From Vulcanimicrobiota bacterium (GTDB lineage: Bacteria > Vulcanimicrobiota > Vulcanimicrobiia > Vulcanimicrobiales > Vulcanimicrobiaceae), in contig CAVRQT010000001.1 of assembly GCA_963723515.1 (NCBI GenBank), forward strand, positions 32,001 to 96,000: a stretch of 64,000 nucleotides of DNA, given 5' to 3'. The notes beneath the pieces were generated by a model, which was given only the letters and a program-made list of their open reading frames with translations, searched no databases and was not told the DNA's origin. Position numbers and translations under genes: made by a program. Positions 1 to 64,000 of the stretch are shown here, in pieces; position 1 is the stretch's first letter, and each line of letters begins with the position of its first letter.

Positions 1-22
1 GCCGAACCTTCTGAGCGTTCCC

Positions 23-1423
23 ATGGCGAGCGTCTACATAGAAACGTTCGGCTGTCAGATGAATGAGGCCGATTCGCAATACATCGCGCGACGAGCGCTA
101 TCGGCCGGGTATACGATCGCGGCGCAGCCGCATCACGCAAGCGTCGTGGTCCTCAACACGTGCACCGTCCGCGAGCATGCCGAACGCAGGGCTTACGGTC
201 GCATGGCGCACTTAGGCGTCCTGAAATCTGCGAACCGACACCTCAAGCTTGTCGTTACGGGATGTCTCGCCGAGCAAGATCGAGATCGCATGCAACGTCG
301 CATGCCGCACGTCGATGCGGTGTTTGGAACGAGCGAGCTTGCTTCGCTCGGTGATGCGCTGACGACTTGGCGTTCCGATTTTGAGGAGACTGAGACAACG
401 CAAGTGCAAGAACTGCTGGAACCGCTCGGCGGTCAAGCGGATTGCATCACGGATCGGTTCACCGATTTGCGCGCCTTCGTCACGGTGCAGCGCGGCTGCT
501 CGTACTACTGCACGTTTTGCATCGTCCCGCACGTACGCGGCCGTTTCGACCATCGGCCAATGGTGGACATTCTGAGCGACGTGCGGGAAAAGGTGCGCGC
601 AGGCGCGCGGGAGGTTATGCTTGTCGGCCAGACCGTCAACTCTTATCGCGACCCTTCGGGCGCCGATTTTGGCACACTCGTGCGGGCCGCCGGGAGCATC
701 GCAGGACTAGAGCGGCTGTCGTTTATCTCGCCGCACCCCAAAGATTTCACCGACAAGATCGTGCGCGATCTCGCGGCTGTGCCGCAACTGAATCCGCGAC
801 TGCATCTGCCGCTCCAATCAGCAAGTGATGGCGTTCTGCGCCGCATGAACCGCAAGTACACGCTCGCGCAATATGAGGAGAAGCTGGCCCTCTTCACGGA
901 GCATTTACCGAATTGGGCGGTCACGACGGACCTGATCGTGGGCTTTCCCGGCGAAAGCGATGCGGATTTCGAGCAAACGCTGCATTTTTGCGAGCGCGTG
1001 CAGTTCGCACAGGCGTTCATGTTCATCTACTCGCCGCGCCAAGGAACTCCAGCGGCAAAGTGGGAGCAGGTGCCCGCTGAAGTGAGCGCCGCGCGCTTCA
1101 AGCGGCTGACCGACGCGCAAAATGCGGCGACTGTTTCATACCATCGAAAAAAGATCGGCACGCGCGTACGCGCATTAATCGTCGGACCGTCGAAGAAAGA
1201 CCGTACGAAGATTGCTGCCAAGACGACCGACAACGTTACTGTCATCGCGGCGCAGCCGCCCAACTTCGATCCTGCCGAATACGCTGCAACGCCTTGGCTC
1301 GATATCAACGTCGATGCGGCGCACGTCTGGGGTTGCCAAGGCGTTATCGTGCGCCGCGCCGAGCGCTACGGCGAAAACGGAGTGTTCGTGCCGTCACCGG
1401 CGCTCGATTTGATCGCGCTCTAG
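23..1423 (+). CDS. miaB: tRNA-2-methylthio-N6-dimethylallyladenosine synthase MiaB
   Basis: N-terminal TFGCQMNEADS and NTCTVRE motifs; radical SAM GCSYYCTFCIVP; TDLIVGFPGE; YSPRQGTPA; miaA nearby. Confidence 0.95.
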   Translation: MASVYIETFGCQMNEADSQYIARRALSAGYTIAAQPHHASVVVLNTCTVREHAERRAYGRMAHLGVLKSANRHLKLVVTGCLAEQDRDRMQRRMPHVDAVFGTSELASLGDALTTWRSDFEETETTQVQELLEPLGGQADCITDRFTDLRAFVTVQRGCSYYCTFCIVPHVRGRFDHRPMVDILSDVREKVRAGAREVMLVGQTVNSYRDPSGADFGTLVRAAGSIAGLERLSFISPHPKDFTDKIVRDLAAVPQLNPRLHLPLQSASDGVLRRMNRKYTLAQYEEKLALFTEHLPNWAVTTDLIVGFPGESDADFEQTLHFCERVQFAQAFMFIYSPRQGTPAAKWEQVPAEVSAARFKRLTDAQNAATVSYHRKKIGTRVRALIVGPSKKDRTKIAAKTTDNVTVIAAQPPNFDPAEYAATPWLDINVDAAHVWGCQGVIVRRAERYGENGVFVPSPALDLIAL

Positions 1424-1437
1424 CATTCAATCAGAAG

Positions 1438-1446
1438 TTATCCACA
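1438..1446 (+). promoter_or_regulatory. Perfect DnaA box (TTATCCACA) between miaB and mutS
   Basis: Exact 9-mer consensus in the 89-bp intergenic gap; single copy only. Confidence 0.35.
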
Positions 1447-1467
1447 GCGAACCCAACGAACCGTGCA

Positions 1468-1505
1468 GCTTGTGCGCAGCGCAGCCTGCACTGAGCGACG
1501 TCGAA
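1468..1505 (+). repeat. REP-like hairpin repeat copy (GCCTGCACTGAGCGACGTCGAA, 1484-1505) preceded by a partial copy
   Basis: Matches the family consensus GCYTGTSCTGAGC-N2-3-GTCGAAGS seen at 38658, 41064, 47100, 54154, 60447. Confidence 0.65.
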
Positions 1506-1512
1506 CTGTAAG

Positions 1513-3981
1513 ATGACCGCCTACTCGCCGATGCTCGATCAGTATTTCGGAATGAAAGCGCGCCATCCGGAAGCGCTGCTGCTCTCGCGCGTAGGCGATT
1601 TCTACGAAGCGTACGGTGAAGATGCGGAAACGGTCGCGCGTGCGCTCTCAATTGCACTGACGTCGAAGGAAGCCGGCGGCGGGAAACGCGTTGCGATGGC
1701 GGGGGTGCCTCACCATGCGCTCGCGCAATACCTGCAGCGGCTTGTCGATCAGCGTTGGATCGTCGCGCTTGCGGAACAACTCGAGCTCCCTCAACCGAAC
1801 AAGCTCGTGCGGCGGGACGTCGTGCGAATCATCACGCCCGGAACGCTCATTGAAGAGAATCTCCTTGACAACAAACAAGACAATTACTTAGCCGCCGTCA
1901 CGCTGACCGGCGACACATTCGCGTTGGCGTATGCGGATGTCTCAACGGGTCGTGCCGCTGCAACGGCGCTCGACGGGGACGATGCCTACGATGAGCTGCT
2001 CGCGGAAATGGAGCGCATCGGTCCGGCGGAGATCGTTGCCGATGTGCCTGCCGGCGTGCGGGCGACGATGACTTCGTCGCTCGAGAGCCTTGGTGCGCGC
2101 CTCGTCACGCCGGGACTTTCCGCAGTCGAGCAGCGCGAGCGTAAGGCGCTGGCCGGTTTTTCGCTTGACGCGTCGCTCGCCATGCATCAGGCGCTTGACG
2201 CACTGACCGCGTTCGTTCGCAAGACCGGCGTTACCGCCGGCGATGCGCTCTCGGCGCCGGAGTATTACCGTCGCCAAACCTTCTTAGCGCTTGACGCGCA
2301 CACGCGCAAGAATCTCGAGCTCACGCTCGCGCAAGGCGCCAACCCTAAGGCGTCGCTCCTTGCAACGCTCGATCGTTGCGCGACGTCGATGGGATCGCGA
2401 ATGCTCTCGCGTTGGATTTCGGCGCCGCTTATCGACCTGGCCCAAATTACTTCACGAGCCGACTGCGTCGAGGTCTTGCTAAACGAGCCGGTGAGACGCG
2501 AGGCGATCCAGGAGTTGCTGCGAGGTTGCTTCGACCTCGAGCGCATTGCGCAAAAAGTTCGTTTCCGGCGTGCCGGCCCGCGCGATCTCGTTTCGCTGCG
2601 GCGCACGCTCGAAGTCATGCGTCCGCTGCGTTCCGTGGCGCCGCCTCCGCTGATTTCATGCGTTGAACGGATCGGCGCGTTCGACGACGTTCTGGAGCTC
2701 TTGCAGCGTGCCATCGTCGATGACCCGCCGGTTCAGGTCTCGGACGGCGGCGCGATTCGTCCGGAGTTCGACGCCGAGCTTGCCGAATGCGTCGCCTTGC
2801 GAAGTGATGGCCGAACGAGGCTGAACGAGCTCGAACAGCGCGAGCGCGAACGCACGGGCATAAAGTCGCTCAAGGTTCGGTACGCGAGTGCTTTCGGCTA
2901 TGCGATCGAAATTTCGCGCGCGAACCTTGGCGTCGTCCCGCCCGAATACGTGCGCAAACAGACGCTCACATCCGGCGAACGATTTGTCACGCCGGAGCTA
3001 AAGGAACTCGAGATTGCAATATCGAGCGCACAAAGCCGGCAGTCGCGCCTCGAGCAACGGCTCTTTGACGAAATCGTGGATCGCATCGCTGTCGGCGTCG
3101 CAGATCTTCTGCGCAGCGCCGATGCGGTAGCACAGCTCGACGTGATTTGTTCTCTCGCACAATGCGCTGCCGAGCGCGGCTACATTCGGCCAACCTTCCG
3201 TAACGAGAGCCGAATCGAGATCGCGGAGGGCCGCCATCCGGTCATGGAGCCGATTTTGCGCAAGGATTTTGTGCCGAACGATTTGCGACTCGAAGAGGAC
3301 GACCAACGCTTCATCGTCTTGACCGGTCCCAACATGGGCGGCAAATCAACGTATCTGCGTCAGACGGCGCTGCTGGTCATCATGGCGCAGATCGGCTCTT
3401 TTGTACCGGCAAAATCGATGCAGCTCGGCATCGTCGATCGCATCTTCACGCGCATCGGCGCCGGTGACGACTTGGCATCGGGTCAATCGACGTTTTACCT
3501 GGAAATGGCGGAAGCGGCCGGAATCCTACGCCGCTGCACGTCGCGCAGTCTGCTGCTGATCGATGAAGTGGGTCGCGGAACTGGAACGGTTGACGGTCTC
3601 TCGATCGCGCAGGCAATCTGTGAATTCTTGCTGAGCTTGGAAGATCAAGCGCCGATGGTGCTCTTCGCGACGCACTTCCACGAGCTCGTGACGCTCGCGA
3701 CGCACCACAGCCGCGTCGTAAATTTTCATTTGACTGCCGTCGAAAGCAGTGCCCACGGCGTTCCCATCTTCTCGCATCGCGTGCTGCCGGGAAGCTCATC
3801 GCGGTCGTTCGGCATCGAAGTCGCGAAGATGGCCGGCTTGCCGGATGCCGTTATCGACCGCGCTCAAGAAATCTCCGATGCGCTTTGTGGACGCCCAGCC
3901 CTCGAAGAGCAAGTACCGCTAAAGCGTAAATTGGCGAAGGTCGTGCCGCCTGACCGTCAGCTGCATCTCTTGAGCGAGTGA
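1513..3981 (+). CDS. mutS: DNA mismatch repair protein MutS
   Basis: RVGDFYE mismatch-binding motif; TGPNMGGKSTY Walker A; STFYLEM; IDEVGRGT; FATHFHEL. Confidence 0.97.
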   Translation: MTAYSPMLDQYFGMKARHPEALLLSRVGDFYEAYGEDAETVARALSIALTSKEAGGGKRVAMAGVPHHALAQYLQRLVDQRWIVALAEQLELPQPNKLVRRDVVRIITPGTLIEENLLDNKQDNYLAAVTLTGDTFALAYADVSTGRAAATALDGDDAYDELLAEMERIGPAEIVADVPAGVRATMTSSLESLGARLVTPGLSAVEQRERKALAGFSLDASLAMHQALDALTAFVRKTGVTAGDALSAPEYYRRQTFLALDAHTRKNLELTLAQGANPKASLLATLDRCATSMGSRMLSRWISAPLIDLAQITSRADCVEVLLNEPVRREAIQELLRGCFDLERIAQKVRFRRAGPRDLVSLRRTLEVMRPLRSVAPPPLISCVERIGAFDDVLELLQRAIVDDPPVQVSDGGAIRPEFDAELAECVALRSDGRTRLNELEQRERERTGIKSLKVRYASAFGYAIEISRANLGVVPPEYVRKQTLTSGERFVTPELKELEIAISSAQSRQSRLEQRLFDEIVDRIAVGVADLLRSADAVAQLDVICSLAQCAAERGYIRPTFRNESRIEIAEGRHPVMEPILRKDFVPNDLRLEEDDQRFIVLTGPNMGGKSTYLRQTALLVIMAQIGSFVPAKSMQLGIVDRIFTRIGAGDDLASGQSTFYLEMAEAAGILRRCTSRSLLLIDEVGRGTGTVDGLSIAQAICEFLLSLEDQAPMVLFATHFHELVTLATHHSRVVNFHLTAVESSAHGVPIFSHRVLPGSSSRSFGIEVAKMAGLPDAVIDRAQEISDALCGRPALEEQVPLKRKLAKVVPPDRQLHLLSE

Positions 3982-5654
3982 TTCAGCTACTCGATCAGCA
4001 GACAATCGGGCAAATCGCCGCCGGCGAGGTCATCGAACGGCCGCTTTCCGTCGTCAAGGAGCTCGTCGAGAATTCGATCGATGCGCATGCGGCGCGTGTC
4101 GACGTCAGCATCGAGGAAGGCGGCCTGACTTCGATCCAAGTGCGCGACGACGGCGATGGTATTTCGCCGGAGCAACTTCCGCTCGCCGTCCGACGCCATG
4201 CAACGAGCAAGTTGCATGCAGTCCTAGACCTTGAATCGATTCGTACGCTGGGTTTCCGTGGCGAAGGGCTCGCGAGCATTGCCGCGGTTGCGCGAACGCG
4301 CGTGGTGTCGCGCACCGGCGGCGCGCAAATTGGTGCTGCGATCGAGGCGTTCGGCGAAACGATCGGCGCCGCTCGGCCGGCTGCCGCGGCGCCCGGCACG
4401 ACCGTTGAAGCGCGCGACCTTTTCGTCAACGTGCCGGTCCGTCGTGAATACTTGCGCTCGCCGGCGGCAGAGTTTCGTCGCATCTCGAGTTGGCTCGCGA
4501 CCTTCGCGCTTGGATATCCAAGCGTCACCTTCTCATTGACTCACGACGGCAAAGCGGTTTGGATCATGCCGGCCGCGAGAGATCCACAGCAACGGCTTCG
4601 CGCCGTTTTCGGTAAAGATGCGGCAACGCATCTGCTGCCGCTAAACGGCGATGGCGCGCGCGATCTGCAGGGCGACGTTTCCGGCTTTATCAGCGCACCA
4701 GGTCACGACCGGCTGGATCGACGGATGCAACTGCTCTTTGTCAACGGCCGGCTGTTGCGCAGCACATTGCTGGCAGGCGCATGGACCGCGGCATACTCGA
4801 CTTTTGCAATGGTGGGACGCAATCCGTACGGTGTGCTCTTCTTGAGGTTGCCCGCCGACCACGTCGATGCAAACGTGCACCCGACAAAGAGCGACGTCCG
4901 ATTGCGTTTCAGCCGGCACGTCTTCGAATCAGTGCGTCGCGCCCTTTCCGCGACATTGCGCTCGAACGCGAGCGCATCGTTTCGAAATGCCGTTTCGCTT
5001 GCGCCGGATGCAGTCGACACCAGCCTCGCCCACCTGCAGACGCTTTTCGAAGCTGCGCCATACGATGAACAGCAGCCGAGCGAATACGCCGGCTCAGCAA
5101 GGAGACGAATTCTGGGCCAACTTGCCGAGACGTACATCGTTGCCACGGATGGACGCGCATTGATCCTCGTCGACCAACATGCGGCTCACGAGCGCATCGC
5201 CTACGAAACCATCGTGGCAAACGCAAGGAATTCGAGCATTGCCGAGCCGTTGCTCGTTCCGCTGACGTTCGAACTGAATGCCGAGCAGAACGAATCGCTC
5301 GAAAACGCCGTGCCTCTGCTTTTCGAAGCCGGCCTCCAAATTGAAGAATTCGGCGAACGGTCTTATCGCATCGTCGCTACGCCGGCAGGTTACGGCGCCC
5401 GCGCGTTCGATCTCCACGGTTTTTTGGGCGATCTGCTTGCGGCGCCCGCAGGAAGCGACGTGCGCGAGCGCGTTTGGGCGTCTTTGGCATGCCACTCCGT
5501 TACGCGCGCCGGCGAGCGGCTGGAACCTTCCGAAATGTCAACTTTGATCGAACGGTTGCAACTGTGCTCCAACCCGATGCACTGCCCGCACGGTCGCCCA
5601 ACGGTCGTGCGGCTCGATGACGACGCACTCTCGAAGTTATTCAAGCGGATCTAA
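3978..5654 (+). CDS. mutL: DNA mismatch repair endonuclease MutL
   Basis: IAAGEVIERP, KELVENSIDA, GFRGEGLASI; endonuclease motif DQHAAHERIAYE; ACH and CPHGRP. Confidence 0.97.
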   Translation: MIQLLDQQTIGQIAAGEVIERPLSVVKELVENSIDAHAARVDVSIEEGGLTSIQVRDDGDGISPEQLPLAVRRHATSKLHAVLDLESIRTLGFRGEGLASIAAVARTRVVSRTGGAQIGAAIEAFGETIGAARPAAAAPGTTVEARDLFVNVPVRREYLRSPAAEFRRISSWLATFALGYPSVTFSLTHDGKAVWIMPAARDPQQRLRAVFGKDAATHLLPLNGDGARDLQGDVSGFISAPGHDRLDRRMQLLFVNGRLLRSTLLAGAWTAAYSTFAMVGRNPYGVLFLRLPADHVDANVHPTKSDVRLRFSRHVFESVRRALSATLRSNASASFRNAVSLAPDAVDTSLAHLQTLFEAAPYDEQQPSEYAGSARRRILGQLAETYIVATDGRALILVDQHAAHERIAYETIVANARNSSIAEPLLVPLTFELNAEQNESLENAVPLLFEAGLQIEEFGERSYRIVATPAGYGARAFDLHGFLGDLLAAPAGSDVRERVWASLACHSVTRAGERLEPSEMSTLIERLQLCSNPMHCPHGRPTVVRLDDDALSKLFKRI

Positions 5655-6555
5655 TGCGGGCGTCCTAGTCCTTGCCGGCGTCACGGCATCGGGCAAGACA
5701 GCCTTGGCGACCGCATTAGCGCGACGATTCAATGCGGAGATCATTGGAGCTGACTCGCGGCAGATCTATCGGGGCATGACGATCGGGACAGCGGCGCCGA
5801 CTCCGAGAGAGCGTGCGGCCGCGCCACACCATCTGATCGAAATCATCGAACCGGGGGAGCGATACTCCGCGGCGCAATTTAGCTATGACGCGCTGGCCCG
5901 CATCAACGATATCCACGCGCGAGGTAAGCGCGCGATTGTTGCGGGCGGCACCGGCTTCTACGTACGCGCACTGACCGGCGCGGTTGCGCTTTGCCCACCG
6001 GGAGAGCCGGAGGTCCGTGAACGGCTCACAATCGAGTCGCGACTGCACGACGCTGCGTTCTTGCATGATTGGTTCTCGTTGCGCGACCGCGCAAGGGCCG
6101 CTCTGATTGCGCCTCAAGATCGCTATCGCGTTTTACGTGGTCTCGAGATAGCGTTGATGCGAGGTCCTTCGCGACCGTCCCCGCGCGCCGTCTCGCTCCT
6201 TACGGCTGGGATACCGTTCGCGAAAGCGTTCATTGACGTTGACGATAGACTGCTGGAGCAGCGGATCGAGGGACGCGTTGATGCGATGCTCGCTGCCGGT
6301 TTCATCGAAGAAGCAGAACGCGTCGGTGCGCAAGCCGTTGCTGCATCGGCAGTCGGTTATCTGCAGGCGCTCGCCTATTTGCGGGGATGGTCAACGTTCT
6401 CCGAACTCCGTAAGAACATCATCCGCGCAACGCTCCGCTACGCGAAGCGCCAGCGAACGTGGTTTCGCAGTGAGCCGCAAACGATATGGTTGCGAGGCGA
6501 CAATCTGCTTTGCGACATCGAGAAATTGGCAAGGGAAAAACTCGGATGGGCATGA
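5617..6555 (+). CDS. miaA: tRNA dimethylallyltransferase MiaA
   Basis: GVTASGKT P-loop; ADSRQIYRGMTIGTA; GGTGFY; YAKRQRTWFR; mutL-miaA-hfq synteny. Confidence 0.95.
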   Translation: MTTHSRSYSSGSNAGVLVLAGVTASGKTALATALARRFNAEIIGADSRQIYRGMTIGTAAPTPRERAAAPHHLIEIIEPGERYSAAQFSYDALARINDIHARGKRAIVAGGTGFYVRALTGAVALCPPGEPEVRERLTIESRLHDAAFLHDWFSLRDRARAALIAPQDRYRVLRGLEIALMRGPSRPSPRAVSLLTAGIPFAKAFIDVDDRLLEQRIEGRVDAMLAAGFIEEAERVGAQAVAASAVGYLQALAYLRGWSTFSELRKNIIRATLRYAKRQRTWFRSEPQTIWLRGDNLLCDIEKLAREKLGWA

Positions 6556-6827
6556 AGGCCGCTCGCATGGCCGCGACCAATGCGCCGCGCGCGTTGCCCT
6601 TGCAGGACGGTTATCTCGCGGAGATCCGGCGTCTCAACGTTCCGGTGACCATTTACTTAGTGAACGGGTTTCAACTGCGCGGTATCGTGAAGGGATTCGA
6701 CGCCTTTACGATTCTGCTCGAATACGAGCGGAAGACGCATCTGGTCTATAAGCACGCCGTTTCAACTGTGTCGCCGCAAAACGCATTCACTCCGAACGGA
6801 GCGGCCGAACAAGCGCCGCAAACTTGA
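6552..6827 (+). CDS. hfq: RNA chaperone Hfq
   Basis: LQDGYL..VTIYLVNGFQLRG..FD.F..LVYKHAVST Sm motifs; ATGA overlap with miaA stop. Confidence 0.95.
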   Translation: MKAARMAATNAPRALPLQDGYLAEIRRLNVPVTIYLVNGFQLRGIVKGFDAFTILLEYERKTHLVYKHAVSTVSPQNAFTPNGAAEQAPQT

Positions 6828-7618
6828 AAGTGCTCGTGCCGCTGACGAAGCTGCACGGCACAGGCAACGACTTCGTGCTCATCGATGGCCGCGAGCGGCA
6901 GTTCAAAGACTATGCAGCTCTCGCGCGACTGCTGTGCGACCGCCGCATGGGCGTCGGAGCCGACGGCCTGCTTCTCCTCGAACCTTGCGAAGAAGCGGAT
7001 GTCCAGATGCGGATTTTCAATCCGGACGGCTCTCAAGCGCAGATGTGCGGCAACGGCATACGTTGCGTCGCGGCATATCTGCATGACCGAGGCGGGCCGC
7101 CGAACCTTCGCATTGGGACGCTGGCGGGGACGATGTTAACGCAAACCACGAACGACGGAGATCGCAACAGCGTACGCGTGAGCCTTCCGCCGCCGCAGAT
7201 TGAAAGCGCGTTCTCCGATTCAGCGCGCGTCTTTGTGCGCGTTGGAAATCCGCACGTCGTGCTCTTCGTTGACTCGCTGGATGCGGTAAACCTAGCGAGT
7301 GCAGCTCCGGAGATCAGCGCGGCGATCGAAGGCGGCGCAAACGTGCATACGGTGGTGCTGCGTAATCGCAATCGTCTAGAAGTACGGCATTGGGAACGCG
7401 GCGTCGGCGCGACGCTGTCTTGCGGCACCGGAGCGGTCGCGGCGGCTGCCGCCGCGATCTATCGCGGCGATGTGCAATCGCCGGTCGAAGTCATAGCACC
7501 GGGCGGAAAACTGACCGTCGAGCGGGACCGCAACGGTGAGACCTGGTTGACGGGTGAAGCGGTGCGAGTCTTCGATGCGGCGATCGAACTGCCCGAAGAA
7601 ATCGCCGGTGCGTTGTGA
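6824..7618 (+). CDS. dapF: Diaminopimelate epimerase
   Basis: KLHGTGNDF; GVGADG; MCGNGIRC; GNPH; ERGVGATLSCGTG. Confidence 0.95.
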   Translation: MKVLVPLTKLHGTGNDFVLIDGRERQFKDYAALARLLCDRRMGVGADGLLLLEPCEEADVQMRIFNPDGSQAQMCGNGIRCVAAYLHDRGGPPNLRIGTLAGTMLTQTTNDGDRNSVRVSLPPPQIESAFSDSARVFVRVGNPHVVLFVDSLDAVNLASAAPEISAAIEGGANVHTVVLRNRNRLEVRHWERGVGATLSCGTGAVAAAAAAIYRGDVQSPVEVIAPGGKLTVERDRNGETWLTGEAVRVFDAAIELPEEIAGAL

Positions 7619-8820
7619 TTGGGCTCGCTTACTGCGATGCGAAGGGGCGCATTTTCTTCGATCCCGATTGTGAGCCGCTGGCTGACGGCGGCATCGTGCG
7701 CCGAGCGCGCCTCGATGAGCTGATTCCCGCGCCGGCCGGAACGATGCCGATGCTCTTACCGGGCCGTCCGCCTTCCGTGGTTGGATTGACGAAACGGAAC
7801 GAGTATGCGCTGGCCGTCGCGTTGCCGGCAGGCTACACACGGCTGCTTTTACCGAGCTATAGTAAGGAAGTCGGCGCAGCGGCGCTGCCGCTCTTCGGGT
7901 ACACCTTCGCGTGCGTCGTGGATGACGGGCTGCACGTCGCGGCGCTGCAGACCGATGAAGCCGAGGATTGGCAGCCGCGCGCATTTGGAAGCGGCGAGCT
8001 CGAGCGGCTGATCGACCAGCGCATTGCGCTCGATCCCTCAAACCAGGTATTGCAACAGCTCGCGCTTTGTGCGCGCGATTATGGCTGCTTCACGGCGCAG
8101 AACGTCTTTCTTCGGCGTGGTGAAGCCGCGCTGCCGACTTCACCGAGGTGTAACGCACAGTGCGTCGGCTGCATCTCCGAACTCGCGAACGATCGCGGCG
8201 TTCCAGCGCCGCAAACACGCATCGCGTTCGAGGTCAGCACGCAAGAGCTGACGAGAATTGCGATCGAACATTTGGAAGCGGTTCCTGACGGCATCGTTTC
8301 CTTCGGGCAAGGCTGCGAGGGCGAGCCGCTGCTGCGCTCGTTTACGATTGCGGCCGCAATTGAAAAGATTCGCGGGCACGCTGCAAGCGGCATCATTAAC
8401 ATGAACACGAACGGCAGTCAGCCGAGTGCGCTGCGCCGTTGCATTGATGCCGGATTGCAGGCGGTTCGCATCAGCCTAAATTCCTTTCGGACGCAGGTGT
8501 ACTCCGCGTACTATCGGCCGCAAGGCTACACGCTCGATCAGGTCTTGGAAAGCGTTCGGCTTTCCGTCAACGCCGGATTGCGTGTGTCGCTGAATTATCT
8601 GACGCATCCCGGCGTGACCGACGACCGCGCCGAAGTTGAAGCGGCGCATGATTTCTTGCGCAGCATACCGGTGGACATGGTGCAAACGCGCACGCTGAAC
8701 ATCGATCCCGAATGGTATTTTGAAACGGTCGGACGTCCCGAGGAGCCGCTCGGGATGCGCTACGCGCTCGAAGCGCTGCGCGATTGCGTTCGACTCGGGA
8801 ACTTCACTCACACGCACTAA
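7615..8820 (+). CDS. Radical SAM protein of unknown function
   Basis: CxxxCxxC (CNAQCVGC); SFGQGCEGEP; NTNGS; RISLNS. Confidence 0.85.
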   Translation: MIGLAYCDAKGRIFFDPDCEPLADGGIVRRARLDELIPAPAGTMPMLLPGRPPSVVGLTKRNEYALAVALPAGYTRLLLPSYSKEVGAAALPLFGYTFACVVDDGLHVAALQTDEAEDWQPRAFGSGELERLIDQRIALDPSNQVLQQLALCARDYGCFTAQNVFLRRGEAALPTSPRCNAQCVGCISELANDRGVPAPQTRIAFEVSTQELTRIAIEHLEAVPDGIVSFGQGCEGEPLLRSFTIAAAIEKIRGHAASGIINMNTNGSQPSALRRCIDAGLQAVRISLNSFRTQVYSAYYRPQGYTLDQVLESVRLSVNAGLRVSLNYLTHPGVTDDRAEVEAAHDFLRSIPVDMVQTRTLNIDPEWYFETVGRPEEPLGMRYALEALRDCVRLGNFTHTH

Positions 8821-9917
8821 GCGTGACAGCATGGGCGATTGCGCTTTTCGTTCTGGCGGGCATCGTAGCGCGACTCGTTGCGCCGCACGCATTTTCGGCG
8901 GCCCTCGGGCCGCTCGTGCTCGTTATTTTCTTACCGGCGTTGCTCTTCGATGCCGCATGGGATCTGCAGTGGCAATTGCTGCGCAAGCATTGGAAGCCCA
9001 TCGTCATGCTTGCCGTACCGGGCGTCTGCGTCACCGCAGCGATCGTTGCGGCGGCATGTTGGGTGGCCGGCATACCGATCGCGCTCGGTCTGCTGCTTGG
9101 CGCGGTCTTGAGCGCGACGGATCCGGTGGCGATCGTTGCGCTGTTCCGCCGTCTTGCCGTCTCGCGCGCGCTTTTCACGATCGTTGAAGGGGAAGCGCTC
9201 TTCAACGATGGCGTGGCGGTCGTTTTGTACCGCGCGGTTTTGGCAGCGATCGCTCTTGGCGCAGGCGCTGGTCAGGAGTTGACCATCGCTGCCCAAGCAA
9301 TCGGTGGAACGTGCATCGGCATCGCAATAGGCGTCATAACGGCGCTGCTCGCCGGTCGCATGCTGACGCGGACGACCTCGGCGGGTCTACGGATCATCGC
9401 GACGCTCTTCTGCGCCTACGCGACCTACTTCATCGCCGACATGCTGCATGCGTCCGGGATCTTTGCGACGATCGCCGCCGGCATTACGCTGGCGCACTCA
9501 GAGCAAGGTGAACCGTCGTTTTCAGTCGACGAGCAGGTCGACCGCTTTTGGACTGCGTGTGCCTTCATCGCCAACGCCGCCTTATTCTTCTTGATCGGGG
9601 CGACACTCGATCCGCAAGCCGCATTGCGTCAGCCATATGTTGCGCTCGTTACGCTGATCGGGATCGCCGTTGCGCGCATCATTCTCGCGTATGGGTTGCT
9701 GCCTCTCAGCCTGCCGGGTTTGACTCGGGGCTGGAAGCTCGTGGTCGCAGGCGCGATGGTGCGCGGCGCCTTGTGCCTCGCGCTCGTCGTCGACCTCCCC
9801 AGTGCGCTGCCCTATCGAGGGATTCTCATCGACGTCACCTTTACGGTCGTTGCGGTGACGCTTGCGGCGATGTTTCTCTTGCTGCCCGCGATTGTGCGGC
9901 GAGAAAGCGTCTCCTAA
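8784..9917 (+). CDS. CPA1-family cation/H+ antiporter (start may be GTG at 8823)
   Basis: FLPALLFDAA; LSATDPVA; EGEALFNDGVAVV; about 12 hydrophobic segments. Confidence 0.9.
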   Translation: MRSTRELHSHALSVTAWAIALFVLAGIVARLVAPHAFSAALGPLVLVIFLPALLFDAAWDLQWQLLRKHWKPIVMLAVPGVCVTAAIVAAACWVAGIPIALGLLLGAVLSATDPVAIVALFRRLAVSRALFTIVEGEALFNDGVAVVLYRAVLAAIALGAGAGQELTIAAQAIGGTCIGIAIGVITALLAGRMLTRTTSAGLRIIATLFCAYATYFIADMLHASGIFATIAAGITLAHSEQGEPSFSVDEQVDRFWTACAFIANAALFFLIGATLDPQAALRQPYVALVTLIGIAVARIILAYGLLPLSLPGLTRGWKLVVAGAMVRGALCLALVVDLPSALPYRGILIDVTFTVVAVTLAAMFLLLPAIVRRESVS

Positions 9918-9947
9918 AGCGGGCCGAAGCGGCCGAAGCTTACTCCT

Positions 9948-10391
9948 TCAGCCGGCGTTCGTTGAAGCGTAGCTGGTCATCGCCTGGACATGGTCGTTGA
10001 TGATCTGCAAGATGATTTCGGTTGAGGAGATGACGGTTACAGGATCTTCCGGATCCAGCGATTCGAAGATCATCTTGTTGCGCGGATTGTTCACGCGTGC
10101 GATGCAACGTGGCTTGTTCGGTTGTTTTTTCGCAATCAGGACGACAACGAGATTGTCTTCGTCGTCGCCGGTATCCGCAACGACCAGATCGGCTCGCGCG
10201 ATGCCGGCTTGCGCGAGCACTTGTGGGTCGCACCCGTCTCCCACAACCGTAACATCGATCTCCAGCAGCTGCTCGAGTGCCTTGGCCTTGCGCGGTTGCT
10301 TCTCCACGACGACGATTTCGTGACCTTGCTGCAGTAGCGCGCGGGTGAGATAGGAGCCGACTTTGCCGCCGCCGACGATCAAGATGAACAT
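9948..10391 (-). CDS. TrkA-family RCK-N-only NAD-binding protein
   Basis: IVGGGKVG; GDGCDP..L..AGI..AD; TGDDEDN; ARVNNP. Confidence 0.85.
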   Translation of the reverse strand: MFILIVGGGKVGSYLTRALLQQGHEIVVVEKQPRKAKALEQLLEIDVTVVGDGCDPQVLAQAGIARADLVVADTGDDEDNLVVVLIAKKQPNKPRCIARVNNPRNKMIFESLDPEDPVTVISSTEIILQIINDHVQAMTSYASTNAG

Positions 10392-10397
10392 CGTTCG

Positions 10398-11075
10398 TTA
10401 TGCTGTCATCCGCGTGACGACCGGCTCGGCGGTCTCAAAGAGTGCCGCGAATTCCGAAATCGCATCCGGCGCGACGATCGCGTTGATTTCATCGCCCTCG
10501 GCGAGAACCGTGTCGTTTGCCGGAACGCGCACGCTCTTGCCCGAGCGAATTGCGGCGATGCGGATTCGTCCGGGGCGCTCGAATTCCGCAACGCGTTTGC
10601 CTGCATTCTGTGCCGAAACTGTTGCTGCGAGCGAGGTGACCTTGCCGAAGTCAAAGGACTGCAGCGTGTCCCAAGGCGCCTCCATGAGGACGTCGCGAAT
10701 CAGCTTTGCGCCGATCGTCGTTGGGCAAACGGTGTCGATGCCGAGCTCGCGATACATCTGTCCGCGCGGCGGATCGTAAATGCGCGCGACGATCTTCTTG
10801 ATCTTGAACATCCGTTGCGCGATCAATGCCGCCATCACGTTGCGATTATCGCCGTTCGTCACAGCGACGAATCCGTCGGCATGTTCGGCGCCGGAGCGTT
10901 TGAGAATATCGTAGTCTATGCCGGTCCCGACGACGACGTGTCCTTTGAAGCGGGTGCCCAATCTCTTGAAGGCGGAGGGATTTTCGTCGACGACGATCAC
11001 TTCGTGGTTGTCGGCATCGAGGAGGTTCGCGAGCGCGGAGCCGACTCGTCCGCACCCGACGATCAAATACCTCAT
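10398..11075 (-). CDS. TrkA-family K+ uptake regulatory protein (RCK-N plus RCK-C)
   Basis: IVGCGRVG; TNGDNRN; ARIYDP; C-terminal RCK-C (P..DTVL.EGD). Confidence 0.85.
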   Translation of the reverse strand: MRYLIVGCGRVGSALANLLDADNHEVIVVDENPSAFKRLGTRFKGHVVVGTGIDYDILKRSGAEHADGFVAVTNGDNRNVMAALIAQRMFKIKKIVARIYDPPRGQMYRELGIDTVCPTTIGAKLIRDVLMEAPWDTLQSFDFGKVTSLAATVSAQNAGKRVAEFERPGRIRIAAIRSGKSVRVPANDTVLAEGDEINAIVAPDAISEFAALFETAEPVVTRMTA

Positions 11076-11185
11076 GTGCGCGCTCCCCTTTCGGCGCAGC
11101 GGCGGGGAGATGCTCTTGGCTCCTTTTTTAAAGCGGTATCGAAGCAAGGACCGTTCAAAAACCGCCCGAACAGGAGGACCTCGCT

Positions 11186-11259
11186 CGGGGCGTAGCTCAG
11201 CTTGGTAGAGCGCTGCGTTCGGGACGCAGAGGTCACAGGTTCAAATCCTGCCGCCCCGA
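11186..11259 (+). tRNA. tRNA-Pro(CGG), CCA not encoded
   Basis: Acceptor CGGGGCG/CGCCCCG-A; D arm GCTCAGCTTGGTAGAGC; anticodon arm CTGCG-TTCGGGA-CGCAG; T arm CAGG-TTCAAAT-CCTG. Confidence 0.96.
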
Positions 11260-11281
11260 TATTTCTGTAAAGAAAGAGCGG

Positions 11282-11692
11282 ATGTTTTCAAAGTTCAGCC
11301 GCGCGTCGTTACGCATTTTGCGGGCCGCAGAGCAAGAATGCCGCAACCACAACCATTACTATGTGGGTGTCGAGCATATTCTTTTGGCGCTGCTCGAGGA
11401 GCACGACGCCGCAATCGGCGCCCGCTTGGCTTCGGATGCGATCGACTTCAGCGAGGCCCATGCGCACGCGCGCCGCGCGTTGGGCACCGGAGAGGATCGT
11501 GTTTGGGAAGGCATTTTGGTGACGCCCCGCGTTCGTAAAGTCGTTGCCCTGGCGGAAGCGCGCGCGCAAGAGCGTGAAATAGAGCCGCTGGACCTCTTTG
11601 AAGCGATTCGTGAAGAAGGCGGCGGATTAGCGGCGGAAATTCTTCGCCGCGCCGCGCCAGGAGAAAGAGTCACCTCACCGGTTCGAAAGTAA
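11282..11692 (+). CDS. Stand-alone Clp protease N-terminal (repeat) domain protein
   Basis: MFSKFS..A.QE....H.YVG.EHILLALL and TPRVRKVVALA match the ClpC N-domain; no ATPase domain. Confidence 0.85.
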   Translation: MFSKFSRASLRILRAAEQECRNHNHYYVGVEHILLALLEEHDAAIGARLASDAIDFSEAHAHARRALGTGEDRVWEGILVTPRVRKVVALAEARAQEREIEPLDLFEAIREEGGGLAAEILRRAAPGERVTSPVRK

Positions 11693-11695
11693 AAC

Positions 11696-12310
11696 GTGCA
11701 GCAGCTTTCTGCGACGTTGCTCGCGCTGGTCGACCACGCGGGATACGCCGGCCTGTTGCTTGTCATGGCCATCGGCAATATCGGCGTACCGGTTGGTTCC
11801 GAAATCATTTTGCCGGCCGCCGGTGCACTTGTCGCGACCGGCCACCTCCACAGCGTTAGCATGACCATCGTAGTTGCCGTTATTGGAGAGCTGGCCGGCG
11901 GCAGCGTCGCGTACGCGATCGGCCGCTACGGCGGTCGGGCGTTCGTGCACCGTTATGGCCACTACGTCTTCTTTCGCGAAGCCGAACTGGCGCACGTCGA
12001 GCGCTTCTTTACGCGCTATGGGAGTTTCGCGGTCTTTCTTTGCCGGTTCATTCCGGTGCTGCGGGGCATCGTCGGGATACCGGCGGGGACGGCGCGCATG
12101 CCGCTCGTGCCGTTTTACATCTGGACTGCCCTTGGGTCGACGGGATTCTGCGCCGCGCTAATCTATCTTGGACTCACGCTGGGCAAGAACGTCGGCACGA
12201 TCATGCCGCTCTTGCACCGTTTTTCGCTGCTGATTATCGTGCTGATCGTGCTCGCCATCCTGGGCTATTTGCTCTTGCGGCGGCAAACGCTGAGCCGTAA
12301 CGAAATCTGA
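11696..12310 (+). CDS. DedA-family membrane protein
   Basis: P.GSEIILPAAG; YAIGRYGG; FF.RYG..VFLCRFIPVLR..PAG. Confidence 0.92.
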   Translation: MQQLSATLLALVDHAGYAGLLLVMAIGNIGVPVGSEIILPAAGALVATGHLHSVSMTIVVAVIGELAGGSVAYAIGRYGGRAFVHRYGHYVFFREAELAHVERFFTRYGSFAVFLCRFIPVLRGIVGIPAGTARMPLVPFYIWTALGSTGFCAALIYLGLTLGKNVGTIMPLLHRFSLLIIVLIVLAILGYLLLRRQTLSRNEI

Positions 12311-12334
12311 GGCGCGCGTGTTGAAGAACTCGCC

Positions 12335-14308
12335 GTGCAGACGCGGAGCGTAAACCTTAAAGAAAAGCTGAGCCGGGTTCCCGACGCGCCGGGCGTCTAT
12401 TTGATGGTAGGCGAGGGCGATCGCATTCTTTACATCGGCAAGGCACTCTCGCTGCGCAACCGGGTGCGCTCCTACTTTCAAGAGAGTTCCGAACACCACA
12501 TTCGCACGCAAGCGATGGTAGAGAAAGTCGTTGACGTCCGCACGATCGTTGTCAGCAACGAAATTGAAGCGCTGATCCTAGAGGCGAATTTGATCAAGCG
12601 CCACCAGCCGGCGTTCAACGTTCGGCTGCGTGACGACAAGCGCTATCCGTATTTGAAAGTCACGAATGAACCATTTTCGCGTGTCGTGTTCACGCGAGTC
12701 GTGCGCAACGACGGCGGGCGCTACTTCGGCCCCTACACGAACGCACACGGCCTGCGCGAGCTCATCGACCTCGTCCGGCTCGTCTTTCCATTACGAACTT
12801 GCCGCGAGCCCATCGATGGGCGTCGCGCGCGGCCGTGCTTACAATACCATATCAAACGTTGCCTCGCACCCTGCGTCGGCTTTCAAAGCGAGACCGACTA
12901 CGACGCGATGATCGAGGAAGTCGTGCTCTTCTTGGAAGGCAAGCAAGAACATCTGCTCTCGCGATTGCAGCACGAGATGGTCGATGCGGCGCAGACGTTG
13001 AACTTTGAATCGGCGGCACGGCTGCGCGATCGCATCGTTGCGGTCCGCCGCGTCACGGAGAACCAAAAAGTCGTCTGGCGCTCGCGCGTCGACATGGACC
13101 TCATCGCGATGGCGCGCGCACAGGGACAAGCGTGCATGCAAGTCTTCATGGTACGCAGCGGTAAGTTGATCGCGCAGGAACACTTCATCTTGGACGGCGT
13201 GCACGATCAGCCCGACGAAGTGCTCTATTCGGAATTTCTCAAGCAATTCTATACGGCCCGGACGGCCGGCGGTCTGGACGTGCTTGCGACCGCGTCGTCG
13301 GCACGCCAGGCGCTCGAAAATGAGGCCCCTGTTGCATTACGTGCGGGCTCGCGACGTCAAACCGCCTCCGCACTTCCAAAAGAGATTCTGGTTACCGCCG
13401 TGCCCGCGGATCACAGCGTCATCGAAAGTTGGCTCACCGAGCTCAAGGGGCAACGCGTTCGCATCCTACGCGCGGCGCGTGGGCCACGCGCCGATTACTT
13501 GCGTCTGGTTCAAACAAACGCGCAAGCGAATCTCAAATCGTTCCTTGCCCATCAAGAAGTTGAGGAAACGGCGCAGGCGCGCGCACTGACTGAGCTGGCA
13601 AATGCGCTCGAATTGCCCGAACCGCCGCAGCGAATCGAGTGTTATGACATCTCGAACATCAGCGGATCGAATCCGACGAGCTCGATGGTGGTCTTCGTCG
13701 ATGGCCGCGCGCGCAAGAGCGACTACCGGCGTTTCAAAATCCAGTACGATCGCGGTCCAAACGATTTTGCGATGATGCAAGAGACGCTGCGCCGTCGCTT
13801 GCGCTACTTGCGCCCGCGCACCGACGGGGAGTTAACGACTGAAGGCGCGGCTTTGCTGCACAAAGAGAAGTTCAACAAGAAGCCGGATTTGCTGCTGATT
13901 GACGGTGGGAAGGGCCAGTTGAGCGCGGTGCAAGATGTGCTCGAAGAGATGGATATGAGCGGCGTTCCTACTGCTGGACTAGCGAAGGAACATGAATGGC
14001 TCTATATGCCGGGTCAGCCCGATCCGATCGTCTTGCCGCCAAATTCGGCGGCGCTGCACCTCGTGATGCGTATTCGGGATGAGGCGCACCGCTTCGCGGT
14101 AACATATCATCGTCAGCGTCGAGGCAAGGCGATGACGACCTCCGCATTGGATGCACTCAAAGGTGTCGGGCCGATGCGCAAGAAGCGTTTGCTCAGGAGG
14201 TTCGGCTCCATTGCCGCGATCAAGCGCGCAGATCTCAATGAGATTGCCGCGGTCAAAGGCATGACGTCGAGCCTTGCATCACGCGTCAAGTCTGCTTTAG
14301 GAGAATAG
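12335..14308 (+). CDS. uvrC: Excinuclease ABC subunit C
   Basis: PGVYLM..YIGKA..LRNRVRSYF GIY-YIG; IECYDISN; LIDGGKGQ; RIRDEAHRFA; C-terminal HhH. Confidence 0.97.
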   Translation: MQTRSVNLKEKLSRVPDAPGVYLMVGEGDRILYIGKALSLRNRVRSYFQESSEHHIRTQAMVEKVVDVRTIVVSNEIEALILEANLIKRHQPAFNVRLRDDKRYPYLKVTNEPFSRVVFTRVVRNDGGRYFGPYTNAHGLRELIDLVRLVFPLRTCREPIDGRRARPCLQYHIKRCLAPCVGFQSETDYDAMIEEVVLFLEGKQEHLLSRLQHEMVDAAQTLNFESAARLRDRIVAVRRVTENQKVVWRSRVDMDLIAMARAQGQACMQVFMVRSGKLIAQEHFILDGVHDQPDEVLYSEFLKQFYTARTAGGLDVLATASSARQALENEAPVALRAGSRRQTASALPKEILVTAVPADHSVIESWLTELKGQRVRILRAARGPRADYLRLVQTNAQANLKSFLAHQEVEETAQARALTELANALELPEPPQRIECYDISNISGSNPTSSMVVFVDGRARKSDYRRFKIQYDRGPNDFAMMQETLRRRLRYLRPRTDGELTTEGAALLHKEKFNKKPDLLLIDGGKGQLSAVQDVLEEMDMSGVPTAGLAKEHEWLYMPGQPDPIVLPPNSAALHLVMRIRDEAHRFAVTYHRQRRGKAMTTSALDALKGVGPMRKKRLLRRFGSIAAIKRADLNEIAAVKGMTSSLASRVKSALGE

Positions 14309-14309
14309 C

Positions 14310-14684
14310 ATGTCTTGGATCATACGCTTTATCATCAACGCGATTGTGCTTTGGCTTATTGTTGAGTATGTGCCCGGCTTCACCAATGGCGCCGGCGTTC
14401 CACATGCGGTTCCGATTTGGCCGACGGTGATCATTTTAGCGATCATCTTTGGGATCGTCAATGCGCTTATTGGTCCGATCCTGCGGCTGCTGAGCGCACC
14501 GCTTACCTGGATAACGCACGGCCTGTTTGCCGTCGTGATCAACTGGATCTTGTTTGCGATTGCAATCTGGATCACGCCGAACCTCAAAGGCACGTGGCTC
14601 GCCACGCTGATCGGCGCGATCATCTTGATGGTGATCTCGACGCTCGTTCATAATATCAGCGAGCCGCGCACGGCGGCCGCGTAG
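14310..14684 (+). CDS. YvlD-like 4-TM membrane protein (holin superfamily IV type)
   Basis: GIVNALIGPIL.LLS.PL..IT.GLF..VIN pattern; typical position after uvr genes. Confidence 0.8.
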   Translation: MSWIIRFIINAIVLWLIVEYVPGFTNGAGVPHAVPIWPTVIILAIIFGIVNALIGPILRLLSAPLTWITHGLFAVVINWILFAIAIWITPNLKGTWLATLIGAIILMVISTLVHNISEPRTAAA

Positions 14685-14695
14685 CATAGAAGATC

Positions 14696-14725
14696 TCGGG
14701 CGCCCGCAAATCGGTGGGCGCCCGA
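14696..14725. terminator. Hairpin between convergent genes
   Basis: TCGGGCGCCCGC-AAATCG-GTGGGCGCCCGA followed by an A-run (U-tail on the minus strand). Confidence 0.7.
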
Positions 14726-14750
14726 AAACTTAAAGCCGCCCGCTTTTTGG

Positions 14751-15770
14751 CTATCGCACGTGGGCGCGCGTGACATCAGCCGGCGAAGTGCAGCCGAGGA
14801 GCGCTAAGCCAAGCCGTATCTCTTCTCGGAGAATACGCAAGACATCCGCGACGCCGGCTTCGCCGGCAACGGTCAGTCCCCACAGCATCGCACGGCCGAT
14901 CATGACGGCTCGTGCGCCCAGTGCGAGCGCTTTCAGCACATCGGTGCCGCGGCGAATGCCGCCATCCAGAACAATCTCTGCGCGACCGCCAACCGCGTCG
15001 ACAACTTCTTCGAGCACGTCGATCGTCGCGGCCACGCCATCAAGTTGCCTGCCGCCGTGATTTGAAACGACGACGGCTGCTGCTCCGTGTTCGAATGCGA
15101 GCGCAGCGTCTTCTCCCGTCATGATTCCTTTAATGACGAGCGGCAGCCCGTAACCGGCAAACCGCTCGACGTCCCGCCAGGTGATCGTTGCATCGAAACC
15201 GCTACCGAAGAGTTCGCCCTCGACGCTCAAGGTGTCCGGAACTTTGAAACCGGCTCGAACGTCGCGTTCCCGATTACCTATATAGGGTACGTCGACCGTT
15301 AGCACGAGCGCAGAGTAACCGCTCGCGACCGCTTCCTCGATCGCCGCTTCGGTCTTCGCGCGAGCGTTCCAGACGTAAATTTGAAACCACCGCTTGCCAT
15401 CTTGCAGTGCGCTTGGGCGACACGTCGCGGCCGAAGAGAGACACATGATTGTGTCTGCGGCGCATGCCGCGCGCGCCGTCGCCTCTTCCCCCTCGAGATG
15501 CACGAGGCGTTGGATCGCGACCGGTGCGATGAGGACCGGCAATGCTACGTCGGTTCCGAGAACTGTAGTGGACGTTGAAACGCGCTCGACGTCGACCAAT
15601 ACGCGCGGACGAAGCTTCCGGCGCGCAAACGCCGCGACGTTATCGCGAAGCGTCACCTCGTCGCCCGACCCTCCGGAAATGTAGGCGCTCGCATTCGCGT
15701 CCCACATCTGCTCCGCTAATTGCTCGTAGTCCGAGACGCTGACGGGCTTCGCTTTTCCGGAGACGGCCAT
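14751..15770 (-). CDS. FMN-dependent alpha-hydroxy-acid oxidase/dehydrogenase
   Basis: LRPRVLVDV; WFQIY; LTVD; IKGI; SNHGGRQLD; DGGIRRGTDVLKALALGA. Confidence 0.93.
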   Translation of the reverse strand: MAVSGKAKPVSVSDYEQLAEQMWDANASAYISGGSGDEVTLRDNVAAFARRKLRPRVLVDVERVSTSTTVLGTDVALPVLIAPVAIQRLVHLEGEEATARAACAADTIMCLSSAATCRPSALQDGKRWFQIYVWNARAKTEAAIEEAVASGYSALVLTVDVPYIGNRERDVRAGFKVPDTLSVEGELFGSGFDATITWRDVERFAGYGLPLVIKGIMTGEDAALAFEHGAAAVVVSNHGGRQLDGVAATIDVLEEVVDAVGGRAEIVLDGGIRRGTDVLKALALGARAVMIGRAMLWGLTVAGEAGVADVLRILREEIRLGLALLGCTSPADVTRAHVR

Positions 15771-15820
15771 GCGTAAGAGCTTCGTGGCGCTCGGCCGGAA
15801 ACTTTGGCCTTGCGAACGCG

Positions 15821-15829
15821 TGTTATACT
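15821..15829 (+). promoter_or_regulatory. Extended -10 promoter (TGTTATACT) for ssrA
   Basis: TGn-TATACT ending 10 nt before the mature tmRNA 5' end. Confidence 0.6.
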
Positions 15830-15839
15830 ATGTGGTCGC

Positions 15840-16193
15840 GGGGCTGAGTTAGGTTCGACGAAAGGAACCGCGCCGGGGATAAGCAGGCGGAGTTGCGAGC
15901 ACTCCTAAAACGATCGCAAGCGTTTTACACGCAAACAATCAATACGCTCTGGCTGCCTAATCTAAGGTAGTCACGGGATGCGGGAGGTCGCCGGAATCGG
16001 CCCGCAAACCGCCATGAGCTCCGGCTAGGAACGGAGATCTGACCGAAAAGCCGTTCCGAAGCACATCGGTCCGCAGCGGGCAGCATCCGGGTTTCGAGGA
16101 GACGTCCGCCTAAGTGAAAATCGAAACTGAGCCTGGAGAAAACGCCGGCAAGGTCTTTCGGACTCGGGGGGCAGTTCCCCGACAGCTCCACCA
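15840..16193 (+). ncRNA. ssrA: tmRNA; tag peptide ANNQYALAA* at 15931-15960
   Basis: 5' GGGGCTGA..GGTTCGAC and 3' CAGCTCCACCA (Ala acceptor stem with G3-U); internal ORF ending YALAA; length 354 nt. Confidence 0.95.
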
Positions 16194-16197
16194 ATTT

Positions 16198-16301
16198 AAA
16201 TTCAAAGGAAATTGCAAGCAATTTCTTTGAGAGAAGAAGATGATGTTGAAAAATTCAAAGGAAATTGTAAGCAATGTCTGAGAGAAGCGAAGATGTTGAA
16301 A
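16198..16301 (+). repeat. AT-rich imperfect tandem duplication (~52 bp x2) directly after tmRNA
   Basis: AAATTCAAAGGAAATTG(C/T)AAGCAAT..TGAGAGAAG..GATGTTGAAA occurs twice. Confidence 0.8.
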
Positions 16302-16345
16302 GAGGAGTGCAGAGTAAATCGGTCACTCCTCTTTCTTCATTTTTG
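16299..16345 (+). terminator. Probable intrinsic terminator of ssrA
   Basis: AAAGAGGAGTG/CACTCCTCTTT stem followed by CTTCATTTTT. Confidence 0.6.
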
Positions 16346-16405
16346 AATCTTAAACGCGTAACGGCGGCTCAGGAAGTCCTCAGACGATGTGGGTAAAGTG
16401 CGCGA

Positions 16406-16960
16406 ATGTTACGCGGAATCGTTCTAGGCGTCATACTGACCATCGCACTGGCTGCGCTGATCGGTTATGCCGCCGTTCGAGCGGGCGCATTTCCGGCCAA
16501 TGCTGACGCCAGGCCTTCCCAAATTGAGGCCTGGATGGCGCGCACCTCACTTCGTGCGACGATACAGCGGCAAGCGCCAAGTGGCGACAACCCCGTAGCG
16601 GCCTCCGATCAGAATCTCGCTGCGGGCATGAAGCTCTATGTTGCAAATTGCGGCGTCTGCCACGGCGCAGCTGACGGAAAGGCAACCAATGTCGCGCATG
16701 GTCTCTATCAGCGTCCGCCGCAGCTGGCATCATATGGTGCAGCAAGAGCGGTACGACGGTAGACGAACGGCTGCCTAAACCATCTGCGCGTCGGTCATTT
16801 CAGACGCCAGCAGATTTGGCAGATCACGGCGTTTTTGCAAAACATGGATCATCTGCCGCCTGCAATCGACGCCCAGTGGAAACGCGCGCGAGTGGCGGAA
16901 ACAATTGCGCCGGCGGCACTGCAGCTGCACCGGCGCAAAGGTCCGCCACCAGGCGGTTAG
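16406..16960 (+). pseudogene. Membrane-anchored monoheme cytochrome c, interrupted by an in-frame stop at 16760-16762
   Basis: N-terminal TM and CGVCHG heme motif; the same frame resumes with QQIWQITAFLQNMDHLPP to TAG at 16960; the Met-ligand segment is missing. Confidence 0.7.
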
Positions 16961-16963
16961 TTT

Positions 16964-17497
16964 TTAGCGCGTCGACATCAATGCTGGAAGGCGGAGACTG
17001 CGCCAATGTGTTCCGTCCTGATAGGTAACACGCAACGGCAGGCACTGCGCGAGCCCGGTGCCAAGCGGAAAAACGTTCTTGCTTATGCCGAAGCGATGCT
17101 TGATCTCGGCGCCCGGTGAAAACGTTCCGACGTCGCGCACTTCGGCGACAAGATGGCCTCGCGCGACAAGACCAAACTCGATCGCGGTCGCTACTTTAGA
17201 GCCCTGGTTCTTGTAATCGATGGCCAGTTGTGGGCTGGTTGTGCTGACGGTCGGCTGATAGAAACGGCGGCCGTAGACGTCATTCCAATAATACGGTGTC
17301 CGTGCCGGATAGTAGGCGGGAACATAGCCGCCATAAACGGTCGTCGTTCCTTCGGTCGGTTCGCATTTCGAGACGTGAATGTTGCTTGGCGGGTGGCTAA
17401 TGAGGCCGATTGATGCCGGCTTCGTCTGAGCCATTGAGCCGGCTGCCGTCGCAGCCACAATAATGGCAGCTGAGGCGAAACTCCAAAAAATACGCAT
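16964..17497 (-). CDS. Hypothetical secreted protein
   Basis: SD AAGGAAAG; signal peptide MRIFWSFASAAIIVAATAAGSMA; two Cys; beta-rich C-terminus. Confidence 0.75.
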   Translation of the reverse strand: MRIFWSFASAAIIVAATAAGSMAQTKPASIGLISHPPSNIHVSKCEPTEGTTTVYGGYVPAYYPARTPYYWNDVYGRRFYQPTVSTTSPQLAIDYKNQGSKVATAIEFGLVARGHLVAEVRDVGTFSPGAEIKHRFGISKNVFPLGTGLAQCLPLRVTYQDGTHWRSLRLPALMSTR

Positions 17498-17632
17498 ATC
17501 TGCTTTCCTTAAATAAAGTGAAACGGGTCTTGCCCTCTGTTTCAGACTTGCGGGCGGCCGCTTCCTGCGCAACGCCAGGCGCTATGCGTCAGCTCTAAGC
17601 GTGCGCGCAGCGGCACCTTCGGTTCGCCAAAT

Positions 17633-18526
17633 CTAAAGAGTGAAGCGCCGGAAGAACTCCCAGATCGTCTCCGACGCATCGAATGCTTGACTCGTTCGGC
17701 CGATAATGAACGGCGGCAGGTACTGCTCGCCGCCCGGCCATGTGTGGCCGCCGTTTTCGACTTCGATCAATTCGACCTCACGCCGATTGGCACAACGTGA
17801 GAACGTCGAGAGGTCAACCGGCATACCGTCGTTTTCGCTCATCGAGCTTCTTTGAGCCGGGCCGGCGCAACGGTTGAGCGCGGCCCACCTCGTGAGCGTG
17901 TCTTGCACCGAAGCAACATCGCCACCGCCCGCTGTTCGGCCGCCGCCGTAGGGCACGAGCGGATCTGCTGTGCCGTGAATCAGAAGCACGGCGGGCGGCG
18001 TAGCGGGACGACACGCATTGACGATGTCGACAGGCAGCGGACCGGCAACCGGCGCGATTGCTGCAATGCGCGCCGAGAGTTCGCAGCCAAGCCGCTCGGA
18101 GAAGATCGCGCCGTTCGATAATCCGGTTGCATAGATGCGTCTTGGGTCGATGTGATCTTCACGCCCAAGTTTGCTGATCAGTGCGGAGATGAATTGCACG
18201 TCATCGCTTGCGGACGGCGGCCCGCCGGTGCGGCCGTCTGCCCAATGACGATTGACGCCTTGCGGATAGACGACGACAAAATGATTGCGGTCGGCGATTT
18301 GATCGAAGTGCGTGATGCGTGCCGCGCCGCTCGCCAAACCGCCGCCGCCGTGCAGGTTGATGACGAGCGGCGAAACGCCCTGACCGCTCGACGGCGGCAA
18401 ATGTAAAAGGTACATGCGGGTTTGAGCGCCCACGACGATCTCGCCGCTGAGATCCTGGCTCTGCGCCATGCACGCAGCGGGGCTCAGTGCCGCCAGCATC
18501 GTGAACGCAGCCACGGCAAACCGCAT
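17633..18526 (-). CDS. Secreted PHB-depolymerase/LpqC-family esterase
   Basis: LHGGGG; VVYPQG; DDVQFI; RIYATGLSNGA nucleophile elbow; HGTADPLVP; GGHTWPGG. Confidence 0.9.
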   Translation of the reverse strand: MRFAVAAFTMLAALSPAACMAQSQDLSGEIVVGAQTRMYLLHLPPSSGQGVSPLVINLHGGGGLASGAARITHFDQIADRNHFVVVYPQGVNRHWADGRTGGPPSASDDVQFISALISKLGREDHIDPRRIYATGLSNGAIFSERLGCELSARIAAIAPVAGPLPVDIVNACRPATPPAVLLIHGTADPLVPYGGGRTAGGGDVASVQDTLTRWAALNRCAGPAQRSSMSENDGMPVDLSTFSRCANRREVELIEVENGGHTWPGGEQYLPPFIIGRTSQAFDASETIWEFFRRFTL

Positions 18527-18713
18527 GGCATCAAAAGAACACACGCGGCGGTCCTAGGTCAAGGAAGAAAAGATGAGCCGCTCTCGCTGTGATTTCGATG
18601 AGAATTGAGTTTTTTGTGGTAGGGGGCGGCTGCTTGCGAACATTCACCGAGCCGAGCACGTTTCCGTACTGTAACCTCCGAGCATAATGCGGAGAGACGC
18701 AAGCGAGGACCCC

Positions 18714-20972
18714 ATGTATCGATACTTTAGTGCCCTGGCAATCCTGATCTTCAGCGCCACGCTTCCGGTGCTGGCCGATCAGTCCAGCGGCACCTCAAAC
18801 AAAGACCGCGCGACAGCGCAACCCGCGGCGCGGGCGCCCCAGCGGCCCGCGGCGCAGCCGGCTGCTCAGCCGCGACAATATACCCCGCCGGTGCAACGGC
18901 AGTACACGCCCGCAACGACGCAGCGTCAGTACACGCCGCCGGTAACGACACCACGGCAATATACGCCGCCGGCGACGACGCAGCGTCAGTACACGCCGCC
19001 GGTAACGACACCACGGCAATATACGCCGCCGGCGACCACGCAGCGTCAGTACACGCCGCCGGTAACGACACCGCGGCAATATACGCCGCCGGCAACGACG
19101 CAGCGTCAGTACACGCCGCCGGTGACGACGCCACGGCAGTATACGCCGCCAGTGCAGCGTCAGTACACACCGGCCAGCACGCCGCACGTGCGGAGCTACG
19201 TGCCGCCCACGACGACGCACAATGTGCCGGTAACGACGCACAATGCGCCAGTAACGACGCACAACACGCCCGTAACAACGCACGTTCGTAGTTACATGCC
19301 GCCGACGACACACGTGCAAACGATCCTGCCGCCGACGCGTGCAATCACGCATACGCCGACGATGACGCACGTCCAGAACCTAGTGCCGCCGACGCGTAAT
19401 GTAACGCGCATGCCGGTGACCACGCACGGTCAAACGTTCGTGCCGCCGACGCGTAACATCACCCGCATGCCGGCACCGGCGCACGTTCAAACGTTCATCC
19501 CACCGGCCCGCAACGTAACGCACATGCCAGCAACCACGCACGTTCAAACGTTCATCCCGCCGGCGCGCACGATAACGCATCTGCCGGCGACAACGCACGT
19601 TCAAACGTTCCTACCGCCGCGAACAACGATCAGGAACGTTCCGGTAACGACCGTTCGCGTACCGGCGACCGTTGCAACGCAACGCGTCCGTACGTCGTTC
19701 GGAACCGTCATCGTTCCCCGTAACCGGCAGCTCCAGACTGCGTTGGTGCAACGTGCCGTAACCCGCGTGAACCTGATCACGAATACGATCAAACAATCGT
19801 CACAGATTCCGTGGAGTACGATTCAAGCTCGCACGCGCTACGCGTTGACGCCTGCGGATCGTCAGTGGCTCCGCCAAGCGTGGACCGGCCCGCAGGCCTT
19901 GCCGACCCGAATCGTAGCCGTAAATGCAGCGGTTGCAGCGGCCGATCCGACGGTTCAACAGGTCGTGTACCAGCCATATCCGGTCTATCAGCAACAGGTC
20001 GTGTACCAGCCGTACCCGGTCTACCAGCAATATCCGGCGTATCAGCAGTACCCGGTCTACCAGCCGACAATTGATCCGACACAACTGTTGCTCGGTCAAC
20101 TCTTGGGTGGCGTCTTAGGAACCCCGGTCAACTACGGCTACAACCCGTATAGCACGGGTTACAATCCGTATGCCACGGGCTACAATCCGTATACCACGGG
20201 CTACAATCCGTACAGCACCGGCTACAATCCGTATAGCACCGGCTACAACCCGTACGGTTACAACTCAGGATCGAACGGCTCGGATCTGGCGCTTGCTGCG
20301 CTGCTGACGATCGTTCCATCGTTGCTCAACGGAAACGGCGGTAACTTTCAGGCGCAGGATCTCCTTGCACTGGCTCCGTTGCTGCTGCTGAGCAATAGCA
20401 ATTCGGGTTATGGGTATCCGCCGCAGTACTACAACAATCCATACGGATACCAGCCGGCATATAACCCGTACGCATATCAACCGGCATATAACCCCTACGC
20501 GTATCAGCCGGCATATAACCCGTACGCGTACCAGCCGGCATATAACCCGTATGCCTACCAGCCTGCGTACGACAACCAAGGCTGTGACCCAACGTATAGC
20601 AATTGCGCGAACGCGTACAATCCGTACGCAACAACCGCATACAATCCATACGCGACGAGCGGGTACAACCCGTATAGCACTGGCTACACCCCGTATAGCA
20701 GCGGCTACACGCCGTACGCGACCGCCTACAATCCGTATACGACTCCGGTCGGCTACGGTGCAGCGGGCAACGCTCAGATCACCGGTTACGTCATGGCGCA
20801 GTCGGGGCCGACGTTGCTTGTAGTGACTCCGAACATGGGGTCGGTACTCGTCAACGCGCTGCCGGCCGAGCAAAGCGGGACCGTGAGCGGTAATTTGCAA
20901 CCGGGAGCCTATGTAACGGCAGTTGGATACTACTCCAGCGGAAACACGTTCATGGCGACCGCCCTGCAGTAG
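18714..20972 (+). CDS. Large secreted low-complexity repeat protein (Pro/Thr/Gln repeats, Tyr-rich YNPY repeats, small C-terminal beta domain)
   Basis: SD GAGGA; signal peptide; 2.2-kb open frame whose repeat copies differ mainly at third codon positions. Confidence 0.85.
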   Translation: MYRYFSALAILIFSATLPVLADQSSGTSNKDRATAQPAARAPQRPAAQPAAQPRQYTPPVQRQYTPATTQRQYTPPVTTPRQYTPPATTQRQYTPPVTTPRQYTPPATTQRQYTPPVTTPRQYTPPATTQRQYTPPVTTPRQYTPPVQRQYTPASTPHVRSYVPPTTTHNVPVTTHNAPVTTHNTPVTTHVRSYMPPTTHVQTILPPTRAITHTPTMTHVQNLVPPTRNVTRMPVTTHGQTFVPPTRNITRMPAPAHVQTFIPPARNVTHMPATTHVQTFIPPARTITHLPATTHVQTFLPPRTTIRNVPVTTVRVPATVATQRVRTSFGTVIVPRNRQLQTALVQRAVTRVNLITNTIKQSSQIPWSTIQARTRYALTPADRQWLRQAWTGPQALPTRIVAVNAAVAAADPTVQQVVYQPYPVYQQQVVYQPYPVYQQYPAYQQYPVYQPTIDPTQLLLGQLLGGVLGTPVNYGYNPYSTGYNPYATGYNPYTTGYNPYSTGYNPYSTGYNPYGYNSGSNGSDLALAALLTIVPSLLNGNGGNFQAQDLLALAPLLLLSNSNSGYGYPPQYYNNPYGYQPAYNPYAYQPAYNPYAYQPAYNPYAYQPAYNPYAYQPAYDNQGCDPTYSNCANAYNPYATTAYNPYATSGYNPYSTGYTPYSSGYTPYATAYNPYTTPVGYGAAGNAQITGYVMAQSGPTLLVVTPNMGSVLVNALPAEQSGTVSGNLQPGAYVTAVGYYSSGNTFMATALQ
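18880..19170 (+). repeat. Coding tandem repeat, 30/60-bp period (QRQYTPPVTTPRQYTPPATT)
   Basis: Lines 18921-19140 repeat with a 60-bp period almost exactly. Confidence 0.9.
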
Positions 20973-21003
20973 CCGCGTAACGTAAAGAGAAAGCGGCCGT
21001 GAA

Positions 21004-21642
21004 GTGGATCTCCACTTCACGGCCGCTGCTTTTGCCACGGCATTCACGATCATCGACCCGATCGGAATGATTCCGCTGACGTTAGCATCGACGGCGCAGG
21101 TAAACGACGGCGATCGCGCGCGCATCGTGAATCAAGCGGTGCTCGTTGCCGCATTGATCGTGCTGTTCATGGGACTCGTCGGCCGTCCGGTGCTCGATGC
21201 GCTCGGCATCACGTTGCCTGCATTCATGATCGCCGGCGGCCTGCTGCTCTTCCTGATCGCGATCGATATGCTGTTCGCGCGAAAGACCGGCGCCAAGCGC
21301 ACGGAAGAAGAGGAGCGCGAAGCAGCGGCGGTTGAAAATCCAGCGGTTTTTCCGCTCGCGATTCCGATGATCGCCGGGCCCGGAACAATCGCTACCGTAC
21401 TGCTCTTGATCAGCCTTGCGCATGGCGATCGAGTCAAGCTCGTGACGATCTTTGTCGCGTATGCAGTCGCGCTTGCGGCGACGTGGTTCTGCATGCGGAG
21501 CGCGGGAAGGCTGATGCAATTGATCGGTAAGACGGGGATTCACGTCGTGACGCGCGTGCTCGGTATCATCTTGGCGGCGCTCGCCGTGCAATTCGTGATC
21601 AATGGCGTTCTCGCGACGCCGCTGCTTCACCGCACCTCCTAA
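21004..21642 (+). CDS. MarC-family membrane protein
   Basis: IIDPIG; F.IAGGLLLF.IA..ML; AVFPLAIPMIAGPGTI; TRVLGIILAALAVQF. Confidence 0.93.
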   Translation: MDLHFTAAAFATAFTIIDPIGMIPLTLASTAQVNDGDRARIVNQAVLVAALIVLFMGLVGRPVLDALGITLPAFMIAGGLLLFLIAIDMLFARKTGAKRTEEEEREAAAVENPAVFPLAIPMIAGPGTIATVLLLISLAHGDRVKLVTIFVAYAVALAATWFCMRSAGRLMQLIGKTGIHVVTRVLGIILAALAVQFVINGVLATPLLHRTS

Positions 21643-21688
21643 GCGAGCCTTAGAGAATCTTCATTGTCTCTTGATAATTAGTAGAGGG

Positions 21689-22258
21689 ATGAAGCCGAAA
21701 GCAATCTCGACGCTGATGGTGACCGCCGCGCTGGTCGCCTTGTGCGCGCCGACAGCGGCGCGTGCCGAACGCGCTTCTTTGGGCGATGCCTCGCCGAATG
21801 TCCCGCTTACCGTCGCACTCATCGAGGCGGGGGGCGGCGCGCAGCATTACGACACCGTCACGCTGATTCATTCGCTGGCGGGACATCTGGCCGGCGTCGA
21901 GCTATGGCACCTGCGCTTGGTCTTCGGCCGGCAAAAGGTCGGCTCGTTTTTGTCCGTCTTCAACTTTGCCGTGAAAGACATCGTGACGACGTTCCACGAT
22001 GCCCATATCGACCTCAATGTCTCGCCGTCGCCGGATCCGCACGACGGACATGCCTTGTGCGCGGCATTGATCGCCCAGGCATTGCAGCCCGATGGAAATC
22101 TCGATGTCGATTTGCTGCTCGACCATATGCTTTCTGCGGGCGCGCACGCGCATGTTCGCACGGACATCGCACGCGCTTACGGCGCGGAAGGGGAGCGAAA
22201 TTTCCGGGCGGTGTTGCTGCAGTCGCTGCGGGACATGCGGCGCGCCAACCACCTCTAA
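21689..22258 (+). CDS. Hypothetical secreted, helical protein
   Basis: SD AGAGGG; signal peptide ending ARA. Confidence 0.65.
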   Translation: MKPKAISTLMVTAALVALCAPTAARAERASLGDASPNVPLTVALIEAGGGAQHYDTVTLIHSLAGHLAGVELWHLRLVFGRQKVGSFLSVFNFAVKDIVTTFHDAHIDLNVSPSPDPHDGHALCAALIAQALQPDGNLDVDLLLDHMLSAGAHAHVRTDIARAYGAEGERNFRAVLLQSLRDMRRANHL

Positions 22259-22926
22259 ATCAAGGGTGCTTTTAAGGCGTTCCGTATGACGCGCGCCGCA
22301 ATGCGCGCACAGCGCGGCGCCTCTTTAGCGAGCCACGGAAGTTCGAACCATGCGCGTGGATGGAAGAGCACCGTCGCTGGATGCAGCCATGCGCGATGCA
22401 ACTCATGCTGCGGCGTATCGAGAATGACACGGACCGCCGCAATTCGGGAGCCGCGCAGCAGTGCGCTTTCCATGTCGGCGGCAACAAAACCGCGCGCTGC
22501 CCAAAGCCGCCGTTCGTCGCCTCGCACGATCGAGCCGGCGCTCAGGAGCGGCTCGCCGCTGTAGCGTAAGCCAAGGGCGGAAGCGCTTTCGCGCAATGCT
22601 TTCACGAGCAGCGCATCGCAGGCAATCGTCGCGCCGTCAGCACTGTGGAGCGTCTCCGGGAGTACGACGGTGCCGGTCGGCAAGTCCGCCAAGCCGCCGG
22701 CGAGCCCACAGCTGATCACGGTGTCCGAAAGAGTCGTTGGATCGAGTGCCGATAACGCAATTCCGGCACGCACGACGTTAATATTTGGCAACTCCGCGCG
22801 AGCGATACGATACTCGAGCGACGTCGGCGTAACGACGGTCAGCGAAGCGAGGTCAAACGCCGGTGAAATGGGTTCGGTACCAGGCGATTGCGCGTTGCAG
22901 CGCATCGCGCACCGCCGAGGGATCAA
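22255..22926 (-). CDS. hpnG: Hopanoid-associated nucleoside phosphorylase-like protein (HpnG-like); start uncertain
   Basis: ISCGLAGGL; ADMESA; AVRVILDTP; last gene of the hpn operon. Confidence 0.7.
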   Translation of the reverse strand: MIPRRCAMRCNAQSPGTEPISPAFDLASLTVVTPTSLEYRIARAELPNINVVRAGIALSALDPTTLSDTVISCGLAGGLADLPTGTVVLPETLHSADGATIACDALLVKALRESASALGLRYSGEPLLSAGSIVRGDERRLWAARGFVAADMESALLRGSRIAAVRVILDTPQHELHRAWLHPATVLFHPRAWFELPWLAKEAPRCARIAARVIRNALKAPLI

Positions 22927-23833
22927 AGTCGAGTTCGCGTTGCGCTTTCGTGCTGTCGACGAACACCCGATGCTGTGCTAATCGAACACCCTCGAGCGGA
23001 ATGCGGGGCGTCGCGCCGCCTTTGAGGCGGCACCGCAATTCATCCCCCCATGCGGCCGCAAATAGCACGGCATTCGGAAGTCGCATCTGCGGCGCGCGCT
23101 TTCCGGTGAGTTCTGAGAGCAGCGCCCACAATTGATCTAAGGTCAGATTTTCGCCGCCTAGGATGTAACGCTCGCTCGGGCGCGCGCGCGTCAAGGCAAC
23201 GACGTGTGCCCGCGCCACGTCCTCGATTGCAACGATATTGAGGCCACCGCAGCGTGGCGGTTTCGCAAAAATCCGACCCGCCGCAAAATCGGCGATAAGA
23301 CGTCCGGTAGGGGTCGGTTTCGCATCGCCGGGCCCGACCGGCGTCGTCGGTAAGAGCGTGCTCAGCGGCACACGGCTCGCAAATGCGGCGCGTTCTTGCT
23401 CGACTTTTGAATCGTGATACGCAGAGCCGCTGTGCTCGTTTGCCCAATCCGATTCCGTCAGCAGATGTCCGTTGCGCGAAACACCCAAAGCGGCTGAGCT
23501 CGACGTTACGATGGCGCGCTCGACGCCGGCAACCCTCGCCGCTTCGAGAAGCCCGCTCGTACCCGCTACGTTGATGAGGTGCATTTCGCCGCGTGCCGAC
23601 GGTGAGAATGAGTAGAGGGCGGCACAGTGGATGAGGTAACGGCATCCGTCGAGCGCGCGCGCCAATTCACCGGGCGCTCGCAGATCGCCGCGCACCGTTT
23701 CGTAGGGCAGTGATTCCGATTTTCGATTGCGAACCAGCGCGCGCACGCGGTATCCTTGCGCGATCAATTCGCCCAGGACGTGGCTGCCTATGAATCCGGT
23801 CGCTCCGGTGAGGAAGACCGAATCAGTGGGCAA
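22853..23833 (-). CDS. hpnA: Hopanoid-associated NAD-dependent epimerase/dehydratase HpnA
   Basis: LTGATGFIGS; YHDSK; PVGPGDAKPTPTG; GERYILGGEN; hpn context. Confidence 0.85.
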   Translation of the reverse strand: MPTDSVFLTGATGFIGSHVLGELIAQGYRVRALVRNRKSESLPYETVRGDLRAPGELARALDGCRYLIHCAALYSFSPSARGEMHLINVAGTSGLLEAARVAGVERAIVTSSSAALGVSRNGHLLTESDWANEHSGSAYHDSKVEQERAAFASRVPLSTLLPTTPVGPGDAKPTPTGRLIADFAAGRIFAKPPRCGGLNIVAIEDVARAHVVALTRARPSERYILGGENLTLDQLWALLSELTGKRAPQMRLPNAVLFAAAWGDELRCRLKGGATPRIPLEGVRLAQHRVFVDSTKAQRELDFDPSAVRDALQRAIAWYRTHFTGV

Positions 23834-24827
23834 CGGCCGCGCGCACCATCTCTTTCGGCGAACGCATCGTCGCCATTACCGCAGTCGGCTCGTAGCCGCA
23901 ATGCGCCATGCAGTTTTCGCAGTTCGGATGGCGTCCGCGGCCGTACTTCGACCAATCGGTCGTCTCGACGAGCTCCTTATAGCTGCCGACATAGCCGTCT
24001 GACATGAGGTAGCATGGGCGCTGCCATCCGAGCACCGAGTACGATGGGATGCCCCAGGCCGTGCATTGGAAGTCAACTTTGCCTTCCAAGAAATCTAAGT
24101 AAAGCGGGCTGTGATTCAAGCGCCACTTCTTGCGCTTGTCGCCGGCAAACGCTTCGCGAAAGATCGCGCGCGTGCGCTCCACGCCGAGGAAATGTTCTTG
24201 ATCCGGCGCCCTCTCGTAGGCGTATCCCGGCGCGATTTGCATCGTGTCGACGCGCAGCTCGTCGTTGAGGAAATCAAGCACCGAGCGAATTGACTGCGGG
24301 TCGTCCTGATTGAAAAACGTCGTGTTCGTCGTAACACGAAAGCCGCGCGCTTGCGCCGCCTTGACCGCCCCAACGGCTTTTTCGAAGATTCCTGAACGGC
24401 AGACGGACTCATCATGCCGCTCCTTGAGGCCGTCCAAATGGACCGACCACGCAAAGTAGATCGAAGGCTTGAATTGATCAAGCTTGCGTTCCATCAGAAT
24501 CGCGTTCGTGCAGAGATAGATGAACTTCTTGCGCTCGATCAGCGCTTCTGCGATTTGCGCGATCTCCGTGTGGATCAACGGCTCACCGCCGGCAATCGAA
24601 ACCATTGGTGCGCCGCATTCTTCGACGGCGTCGATCGCCTCTTGAACGGTCATTCGGCGGCGAAGAATATCGTTGGGATGCTGGATCTTTCCGCAGCCCG
24701 CACACTCCAGATTGCACTGGAACAGCGGCTCGAGCTGCAGCACGAGCGGGAACTTTTTCTCCCGTCGGAGCTTCTTACCGGCGATGTATTTGAAAACGGC
24801 AAGTTTTTGCTGCCATGGAACGCTCAT
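23823..24827 (-). CDS. hpnH: Adenosyl-hopene transferase HpnH (radical SAM)
   Basis: FPLVLQLEPLFQCNLECAGCGKI; IAGGEPL; C-terminal CENCMAHCGYEP. Confidence 0.95.
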   Translation of the reverse strand: MSVPWQQKLAVFKYIAGKKLRREKKFPLVLQLEPLFQCNLECAGCGKIQHPNDILRRRMTVQEAIDAVEECGAPMVSIAGGEPLIHTEIAQIAEALIERKKFIYLCTNAILMERKLDQFKPSIYFAWSVHLDGLKERHDESVCRSGIFEKAVGAVKAAQARGFRVTTNTTFFNQDDPQSIRSVLDFLNDELRVDTMQIAPGYAYERAPDQEHFLGVERTRAIFREAFAGDKRKKWRLNHSPLYLDFLEGKVDFQCTAWGIPSYSVLGWQRPCYLMSDGYVGSYKELVETTDWSKYGRGRHPNCENCMAHCGYEPTAVMATMRSPKEMVRAAVAH

Positions 24828-26699
24828 AGCGAAGCTCCTTGCGGCAGCAGAATCCGTCTGCGAAGCGCAGCATCCGCTGCCAGCGCCATCAGCGGAAAGA
24901 GATGTCGATACAGATGGTAGTTAATGTAGAAATCTCCCGGAAAGCCCGTGCCCGTGTATTGCGGCTCGTCCCACGTGCCGTCTGAACGTTGTCGCTCGAG
25001 AAGAAAGTTCATTCCCCGTCCGCACGCTTCATGCTGGCCGAGCCCCGCAAGCTGCAGTCCCATCATGGCCCACGCCGTCTGTGACGGCGTGCTATCGCCG
25101 ACGCCCGCGAACGATTCGTCCTCGTAGGAGTGGCAGGTTTCACCCCAGCCGCCATCGCGGTTTTGGCGCTCCAGCAACCAAGATGCCGCACGCCGCACCA
25201 TGTCGCTGCCCGTTTTAAGCGCCGCGAGCGCTGAAAGGACGCACCACGTCCCGTAAATATAGTTGACGCCCCAGCGTCCGAACCACGCCCCGCTTGGCCG
25301 CTGCGTTTTGCGCAAGTAGTGCAAACCGCCGGCGACGTGCGGATCCTCGACGGCGTAATCGACTGCGGCAAGCATCTCGAGCACGTGCGCGGTCACATCT
25401 TCGGTCGGCGGGTCGATCAACGCGCCGAAATCGGCGAACGGCATTCGGTAAACGAGCGTATCTTCGTTGTCGCGGTCAAATGCGGCCCACGCACCGTTGC
25501 GAGAGCGCATTGCGAGCGTCCAGGCAATAGCGCGCTGCACCGCGGCACCGACACGATCGCGATTGCCGCCTTCGAGCAACGCGAGAACGACCACCGTCGT
25601 ATCGTCGATGTCCGGATACGCATCGTTGTCGAATTCGAACGCCCACCCGCCGCCCTCGACGCCGTGCAGGCGGAGGCGCCAATCGCCCTGGACTTTGCGC
25701 CGGAATCTGTTCGTCGAGCAGCCATTGCACGGCGCGCTGCATCGCCGGATGGCGTGTATCAAGTCCCGCGAGCCGCAAGCCGCGAACCGCCCACGCGGTA
25801 TCCCAAACGGGCGACATGCAGGCTTGAAAACGCCACCCTTGCGCAGCATCATCGATAATGAAGCGTTGCATGCCGGCAAGACCGCGATGAATCACAGGAT
25901 CGTCAAGCCCGCGTCCTTCGATGCTCAACGCGATCAACGAGTAAACCCATGGGGGTTGAATGCCGCCCCAACTTCCGTCGGCTTCTTGGCGCTCGACGAC
26001 CCAATCGATCACGCGCCGGCATGCACGTTCTCGCGCCGGCTTCCACGGACTGCGTTCGTACAATTTCAAAAGCTGGTCGAGCCACCAAAACGCGCCGCTT
26101 CCCGGCACGCGACGCATCGACGGTTCGGTGCCTTCGACGACGATCTCAGAGATGTCGACGCCGAGTTTTCGAATCGGACGGCGCGCGATGACGGCGCACA
26201 GCGGCGCAATTGTGCCGCGCGCCCAGCAGGCGAAGTCGTAGAAATTAAACGGAACCGATGGCGGAAGAAAGACAAGCTCGGGCGGCAGCGTCGGGATCCC
26301 CTCCCATGGGTATTTGCCGAAGAGCGCGAGCCAAATTTTGGTGAAGACGCGCGCTTTCGCTAGACCGCCAAGCCGCCGAATCATCGCGAGCGCGCGTTGC
26401 ATCTCCGGAACGGTCGCATTCAAACCCAAGAGTCTTAGCGCGACGTAGGCTTCGATCGTCGTGCTCAAGTCCGCGGGCCCGTCGTAGTACAGCGCCCACG
26501 AACCATCGCTGCGCTGGTTCGCGAGAAAATGTTTGATCGCGCCGCCTGCTATCGGCGCACTGTCGGCGCCCAGAAAGCGCAGGAGCAGGATGTGCTCGGC
26601 GGTCATCGTCACGTTCGTCGCGAGCTCTCCCGACCACCAGCCGTCCGGTGATTGCTGCGCCAGCAGCCAATCGACGGCGGATTGCAGCGGCTCAGGCAA
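24824..26699 (-). CDS. shc: Squalene-hopene cyclase (frameshift near 25687, probably a sequencing error)
   Basis: QW repeats (QRSDGSW, QNRDGGWGE); RVFTKIWLA; SPVWDTA; YPDIDDT; split over track ORFs 25476-26699 and 24824-25879. Confidence 0.93.
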
Positions 26700-27969
26700 C
26701 GTTGCGGATCAACTCGAGCGAATGTGCAGCTGCGATTCCGCTGCGCACGGCCGATTCCATCGTGTCGAGCCACCCCGTTTCCGTCCACGATCCCGCGACG
26801 GCGACGCATGCGCGGCGCGTTCGCTGCGGCGGTCGAATCGCGCCGTCTCTGGGCATATAGGTCGCTTCGGGATTGCGCGTCACCGCGCTTGTGCGCAGCC
26901 TGGCGCCGGCAAGTTCGGGAACCGCTGCCAGAATGTGATCCCATGCGAGCCGCGTTAGATCGTCGGTCGCAAGCCGAATGTATTTTTCGGCGGCGCTCAC
27001 GCTGCAACAGATATATCCCGGCTCCTTTTGAAAGATCCACTGCACCGGTGACTCGATCAGCATCGCAAAATCGAAATCGAGCGCGCCGCGATCGTGCCAG
27101 AGGTGCACGTCGATGATCGGCATCGCTTCATAGTCGTCGAGCGCCGGAAGACCGTATTGCGCACTGTTGCCGAGCAGCTTTGCGAGTTGCCGTGGCGCGA
27201 CCGCTAAGACGATCGCATCGTACGAGCGTTTGAGCCCACCGGCGATTTCGAGCGAGGGCTGTCCGTTCTCACCGAGCTCGACGGCGAGCACTGCCGTTGA
27301 AAGGTGCACGTGATCGATGGTTTCTGCTGCTGCATTCATGATGTGCGCCAGCGGAACGGTCGCAAAACCGAAACGCGCGGCGCCGGCATCTTCGAGAAAT
27401 GCGCGCCGTAAAACGAGCGCTGCATCCGAGGCTCGAATCCGTTCCAGCGGCGCGTTGAGCGCTGGAACGATGAACGGCTCCCAAAATGCGCGGACCTCCT
27501 CGCTGCCTTGTCCGTGACTTGAAAGCCACGTCGCGAAATCTTGACTGGACGAAAGCGCACCTTTGATCGCACCCAGTGCGCGGATCACTCTGAGCCGTGC
27601 TCTCCAGCTCAGATGCCGATACGTCAAGAACGAGGCCGCCAGATGCAGCGGCGCCGGTAAGGGCAGCGCGCGGAGGCGCCCGCGTCTTCCGCGGCTGTTG
27701 AACGCGACCACATCGAAGCGCCGTTGAAGGTAGAGTTTGTCCGCCATGCCGGCGCGATCGACGAACCGAATGAACTCCGTGCAGCAGGCAAGGAAGACGT
27801 GCTGTCCGTTGTCGACCTCGTGACCGGCGACTTCAAATGACGTCGCGCGTCCGCCGACGAGGCGGCTTCTTTCGTAGAGATGGACGCGGCATCCGGCTTC
27901 GCGCAGTTCCAATGCCGCAGACAATCCGGCTAAGCCGGCGCCGATAACCGCTACATCGGGCGCAGCCAA
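26692..27969 (-). CDS. hpnE: Hydroxysqualene dehydroxylase HpnE
   Basis: VIGAGLAGL; GGRATSF; DNGQHVFL; TMESAVRSG; TTG start overlapping hpnD. Confidence 0.88.
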   Translation of the reverse strand: MAAPDVAVIGAGLAGLSAALELREAGCRVHLYERSRLVGGRATSFEVAGHEVDNGQHVFLACCTEFIRFVDRAGMADKLYLQRRFDVVAFNSRGRRGRLRALPLPAPLHLAASFLTYRHLSWRARLRVIRALGAIKGALSSSQDFATWLSSHGQGSEEVRAFWEPFIVPALNAPLERIRASDAALVLRRAFLEDAGAARFGFATVPLAHIMNAAAETIDHVHLSTAVLAVELGENGQPSLEIAGGLKRSYDAIVLAVAPRQLAKLLGNSAQYGLPALDDYEAMPIIDVHLWHDRGALDFDFAMLIESPVQWIFQKEPGYICCSVSAAEKYIRLATDDLTRLAWDHILAAVPELAGARLRTSAVTRNPEATYMPRDGAIRPPQRTRRACVAVAGSWTETGWLDTMESAVRSGIAAAHSLELIRNVA

Positions 27970-28847
27970 GATCCGACCATGATGCGCAATTTCTGTGTCC
28001 GTGAAAGCGATGCACGCTCGCGCAAGGGCAGCTGCGGATCGCTTTCGATCATCTCGAGGATGTGCTCGTAAATGCTCGCCATCGTTTGCACGCACGCGGC
28101 CGCACGTCGCGGAACGTGCGCAAGGACGCGATATCCGGCTGCGAAAAATCGGCGTGCCCGCGCAGTTTCAAAAGCGACGAGTTCATTCCAAGCGCGCGAT
28201 GATGGGTCGGCAAACAAAACCTCCGCTTCGGTGATCCCGAAACGCGCGAGGTCCTCCCCCGGAAGGTAGATCCGCCCCAGCGCGGCGTCTTCGCGCACGT
28301 CACGCAAGATGTTCGTCAACTGAAGAGCCAGACCGAGTTCGTCGGCATATTGCAACGCCGCAGGGTCGTCATAGCCGAAGATGCGCACGCACATGCGCCC
28401 GACGACCGAAGCGACGAGCATACAGTACCGTTCCAACTCTTCCCAGGTCGCATAGCGCGTGCATGCGGCATCCATTTGGACGCCTTCAATCAGCATCAGT
28501 AGTTCTGACTCGGGAATGCGATAACGACGCATTGCATGGCTGAGGACATGCGTAATTGGATCGCAGTAACCGCCGCGAGCAGTTTCCTTGACGCGCTCCC
28601 GATACGTATTTAAGCGCTGCGGCAGATCTTGCGCGTCGGCGCCGGCCTTATCCGCCTCATCATCAATTTGGCGCGCTAAGTCGTACAAGGCGTAGATCGC
28701 GACGCGTTGGTCTTTTGGCAGCGACACGAAACCCCAATAGAAGTTCTTTGCCTCGCGGCGCGCCATGCGCTCGCAGTACCGTTCCGCTTGCCGCAGCGGA
28801 TCGGCAGGCGACGCGACGCTAGCGATGACTTCCAACGGGTTGTGCAC
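27951..28847 (-). CDS. hpnD: Presqualene diphosphate synthase HpnD
   Basis: NFYWGF; ARQIDDEAD; YCMLVASVVG; LQLTNILRDVREDA..GRIYLP. Confidence 0.88.
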   Translation of the reverse strand: MHNPLEVIASVASPADPLRQAERYCERMARREAKNFYWGFVSLPKDQRVAIYALYDLARQIDDEADKAGADAQDLPQRLNTYRERVKETARGGYCDPITHVLSHAMRRYRIPESELLMLIEGVQMDAACTRYATWEELERYCMLVASVVGRMCVRIFGYDDPAALQYADELGLALQLTNILRDVREDAALGRIYLPGEDLARFGITEAEVLFADPSSRAWNELVAFETARARRFFAAGYRVLAHVPRRAAACVQTMASIYEHILEMIESDPQLPLRERASLSRTQKLRIMVGSWLRPM

Positions 28848-29671
28848 TACTTGGTTCCTTTAAACGATGCAACGATTGCAGTGCCGCTTGACCGAAGACG
28901 CGCAAGCGCCGTGCGCTACCGATGCTCGGGCGCCGCAGGTCCGTGCGGTAATCGAGCGCCGCAATCCTGCGGCAAATCTCCAAGCCGCCCAGCCGGTAAA
29001 GCGCAAGCTGCAAGCGCAGGGGATATGGCGCCATAGCTTCGAGTTGCCGTCCCGATTGCAGCAGGCCGACGGCACGCTCGCAAAGCGCGCGTACCGCGCC
29101 GTCAACCCCGCTGCTTCGAATATCCGCTTGCAGCAGATATGTTCGCCCAATCGCTCGGTCACGGGTAACGTCTTGCGCGTGGTTCGCGAGCTGCAAACCG
29201 ATGCAGACATCATCGGAGAGCCTTTCGCTCTGTGCGTTGTACATGCCGAAAACCCGCAAGACGAGGCGGCCGACCGGCGCCGCCGACAGCATGCAATATT
29301 CGAGCAACTCCGGCCACCCCTCATACGTGTGGACGGTTTGATCCATCATGTTCGCTTCGATCAGATCCAGAAACGGCTGCGCCGGCAAGGCGCATTGCCG
29401 GATCGTTTCGCGCAATGCAATCAAAGCCGGATGTACGGGTGCGTCGCCTTCGAAGAGCGCAGCGACTTCAGCGCGCCAGCGGGCGAGCCGCGCAAGCGCA
29501 TCGTTGCCGCTTTCGTCGCCCAGGTCGTCGGTCGTTCGGCAGAAGGCGTAGATGCGTCGCAAATGCACGCGCAGATCCGCCTGTACCAGCGGGCCTGCCA
29601 CGATGAAGTTTTCGTAATGACGGCCCTGCCAGCATTTTGCAGTAGGCGTCGGCTGCGATCATCTCATTCAT
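28819..29671 (-). CDS. hpnC: Hydroxysqualene synthase HpnC (frameshift near 29624)
   Basis: ATG 29671 overlaps idi stop; HYENF motif after the shift; IYAFCRTTDDLGDE; YCMLSAAPVGRLVL; LQLANHAQDV. Confidence 0.88.
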
Positions 29672-30717
29672 TACATCCGGCACAAGCGGTCGCTCGACCG
29701 CAGATCCGTGAGGTTTTGCGCGCCGACGCAGAACATCGCAATGCGCAGGGTTTGCACGATTTCACGTGCGCAATCGTCGCCCGCAACGCTCCCTTGCGCG
29801 GCTGCTTTCAAGAACGGCGCCGCAACGCCGGCCAGATCCGCGCCGAGCGCAATCGCCTTCGCGACGTCGATTCCGTCGCGGATGCCGCCGCTTGCGAAGA
29901 TTAGCTGAGATGGCGCCGCAGCGCGCGCGGCGATAAGACAATCCGCCGTCGGGATGCCCCATGTCGCAAAGGCGCCCGCCACGCGCGCGCGCCACGGCTC
30001 AGAAAGGCGATGCCGCTCGACTTCACTCCAGGATGTTCCGCCTGCGCCGGCCACATCCACCGCGCTGACGCCCGCATCAAAGAGCGCCTTGGTAACGTCC
30101 GCTGAAAGTCCCCAGCCCACTTCCTTCACAACGACGGGCACATCGATTGCCTTGCAGACCGCTTCGATCTGAAAGAGCAAGCCGCCAAAAACCGTGTCGC
30201 CCTCCGACTGTACCGCCTCTTGCAGCGGATTGAGATGCAGAATCAGCGCATCGGCCTGCAATAATTCGACAATCTTCGCGCATTGGGAGGCTGCGTACCC
30301 GCGATTCAATTGCACGGCGCCAAGATTCGCAAAGAGCAAGGCGTCCGGCGCGATGCCGCGCACATCGAAGGTTGCCAGCAGTTCAGGATGTTCGAGAAGC
30401 GCGCGACCGGAGCCGAGGCCCATCGCGAGCCGGTGCTCTTGTGCCACCGATGCCAATGTGCGATTGATCGCCTGCGCCTCCGGCGTACCGCCGGTCATGC
30501 TGGAAATCAGAACCGGCGCGTTCAACGTGCGTCCGTAAAGCTCGCAGGCTGTGCTGACTTGATCGAGATCGATTTCCGGCAGAGCGCAGTGGCGAAAACG
30601 GAAGGCTTCAAAACCGTTTGTGATTCCTTTTGAACGCACATCCTGCTCGAGATTGATTCGCAGATGATCTGCTTTGCGCGACGGAGTTCCGTCGACTTCT
30701 TTCTCGAGGCGTCTCAC
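29671..30717 (-). CDS. fni: Type 2 isopentenyl-diphosphate delta-isomerase
   Basis: RKADHL; ISSMTGG; HLNPLQE..Q.EGD; VKEVGWG; AGAGGTSW; ASGGIR. Confidence 0.95.
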   Translation of the reverse strand: MRRLEKEVDGTPSRKADHLRINLEQDVRSKGITNGFEAFRFRHCALPEIDLDQVSTACELYGRTLNAPVLISSMTGGTPEAQAINRTLASVAQEHRLAMGLGSGRALLEHPELLATFDVRGIAPDALLFANLGAVQLNRGYAASQCAKIVELLQADALILHLNPLQEAVQSEGDTVFGGLLFQIEAVCKAIDVPVVVKEVGWGLSADVTKALFDAGVSAVDVAGAGGTSWSEVERHRLSEPWRARVAGAFATWGIPTADCLIAARAAAPSQLIFASGGIRDGIDVAKAIALGADLAGVAAPFLKAAAQGSVAGDDCAREIVQTLRIAMFCVGAQNLTDLRSSDRLCRM

Positions 30718-30779
30718 CTGACGACCATCCCTCAATTCCTGAAAATGCTCCTGCACCAGCGGCGCGAATAGGAGCGCGC

Positions 30780-31616
30780 ATGCGCATCGGTTCTCCCGAA
30801 CATCGCGACCTTTTTTGCCGGTGGTTTATCGGAACGCACACGGCGTACGAGCCGGAGGAGCTTCCGTGGCCGGAGCTGGATGAGGATTCGCTGCAGTTGC
30901 TGCGCTCGATTCCGATTTGGAGCATGGCCTTGCAGGTTGAGTTAAACGCGGGCGTGATGGTCAACGGCTTTGCGAAGGGGCAAAGCGACGCGGTCATTCG
31001 CGAGGCGGTCGCATTGCAGGGTTATGAGGAAAATCGGCACGCGCGCATGATCGCCACGCTTGTCGACCGTTACCAATTACAGGCAGTGCGCGAGGAGCCG
31101 TCGGTCAATCCAACGCGCCGCGCCTTCATCGATTTCGGTTACAACGAATGTTTGGACTCCTTTTTCGGCTTCGGAATATTTCGGCTTGCGCGCGAAGCAC
31201 GGATTCTGCCGGAGAGCTTGACGTCGTTGTTCTCAAGGGTGCTCTACGAAGAAGCTCGTCACATCGTCTTTTTCGTCAATTGGATCGCGTACGAGCGGGC
31301 GGTGCGGGGCTATGGGTCGCTGAAGAATACGGCGGCCACCGCGCTCGGATACGTTCGCGCGCTGATGAAGACGATCGGGCGAGCCAAAGAGGCCAAGCCA
31401 CAGAGCGGCGTCTACAATGCGCCGGACGTCATCAAAGGGTTGACGTTCAGCGCATTTCTGCAGGCATGTTTGACCGAAAACGATGCGAACATGGCCAACT
31501 TTGATTCCGATCTCTTGCGGCCGCGCGTCATTCCGGCAATCGCGCAGTCGGTCTTAAGCGTCATTCAAACAGGCGGACGGATCAAGGAATTGGCGCGCGC
31601 CCGCGCGACCCGTTAG
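30780..31616 (+). CDS. Ferritin-like (di-iron carboxylate) protein
   Basis: Two EExxH motifs (YEENRHA, YEEARHI) plus intervening Glu residues; SD AGGAG. Confidence 0.8.
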   Translation: MRIGSPEHRDLFCRWFIGTHTAYEPEELPWPELDEDSLQLLRSIPIWSMALQVELNAGVMVNGFAKGQSDAVIREAVALQGYEENRHARMIATLVDRYQLQAVREEPSVNPTRRAFIDFGYNECLDSFFGFGIFRLAREARILPESLTSLFSRVLYEEARHIVFFVNWIAYERAVRGYGSLKNTAATALGYVRALMKTIGRAKEAKPQSGVYNAPDVIKGLTFSAFLQACLTENDANMANFDSDLLRPRVIPAIAQSVLSVIQTGGRIKELARARATR

Positions 31617-31620
31617 CGCG

Positions 31621-32494
31621 ACTGCTCGAACGCTGATCGTCTCTGCGGATGACTTCGGCCTGAGCGCCGAGGTCAACGAAGCGATCGAACGCGCGCATAG
31701 CGACGGCATTCTTCGCGCGGCGAGTCTCATGGTGTCGGCGCCGGCAACCGCCGATGCGGTCGAGCGGGCGCACCGTTTGCCGGAACTGCGCGTCGGATTG
31801 CATTTGGTGCTCGTTAACGGCCGGGCGACCTTACCGCCGGAGCGAGTTCCCGACTTGGTCGATGAAGACGGCAATTTTTCGAGCGACCTGGGTGGCGCCG
31901 GCGTGCGATATTTCTTCGACCGCCGCGCGCGCCGGCAACTCGAAGCGGAGATTCGCGCGCAATTTGAGGCCTTTGCACGCACCGGTTTAGCGCTCGACCA
32001 CGTCAACGCGCAAAATCATCTGCACGTGCATCCCACGATTCTTACGTCGATCATGCGGATCGGCGCCGGAGTACGGCATGCGCTCCGTGCGCGTGCCGCG
32101 TGAGCCGTTCTTTGCATCCTGGTCGGCAAGCCATGACCGGCTCTGGCCGCGCTTTGCCAACGCGTTCTTTCTTTGGCCCTGGCTCACGCTAATGCACTGG
32201 CGGCTAAAACGCGCGGGCCTGAAGACGAACGATTTTGTTTTCGGAATGAACGATAGCGGTCGAATGACATCCCAGCGCGTGCTCGCGTTTCTGGCCCATC
32301 TCCCGCGCGGCATCTGCGAGATGTACTTTCATCCCGCGACCGAGCCGTGGCCGGACATCGAGCGCGCGATTGCGGAGTATCAATTCGGCGAGGAGCTGCG
32401 CGCGCTGACGAGCCCCGACGTCGCTGCTGCGGTGCGCCGTTTGGGGCTGGTGCCCGTCGCATTCAGCGATGTCGTTGAGAAATATGCTGCGTAG
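31621..32494 (+). CDS. hpnK: Hopanoid-associated deacetylase HpnK (YdjC/ChbG family); frameshift near 32068, start codon unclear
   Basis: LIVSADDFGL; AASLMV; VGLHLVL; DHVNAQNHLHVHP; EMYFHP; ELRALTSP. Confidence 0.85.
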
Positions 32495-33633
32495 ATTGCT
32501 GCGCGTTGCAGCGCTCGCCGCAAGCGTTACGGGGATCGGATACCTTGCGGTTGCGCGCCGCTGCGTTGCAGACTTTCAAGAGCGCTTGCCCGACTGCCGG
32601 CGGCGCGCAGCCGCCGGTAACGATTTTCAAACCGCTGCGGGGCGACGAACCGGAGCTCTACGAAAACTTGCGCTCGTTCTGCGAACAGGATTATCACGAC
32701 TTTCGCGTCATCTTCGGCGTCGCGGATGCGGGCGATCCGGCGCTTGCGATCGCTCAGCGCGTGCGCGATTCGCTGCCCGGCCGCGACATCGTCATCTCCG
32801 TTGGCGCAGACACCTCGCCCAATCCGAAAGTCGCCAATCTCTCGCGCATGTCGGCGCAAGCTCGAGGCGACATCTTTGTGATCGCGGATAGCGATATGCG
32901 CGTCGACCGGAGGTATCTCCGTGCGATCGTGGCGTCATTTGATGATGAGCGGATCGGCGCGGTGACATGCTTGTACCGTGCCGTTGCCTGCAATGGAGTC
33001 GCATCGACGCTCGGCGCAATGTACGTCAACGCCTACTTTGCGCCGTCGGTGCTGGTCGCGTGCAAATTGCAAGCGATCGGCTTTGCGCTCGGCGCCACGA
33101 TCGCGGTGCGCCGCAGCATCTTCGAAGCGTCCGGCGGCTTCGAAGCGCTTGGGTCGCATTTGGCGGATGATTACGAGCTCGGCCGGCGCACGCAAGAAGC
33201 GGGATACGAAGTGCGCCTCTCGCGCTATGTCGTCGAGAACGTTGTCGTGGAGCCGACATTGGGCGCATTAACGCACCATGAATTGCGGTGGGCGCGTACG
33301 ATCTCGGCAGTGCAGCCGATCGGTTATGCACTCTCCGGAATCACTTTTGCGTTCGCCTGGGCGCTGCTCTATCTGCTTCTTGGCGGAAATCGTCGTCGCG
33401 GGTTTCTCTTGGCGGCCGTTGCGCTTGCGTCACGTATCGCGCTGCAAAGGAACGCGTACGAGGCGCTGGGGTTGCAACGACAAGATCCACTTTGGCTGGC
33501 GCCGGCACGCGATGTGCTTGCGTTTGCGATTTGGGCGGCAAGTTTCATCGGACGTAAGGTGACTTGGCGCGAACAGACGCTCGAGCCGGATCGCCGCGGC
33601 CAACTGAAGACACCAGAACGCGCGCCAAGATGA
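32484..33633 (+). CDS. hpnI: Bacteriohopanetetrol glucosamine glycosyltransferase HpnI (frameshift near 32600)
   Basis: PVTIFKPLRG; NPKVANL; IADSD; LADDYELG; HELRWARTI; adjacent to hpnK. Confidence 0.85.
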
Positions 33634-34829
33634 CGACCCTCCGCCCTTTCAGGCTGCGCAGAGCGACGCTCATCAACCTTTTCTGGATTCCGTTATCGCT
33701 GCAGGATGCCGCCGTCATGGCGATCGCGGTGCCTGCAAAATTGCTGCAACTTTCGCCGGTCAACTACCGTCACGATCTGGCGGTCATTGCCAGCGGCGTC
33801 GCGTTTGCCGCGATGGTCGTTCCCGCAGTTGCCGGCGCGCTCTCGGATTGGCTGCATCGCCGCGGCATCGACCGGCGCGGACTGATCCTTGCCGGCGCGC
33901 TCGTCGATGCGCCGGCACTCTGCCTCGCCGGTTTGACGAACTCGATGACCACGTTCATCGTGCTGCTCGTCATCTCGACGATCGGCTTCAACGTCAGCAT
34001 TGCGGCCTATCAGGCGGTGATCCCCGACGTCGTGCCGCGTCAGTCGTGGGGTCTTGTATCAGGCGTTCGCGGCGCTGCGGCGCTCGTGGGCACCATCATC
34101 GGACTTGCAATTGCCGGGACAACGAGTCCGCGGATCGCATTCTTGGCGATCGGCGTCTTGATCGGTGCCGGCGTCTTGACGTTGCTGCTGCTCGATGAAC
34201 GGCCGGCAACGGACCAAGAAGCGGCCGCTCGCGTCAAAGATTGGCACGATTTCATCCTCGTCTTCATCGCACGTGGTTTTGTCGTCTTCGGTCTGACGAT
34301 CCTGACGACGTTCGTGCTCTATTTCTTTCGCGACGTACTGCACAATGCGAATCCATCCGGCGGAACAGGACTCGTCGCCGGATGCTCGGTTTTTGGCGCG
34401 CTGCTCTCGAGCGTTTGGCTGGGTATCATCTCCGACCGAGCACCGCGCAAGCTCGTGGCCGCATTGTCATGCGTGCCGATGGCGATTGCTGGATTCGGCT
34501 TTGCGCTCGTTCCGTCGGAGAGCTGGATCCTGGCTTTCGGCGGACTCTTTGGCATTGGTTTCGGCGGCGCGCTTTCGACGGGATGGGCGCTCGGACTGGA
34601 AAGCGTTCCCCAGATGCGCGATGTTGCGCGTGATCTCGGTCTTTGGGGGATTGCATCGAATCTTCCGTCCGTTCTTGCGCCGCTGTGCGGTGGTTGGATT
34701 CTTGCACGAACCGGCGGTTCGTTGGAAGGGTATCGTTTCGTCTTTGCATCCGCGGGCGTGGCTTTCGCACTGGCGACTGGTGCAATTTTAGCAACGCGAG
34801 GAGCAGCATCGGTCGTGACGCGAACATAG
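33630..34829 (+). CDS. MFS transporter
   Basis: GALSDW..RR and GIISDR..RK motif-A loops; about 12 TM segments. Confidence 0.88.
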   Translation: MTTLRPFRLRRATLINLFWIPLSLQDAAVMAIAVPAKLLQLSPVNYRHDLAVIASGVAFAAMVVPAVAGALSDWLHRRGIDRRGLILAGALVDAPALCLAGLTNSMTTFIVLLVISTIGFNVSIAAYQAVIPDVVPRQSWGLVSGVRGAAALVGTIIGLAIAGTTSPRIAFLAIGVLIGAGVLTLLLLDERPATDQEAAARVKDWHDFILVFIARGFVVFGLTILTTFVLYFFRDVLHNANPSGGTGLVAGCSVFGALLSSVWLGIISDRAPRKLVAALSCVPMAIAGFGFALVPSESWILAFGGLFGIGFGGALSTGWALGLESVPQMRDVARDLGLWGIASNLPSVLAPLCGGWILARTGGSLEGYRFVFASAGVAFALATGAILATRGAASVVTRT

Positions 34830-34835
34830 AAGTCC

Positions 34836-35360
34836 GTGAAAACGTCGCGGGCTTTATTTTTGTTGGTCCTCTTCGTGCTCGCGGCGATCGTTGCATGGGT
34901 CATCGTGCAACAGCACAACCGCACCGCGCTCAGCGAACGCATCACCGTGTACTATACGAAGCTTGACGGAACGACCGAAGTTCCGTGGACGATCACCGTG
35001 CGTCCGCAGGCGCCGGGTGAATCGGCGATTGAACGGTTGCACAACGTGGCGCTTTACGCGGCGGTGCAAGCCGTCGCCGGGCCGTCGAGCACGATCGATG
35101 CCATTCGGTTCCCACCTGGAACGCACGTGCGGTCGATTGTCGTTGATGGTTCAACGGCAGTCGTCGACCTCTCCGGCGAGGTCCGTTCAGCGGTCGGCGG
35201 CAGCCTTGGAGAATCCGGTGAATTTAAGTCGCTCGTTTGGACGTTGACCGGACTGCCGGGAATCAACGCGGTCGGTGTTCTTGTTAATGGGGAACGCCTC
35301 GATGCGTTGCCCGGAGGTCATCTTGCGCTCGATACGCCTTTGCGCCGTTCGGACTGGTAG
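34836..35360 (+). CDS. GerMN-domain protein
   Basis: GP....FPPGT.V....V.G.TA.VDLS; LVWTLT..PGI..V..LVNG. Confidence 0.85.
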   Translation: MKTSRALFLLVLFVLAAIVAWVIVQQHNRTALSERITVYYTKLDGTTEVPWTITVRPQAPGESAIERLHNVALYAAVQAVAGPSSTIDAIRFPPGTHVRSIVVDGSTAVVDLSGEVRSAVGGSLGESGEFKSLVWTLTGLPGINAVGVLVNGERLDALPGGHLALDTPLRRSDW

Positions 35361-37221
35361 CGCGGCCCTGATCGCCGCGATGCTGGTGCTTGCTGCGGCG
35401 AATGTGGCTCGCGCAGCAGCGCCGGCACCGAGTTACTGGTTCGGCAAGCAACGGCTCACATTCACTCGGATCATCCCCCAGAAGAACGATGCAGCCATTG
35501 CGCTGCACGATGCGGCGTTGCAGGCCTTGCTTTCAAAGCTTGGCGTCGCCGTCGCGTGGAGTCCAGGTGAGCGCTACGTCTTGCTGACGACGCCTGAGCC
35601 GCGCATCATCAGCTTTTCAATCGGTGACCCGCGATACGATCTCGAGGACGTCTCGGCGCAAGCGCCGTTCGCGCCGTTCGTGCGTGACAACGACGTGTAT
35701 CTGCCGATGCAGACCCTGTTGCGCGCGCTGTATTTGGAACCGAAGAACGATCGCGGACAAATGGTGTTGCAACCACAGATCGCAGTCGCTGACATCCAGT
35801 CGACACGCGACGGCTCGCTGCTCGTCGTGCATGCGGCTCTTCCGCCCCACGCGAAAAAAGTGTCCGCGCCGCCGGGCCGCGTCATCTACGACTTTCCGGG
35901 TTTCGGCAGCACGCTGCAGCGCAGCCGTAAGATGCGCGATTCAGCGATTTCTGAACTGGACGTGCAGATGGGCGGAACGACGCGCGATCCCGACACGCGC
36001 GTCACGGTCGTGCTCGCGCCGCATGCGCGCGCCGACGACGGGCAAACCGGTCAGCATCTCGACTTCTCGCTTGCGCTGCACGGTGGTCCGCCGGCATTCC
36101 GATATCCCGCGCCGCCCTCACCACCGCCGCCGATAAGAGAGAGCACGCCGACGCCGGAGCCGACACCCCCGGAGGAGTCGCCCCAGCCAACTGCAGCCTC
36201 AATGGCAACGGTCACCGACGTCAACGCGCAGCCGGGCGAGGGCGAATTCAATCTGCAGATCGCCGTTGAGGGAAACGCGAACTATGAATGGCATCGTCTT
36301 CTCGACGACCGCTGGTATGTTGACATCCATCCGGCGCAATTGCGCAGCGGACCGCGAGACGAATCGCCGTCTTCGCCGCAAGTTGCGTCGCTGCGTGTGC
36401 ACCAACTGTCGAACGACACGGTTCGCGTCGCGCTCACGCTGAGCGGACAAAAAGAAGTCGACGTCGTGCCTTCGCAAAGCGGGCTTGCGATTTCGGTTAA
36501 AGATATGCCGGCTGATATCGCGACGCGCACCGGTTCGGGAACGATTGGTGAAGCAGCGGCCGCCGCGCCGTCCCCAGCGCCTTCGGGTTGGAAGTATGCT
36601 CCGACCAGCGGCCCATCGTCGGTGGCGACGAATCCGCGCTTGATCGTCATCGATCCGGGCCACGGCGGCAGCGACACGGGCGCTCAAAACAGCGGGCTCA
36701 TGGAAAAGCAAATCACGCTGGACATCTCATCGCGTTTGCGATCGATCTTGACGGTACGCGGCTGGGAAGTGCGCATGACGCGCGCGGGAGATTCCGACGT
36801 CTATGGCCCCGGCGCATCCGATCGCGATGAATTGCAAGCGCGCGTCGACGTCGCAAACAATGGCGGCGCCAGGCTCTTCGTGTCGATTCACGTCAATAGC
36901 TTCGGCAACAGTCGTCCAAGCGGGACGACGACGTATTACTACAAACCGGAAGACCTCGCGTTTGCAAGTGCAATCCACCATCGCCTAGTCTCCGAAGATC
37001 TCGGAACGAAGGACGACGGCGTCATCAAAGAGAGTCTCTACGTCGTGCACCACACGACGATGCCGGCGGTTCTCGTCGAAACCGCATTCCTTTCGAATCC
37101 TGACGATCGCGCGCTATTGCGCTCGCCGGATTGGTTGCAGAAAGTTGCCCGCGCGATAGCGGACGGCATCACGGATTTCGCCGGCGCACCACGCAGAAAT
37201 CAGCCGAGCGTTCAGCGGTAG
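35275..37221 (+). CDS. N-acetylmuramoyl-L-alanine amidase with AMIN-like domain and Pro-rich linker (true start probably near 35380)
   Basis: VIDPGHGGSDTGA; EK.ITL; MTR; FVSIHVNS; PAVLVETAFLSN. Confidence 0.9.
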   Translation: MFLLMGNASMRCPEVILRSIRLCAVRTGSAALIAAMLVLAAANVARAAAPAPSYWFGKQRLTFTRIIPQKNDAAIALHDAALQALLSKLGVAVAWSPGERYVLLTTPEPRIISFSIGDPRYDLEDVSAQAPFAPFVRDNDVYLPMQTLLRALYLEPKNDRGQMVLQPQIAVADIQSTRDGSLLVVHAALPPHAKKVSAPPGRVIYDFPGFGSTLQRSRKMRDSAISELDVQMGGTTRDPDTRVTVVLAPHARADDGQTGQHLDFSLALHGGPPAFRYPAPPSPPPPIRESTPTPEPTPPEESPQPTAASMATVTDVNAQPGEGEFNLQIAVEGNANYEWHRLLDDRWYVDIHPAQLRSGPRDESPSSPQVASLRVHQLSNDTVRVALTLSGQKEVDVVPSQSGLAISVKDMPADIATRTGSGTIGEAAAAAPSPAPSGWKYAPTSGPSSVATNPRLIVIDPGHGGSDTGAQNSGLMEKQITLDISSRLRSILTVRGWEVRMTRAGDSDVYGPGASDRDELQARVDVANNGGARLFVSIHVNSFGNSRPSGTTTYYYKPEDLAFASAIHHRLVSEDLGTKDDGVIKESLYVVHHTTMPAVLVETAFLSNPDDRALLRSPDWLQKVARAIADGITDFAGAPRRNQPSVQR

Positions 37222-37237
37222 GCTAGTGGCGCACTAA

Positions 37238-38011
37238 GTGCTGGGCATATTTGATTCCGGGTTAGGCGGGCTCTCCGTCGTGCGCCGCCTCAAAGAGCGC
37301 TTGCCGCACCACGAGCTGCTCTTCTTTGCCGATCAAGCGCACGTGCCGTACGGCGATCGAGAGCCGAACGACCTCGCCGCGCTTCTTGGAAAAAACGTTC
37401 GTTTCCTGAATGATGCGGGGGCTTCGATGATTGTGGTCGGCTGCAACACATCGTGCGCGATCGCGCAGCGTTTCGGCTGGCCGCAGTCAAGAGCACCGAT
37501 CGTCGATCTGATCGAATCGGCGGCGCGGGCGGTCGCTCGCGAGCAGTTCGATCGCGTCGGCGTCGTGGCGACGAATGCAACGGTGAACGCGAAGGCCTAC
37601 ACACGTGCGATTCAGGCGCATCACGCCGGCGCGACGGTGGTCGAGGTCGCCGCTCCGGCACTCGTCCCGCTCGTCGAAGCCGGCAAAGCCGGCACGCAAG
37701 AAGCGCATGAAGCGGTCGCTGAAGTCTGCGCACAGTTGCCGCGCAATTTGGATGCGGTGATCTTGGCGTGCACGCATTATCCCATTTTGGATTTACACTT
37801 TGCGGATGCGCTCGGCGAGGATGTCGTTCGGATCGATCCGGCCATCGAACAAGCGGAGCGCGCCGCCGAGCTCGCCGTTGCAAACGGAATCGCTCGCGGC
37901 GTTGCGCCGACAAGTTACGTGACGAGCGGCGATGTAGAACGTTTTGGTATCGCGGTGCGCATGATCATGGGCGAATTTGAACCCAACGTGAGGTCGGTCG
38001 CGCTCGTTTAG
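37238..38011 (+). CDS. murI: Glutamate racemase
   Basis: GIFDSGLGGLSV; PYG; GCNT; LACTHYP. Confidence 0.96.
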   Translation: MLGIFDSGLGGLSVVRRLKERLPHHELLFFADQAHVPYGDREPNDLAALLGKNVRFLNDAGASMIVVGCNTSCAIAQRFGWPQSRAPIVDLIESAARAVAREQFDRVGVVATNATVNAKAYTRAIQAHHAGATVVEVAAPALVPLVEAGKAGTQEAHEAVAEVCAQLPRNLDAVILACTHYPILDLHFADALGEDVVRIDPAIEQAERAAELAVANGIARGVAPTSYVTSGDVERFGIAVRMIMGEFEPNVRSVALV

Positions 38012-38029
38012 CGACGACGTTCTACGCGG

Positions 38030-38701
38030 CTACAGCTTGGTCACATGGAACAGCTGGAAGAACAGGCCGACTGAGAACGTTGCGAGCGCTGCGCCGGCGA
38101 CGACCTGCATGATCGTGTGCGCGCGCAAATAGACGCGCGCCCAACACACCATCGGAATCAACACCAAGAACGGCAACGGCTCGCGCCCGTACAGCAAACA
38201 GAGGACGACGAGGGGCGCAGTGATGCCGAGAGCATGGGTGCTGATCTTCCAATACCGGGTGATGTATTGGACGACGATCGTGCTGAGCGTGTAACCGGCA
38301 AGCGTCGCGATCAACAGACGCGGTGAGTGCATCAACCACAGCACGGCCGTTCCGGCGATATAAAAGATCACCACCGCTCCGAAGATACGCTCGCGTTCCA
38401 AGCGATTCGACATCTCGAGATCGGTGATGCGATCCGTCGAGTACATCCAGAAGATGAAGAGCATCGGCCCGATCGACGTGAAGAACGCGGTGAGAAACGC
38501 GAGCCACCAAAATGAAAGCGTGCTCGTGCTCGCCAGGGCATGAGCGAGGATCACGCAGAGTGCGAGCGCGCACAAGAACGGATTGAAGATGGTCGAGAGA
38601 ATCCGTGCTAGGTCGCGCCAGACATCACGCCGCTTGCGCAACGCGACCGGGGCTGCGGAGCTTGTCCTGAGCGAAGTCGAAGGGCCGCCTGTCCGCTCCA
38701 T
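38030..38701 (-). CDS. PAP2-like integral membrane protein with a repeat-derived N-terminal peptide
   Basis: SD GGGAGA before ATG 38701; WKISTH and WARVYLRAHT..QVVAG motifs. Confidence 0.75.
   Translation of the reverse strand: MERTGGPSTSLRTSSAAPVALRKRRDVWRDLARILSTIFNPFLCALALCVILAHALASTSTLSFWWLAFLTAFFTSIGPMLFIFWMYSTDRITDLEMSNRLERERIFGAVVIFYIAGTAVLWLMHSPRLLIATLAGYTLSTIVVQYITRYWKISTHALGITAPLVVLCLLYGREPLPFLVLIPMVCWARVYLRAHTIMQVVAGAALATFSVGLFFQLFHVTKL
38658..38686 (+). repeat. REP-like hairpin repeat inside the 5' end of the PAP2-like gene
   Basis: GAGCTTGTCCTGAGCGAAGTCGAAGGGCC; reads [10 protein letters not shown] on the minus strand. Confidence 0.85.
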
Positions 38702-38795
38702 TGCGGCGTCTCTCCCAATCGCGGCAGGGAAATCCTCGCATTCGAGGCCTTCGGGCAACGGACGCGCCGCCGCCTGCGTCGAACGAGGGCGGCCA

Positions 38796-40676
38796 ATGAT
38801 TCTCGAACGCATCAACCGCCCCGCCGACGTCAAGAAACTCTCTCGTCCCGAACTCGATGAACTAGCCGCCGAAATTCGCGAGCAACTCGTTTCGGTTTGC
38901 TCGCGCAACGGCGGCCATCTTGCACCGAACCTGGGCGTCGTTGAATTGACCCTTGCGTTGCATCGGGTTCTCAACTTGCCAAGCGACAGGCTCGTCTGGG
39001 ACGTGAGCCACCAAACCTACGTCCATAAGTTGCTCACCGGCCGGCGCGATCGTTTCTCGACGATCCGCAAAGGCGGCGGCCTCTCCGGGTTCGCGATGCG
39101 AAGCGAGTCGGAATACGATCCGTTCGGCGCGGGACATGCGTCCACAGGCGTCTCGTCGGCGCTCGGTATGGCAACGGCGCGCGATCTGACGCAACAGCAA
39201 CACGCAGTCGTCGCGGTGTTAGGCGACGGCGCGTTGACCGGCGGCCTGGCGTATGAAGCGCTCAATAACGCGGGGCAGCTGAAGACGAACTTCATCGTCA
39301 TCCTCAATGACAACGAGATGTCGATCGCGCCTAACGTCGGGTCGATTGCCTCATATCTCTCCGTCCTGCGCAGCAAGCCGATCTTCAACGCGGCGCGCGA
39401 GGCGACCAAGGACGTTCTCGACCACATCCCCTTCGGAGGCACCGCGCGCAAGGCGCTCTCAAGCGCGGAAGTCGGCGCGATCCGTTTCTTTGCGCCTTCC
39501 GAAAAGGCGGCGGTGATTTTCGAAGAGCTCGGATTCCGCTACATGGGGCCGCTCGACGGCCACAATCTGGACGTGTTGATCGATGCGCTGGAGACGGCGC
39601 GCAACATCGAAGGTCCCGTGCTGATTCACATTCGCACGATCAAAGGCAAAGGCTATGCCGTAGCCGAGTCGGACTCGCGCACGTTCCACGGCTGTCCGCC
39701 GTTCGAGATTCAAAATGGAACGATTGAGAAGAAGCCTGGTGCGCGCCCTACATTCGCCGATGTTTTCGGGGACGCGATGAACGTGGTTGCCGAACGCGAC
39801 TCGCGCGTTATCGGCATCACCGCCGCGATGCCGGACGGCACGAAGCTCTCAAAATTTGCGAAGCGTTTTCCGGATCGCTATTTCGACGTCGGCATCGCCG
39901 AAGCGCATGCGGTCTGCTTTGCGGCCGGCGCTGCGACCGCCGGACTCAAACCGGTCTGCGCGATTTACTCGACGTTCTTGCAGCGCGCGTACGACCAAGT
40001 CGTCCACGATGTTGTCGTTCAGAATTTGCCGGTCGTCTTCTGCATGGACCGCGCGGGTTTCGTCGGCGACGACGGTCCAACGCACATGGGGCTGTACGAT
40101 ATCGCCTACCTGCGCACGCTGCCGAACATGACGATCATGGCGCCGCGCGACGAAGATGAGCTTCTGCCGATGCTCGAGCACGCGCTTTCCCTCGACGCGC
40201 CGGCTGCGATTCGATATCCGCGCGGCAGCACCGCCGGCTCGCATCAGGAGCCGCATGCGCCGATCGTGCACGGCCGCGCCGAAGTGCTGCGTAAAGGAAG
40301 CGGCGTCGCCGTTCTTGCGCTCGGCAACACGGTTGAAACGGCGCTCGACGCCTACGATCTGTTGCCTGAGGACGGGCCGCGTCCGACGATCGTCAACGCG
40401 CGCTTCGCAAAGCCGCTCGATGAGCCGCTGCTGATCGAACTTGCCGGCGACCACGAGCGTTTTCTTACCTTAGAAGAACACTCGCTCGCGGGGGGCTTCG
40501 GTTCGGCGGTCGCGGAGTTCGTTTCGGATCACGGCCTTGGCATCTCGATCGAACGGATCGGCGTGCCGAACGTGCTCGTGCAGCACGATAGCCAGCCAAA
40601 ACAACGTGCCCAGTTCGGGCTGCAGGCCGAGAGCCTGGCAGCGCGGTTGGCGCTCAGGACGGAGTCCAAAGTTTGA
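38796..40676 (+). CDS. dxs: 1-deoxy-D-xylulose-5-phosphate synthase
   Basis: GGHLAPNLGVVELT; GHASTG; GDGALTGG..EALNN; NDNEMSI; DVGIAEAHAV; DGPTH. Confidence 0.97.
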   Translation: MILERINRPADVKKLSRPELDELAAEIREQLVSVCSRNGGHLAPNLGVVELTLALHRVLNLPSDRLVWDVSHQTYVHKLLTGRRDRFSTIRKGGGLSGFAMRSESEYDPFGAGHASTGVSSALGMATARDLTQQQHAVVAVLGDGALTGGLAYEALNNAGQLKTNFIVILNDNEMSIAPNVGSIASYLSVLRSKPIFNAAREATKDVLDHIPFGGTARKALSSAEVGAIRFFAPSEKAAVIFEELGFRYMGPLDGHNLDVLIDALETARNIEGPVLIHIRTIKGKGYAVAESDSRTFHGCPPFEIQNGTIEKKPGARPTFADVFGDAMNVVAERDSRVIGITAAMPDGTKLSKFAKRFPDRYFDVGIAEAHAVCFAAGAATAGLKPVCAIYSTFLQRAYDQVVHDVVVQNLPVVFCMDRAGFVGDDGPTHMGLYDIAYLRTLPNMTIMAPRDEDELLPMLEHALSLDAPAAIRYPRGSTAGSHQEPHAPIVHGRAEVLRKGSGVAVLALGNTVETALDAYDLLPEDGPRPTIVNARFAKPLDEPLLIELAGDHERFLTLEEHSLAGGFGSAVAEFVSDHGLGISIERIGVPNVLVQHDSQPKQRAQFGLQAESLAARLALRTESKV

Positions 40677-41017
40677 TCGATCTTCTCTTGGCGGCAACCT
40701 CAGCGCCGCTTCTAACGCCGGCGCCTATCGCGCCGAATCTTACGCCGACTCAAGTTCCGCATTCGTGGGTCGCGCAGCATTTGCCGTGGGCGACGCACGC
40801 GTTTGCGGGCCTCGCAATCATCTTTGCGCTCGCGTTGATCTTCTTGCTGGCGATTCAAACGACGAAGCAAGAGGGACTTTCGGGAACGATCGGCGGTCGC
40901 GTGGAGTCTGCATACCGCGGCCGGCTCGGCATGGAGGAAAACCTAAAGCGGTTGACCGGCTTTGTGGCGGTGTGCCTAGTCGTCTTCTGGGCGATCCTCT
41001 CGCTGACGGGAATCTAG
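40673..41017 (+). CDS. secG: Preprotein translocase subunit SecG
   Basis: TM-IQ..K.EGLSGTIGG-loop-L.RLT-TM pattern. Confidence 0.75.
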   Translation: MIDLLLAATSAPLLTPAPIAPNLTPTQVPHSWVAQHLPWATHAFAGLAIIFALALIFLLAIQTTKQEGLSGTIGGRVESAYRGRLGMEENLKRLTGFVAVCLVVFWAILSLTGI

Positions 41018-41047
41018 AGCGATAGTTTTCAAGCGACGCATCATTAT

Positions 41048-41178
41048 CTGTCACCCTGAGCCAGCCTGTGCTGAGCGGCGTCGAAGCATCGAAGTGCCAC
41101 AGATCATGCCTTCTGCGACGGGCAATCACTTTGATCGCGCAAGATAGCGGCTGATGCTTCGACGAGCTCAGCTGACAG
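41048..41178. repeat. REPIN-like inverted doublet of the hairpin repeat; left arm holds a nested second copy
   Basis: CTGTCACCCTGAGCCA[GCCTGTGCTGAGCGGCGTCGAAGCA]TCGAAG at 41048-41094 and inverted TGCTTCGACGAGCTCAGCTGACAG at 41155-41178. Confidence 0.85.
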
Positions 41179-41220
41179 GGAGCGGTCTGCGTCCGTCATT
41201 AGCAGCGGAGCGCCTTCTAA

Positions 41221-42279
41221 TTGGCACTCCTAGAAGTTAAGAATCTTCGCACGACGTTTTTGACCGAAGACGGCTTGGTGACCGCCGTTAACGGTCTCTC
41301 GTATGCGATCGACGCCGGTTCCACGCTTGGCATCGTCGGAGAATCGGGATCCGGCAAGTCCGTCAACGCGCTCTCGATCATGCGGTTGATCCAGCGGCCC
41401 GGCAAGATCGAAGCCGGCGAAGTGTATTTGAACGGCGAGAATCTCCTGAAGAAGAGCGAGAACGAGATGCGCCACATTCGCGGCAACGAGATCGCTATGA
41501 TCTTCCAGGACCCGATGACCTCGCTCAACCCGGTGCTCACGATCGGCGAACAGATCTCAGAGGCGATTCAATTGCATCTCGGCTACAACCGCAAAGAGGC
41601 GCTTGCGAAGACGATCGACATGCTGCGGCTCGTCCGCATTCCCGCTCCGGAGAAGCGCGTGAGAGATTATCCGCACCAATTTTCCGGCGGCATGCGGCAG
41701 CGCGTCATGATCGCGATGTCACTCTCCTGCGAGCCGAAAGTTTTGATCGCCGACGAGCCGACGACGGCACTCGACGTCACGATTCAGGCGCAGATTCTGG
41801 AATTGATGAATGAGATGCAGACTCGCACCGGCACAGCGATCATCCTCATCACGCACGACCTGGGAATCGTCGCTGAAGTCTGCGAGAACGTTCTGGTAAT
41901 GTACGGCGGCAACATGGTCGAGTATGGCACGGCGGAACAGATCTTCGATCATCCGAAGATGCCGTACACGCAAGGCCTGCTCAGCTCGTTGCCGCGACTC
42001 GATGCGACCAAACCGGAACGCCTCGTGCCGATCAAAGGGCAGCCACCCAATTTGCTGCGCTTGCCGCCGGGTTGTGCATTCGCTCCGCGATGCGCCTTCC
42101 GGATGCCGATCTGCGATGAGCCCGTGCCGCTGTACGATTTCCAAGACGGCCATGTCGCGCGCTGCTACCTCTATGACGATCGCGCCGTCGGACAGCGGCC
42201 GATCGAGGTTGAGACCGCTCCCCGCGTTTCGCTCGAACAAGTCGCGGCAACGCCGCAAGAATTGGCGCAGAAGGCCTGA
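41221..42279 (+). CDS. oppD: Oligopeptide/dipeptide ABC transporter ATPase (OppD/DppD)
   Basis: [48 protein letters not shown]. Confidence 0.9.
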
Positions 42280-43342
42280 TGGCGATCGCAGAAGCTGCGC
42301 CGCAAACGACGGTCGGCGAAGAGCTGCTCGGCGTCAAAGACCTTTACAAGTACTTCCCGATTCACGCCGGGCTGATGTCGCGGCACGTCGGCGACGTCAA
42401 GGCGGTTGACGGCGTCGATTTTTCGATTGCGCACGGTGAGACGCTGGGACTCGTCGGAGAGTCGGGCTCCGGCAAGACGACGATTGGGCGCGTCATTTTG
42501 CGGCTGCTGCCTGCAACGCGGCGGCGAGGTCTTATTCGAAGGTCAGAATGTCTTGGCGCTCAGCCGCAACGAGGTCCGGAAACTGCGCAAAGAGATGCAG
42601 ATCATCTTCCAAGATCCGTTCGCGTCGCTCAACCCGCGGATGACGGTGGGCGATATCGTCGGCGAGCCGCTAAAAATTCACGGAATCGCCTCCGGGCGTG
42701 CCGGCGATGAGCGCACGCAAGAACTCCTGCGGCTCGTCGGCTTGCAGCCGTACCACGCGAATCGTTATCCGCACGAATTTTCCGGCGGTCAACGGCAGCG
42801 TATCGGCATCGCACGGGCGCTCGCGGTCGATCCGAAATTCATCGTCTGCGATGAGCCCGTTTCCGCGCTCGACGTCTCGATTCAAGCGCAGGTCATCAAC
42901 TCTGCTCGAAGATTTGCAGGCCAAACTCCGCTTGACGTATCTCTTCATCGCGCACGATCTCTCGGTCGTGCGGCACATCTCGACCCGAGTCGCCGTCATG
43001 TATGTCGGCAAGCTCATGGAGCTGGCCGATCGCGATTCGCTCTACGAAAATCCGCTGCACCCGTACACGCAGGCGTTGCTTTCCGCCATTCCGATTCCCG
43101 ATCCGCGCGTCGAACGGCGCCGTAAACGGATTATCTTGATGGGCGATATCCCTTCGCCCGTGAATCCGCCGTCCGGCTGCCGTTTTCACACGCGCTGCCC
43201 CATTGCGTTCGATCGCTGCCGCGTGGAAATTCCGCCGTTCAATGAGTACAAACCGGGCCATTTTGCGGCGTGCCACTGGGTAGAAGAACACGGGGGCCAA
43301 GCGCCCGATTTAGCGGGCGACGCTGCAGCGAGCGCGGCCTAA
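42279..43342 (+). CDS. oppF: Oligopeptide/dipeptide ABC transporter ATPase (OppF/DppF); frameshifts near 42520 and 42900
   Basis: [53 protein letters not shown] across three frames. Confidence 0.88.
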
Positions 43343-43348
43343 AAAAAT

Positions 43349-43379
43349 GAAAAACCGGCCAGTTTATGGCCGGTTTTTC
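43349..43379. terminator. Bidirectional intrinsic terminator
   Basis: GAAAAACCGGCCA-GTTTA-TGGCCGGTTTTTC perfect 13-bp stem between convergent genes. Confidence 0.85.
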
Positions 43380-43399
43380 GCTGCTGTGCGGCGCTAGCG

Positions 43400-43786
43400 T
43401 TAGCTTTTCTTGCGGCCGCCCTTTTTGCGACGCCCGCCTTTACGGCCGGACGATTTCTTACGGCCACCGCTCGATTTCTTGCGGCCACCGCTCGATTTCT
43501 TACGGCCGCCTTTGCGCCCGCCCGATGATTTCTTACGGCCGCTTGATTTCTTGCGTCCGCTCGATTTCTTGCGTCCACCTTTGCGGCCGCCCGTTGATTT
43601 CTTACGCCCGCCGGTTGACTTCTTACGGCTGCCGGTTGATTTCTTACGGCCGCCGGTTGATTTCTTGCGGCCACCGCCGCCTTTTCTGCTACCCGAAGAT
43701 TTGCGACGGCCCGATGATTTTCTGCGTCCGCGACCGGACGTTTCCATGTCCATCGTTTCGCCGTTTTGCATCATGTCGGAATCCAT
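43400..43786 (-). CDS. Protamine/histone-H1-like basic protein (GGRKKS repeats), 128 aa
   Basis: SD GAGAGGA 6 nt before ATG 43786; after a short acidic leader it is almost only G/R/K/S/T; own terminator. Confidence 0.8.
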   Translation of the reverse strand: MDSDMMQNGETMDMETSGRGRRKSSGRRKSSGSRKGGGGRKKSTGGRKKSTGSRKKSTGGRKKSTGGRKGGRKKSSGRKKSSGRKKSSGGRKGGRKKSSGGRKKSSGGRKKSSGRKGGRRKKGGRKKS

Positions 43787-43927
43787 CGATGTCCTCTCTC
43801 GTCCCTTCGGACGAACATGATTGATATTGGGCGCGCCGATGTTCGGCGCTTGTGCGTGCATCGTACATTTTTTTGCAAGATATTGCAAATGATGAACGCG
43901 CGCGGGACGCGCGTCCGACACTCGAAA

Positions 43928-43958
43928 TTGACGGCGCCCTTGACGCTCGGTATATACT
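43928..43958 (+). promoter_or_regulatory. sigma70-type topA promoter TTGACG-N19-TATACT, 7 nt before the GTG start
   Basis: Near-consensus hexamers; no SD before GTG 43966. Confidence 0.55.
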
Positions 43959-43965
43959 TAGCCCC

Positions 43966-46083
43966 GTGAAAAAGCCCCTGATCATCGTTGAGTCGCCGAC
44001 GAAAGCGCGTACGATCAAGAAGTTCTTGCCGCCGCGCTACACCGTTAAGGCGTCAGTGGGCCATGTCCGCGACCTTCCAAAGAGCACGCTGGGCGTCGAT
44101 ATCGAGCATGATTTCGAGCCGCGATACCTGACGATTAAAGGTAAGGGCGAGGTCATCAAAGACCTCAAGGGTGCGCTGAAAACAGCCGATGACGTGTACC
44201 TCGCGACCGATCCCGACCGCGAAGGTGAAGCGATCGCCTGGCATCTCGCGGAACTTCTGAAACTGCACGATCCGAAGCGGATCGAGCTGCACGAAATCAC
44301 CAAAGAAGCGGCCATGGCCGCGCTGCGTGCGCCGCATCGCATCGATCACAATCGCGTTAATGCGCAGCAGGCGCGGCGCATCCTCGACCGCATCGTGGGC
44401 TATAAGATCTCGCCGCTGCTCTGGTCGAAAATCCGTGGGGGTCTCTCAGCCGGACGCGTTCAGTCGGTGGCGGTCAAATTGATCGTCGAACGCGAGCGCG
44501 AGATCGAGCGTTTCGTCCCCCAAGAATATTGGTCGATTACCGCCTTTCTCTCGCCGCAAGATGACGACGGCGCACTTTTCCCCGCCGACTTGATCCTCGT
44601 TGACGGCGAGAAGATTCAAATTTCGAACGGCGGTCAATCTTCCGCAATCGTTTCGGACCTCGAAGGCGCGCGCTACGTTGTAGAAACCGTCAAACGGCGA
44701 GAGGCACGGCGCAATGCACCGCCGCCGTTCACGACCTCAACGCTGCAGCAAGAAGCGTCCAAGCGTTTAAAGCTGCGCGTTCGGCGCACAATGCAACTGG
44801 CGCAAGCGCTCTATGAGGGCATCGATCTCGGCGCTGAGGGGACGCAGGGCTTAATCACCTATATGCGCACCGATTCGACGCGCATCTCCGATTCGGCGCG
44901 GGAAGCGGCGCGCAACTACATCGTTCAGAAGTACGGCGCGCAGTATCACAGCGGACGGCGAACATCGCGTTCGTGAAGGTGCCCAAGACGCGCACGAAGC
45001 GCTGCGGCCGACATCCATTGAGCGCACGCCCGACACGCTGGCGAACGTGCTCAAGCGAGACGAGCTTCGCCTTTACACGTTAATCTGGCAGCGTTTCGTC
45101 GCCTCACAAATGTCGGCGGCGGTCTTCGATCAGACGACCGTCGATATTACGGCGCAACGTCCGCAAGCGCAGCACAAATACACATTTCGTGCGACCGGCA
45201 GCGTAATGAAGTTCGCGGGGTTCACGGAAGTCGTATAAGGAATAAGGAAGACGATGGGAGCAAGGCCGCGACTCACGGTCGCACGCTCTTGCCTGAAATG
45301 GCGGACGCACAGGCCCTGAGCTTTCACCGGCTCGAGTCGAAACAGCACTTCACCGAGCCGCCGCCGCGCTACACCGAAGCCTCGCTCGTCAAGGCACTCG
45401 AAGACAACGGCATTGGGCGTCCTTCGACGTACAGCACGATCGTCGAAACGATTCAGGCGCGCCAATACGTCACCCAAGAAGACCGCCGCTTCCATCCGAC
45501 GGAGATCGGTATTGCCGTCAACGATCTGCTCGCAGAGCATTTCCCCGACGTCGTCGATCTCGACTTCACCGCTTCAATGGAAAGCGATTTGGATCGCGTC
45601 GAGGACGGCCAAGAAGATTGGGTCTCGCTGCTCAAGCGTTTCTACGGACCCTTCAAAGCGGAGCTCGATCAAGCGCAACGCATGTTGCCGAAGGTTGAAT
45701 TCCGCGATGAGCCGACCGATGAAGTCTGTCCGAATTGCGGCCGCCCGATGGTGATCAAATCGGGGCGCTTCGGCCGCTTCGTCTCGTGCACCGGATATCC
45801 CGAATGCAAGACGACGCATCCCTTGATCGTCGACACCGGCGTGCGCTGCCCGGTCGACGGCGGAATCATCGCCGAACGCCGTTCGCGCAAAGGCCGGGTG
45901 TTCTACGGTTGCGTCAACTATCCGAAATGTGACTTCGTTCTCTGGGATCGTCCGCTGCCACAGGCGTGTCCGGTCTGTGGCGCGCTGGTTGTCGAAAAGA
46001 CGAAGCGCGGCGGCGTGACGCAAATCGAATGCAGCGCCGATCGCACGCATGAAGTCGGACCGGCGACGGCAGCGGTATCGTGA
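43966..46083 (+). CDS. topA: DNA topoisomerase I (frame breaks near 44955 and 45240, probably errors)
   Basis: LIIVESPTKA; SVGHVRDL; ATDPDREGEAI; SAGRVQS; ITYMRTDS; QDAHEALRPT; GIGRPSTY; C-terminal Zn ribbons. Confidence 0.95.
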
Positions 46084-47477
46084 GCGCGTGCATTACGGTC
46101 ATCGGCGGCGGTCTGGCCGGCTGCGAAGCGGCGTGGCAGGCAGCACGCAGCGGTGCGGATGTCGAGCTGATAGAAATGCGGCCGGCGCGGCGAGGTCCAG
46201 CGCATCATACTGCGGATCTTGCGGAGCTGGTTTGCAGCAATAGCTTTCGGGGCGCCGCGCTCGAGAATGCGGTCGGCCTCCTCAAAGAAGAGCTTGTGCA
46301 CCTCGATTCCATTATCATCAGCAGCGCGCGGGAATGTGCTGTCCCGGCCGGCGGCGCACTGGCGGTCGATCGAACACGCTTCTCGCAGTTCGTGCAAACG
46401 CGATTGCTGGAAGAACCGCGCGTGACCATCCGCCGAGAAGAAGCCACTCGTATTCCACGGGATCGGCCAGCGATCGTTGCCTGCGGGCCGCTTCCGAGCG
46501 AAGCGCTGATCGACGATATCGATGCGCTGCTGCAAGAAGCCGGTGCGCGCTCGCGGCTCCACTATTATGACGCCGCTTCACCGATTGTCGCCGCTGATTC
46601 GATCGACACGACGAAGATGTATGCGAAGGCGCGCTATGATAAAGGCAACGGCGACGACTATCTGAACATCCCGCTCGACGAAACGCAATACCGCGACTTC
46701 CTCGCCGACTTGCGATCTTTGCCGCAGCACGAACCCAAAGAATTTGAATGCGATGCTTCGGGTGGGCGGCGACCGTTCTTCGAGGGGTGCCTCCCGATCG
46801 AAGAGATGGCGTCTCGAGGCGACGACGTTCTCCGATTCGGTCCGTTAAAGCCGGTCGGTCTGCGCGATCCGCGCACCGGAAAAACGCCGTATGCCGTCGT
46901 TCAATTGCGCAAGGAGAACGCACAAGCAACCGCCTTGAATTTGGTCGGCTTTCAAACGCGCATGACGTGGCCGGCACAAAGGGAGGCATTTTGCAAACTG
47001 CCGGGGCTGCACGATGCGGAGTGGCTGCGGCTCGGCGTGATGCATCGCAACACGTTCATCGATTCGCCGCGGCTGCTAGATGAAGAGTTGCGATTGCGTG
47101 GCCCTTCGACAGGCTCAGGACAAGCGCTGCATTTTGCCGGCCAAATCACCGGCGCCGAAGGCTACGTCGAAGCCGCCGCATGCGGCGCAATCGCGGGAAT
47201 CGCCGCTGCGCGACGCGCGTTGCACCTGCCGGCGGTGCGCATTCCACGCGAGACCGCACTCGGCGCGGTGATTGCTCATTTGCAGAACGACGTCACGCCG
47301 GATTTTCAGCCCTCGAACGTGACGTGGGGCGACTTTCCGTCGCTCGATGGCGCGCCTAAGGACAAGAAGGCACGCCGTCGGCAAATGGCGCAACGCGCGC
47401 TCGAATCGCTTGTGCATTTCCGCAAGGCAATCGGGCGCGAGACGGCCGGTGGAACCTTGTTGGCACGCGTCGGGTAA
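46080..47477 (+). CDS. trmFO: Folate-dependent tRNA m5U54 methyltransferase TrmFO
   Basis: [51 protein letters not shown]; topA-trmFO-hslVU synteny. Confidence 0.96.
47100..47125 (-). repeat. REP-like hairpin repeat in frame within trmFO
   Basis: GGCCCTTCGACAGGCTCAGGACAAGC encodes GPSTGSGQA just before LHFAGQITG. Confidence 0.85.
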
Positions 47478-47488
47478 GTAGTCAAGGT

Positions 47489-48034
47489 ATGCGGCTCCAA
47501 TCGACGACGATCATCGCCGTGCGGCGCGATGGGCAACTTGCAATTGCGGGCGACGGCCAGGTGACCTTCGACAAGACGATCATGAAGCACGGTGCGCGTA
47601 AGGTGCGCCGTATTTCCGATGGCAAGGTGCTCGCGGGTTTCGCCGGTTCGGCAGCCGACGGCATCACGTTGCTCGAGAAGTTCGAGGGCAAACTCGGCGA
47701 GTATAAGGATAACATCGTTCGCGCCGCGGTCGAGCTCGCAAAAGACTGGCGCTCGGATCGTGCGCTTCGTCGCCTGGAAGCGCTGTTGATCGTCGGAACG
47801 CCGCAGCATCTCTTCGTGCTCAGCGGCAACGGCGACGTCATCGAGCCGGATGAAGGCGTCGTCGCGATCGGCAGTGGCGGCCCATACGCACAGGCCGCCG
47901 CAACGGCCCTCGTGCGCAACACGTCGCTCGATGCCGAGAAGATCGCGTGCACTGCGCTGGAGATCGCGGCCGACATCTGCATTTATACGAACAAGGATGT
48001 CGTCGTCGAGACGATGTCATCCAACGGACGATGA
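47489..48034 (+). CDS. hslV: ATP-dependent protease subunit HslV
   Basis: [35 protein letters not shown]. Confidence 0.97.
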
Positions 48035-49458
48035 CCGACTCATTTGATTTGACGCCGCGTCAGATCGTGGCGGAGCTCGACAAATACATCGTCGGACAAG
48101 GCAAGGCGAAGCGCGCGGTCGCGATCGCAATGCGCAATCGCTATCGCCGGGAACGGGTGAGCGATGAGATGCGCGCCGACATCATGCCGAAGAACATCTT
48201 GATGATCGGTCCCACGGGGGTTGGAAAGACGGAAATCGCGCGACGGCTCGCGTCGCTTGCGGGGGCGCCCTTCGTCAAAGTTGAGGCGACGAAATATACC
48301 GAGGTCGGCTATGTCGGCCGCGACGTCGAGTCCATGATCAGAGATCTCGTCGAGGCTGCGGTGCGCATCGTGCAAGAGGAGCGGCGCGAAGAAGTAAGTG
48401 AGGCGGCCGAACATGCCGCGATCGACCGCATCATCGATGTGCTGCATCCGGAAACGCGCCCTCCATCATCCCAACCGGCGAACAATCCATTCGCAGCGAC
48501 GCTCGGTTCGATCTTTGGTGGAACGGGCACCCAGACGCAGACCGTAACGACGCCCACGACAACCTCGACGTCGCGCGACCAGTCGATGCGTACGCGTGAG
48601 ACCGCGCGTGCCGATATCGAACGCGGTTTCTACGACGTGCGCTTGATCGAAATCGAAGTGGAAGAGGCGCAAAGCCTGCCGATCGGCGTGATCGGAGGCG
48701 TCGACGCGGGCGGCGGCGCGGATTTAGGCGACATGCTCGGCGGCTTGCTTCCGAAGAAGAAGATGCGCAAGCGCGTCACCGTTCAGGAAGCGCGCCGCAT
48801 CTTCGCTCAGGAAGAATCGAACAAGCTAATCGACATGGACGCTGTCAAGCGCGAGGCGCTGCGGCGCGCCGGTGAAAACGGAATCGTCTTCATCGATGAG
48901 ATCGACAAAGTTGCCGGCAGCCAAGGTGGTCGCGGACCCGACGTTTCTCGTGAAGGAGTGCAGCGCGATATTTTGCCGATCGTTGAAGGCAGCACGGTCA
49001 ACACCAAACACGGACCGATCAAGACCGACCACGTGCTCTTCATCGCCGCCGGGGCATTTCACATGAGCAAGCCGTCGGATCTCATCCCAGAGCTCCAAGG
49101 ACGTTTTCCGATTCGTGTCGAGCTCGATTCCCTAACCGCTGAAGATTTCAAGACGATCTTGACGACGCCGCGCAATGCGCTTGTCGAGCAATATAAGGCG
49201 CTCCTCGGCGTTGAGGACGTCACGCTCCAATTTGACGATGATGCGATCGAGCAGATCGCGCAATTTGCGATGCAGGTCAACGACCAAAGCGAGAACATTG
49301 GCGCGCGGCGGCTGCATACCGTGATGGAGCGGCTGTTGGAAGATCTCAGCTATGGGGCACCGGAAGAAAAAGGCGCCGTGCGCATCGACGGTACGTACGT
49401 TCGCGAAAAGTTGGCGCAGATCATAAAGGACGCCGACCTGACGAACTTCATCCTCTAA
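48031..49458 (+). CDS. hslU: ATP-dependent protease ATPase HslU
   Basis: [48 protein letters not shown]. Confidence 0.97.
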
Positions 49459-49998
49459 ATGCCGTACGTTCGCACGATCATCCACGATGGGCATCCGACG
49501 CTCCGTAAGGTTGCAAAGCGCGTTCGGGCTGAAGAAATCGCCGATCCGCTCTTTCAACAACTGATCGACGACATGTTCCTGACGATGTATGCCGCGCCGG
49601 GTATCGGGCTCGCGGCGCCGCAGATCAACGTTTCTAAGCGCGTCTTCACGATTGATCTGCACGATGACGATCCGGCGCATGGGCCGTTTGTCGTCCTGAA
49701 CCCGAAGCTGGTTGAAACGCGCGGCGATGCCGAAGCAGTCGAAGGATGTTTGTCCGTGCCGAGCTACGTCGGTGACATGAAGCGGTATGAGTTCGTCGCG
49801 GTGACCGGCCTCGACCGGTCGGGGAAAAAAATTCGGCTCGAAGGCGACGGACTGTTCGCCCGGTGCGTGCAGCACGAGATCGATCATTTGAATGGGGTGC
49901 TCTACATCGACAAAGCGCGTGATGTCCGGCTCGCGCGTGAAGAAGAAGAGCAAACCGAAGAAGTCGCGCCTGTACCGCAAGCAGAGAGCGTGGGGTAA
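49459..49998 (+). CDS. def: Peptide deformylase
   Basis: GIGLAAPQ; EGCLS; QHEIDHLNG. Confidence 0.97.
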   Translation: MPYVRTIIHDGHPTLRKVAKRVRAEEIADPLFQQLIDDMFLTMYAAPGIGLAAPQINVSKRVFTIDLHDDDPAHGPFVVLNPKLVETRGDAEAVEGCLSVPSYVGDMKRYEFVAVTGLDRSGKKIRLEGDGLFARCVQHEIDHLNGVLYIDKARDVRLAREEEEQTEEVAPVPQAESVG

Positions 49999-50016
49999 TC
50001 CGCGGCGCGTAAGCAG

Positions 50017-50919
50017 CTGCGAACGCTCTTCTTCGGTACGAGCGCGTTCGCGGTTCCCGCTCTCGCGGTTGTGGCTGAGAAGACGCTCTTGCGCGCGATC
50101 ATTACGCAGCCGGACCGCCCCGCCGGCCGCGGCCAACAATTACAGCCCAGCTCCGTCAAGCGTGCCGCCGCCGGCTACGACGTTCCGATTCTTGAACCAG
50201 TCACATTGAAGCGATTCGCGGGCGAACACACAGGTGACGCGTACGACCTCTTCATCGTTGCCTCGTACGGCCGTATTTTGCCGCGGACGCTTCTTGATGT
50301 GCCGCGCCTCGGCGCGCTCAACGTGCACCCGAGCTTGCTGCCGCGCTACCGCGGCGCCACGCCGATTCAATCCGCGCTGCGTAACGGCGACTCTCAAACC
50401 GGCGTTTCCATTATGTTGATGGATGAGGGAATGGATACCGGGCCGCTCGTCGTGCAAGAAACAGTCACCGTCGAGCCCGACGAAAATTACGGGCACCTGC
50501 ACGACCGTTTAGCGAACGTCGGAGCGCGATTACTTTCGCATGCCATCGATCTCGCGGCCGAGAATAATCTAGGCCCATTTCCACAAAGCGGCGATCCTTC
50601 GCTCACGAAGCCGGTTTCGAAGGATGACTTGCACGTCGATTGGCGATGGCCGGCGCGCAAGATCGTCAATACGATTCGTGCCTTCTCCCCGGAGCCGGCC
50701 GCACGCGCCCAAATCGGCGGCACAAATGTCAAACTGCTTAGCGCCGGCGCCCTCGCCGAAGATGTTCGTCCCAATCCCGGTAGCATTCTCGACCGCGGCG
50801 ATTCTCTATTGATCGCGTGTGGTGACGGCGCAATCCAAATCCACGAGCTCATTCCGGCGAGTCGCGCAAAGATGTCCGGGCGCCAATTCAAACAGTGGCT
50901 CAGAACGCAGCAAAAGTGA
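50017..50919 (+). CDS. fmt: Methionyl-tRNA formyltransferase (no canonical start before the conserved N-terminus; CTG at 50017 is the candidate)
   Basis: LRTLFFGTSAFA; TQPDRPAGRG; NVHPSLLPRYRGATPIQ; MDEGMDTG. Confidence 0.93.
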   Translation: MRTLFFGTSAFAVPALAVVAEKTLLRAIITQPDRPAGRGQQLQPSSVKRAAAGYDVPILEPVTLKRFAGEHTGDAYDLFIVASYGRILPRTLLDVPRLGALNVHPSLLPRYRGATPIQSALRNGDSQTGVSIMLMDEGMDTGPLVVQETVTVEPDENYGHLHDRLANVGARLLSHAIDLAAENNLGPFPQSGDPSLTKPVSKDDLHVDWRWPARKIVNTIRAFSPEPAARAQIGGTNVKLLSAGALAEDVRPNPGSILDRGDSLLIACGDGAIQIHELIPASRAKMSGRQFKQWLRTQQK

Positions 50920-52241
50920 GCGCACGGCGGGTTGCGCTGCATGTCGTTCGTGACGTCTTTGCGGAAGAGAAGCAGCAGCGCACCGCGCAAGAGTCGCTCG
51001 ATTTTCATTTGCGAAAAACCGGACTCCCCTCGCGCGATCGCGCGCTCGCGACGGAGCTAGCTTACGGAACGATCAAGATGCGGCGCCTGCTGGACTGGTA
51101 TCTTCGCCCATACATCGGCAAACGCGCGAAGTTGCCGCCGCCGGCAACGCTCGAAAGCTTGCGGCTCGGCGCATACGAATTGCTGTTTATGAGGTCGGCG
51201 CACCATGCCGTCGTGCACGACTGGGTCGGGCTTGCGAAGCTATTCGGCCATCGTGGGGTCGCGGGCTTAGTGAACGCCGTGCTGCGATCGCTCATTCGTG
51301 ACGAACCGGGACCTCCGGCCCCAAAAGATTTTGAAGACGCGGACGACTATCTCGGCACGCTCTTCTCGTTGCCGACGTGGATCGTCAAAGCGTGGCGCTC
51401 GCAATTTGGCGATGCGCAGCTCGAACCGATTCTTCAGAGCATCAACGAGCCGGCTCAGCCGGCGGTCGCCATCAATACGGCGCACAGCGGCATTGATGCG
51501 GCGCAAGTTTGGTTCGAAGAACAGGGGATGAAGGTGAGGCGATCGCCTCTCGTCGACGAGGTCTTACTGATCGAACGCAATGGGTTTGTACCGTATGAGC
51601 GGTTGACCAACGGTGGCGCATGGCATCCGCAGAGCGAAGCGGCCGCGATTCCGGTCGACGTCTTGAATCCACAGCCCGGTGAAACGGTGCTCGACGTCTG
51701 CAGCGGACGCGGTAATAAAGCGCTTCAAGCCGGAGCGCGCCTCGGCTCCGAAGGTGCGTTGACGTGCATCGAAAAGGACGCGCGCAAGGTGCGAGTGTTG
51801 GGGCAGCGGCTGCAAGAAGCTGGACTCACCGCCGCCATCGTGACTGGCGACGCGACAGAAGAACTGGTGCAGCGTTCGTTCGATCGCGTGGTTCTCGATG
51901 CGCCTTGCAGCGGCACCGGCGTCTTCGCTCGCTGTGCTGAGGCCAGGTGGCGCAAAGATCCGCACGACGGCGCTCGTTTGGGAGCGCTGCAGAGTGCTTT
52001 GCTCGAACGAGCTGCTGACCGCGTGGACCCCGGCGGCGTGCTGGTCTATTCGGTTTGCTCGACCGATCCGCGCGAAGGCCGTGAAATCGTCGATGCTTTC
52101 GTGCGAGCGCATCCCTTTGAGCGTGGACTTATTCCCGCACGCTACGCCTCGTTCTTGAGCGACGAAGGTGATATCCTGATCCCGCCCGGCATCGATGGGC
52201 GCGATGGGTTTTTCATCGCGCGTATGGAGCGCGCGGGATGA
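50916..52241 (+). CDS. rsmB: 16S rRNA m5C967 methyltransferase RsmB/Sun
   Basis: NusB-like N-terminus (ELAYGT, LVNAVLR); LDVCSGRGNK; LDAPCSGTG; LVYSVCS; DGFFIA; follows def-fmt. Confidence 0.9.
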   Translation: MSARRVALHVVRDVFAEEKQQRTAQESLDFHLRKTGLPSRDRALATELAYGTIKMRRLLDWYLRPYIGKRAKLPPPATLESLRLGAYELLFMRSAHHAVVHDWVGLAKLFGHRGVAGLVNAVLRSLIRDEPGPPAPKDFEDADDYLGTLFSLPTWIVKAWRSQFGDAQLEPILQSINEPAQPAVAINTAHSGIDAAQVWFEEQGMKVRRSPLVDEVLLIERNGFVPYERLTNGGAWHPQSEAAAIPVDVLNPQPGETVLDVCSGRGNKALQAGARLGSEGALTCIEKDARKVRVLGQRLQEAGLTAAIVTGDATEELVQRSFDRVVLDAPCSGTGVFARCAEARWRKDPHDGARLGALQSALLERAADRVDPGGVLVYSVCSTDPREGREIVDAFVRAHPFERGLIPARYASFLSDEGDILIPPGIDGRDGFFIARMERAG

Positions 52242-52912
52242 GCCTCTTTTCCAGAATCGAAGAAGCGTGTGCGTCGCTGATCGAGCGCGCGTTCGCGCGC
52301 ACCTTTCCAAGCGATCTCGAACCCGCGCACATCGCCCGCAAACTGGTTGCCACGATGGAAGCGAAGGCATCGCACGAAGGGCAGACGATCGTAGCGCCTG
52401 GCACCTACACCGTTCGCGTCAGCCATGATGATTTCTCACGGCTGGCGGCCCACCGGCAGTATCTTGAACAAGAGTGGGCCGCCTTGATTGCCGAGGTTGC
52501 GCGTCGCGTATCGATCGAATTCAATGAGCCGCCGGATGTGATGCTCTCCGAAGATGCAAGCGTCGTAACAGGCGCCGTTGAGATCGACACGGCGTTTATC
52601 GAGTCGCAACCGACAAAGCGCTTTCGCCTGCGCGTCGTCAAAGGCGTTCCGCCGGATCGCGTCTTTCCGCTCGATCGAACGCTTGCCATTGGGCGCAGCA
52701 CGAGCAACGACGTCATCCTCACCGATCCGCGCATTTCACGCCGCCACGCACGCATCGAAGCCGGCAACGGTGATCCGATCCTAATCGATCTGGATTCGAC
52801 GAACGGCACGTTTGTTGACGGCAAACGCGTCACGGAGCCGTTGCACTTACGTGCGGGCAATGAGATTGCGCTCGGCAACACGACACTCGGGATCGAAGAA
52901 GAGGGCCTCTGA
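52238..52912 (+). CDS. FhaA-like protein (DUF3662 plus FHA domain)
   Basis: N-terminal FAR.F...LEP..IARKL; FHA motifs IGR, SRRHA, STNGT. Confidence 0.88.
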   Translation: MSLFSRIEEACASLIERAFARTFPSDLEPAHIARKLVATMEAKASHEGQTIVAPGTYTVRVSHDDFSRLAAHRQYLEQEWAALIAEVARRVSIEFNEPPDVMLSEDASVVTGAVEIDTAFIESQPTKRFRLRVVKGVPPDRVFPLDRTLAIGRSTSNDVILTDPRISRRHARIEAGNGDPILIDLDSTNGTFVDGKRVTEPLHLRAGNEIALGNTTLGIEEEGL

Positions 52913-53085
52913 TTGAGTCGTCGTGGTTCAGCCTCGTGATGATTTTTCGTCGAGTTCGAGGCGCGAGGACGGACGCAATGCCGCAGCGCATTGTGGCCGC
53001 CGCAGTAACGATGAAATCGACAAAAAGCGTCCGAGGATCAACCTCGTGCGATTCAATCGGAGGCCCTTACACTAGAGGCCCTCTA
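52900..53085. mobile_element. MITE-like long imperfect inverted repeat (~170 bp)
   Basis: Arms AGGGCCTCTGATTGAGTCG (52902-52920) and CGATTCAATCGGAGGCCCT (53049-53067) pair over ~55 bp; extra end copy AGAGGCCCTCT at 53074-53084. Confidence 0.6.
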
Positions 53086-53087
53086 TC

Positions 53088-53519
53088 GTGACCTTCACCG
53101 CGCACATGCGCTTGGGATCTGTCGGCGCGCTCGTCGCGATGGCGGCGTTCGCCGTGGCGGCGTTTCGCACGCGGCGTCCATCCGCTGTTCTCGGAGTCGG
53201 CAGCGCTTCCGACATGACGATGAAAATCGAACTCGAGGTGATCGAGCGGGACGAGCGGCGGCGCGTCGAAGGGAGCTGTCCCTTTGTCGTGGGGCGGTCG
53301 TCAGACGCGGATCTGCTCCTCTGGGATCCGGAGGTCAGCCGGCGCCACGCACGGTTTGAAAATGATGGCACAACGGTCTTCGTTAGCGATCTGCATAGCA
53401 GCAACGGAACGTTCCTTAATGGGCGTGGCCTCACGGAAAGCGTTGAAGTGCGTCCAGGCGATCACATTGATGTCGGCACCGTGCGCTTAACGTTCATCGG
53501 AAGTCAGCCGTGCAGCTGA
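53088..53519 (+). CDS. FhaB-like membrane-anchored FHA protein
   Basis: Hydrophobic N-terminus; VGR, SRRHA, SSNGT. Confidence 0.85.
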   Translation: MTFTAHMRLGSVGALVAMAAFAVAAFRTRRPSAVLGVGSASDMTMKIELEVIERDERRRVEGSCPFVVGRSSDADLLLWDPEVSRRHARFENDGTTVFVSDLHSSNGTFLNGRGLTESVEVRPGDHIDVGTVRLTFIGSQPCS

Positions 53520-54325
53520 CAATCAGGGGCCAGCGCCGCCGCTACCTGCAGTTGACGCTCGGATCGCAAACGCGCGCGTATGCGGTCTGCAATGGTTTCG
53601 GAACGATCGACGGTCAGCCGATTGAAGAGGCAACCTTGGGTGAGCTCCAGGCGACGCTGCAACGCCGATCGCGCGGCGCGCGCTTTGCCTACCAAATTGC
53701 GAAGCCCAAGGCGATGGCAGCCTTCCTCATCGCTGTCGTTTCGCACTTGAATGCGTACTTGTTCAAACGGAGTGCTGCACACGAAGATTACGTTACCAGC
53801 GGCGCCTCACTAACCTTGATCCTGATCTGCAAAGAACGAGCCTATCTTGCGCATGTCGGAACAACGGCGGCGTACGTCGTCCGTAGCGGCTACGTCGTGG
53901 CGTTAACGAAAGATGATTCGTGCTCGTTCGATGACGCTTCGACGGGCTCAGCGCAGGCTGATCAGCCGGCGCGCATTTTAACGCGCGCGCTGGGCATCGG
54001 TTCGCAGATGCAAATGAGCGTCTGCAGTTTTCGCGTCGCCTCAGGCGACACGCTGGTGCTGGCCAGCAAACGGCTCGCCACAGTCGAGGACCGCCGGGCG
54101 CTAGCAAGATGGATCATGCACCATGACGGTTCGTCGGCTGTCCCTTTGAGGACGCTTGTGCTGAGCGGCGTCGAAGCATCGAAGGGCGGCGAACACACCG
54201 TGGCCGCGGTGCCGATTCGGATGGCGCCGCTTGTTCCGGCGACGGTCGCATCTTCTGCTCGTTCGCCGCTCTGGTACGCGATGGTCGCGCTGCTCTTGAG
54301 TTTGCTTCTGATTATCTCCGCTTGA
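53510..54325 (+). CDS. PP2C/PstP-like protein with degenerate active site
   Basis: AVCNGFG, GASLT, AHVGT, LTKDD, LTRALG, GDTLVLAS follow PP2C order; C-terminal TM; pstP position between fhaB and rodA. Confidence 0.75.
   Translation: MQLTIRGQRRRYLQLTLGSQTRAYAVCNGFGTIDGQPIEEATLGELQATLQRRSRGARFAYQIAKPKAMAAFLIAVVSHLNAYLFKRSAAHEDYVTSGASLTLILICKERAYLAHVGTTAAYVVRSGYVVALTKDDSCSFDDASTGSAQADQPARILTRALGIGSQMQMSVCSFRVASGDTLVLASKRLATVEDRRALARWIMHHDGSSAVPLRTLVLSGVEASKGGEHTVAAVPIRMAPLVPATVASSARSPLWYAMVALLLSLLLIISA
53936..53958 (-). repeat. REP-like hairpin repeat in frame in the PP2C-like gene (ASTGSAQA)
   Basis: GCTTCGACGGGCTCAGCGCAGGC. Confidence 0.8.
54138..54186 (+). repeat. Nested REP-like repeat in frame in the PP2C-like gene (LVLSGVEASKG)
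   Basis: 54157-54184 is identical over 28 nt to 41067-41094. Confidence 0.85.
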
Positions 54326-55560
54326 TCGCGCTCTGGATACGCCGCTTAACGCCGCTTCTTGCGGCGTTTGCCATTGCGGCGATCCTCTTGAGCATGGCAC
54401 CGGCGGAAAATCTCGGCTCGGTCTGGGGCTTGCTTCTCTTAGCTGCGCTCGCGCTCGCCTGGGTGATCTTTCAACCGGCGGGCGCCATACGCGACGATTT
54501 TTTGCCGGCCAGCGCGGTCTTGATTTCCGCGGTTGGCTTATCGATGATCGCGCGGCTCTCCGGCGAGCTCGCGCGCAAGCAAGAGCTCTGGTTATTCGTT
54601 TCGCTGATGCTCGTGCTGATGCTCGGACCGGCATTTTCGCGCTTTCGCCGGCTCGCCGCATTCAAATATCTCTGGGTGATCGGGTCGATTGTCTTGTTCG
54701 GGCTGCTCGCAGTTTTCGGACAAGAAGTCAACGGTGCGCGACTCTGGATCCGCATCGGCAGCGTTCAATACGAGCCGATCGAGCTGATCAAACTCTTCAT
54801 CGTCTTTTTCCTTGCCGCGTATCTTGCGGAAACGGCCGATGTGATTGCCAACGCGCGGCCATGGTCGGTGCGTGCGAACCTCAAATACCTTGGGCCGCTC
54901 TTCATCGGCTGGGGCGCCTCAATGGCGATTTTAGTCTTGCAGCACGATCTCGGTATGGCCGTGTTGCTGCTCGTGACGTTCATTGCGGTGCTCTATGTTG
55001 CGACCCGTCGCATCGATTTGATCCTGGGGAGCTTGGCGACGTTCGGTGTCGTTGCGGCATGGGCCGCACATCACTTCTCCTACGTGCAAACGCGCATCGC
55101 GGTGTGGCGCAATCCGTTCGGGGATCCGCTCGGCGCCGGATTTCAATCGAGTCAGGGCTACTACTCGCTCGCTGCGGGCGGCTTGCTTGGAACGGGCTAC
55201 CGCTTAGGCCACCCCGGATTCATCCCCAACGTCGCGACCGACTACGTGTATGCAGCGTGGAGCGAAGAGTTCGGGCTCGTCGGCGCGGTCGTGCTTCTCT
55301 TGCTCTACTTAGCGATCGTTTGGCGTGCGCTCACGATAGCGCGCGCACAGCCGGACCTCTATACGCGTCTGCTGGCAGTCGGGCTCGCAGCGATCCTGGG
55401 CTTTCAAGTGCTGATCATCGTCGGCGGAGTGATCGGCCTCTTTCCGTTGACCGGCATTACCTTACCGTTCATGTCCTACGGCGGAAGCTCGCTCGTTGCA
55501 AACTTCCTCTTAATAGCATTGGTTTGGGCAATCAGCTCGAGAAGCTTTGCGGCGAAATAG
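54322..55560 (+). CDS. rodA: SEDS-family peptidoglycan polymerase (RodA/FtsW)
   Basis: NGARLWI..G...P.E..K; DLG; TDYVYA...EEFG; P.TGITLPFMSYGGSS. Confidence 0.88.
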   Translation: MIALWIRRLTPLLAAFAIAAILLSMAPAENLGSVWGLLLLAALALAWVIFQPAGAIRDDFLPASAVLISAVGLSMIARLSGELARKQELWLFVSLMLVLMLGPAFSRFRRLAAFKYLWVIGSIVLFGLLAVFGQEVNGARLWIRIGSVQYEPIELIKLFIVFFLAAYLAETADVIANARPWSVRANLKYLGPLFIGWGASMAILVLQHDLGMAVLLLVTFIAVLYVATRRIDLILGSLATFGVVAAWAAHHFSYVQTRIAVWRNPFGDPLGAGFQSSQGYYSLAAGGLLGTGYRLGHPGFIPNVATDYVYAAWSEEFGLVGAVVLLLLYLAIVWRALTIARAQPDLYTRLLAVGLAAILGFQVLIIVGGVIGLFPLTGITLPFMSYGGSSLVANFLLIALVWAISSRSFAAK

Positions 55561-55617
55561 GGACGGGCCCGCAACCCGTATTCAGGTATCGCTGTCATAA
55601 TTTAAGACAAAAATGCG

Positions 55618-56472
55618 TTGCTTACTGTGATGTCGTCTACATTACGCCGATTTTCGGCCGTCTTTTTCATCGCGGCTGCTTGCGTTGCCGCATCGGGCGC
55701 TAACGCCGCACAGTCGAAAGGCGACGCGCTGCTTCAGAAGATCAGGGTCGTCTTTCGATCGCATCGGCCGCCGCCGCCCTACATTACCTACACGCTCCAT
55801 CGCGAATCGATCACCGAGCAAGGCTACACGGATTACACCGCAACCTACACCTACCACATCTGGTGCCGGAGCTCCGATCGTGCCGCGCTGGGTCGCAAGG
55901 TGTTCCGGGATGAAGCGCGCGGGGACTTAGAGTTTCTGCGGCCGGAATTCAACCAGGATCGCGATCCCGGACCGCCTACCGCCGACGTCTTCGAGCGCGC
56001 GCCGGTCCATCCGCAGCCCGTTGAAGTTGCTCCGACGCCGGAGCCCGTTGCCGCTCCGGCCGTCATCGGTTCCGTCACGGCATACGGCGAGCTCGAGTAT
56101 CATGTGACGGCGGTGCAGACTGAGGGCGACCTTCTCCATTTGAGCGTCGTGCCGTTCCGCGATCCCGACCGGAATCGGCTGCGTGAGATTTACGTTGACA
56201 AGAAGACGCTGGAGCTCCGCAAATTGATCGCGACCGACAAGCTCTTCATCGGAAACGCTGAAATTCACCCGGTGCGATTTACGATCACGATGGCGATGCA
56301 GGATGGGCGACCGCTCGTAACCGCTATTCACGCTGAAACGACCGACGATTACAAGGGCGATAGCCATATCACGGACTACACGTTCACGGACATCAAATTC
56401 CCGAGCTCACTGCCGGATTGGTATTTCAACGCGCACTCCTATGCGATGCATACCGGCGAAGCGCCTTTGTAA
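55618..56472 (+). CDS. Hypothetical secreted protein, tandem paralog 1
   Basis: Signal peptide; strong similarity to the next ORF. Confidence 0.8.
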   Translation: MLTVMSSTLRRFSAVFFIAAACVAASGANAAQSKGDALLQKIRVVFRSHRPPPPYITYTLHRESITEQGYTDYTATYTYHIWCRSSDRAALGRKVFRDEARGDLEFLRPEFNQDRDPGPPTADVFERAPVHPQPVEVAPTPEPVAAPAVIGSVTAYGELEYHVTAVQTEGDLLHLSVVPFRDPDRNRLREIYVDKKTLELRKLIATDKLFIGNAEIHPVRFTITMAMQDGRPLVTAIHAETTDDYKGDSHITDYTFTDIKFPSSLPDWYFNAHSYAMHTGEAPL

Positions 56473-57298
56473 TTTTCTCGCACTGCTTGCGGCGTTCGTT
56501 TTGAGCGCCGCGCCGTTGCCTTCGAACGCCGGTCTTTCGAAAGGTGACGAGCTGCTGCAGAAGATCCGCGCAGTCTTTCGTGCGCACCGTCCTCCGCCGC
56601 CGTACATCACGTACACGCTCGTGCGCGCGCAAGATACTGCGCAAGGGTATCCCGACTTCGAGTGGAGCTACACCTACCATATCTGGTGTCGCACATCCGA
56701 CCTGGCGGCGCTCGGCCGAAAAGTGTACCGCGGCGACGCGCGCGGCCCATTAGAATTCTTACGTCCGGAGTTCAATCAGGCACGCGACCCTGGTCCTCCG
56801 ACTGCAGATGTCTTCGAACGCGCGCCGGCACATCCACAATCGATTGACGTCGTGCCCACCCCTGAACCGAGCGGCATACCGGCGACGATCGGATCGGTTA
56901 CGAGCTATGGTGAGCTCGAATACCATGTAACCGCCGTCCGTACTGAAGGCGATCTTTTGCACTTGAGTTTGCGGCCCATCAGAGATCCGGACCGCAACCG
57001 GCTACGGGAAATCTACGCTGAGAGAACGAGCTTCGAGCTGAAGAAACTGATTGCGACGGATAAACTGTTCATCATGCCGTTTGACGAGGTCCATCCGCAG
57101 CTCTACACGATAACGATGGGAACGGTCGAAGGACGCCCCGTCGTCACGGCCATTCACGGCGTTACGACGGACGATTACAATGACGACGGCCGGGAAGTAG
57201 ACTACACGTTCAAAGATATCAAGTTTCCGAAGTCGCTGCCCGATTGGTATTTCGACGCGCATGTCTACGCGATGCACTCGAACGAAGCGCCGTTATGA
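56441..57298 (+). CDS. Hypothetical secreted protein, tandem paralog 2
   Basis: Signal peptide; shares HRPPPPYITYTL, DPGPPTADVFERAP, RDPDRNRLREIY, LPDWYF with paralog 1. Confidence 0.8.
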   Translation: MRCIPAKRLCNFLALLAAFVLSAAPLPSNAGLSKGDELLQKIRAVFRAHRPPPPYITYTLVRAQDTAQGYPDFEWSYTYHIWCRTSDLAALGRKVYRGDARGPLEFLRPEFNQARDPGPPTADVFERAPAHPQSIDVVPTPEPSGIPATIGSVTSYGELEYHVTAVRTEGDLLHLSLRPIRDPDRNRLREIYAERTSFELKKLIATDKLFIMPFDEVHPQLYTITMGTVEGRPVVTAIHGVTTDDYNDDGREVDYTFKDIKFPKSLPDWYFDAHVYAMHSNEAPL

Positions 57299-57868
57299 TT
57301 TCAAAAGCTCGATCGCGAAGAGCTCCTTGATGTAGTCGCTCATGCCGGCGTCGATGCGGCGCAGGCGCTCGCGCGTCGCATTGGGCCAGCAAGACGCCGG
57401 ATCGTTTGCTCCGACGTATGCCCGCATCGACTCGGCAAAGTATTCATCGATACCGGTCGCGGCATATGGCGTTACGAAATCGCGCGCGGTTTCGAAGAGC
57501 GAACGCAGATCCGGATCGACGCACGATCGGTAGATGCCGCTGCCCAGCGCACAATCCAACGCATGTCCAAACTCGTGCGCCACCGTCATCGGGCTGCGCG
57601 AACGAAGATAGACGGTTCGTTCTTCAACGACGAACAGACCGGCGGGGGGCGACGGCCAGCCGTCGATCGACGGGCACAATCGCCGTAATGCGCTGGACGC
57701 TTCTGCGTACGATTGCGAGCGGCGTAACGGAACGATGCGAATGCCGGCGCGGGCGGCGAAGTCGAGCGCCGGTTTACCGAAGAGCGCAAGCGTTCGGCCA
57801 ACGGCAGCACGGGACGACGGATGCGCATGAAGCAGCAGGGCGCCGAGCGGCGAATTATGGACACACAC
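57293..57868 (-). CDS. Zn metallopeptidase-like protein (lethal-factor/Pro-Pro endopeptidase-type motif spacing)
   Basis: HEFGHALD followed by YA....EYFAES. Confidence 0.7.
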   Translation of the reverse strand: MCVHNSPLGALLLHAHPSSRAAVGRTLALFGKPALDFAARAGIRIVPLRRSQSYAEASSALRRLCPSIDGWPSPPAGLFVVEERTVYLRSRSPMTVAHEFGHALDCALGSGIYRSCVDPDLRSLFETARDFVTPYAATGIDEYFAESMRAYVGANDPASCWPNATRERLRRIDAGMSDYIKELFAIELLKS

Positions 57869-57957
57869 CGCCCCACTCTCCGCGCCGCATATTGCAAGCG
57901 AATGTCGTCCGCGTGTCCGTTGGATGAACGCGCGCCGTTCGCGGAAGGGAGGACGTC

Positions 57958-59781
57958 ATGGCTCCGTATCAAGCGCCTCTGCGTGACATGCAGTTTGCGT
58001 TGCGCGAGCTTGCCGGTCTCGATCAGATCGTTGCGCTGCCGGAGTTTGAAGACAGTGGCGACGTCGTTGATGCGATCCTCGAGGAGGCGGCGACCTTTGC
58101 GAGCGAGGTGCTCGATCCGCTCAACCAATCCGGCGATAAGGAAGGGTGCACGTGGAACGCCGGTGAGGTAACGACCCCCAGCGGCTTCAAAGATGCGTAT
58201 GCGCGCTTCGCTCAATCGGGTTGGATTGGACTGCCCGTCCCATCCGAATACGGCGGACAAGGTTTACCGCAGTTGCTGCTCGGTCCGACGCTCGAGATGT
58301 GGAACGCCGCCAACGTCGGCTTCGCGAACGGACCGCTGCTCAATCAAGGCGCGATCGAAGCGATCGAGTTGGCCGGCTCCTCGCAACAGAAGGAACGCTA
58401 CATTCCGAAGCTTGTTTCGGGCGCATGGATGGGCACGATGTGTTTAACGGAGCCGCAAGCCGGGTCTGATTTGGCCGCGGTGCGCACCAAAGCGGTTCCG
58501 CAAAACGACCACTATCTGATCAGTGGTCAGAAGATCTTCATCACCTTCGGCGAGCACGACCTGGCGGAGAACATCGTGCATTTGGTGCTCGCGCGCCTGC
58601 CCGACGCGCCGGAAGGCACAAAGGGCATCTCGATGTTCATCGTCCCGAAATACGTCCCGAACGCCGATGGTTCGCTTGGAGAGCGCAACGACGTCTATTG
58701 CGCCGGCATCGAGCATAAGATGGGACTCAACGCGAATCCGACGTGCACGCTCAACTACGGGGAGCGCAAGGGCGGCGCCGTCGGCTATCTTGTCGGCGAG
58801 CCTAATCGCGGGCTGGAGTACATGTTCGTCATGATGAACGCGGCACGTTTTTCGGTCGGCGTTCAAGGCTACGCGATCGCGGACCGAGCGTACCAGCGCG
58901 CGCTCGAGTATGCCAAAGAACGCGTGCAAAGCCGCGACGTCGCATCAAGCAGTTATCAGGCGGTTCGCATTATCGAACATCCGGACGTGCGTCGAATGTT
59001 GATGACGATGAAAGCCCAAGTTGAGGCGATGCGCGCGCTCTCATACGTCGCAGCGGCGGCGCTCGATCTTTCGAACCGTCACCCCGACGCAGCGGTGCGC
59101 AAAGAGCGTAAAGCGTTCGTCGAGTTGATGATTCCGGTCGTCAAAGGTTGGTGCACGGAAACGGCCCAAGAAGTCACCTCAACGGCTCTGCAAGTTTTCG
59201 GCGGCATGGGCTACATCGAAGAGACGGGTGTCGCGCAGCAGTATCGTGACGTTCGGATCACAACAATCTATGAAGGCACGACGGGCATTCAGGCGCTCGA
59301 TCTGGTCGGCAGAAAATTGCTCCGCGACATGGGTGGAACGGCGACCGCGGTCATCGCAGAGATGAAGGCCTTCGCCGAAGCGCTCGATGGCACGCACGAC
59401 GCGGATCTCAAAGCGATTGCAACGTCCGTTCGCAACGGTGTCGGCATTTTGGCGGAAGTTTCGCAATGGATCGGCATGAATGCGATGGGGGATTTGCGCA
59501 AAGCCTTCGCCTGCTCCGTGCCCTATCTGCGGCTTTGGGGAATCGTGGCCGGGGGCTGGCAGATGGCGCGCGCGGCTCAGATTGCACGATCAAAGATCGA
59601 TGCGAACGATCCGGAGAGCGATTTTTATCGCGCGAAGCTGACGACCGCACGTTTTTACGCCGACCACATCTTAACGCAAGCCGCTTCTTTGCGTGCGCAA
59701 ATCGTCGACGGCTCAGCGGACGTCATGGCGATGCCTGAAGCGCACTTCGACCTGGATCGTACGACGGCCGCGCTCGTCTAA
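57958..59781 (+). CDS. Acyl-CoA dehydrogenase (long form)
   Basis: EYGGQG; GTMCLTEPQAGSDL; GQKIFIT; EHKMG; QVFGGMG; IYEGTTGIQALDL. Confidence 0.95.
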   Translation: MAPYQAPLRDMQFALRELAGLDQIVALPEFEDSGDVVDAILEEAATFASEVLDPLNQSGDKEGCTWNAGEVTTPSGFKDAYARFAQSGWIGLPVPSEYGGQGLPQLLLGPTLEMWNAANVGFANGPLLNQGAIEAIELAGSSQQKERYIPKLVSGAWMGTMCLTEPQAGSDLAAVRTKAVPQNDHYLISGQKIFITFGEHDLAENIVHLVLARLPDAPEGTKGISMFIVPKYVPNADGSLGERNDVYCAGIEHKMGLNANPTCTLNYGERKGGAVGYLVGEPNRGLEYMFVMMNAARFSVGVQGYAIADRAYQRALEYAKERVQSRDVASSSYQAVRIIEHPDVRRMLMTMKAQVEAMRALSYVAAAALDLSNRHPDAAVRKERKAFVELMIPVVKGWCTETAQEVTSTALQVFGGMGYIEETGVAQQYRDVRITTIYEGTTGIQALDLVGRKLLRDMGGTATAVIAEMKAFAEALDGTHDADLKAIATSVRNGVGILAEVSQWIGMNAMGDLRKAFACSVPYLRLWGIVAGGWQMARAAQIARSKIDANDPESDFYRAKLTTARFYADHILTQAASLRAQIVDGSADVMAMPEAHFDLDRTTAALV

Positions 59782-59792
59782 GCCAAGGTAAC

Positions 59793-61967
59793 GTGCCCAA
59801 AATAGCGACTCGCGACCACGACGGCGTTCGAGTGCTGACACTCGACAATCCGCCGGTCAATGCATTGTCGTTTGCATTCTCAGCGATGTTGCTCGATGCG
59901 GTGAAGGCGGCCGAAGAGGATACGGCCGTTCGCGCCGTCGTCTTTGCCGGCGCAAATGGAATGTTTAGCGGCGGCGCGGACGTCAACGATTTCAACGCTC
60001 CGATCACGCCTGAGACGACTACGGTCCGGGATGTTATTGCGGCGATCGAGCTCGGACGAAAAACCTACATTGCTGCGATTGAAGGCACTGCTCTCGGCGG
60101 CGCGCTGGAAGTCGCGCTCGCCTGCGATTACCGGATCGCCGCACAGAATGCGAAGCTTGGCTTGCCGGAGATAAAACTTGGATTGATTCCGGGCGCAGGC
60201 GGAACGCAGCGCTTGCCGCGCTTGATCGGCGCACAACCCGCATTGCAGATGATGCTCAAAGGCGAGCGCGTCGATGCGGATGAGGCCCTGAGGCGCGGAA
60301 TCCTCGATGAAGTCGTTGCGCAAGACGTTGTCGATGCCGGAAGTGCGCTAGCGCGCCGCAATGTCGATGCGCATGCGCACGCAAAGCGACGCATCTCAGA
60401 GCTTCCCTCGGCGTTGCTCGGGACAGGCTCCGTTGAAATCGGCGCCGGCCCTTCGACATCGCTCAGGACAAGCGTCGCGGCCTTCGCATTGCCGTTCGTC
60501 GTCGCCGAGGCGCATAAGATGCTGCCGTCCGAAGAGCGTGGCGGTTTTGCGGCTCACAAACTCGTGGATGCGGTTCAGGCGTCGTTCGAGTTGCCGTTCC
60601 CGCGCGGCCTCGCGCGCGAGTTTCGGCTGTTCGAAGAATGCGCGCGCTCGCCGCAGTCGTTCGCACTGCGCCACCTTTTCTTCGCAGAACGGGAGCTTTC
60701 GAAGATCCCAGATTTAGAACCGGCGGAGGCTTTGCAAATCAAGACCGCCGGTGTCCTCGGTGGCGGCACGATGGGAACCGGAATTGCAATCACCTTTGCT
60801 AATGCCGGCATTCCGGTTACGGTCGTTGAGCCTGCCGAAGAACAGATCGCGCGCGCCAAGCAGATGATCTTCGGGATGTTCATGCATCAAGTGCAGCGCG
60901 GCCGGCTGACGCAAGAGGAGGCGTGGAATCGAGGCCGGACGATCGTCTTTACCGGCGATCGTGCCGCTTTGCGCGAATGCGACCTCGTGATCGAGGCCGT
61001 CTTTGAAAATCTCGACCTCAAGAAGCACGTCTTTGCGGAACTCGACGGCCTGCTTGAGCCCAATGCAATCCTCGCAACGAACACGTCGACGCTAGACATT
61101 GACGCGATGGCGGCCGTCACGAAGCGTCCGGATCGATTCTTGGGACTGCATTTCTTTGCGCCGGCGAATATCATGAAGCTGCTGGAAATCGTCCGTGGGG
61201 GCGCGACCTCGGCGCAGACGTTGACGACCGCATTGAAATTGAGCAAGACACTGCGCAAGATCGGCGTCGTCTCGGCGAACGCCTTCGGTTTCATCGGCAA
61301 TCGAATGCTCTTCGATTACGCGCGCGAGGCGGTGCGGCTCGCGGAAGAAGGCGTCGCACCGTATCGCGTGGATGCGGTCATCAGGGATTTCGGCTTTGCG
61401 ATGGGACCCTTCGCGATGTTCGACCTCTCCGGAATCGACGTTTTCCGGTACATACAACAGGCGTCGGGGCAACAGTTGGGGCGAACGGCGATTGTCGACC
61501 GGCTTTACGACGAAAAGCGGCTCGGTCAAAAAGCTGGACGCGGGTTCTATAAGTACGCGGCAGGCAGCCGCGATCCGGAACGGGATGACGACGTGGAGCG
61601 CATCTTCTCTGAGGAGGCACGCGCACTGGGCATTGCGGTGCGCGATCCGAGCGACGAAGAGATCACCAAGCGTTTGGTGTACGCGCTAATCAATCGCGGC
61701 GCCGAGTTGCTGCGCGAGGGAGTCGCGCTGCGACCTGGCGACATCGACATCGTGTACATCTATGGTTACGGCTTTCCGCCACATCACGGTGGCCCGATGT
61801 GGTACGCGGATGAAGTCGGCGTGCGCGACGTCTATGATGATGTCGTGCGTTTCGAACGTGACTTCGGAGAGCATTGGGCGCCTTCGCCGCTCTTGGCCGA
61901 GATCGCGCAATCGGGCGGCACGCTTGATACCCACGCGCCCACACGCAGAGAGCTTGCCCATGCGTGA
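59793..61967 (+). CDS. Bifunctional enoyl-CoA hydratase/3-hydroxyacyl-CoA dehydrogenase
   Basis: [52 protein letters not shown]. Confidence 0.95.
60404..60473 (-). repeat. Two tandem REP-like repeats (one decayed, one intact at 60447-60473) in frame in the fadB-like gene
   Basis: CCCTCGGCGTTGCTCGGGACAGGC and GGCCCTTCGACATCGCTCAGGACAAGC (GPSTSLRTS). Confidence 0.8.
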
Positions 61968-63177
61968 GGCCGCGGTCGTCGCCGTCGCTCGCACGCCGAT
62001 CGGACGCGCGTTTCGCGGCGCATTCAATCAAACGCACGGTGCGACGCTGGCGGGACATGTCATTAAAGCGGCGCTCGAACGCGCAAACCTGGACGGAGAA
62101 GAAGTCGAAGACGTCATTCTCGGATGTGGTCTGCCTGAAGGCGCGACCGGAAATAATTTAGGCCGCGTTGCCGCACTGCGCGCCGGTCTTCCCGTAACCG
62201 TTCCCGGCACGACGATCAATCGCTACTGTGCATCCGGCCTGCAAGCGATCTCAGTAGCTGCGCAGCGAATCATCGTTGACGGGATGCGCGTCGCGGTTGC
62301 GGGAGGTTGCGAATCGATCAGCATGGTGCAGAACGTCATGAACCTGCACGGCTTCACCGAAGAGTGGATGCTGCGCCACCAAGCCGACATCTATATGCCG
62401 ATGCTGCAGACGGCCGACGTCGTGGCGAAGAAATACGGTATCTCACGTGAAGCGCAAGATCGATACGCCCTGCAGAGTCAACAGCGAACGGCCGCGGCGC
62501 AAGTCGCCGGCAAATTCGATGATGAAACCGTGCCGCTGCAGACTTGGAAGTATCTCGAGGACAAGGAGAGCGGTACGATCAGTGAAGAGCAGGTCATGCT
62601 CTCAAAAGATGAAGGCAACCGCCCAGATACAACGCTCGAAGGCCTCTCCAAGCTCAAGGGTGTGCTCGATCCGAACTCGACCATCACGGCCGGCAATTCA
62701 TCCCAACTTTCCGATGGTGCAGCAGCGGTGGTCCTAATGGAGAGCGAGACCGCACGCACCCGCGGCCTAACGCCGCTTGGTTTCTATCGCGGGATGGTTG
62801 TACGGGGCTGTGAGCCCGGCGAGATGGGCATTGCGCCCGTTTTCGCGGTGCCGCAACTCTTGCAGCAGCATGCTCTCACGCTCGATGACATCGGTTTGTG
62901 GGAGCTCAATGAGGCGTTTGCCGTGCAGACGCTGTACTGTCGGGATCGGCTCAATATTCCGAATGAGATTTTCAACGTTGACGGCGGCGCGATCTCGATC
63001 GGCCATCCGTACGGCATGAGCGGCGCGCGTATGACCATGCATGCCCTGATCGAAGGGGCGCGTCGCAACGCAAAACATGTCATCGTGACGATGTGCATCG
63101 GCGGCGGAATGGGCGCCGCAGGCCTCTTTGAGGTGTATCGAAACGAAAAGAGCAAAAGAAGTCAAAGTGAAAAATAA
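61960..63177 (+). CDS. Acetyl-CoA C-acyltransferase (thiolase)
   Basis: [33 protein letters not shown]. Confidence 0.95.
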
Positions 63178-64000
63178 ATGACGATACACAAATTCTTGGC
63201 TGACGGTGCCAAAACGCGCACGGAAACCGACTCGATGGGCAAGATCGAGGTGCCCGCGGACAAATATTATGGCGCGCAAGCTGCCCGCTCGCTGATTCAC
63301 TTCAACATCGGAGACGGAGCGACAGCGCGCGACGTCATGCCGCTGCAAGTCATCAGGGCGATGGGCGTGCTCAAGAAAGCCTGTGCGCTCGTGAACAATG
63401 AACTCGGAAAGCTCGATCGGGAGAAGACGGACCTCATTGTGGCGGCGGCCGATGAAGTGATCGCCGGAAAATTGGATGCGCATTTTCCGTTGCGCGTTTG
63501 GCAAACCGGTTCGGGCACGCAGACGAACATGAACGTCAACGAAGTGATCTCGAACCGTGCGATTGAGATGGCGGGCGGAGAAATGGGTTCTAAACGCCCC
63601 ATCCATCCGAACGACGACGTCAACATGTCGCAGTCTTCGAACGACACCTTTCCGACCGCGATGCACATGGCGGCGTCGCAAGCCGTCGTCGAGATGCTTC
63701 CAGCGGTCGAGCAGCTGCGCGACGCTCTCGATGCGAAGGCGAAGCAGTGGCAACACATCGTCAAGGTCGGGCGAACGCATCTGCAAGACGCAACGCCGCT
63801 GACGCTCGGACAAGAATTCTCCGGCTACGTGACGCAACTCGACCGGGCAATCGACAGCTGCCGTGTCGCGCTCGACCGCCTCTACGATCTCGCGATCGGC
63901 GGCACGGCCGTCGGCACGGGTCTCAATGCGCATCCTGAGTTTGGCGAACGCGTTTCCAAACGCATCGCCGAGTTGACGGGCTTACCGTTCCGCTCCCATC
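63178..64000 (+). CDS. fumC: Class II fumarate hydratase (runs off the window end)
   Basis: [61 protein letters not shown]. Confidence 0.95.

Follow-up and report, generated by a model that had tools for sequence, protein, structure and literature searches.

The closest described systems are the Ssn nucleases and the CGTC-tagged REP families. Ssn proteins (CDD cd10448) are single-strand nucleases associated with hairpins termed NTS/SRM (Chenal et al. 2025; PMC11893778). According to the available text of that paper, the catalytic tyrosines and glutamate of SsnA are Y6, Y17 and E64. The effect demonstrated for SsnA is a reduction of transformation and not movement of its repeat. The CGTC-tagged REP families 1–4, with RPE-4 and RPE-6 included, are described in the available text of Di Nocera et al. 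2013 (PMC3733652), where the authors also state that a stem type interrupted by GA could have escaped them. Single in-frame inserts of 8–9 amino acids that come from CGTC-tagged REPs are present in many enzymes of several genera (PMC3733652, supplement 3).

The repeat analyzed here was found in a 64-kb window, the stretch of DNA of which a piece is given above. The strict pattern has 7 matches in the window where 0.02 are expected. The genome-wide scan proposed in the preliminary description gave 162 matches in the 2.11-Mb genome (G000) and 0 with the reversed pattern. A profile search of the whole genome gives about 238 copies compared with 4 in the control. A home-made gene caller places 208 of the 238 profile matches outside genes and 12 within them, with the remaining 18 close to gene ends. 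Approximately 87% of the copies are intergenic and about 5% are in gene interiors, thus the family is REP-like and its coding copies are a minority. The emphasis initially placed on the coding location was therefore too strong. The contrast drawn with ordinary, normally intergenic REPs does not hold either, as in-frame inserts of CGTC-tagged REPs have been published (PMC3733652). The repeat is abundant (at least 15 strict copies) in 17 of 36 same-family genomes.

There are two forms of the repeat, which share a covarying stem around one TGAG/CGAA core. The A form has the 5′ start TGTCA and is found in intergenic pairs and arrays. Heads of the type xTGTCA are present in 99 strict copies, and the commonest tails are CCACCG (11), CCGCGA (6), TGACTT (6) and CAACCG (5). 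The B form has the 5′ start GCYTG, is about 25 nt long (24–26) and is found inside A loops and inside genes. Ten of 49 solo B copies are in gene interiors vs one of 151 A copies (Fisher p 3e-6). The host half is upstream of the nested B copy in 37 of 38 cases, and at C3:26233 the same-genus genome G001 has an identical A pair from which both nested B units are missing.

The TGAG...CGAA core is present in 214 of 221 copies and interrupts the stem with GA/GA. Among 128 distinct copies the inner variable stem pair is Watson-Crick in 102 (shuffled mean 42, maximum 63) and the outer one in 97 (shuffled mean 73, maximum 88); G.T occurs in 27 cases vs A.C in 8. When folded in context by ViennaRNA with DNA parameters, the copies did not give the proposed hairpin; the program under-scores sheared G.A pairs. 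Tandem sheared pairs at pyrimidine-GA-purine are described in the available text of PMC10085684. Insertion of B at the apex of existing hairpins, an impression gained by eye, is not supported (mean stem 3.5 vs 3.0, 12 empty sites, p 0.08). A flank-pairing test gave p 0.0015, a value inflated by repeated composite families.

At each of the 11 positions listed for the family in the preliminary description there is either the motif or one of its host halves. A solo B copy at 1484..1508 (+ strand, profile score 29.9) is located between a radical-SAM/UPF0004 gene and mutS (neighbors by Pfam). At 41048..41094 (+), in the spacer that separates secG from an oligopeptide ABC ATPase gene, an A host carries a B copy (41064–41088) in its loop. 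This composite forms an inverted pair with an A-like copy, one base short, at 41155..41177 (−).

The open reading frame at 59793..61967 (+) encodes a FadB/FadJ-like fatty-acid oxidation alpha subunit, with scores under the equivalog cut-offs. It contains a decayed B copy at 60405..60428 (−), read as PSALLGTG, and a B copy at 60450..60473 (−), read as PSTSLRTS. Both are clean inserts of eight amino acids and are missing from 11 of 11 relatives; in one DNA sequencing run (share 0.06) the reads did not bridge them. The trmFO gene at 46080..47477 (+; NCBIfam NF003739 and TIGR00137 over cut-off) has a B copy at 47102..47126 (−), read as PSTGSGQA. The net gain is 15 nt, i.e. five rather than eight amino acids compared with 28 of 28 relatives, and the empty site in G001 already has TCGAAG. 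In a structure model the insert is in a low-confidence loop, predicted to be flexible, just ahead of the FAGQ strand.

A PAP2-like membrane protein is encoded at 38030..38701 (−). The copy at 38660..38683 (B form, +) is read on the − strand as PSTSLRTS in the N-terminal tail, with a net gain of 24 nt (eight amino acids) relative to G001, provided that translation begins with the ATG at 38701, a likely start deduced from a GTG at the corresponding place in G001. The degenerate PP2C-like gene at 53510..54325 (+) has two sites. The first is a B copy at 53935..53959 (−), read as ASTGSAQA in a variable loop. Its length equals that of the closest relative, L077 (47% identical), which has no clear motif; thus an equal-length relative, named beforehand as evidence against insertion, was found at this site. 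The second is a decayed A host at 54138..54186 (+) with a nested B copy (54154–54178), read as ...LVLSGVEASKG. This composite copy is in a poorly conserved tail and is 17 amino acids longer than L077. Of the six in-frame coding sites first proposed, the two in FadB and those in TrmFO and the PAP2-like protein are therefore net insertions, whereas the two PP2C-like sites are ambiguous, the first of them without a length change.

Outside the window, a class-III aminotransferase gene has seven additional amino acids vs 5 of 5 relatives, and C3:940144 has eight vs G001. The inserts add 5 to 8 amino acids at clear sites, with gene-interior net gains of 15, 21 or 24 nt. Among 866 G000/G001 orthologue pairs, 5 of 43 in-frame indels of at least 3 amino acids carry the repeat, three clearly and two in decayed form. 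The host genes of the coding copies are unrelated, and both strands and several reading frames are used. A literature search with six insert peptides returned only unrelated papers. A candidate decayed repeat in topA of the window (QRPQAQHK, ~45150) was rejected; its profile score is −4.8 and the loop length is equal in G001 and five other relatives.

Of the anchored sites compared with G001, 29 of 43 are empty and 14 are shared. This, together with the TrmFO insert in a model loop, supports the earlier view that the element is minimal and non-autonomous and that it contributes short peptides. Net lengths vary from 15 to 25 nt and no constant target duplication, as would mark a MITE of a DDE insertion sequence with fixed ends, was seen against a comparison genome that is only about 80% identical, so that insertion junctions are blurred. 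Matching bases are clear at the TrmFO and aminotransferase sites and absent at several others; as background, 37% of random points have a TCG no more than 6 nt away. A fixed TCGA target in genes was also considered: of 11 empty sites for solo B copies, three have TCGA vs an 11% background, a count made by eye and affected by alignment bias.

A GIY-YIG gene flanked by the repeats, one of the partners suggested at the outset, is present outside the window on another contig of the genome. The gene (G000:C3:290985-291287, −) encodes a 100 amino acid single-domain protein (PF01541, 53.7 bits) and is bracketed on both sides by inward-facing repeat arrays. Published relatives in the family have a hairpin by pattern within 500 nt in 12 of 13 cases, 9 of them on both sides, and the same search gave 0 UPF0213-type loci with the hairpin. 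Among metagenomic relatives the hairpin is nearby in 80 of 80, with two or more in 71 (13 and 4 in the reversed control). Same-family genomes with the partner have a median of 166 copies (71–535, n = 14) and those without it a median of 14 (3–76, n = 19), counts that come from a broad pattern written after the partner flanks had been seen and from kin that are not independent. Five genomes without a detected partner have 41–76 copies, and two of the five are 95–96% complete.

Twelve partners share residues Y7, Y17, R27 and E65 without exception; by numbering, not by alignment, Y7, Y17 and E65 would correspond to the catalytic residues of SsnA. Partner proteins are 43–57% identical within their own group, 37–39% to SRM-flanked proteins and 31–39% to UPF0213/YazA-type proteins. 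In the tree the SRM-flanked proteins are on a separate long branch (99) without a settled position, and the data are compatible with a single clade of partner proteins (p-AU 0.41). Searches of the ESM Atlas and PDB gave generic GIY-YIG and UPF0213 matches and nothing closer. A scan of named genomes with a single partner protein gave four distant loci, and two named records, both alphaproteobacterial (L129, L130), show the nuclease-hairpin pairing. In viral contigs the hairpin is at 4 of 53 loci vs 5 in the control, with no sign of phage carriage. Rfam gave five weak matches, all far under the gathering score, in three partner loci. Literature searches found no paper joining GIY-YIG with "repetitive extragenic palindromic", nothing relevant among follow-ups of Ssn and nothing on this lineage.

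The repeat is a hairpin gained and lost between relatives and located in frame in a few genes. It is probably recognized as single-stranded DNA, and probably spread, by way of the 100-residue nuclease whose gene it brackets. On only one of the two strands, the hairpin core would fold with sheared G.A pairs in tandem. The nuclease would bind this fold and make a nick in single-stranded DNA, comparable to the cut made by SsnA 5′ of its own hairpin, and repair of the nick would copy a B unit in, often via a few matching bases (TCGAAG or CGNAGC), in which case the target would supply the 3′ end of the unit. Insertion length would be imprecise, with selection retaining multiples of three in tolerant loops, and the inserted peptides are therefore proposed to be neutral passengers. 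Against mobilization by the nuclease, GIY-YIG enzymes hydrolyze DNA and are not known to have a strand-joining step. A broader proposal is doubtful although possible, i.e. that a widespread second group of single-domain GIY-YIG nucleases reads the sheared tandem-G.A hairpin and drives the smallest type of mobile unit, a 24–26-nt hairpin that, without HUH or DDE enzymes, enters the loops of its relatives and also genes through nick-primed copying across a short run of matching bases, which would account for about one tenth of new loop insertions in host proteins.

Alternatively, the nuclease may recognize the hairpin only as a restriction-like check on incoming single-stranded DNA and have no part in mobilization, with the repeats spread by host recombination, gene conversion or template switching. 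Such a check is the sole in-vivo role shown for SsnA in the available text of PMC11893778. Ordinary repair would explain the variable net lengths and the base matches seen at some of the junctions, and 41–76 copies persist in some genomes without the partner. However, the approximately tenfold higher copy number where the partner is present, the new copies at unrelated single-copy sites with little homology, and the element-like position of the partner gene between inward-facing arrays make spread by host repair rather unlikely.

Mobilization by an HUH transposase (RAYT or IS200/IS605 TnpA) that is lost or absent from the assembly, as in REPINs, is improbable. The single-strand hairpin with a 5′ tag, the inverted pairs and the arrays are REPIN-like and the assembly is just 88% complete; but the repeat-flanked RAYT/IS200 TnpA suggested initially was not found, i.e. 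a profile search of this 88%-complete genome gave no PF01797 match, there is no GTAG tag, and the repeats cluster at the GIY-YIG gene instead. Retention of coding copies for function, with the peptide or an RNA hairpin tuning the enzyme or mRNA, is most improbable: sharing of 14 of 43 sites within the genus and two hits in FadB within 45 nt are in its favor, however the copies are in unrelated genes, on either strand and in more than one frame, and the inserts are lineage-specific and decaying at the amino acid level (PSALLGTG). Chance matches or assembly artefacts, to which single-base frame breaks in the window's topA and an ABC ATPase gene might point, are refuted by controls of 0–4 vs 162–238 matches, by the abundance of the motif in 17 of 36 same-family genomes and by a relative that has its own in-frame repeat copy in topA.

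Spread by way of the GIY-YIG nuclease would bear on how CGTC-type repeats move, a question since 2013 for which the 2025 Ssn paper, in its available text, merely suggests a mobile origin. It offers a cheap test case: one 100 amino acid protein, a 25-nt substrate with a tandem-G.A prediction, and filled and empty site pairs in one genus. The partners are a candidate group of single-strand nucleases missed by the published SRM pattern, which is relevant to tool discovery. For protein evolution, a rough figure is that the repeat is carried by 5 of the 43 in-frame indels that distinguish two congeners. In annotation, PSTGSGQA and PSTSLRTS should be taken as repeat-derived peptides and not as functional motifs.

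As in REPIN/RAYT systems, there are paired short hairpins with a single-copy partner gene between them, and vertical persistence with turnover. The heads differ, however (TGTCA or GCYTG, not the GTAG tag), and the partner is a GIY-YIG hydrolase. RPE-1 of Rickettsia, about 150 bp long, is likewise palindromic DNA translated in frame within unrelated proteins. RPE-1 is the longer element in the available text of PMC3733652, and here only about 5% of copies are in gene interiors.

The CGTC-tagged REPs, as far as the available text describes them, share with this family the TGTC/CGTC tag (in the A form; the B form has GCYTG), perhaps a short unpaired CCA-like tail, pairs and clusters, a mostly intergenic location and the lack of a RAYT (here in an 88%-complete genome). 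Their published stems are 8–9 bp with loops of 4–5 nt (PMC3733652, available text), whereas the stem here is broken by the tandem GA, and PSTG, LSLSK and ELVE are absent from all four supplements of that paper. The likeness to Ssn, on the available text, is a stand-alone GIY-YIG protein of about 100 amino acids whose gene has at its flanks a hairpin repeat that is oriented and bears a YGTC-like tag at its 5′ end, with tens to hundreds of mostly extragenic copies per genome in a number tied to the presence of the gene. However, the SRM pattern gives 9 genome matches vs 10 when reversed, none on a strict copy, and 0 of 80 partner loci; it matched five other GIY-YIG loci, thus the pattern works. 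The invariant tandem GA of the stem is a further difference from the hairpins in the available Ssn text, which does not present a short form without the tag, nesting or inserts in coding sequence as a feature (PMC11893778), and the partner resembles SRM-flanked proteins no more than it does the housekeeping UPF0213 proteins. Together the repeat and the nuclease would form a variant of the CGTC-REP/Ssn systems.

The architecture NN-CTGAGC-loop-GTCGAAG-N'N' is common to all copies of the hairpin repeat. The strict pattern CTGAGC-N2-4-GTCGAAG has 7 matches in the window against 0.02 expected, and 162 in the whole source genome (G000, 2.11 Mb), where the reversed pattern has none. Thus the repeat family claimed in the preliminary description is real. 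A profile built from the strict-pattern copies gives 238 matches at the threshold score of 14, and 4 in the reversed genome. With gene positions from a home-made gene caller (83% of the genome called coding), 208 of these are intergenic, 18 are at most 45 codons from a gene end and 12 are gene-interior, of which three are low-scoring and may be chance; the PAP2-like site of the window is left outside its gene by this caller. The repeat is therefore a REP-like (repetitive extragenic palindrome) family in which coding copies are a minority. Counts of the strict pattern across 36 genomes of the same family range from 0 to 466.

Covariation is seen at both variable pairs of the stem. Among 128 distinct copies, 102 have a Watson-Crick inner pair (shuffled mean 42, maximum 63) and 97 a Watson-Crick outer pair (shuffled mean 73, maximum 88), a comparison from which no probability is to be read, as the copies are related. 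Among the variable pairs, G.T occurs 27 times versus 8 for A.C. The TGAG...CGAA core is intact in 214 of 221 copies and has the pyrimidine-GA-purine context, which gives tandem sheared G.A pairs in DNA according to PMC10085684. The hairpin would thus be stable on one strand only. ViennaRNA folding of the repeat in its context did not recover the proposed hairpin.

The repeat (~24 nt) has two forms. The A form has the head TGTCA and is found in inverted pairs and arrays. The B form has the head (A)GCYTG and a length of 24–26 nt. There are 87 B-form profile matches; TCGAAG follows directly in 38, and 37 of these 38 have a host half upstream, therefore these B copies are nested within another copy's loop. 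The 14 nested B copies measurable by pattern have a net length of 24, 25 or 27 nt. At C3:26233 the same A pair is present in the same-genus genome G001 without the two B units found in G000. Two other dispersed repeats of G000 contain a B copy, always at the same position (C2:631459, C2:636878, C3:287091 and C3:760877 for one; C3:282206, C3:30527 and C4:1174 for the other), and one of the two occurs in G001 without B. Turnover is visible in both directions. Both flanks could be placed in the examined part of G001 for 43 of the 125 merged G000 sites, which are empty there in 29 cases and shared in 14; conversely, 16 of 29 G001 sites are empty in G000.

FadB displays two 8-aa inserts which are missing from 11/11 relatives (the first 11 loci listed, from 20 relatives with a match), so that the peptides are clean insertions among these matches. 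TrmFO is longer than in 28/28 relatives (one unpublished locus excluded), however the net gain is 5 aa; the empty trmFO site in G001 already has TCGAAG, thus 24 nt replace 9. The insert, residues 342–349, is located between two strands of the structural model and its block has a pLDDT of 63 versus 91 and 86 alongside. The PAP2-like peptide is likewise an insertion, with eight codons added after the start, ahead of the first conserved residues, if that start is the ATG at 38701; the comparison is with G001 alone, and the N-terminal region of other relatives cannot be aligned. Site 1 of the PP2C-like gene (ASTGSAQA) is equal in length to the closest relative; no clear motif is present there, and 14 of 24 bases agree in the best register by eye. 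About 11 aa are missing here in nine other relatives, and three have long loops. Two readings fit site 1, an old insert that has decayed or an overwrite. Site 2 consists of a decayed A-form host holding a nested B copy, in a poorly conserved tail. The six in-frame sites first described in the window thus comprise four verified inserts, but the two PP2C-like sites are ambiguous and placement inside genes is not the rule for the family.

Outside the window, a class-III aminotransferase has an additional 7 aa versus 5/5 relatives, and its target agrees with the 3' end of the B unit at 7 of 8 bases in two of them. C3:940144 has 8 aa more than G001. In the relative G036, PSTSSGQA is a fresh in-frame B copy in a length-variable loop of topA (L010:2803-2880). 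The gene-interior share is 10/49 for solo B and 1/151 for A (p 3e-6), and at score 25 it is 6/29 and 0/123. Five of the 43 in-frame indels of at least 3 aa between G000 and G001 carry the repeat, three clearly and two decayed (866 orthologue pairs, on 120 of 230 G001 contigs). Single units outside gene interiors give net gains of 17–24 nt that frequently are not divisible by three, consistent with selection for the reading frame. Close to a gene end at C2:129711 of G000, an inserted B copy of 23 nt results in a frameshift and a new stop codon relative to G001.

Other features of the window were recorded. The window's own topA (43852–46083) is in three frames, the reading frame being broken by a single base near 44950 and again near 45235; relatives are intact, and the breaks are probably assembly error. 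The second oligopeptide ABC ATPase gene (42279–43342) is likewise split across three frames. A 761-aa open reading frame (18687–20972) has no Pfam match and contains 30-, 57-, 18-, 21- and 27-nt tandem repeats with Tyr/Pro-rich units, e.g. GYNPY. A 21-nt repeat array with both strands open is at 43366–43824. Two neighbouring paralogous genes of ~285 aa (55618–57298) appear secreted, the first without a Pfam match.

The most useful result is a nuclease group that accompanies the tandem-GA hairpin, rather than the coding inserts. G000 has three PF01541 matches, one of which is a stand-alone 100-aa GIY-YIG gene (C3:290985-291287) with repeat arrays on both sides. The suggestion of a repeat-flanked RAYT/IS200 TnpA or GIY-YIG gene is thus answered by the latter; no Y1 transposase was found in G000 (assembly 88% complete). 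A search of 60 genomes found close relatives of this partner (E below 1e-20) in 15, all of the same family. A tandem-GA hairpin lies at most 500 nt from the partner in 12 of 13 published loci by pattern (two unpublished genomes excluded), on both sides in nine, some long-looped; by the same pattern no UPF0213-type locus has one. The number of broad-pattern copies has a median of 166 in genomes with the partner (71–535, n=14 including G000) versus 14 without it (3–76, n=19), although the broad pattern was composed after inspecting partner flanks, related genomes do not count as independent, and 41–76 copies persist in five genomes without the partner. Metagenomic relatives provide an independent set: all 80 loci examined (the best 80 of at least 556) have the hairpin and 71 have at least two copies, versus 13 and 4 in the reversed control. 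Hairpin heads differ among loci L261-L340 (CCTCA, GTTCG, TGTCA, CGTCA) and the YGAG...CGAR core is constant, a ready set for a study of protein-DNA co-variation. In G010 and G016, broken partner-gene copies (L115, L116) are still flanked by hairpins, and intact copies are elsewhere in these genomes.

The small GIY-YIG nuclease may read the single-strand hairpin, and nicking with repair would be the likely means by which the short B form is copied to new places, selection then screening for frame and tolerant loops. Two ideas on a target rule for B insertion, the hairpin apex and a fixed TCGA target, did not hold up. Enzymes of this class are not known to carry out a joining step. Cutting is all that has been shown for the published nuclease SsnA, so far as the available text of PMC11893778 goes. 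For these two reasons joining is the weak link of the mechanism.

The hairpin-nuclease pair may work like the Ssn/NTS system, but the repeat is outside the published SRM pattern (PMC11893778). In G000 this pattern matches 9 times (control 10) without ever falling on a strict copy, and at the best 80 of at least 556 metagenomic partner loci it matches 0/80. It does match five other GIY-YIG loci, whose proteins group apart on a long branch (99) with a placement not fixed by the tree. The identity of the partner is 37–39% to these five, 31–39% to UPF0213/YazA-type proteins and 43–57% to its own group. On these sequence comparisons the partner is at most a candidate Ssn member and is not filed as one. 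A literature search found no paper on the tandem-GA hairpin with this nuclease group, in a coverage that mostly excludes subscription journals. The A form resembles the CGTC-tagged REPs, for which single in-frame inserts of 8–9 aa are already described (PMC3733652).
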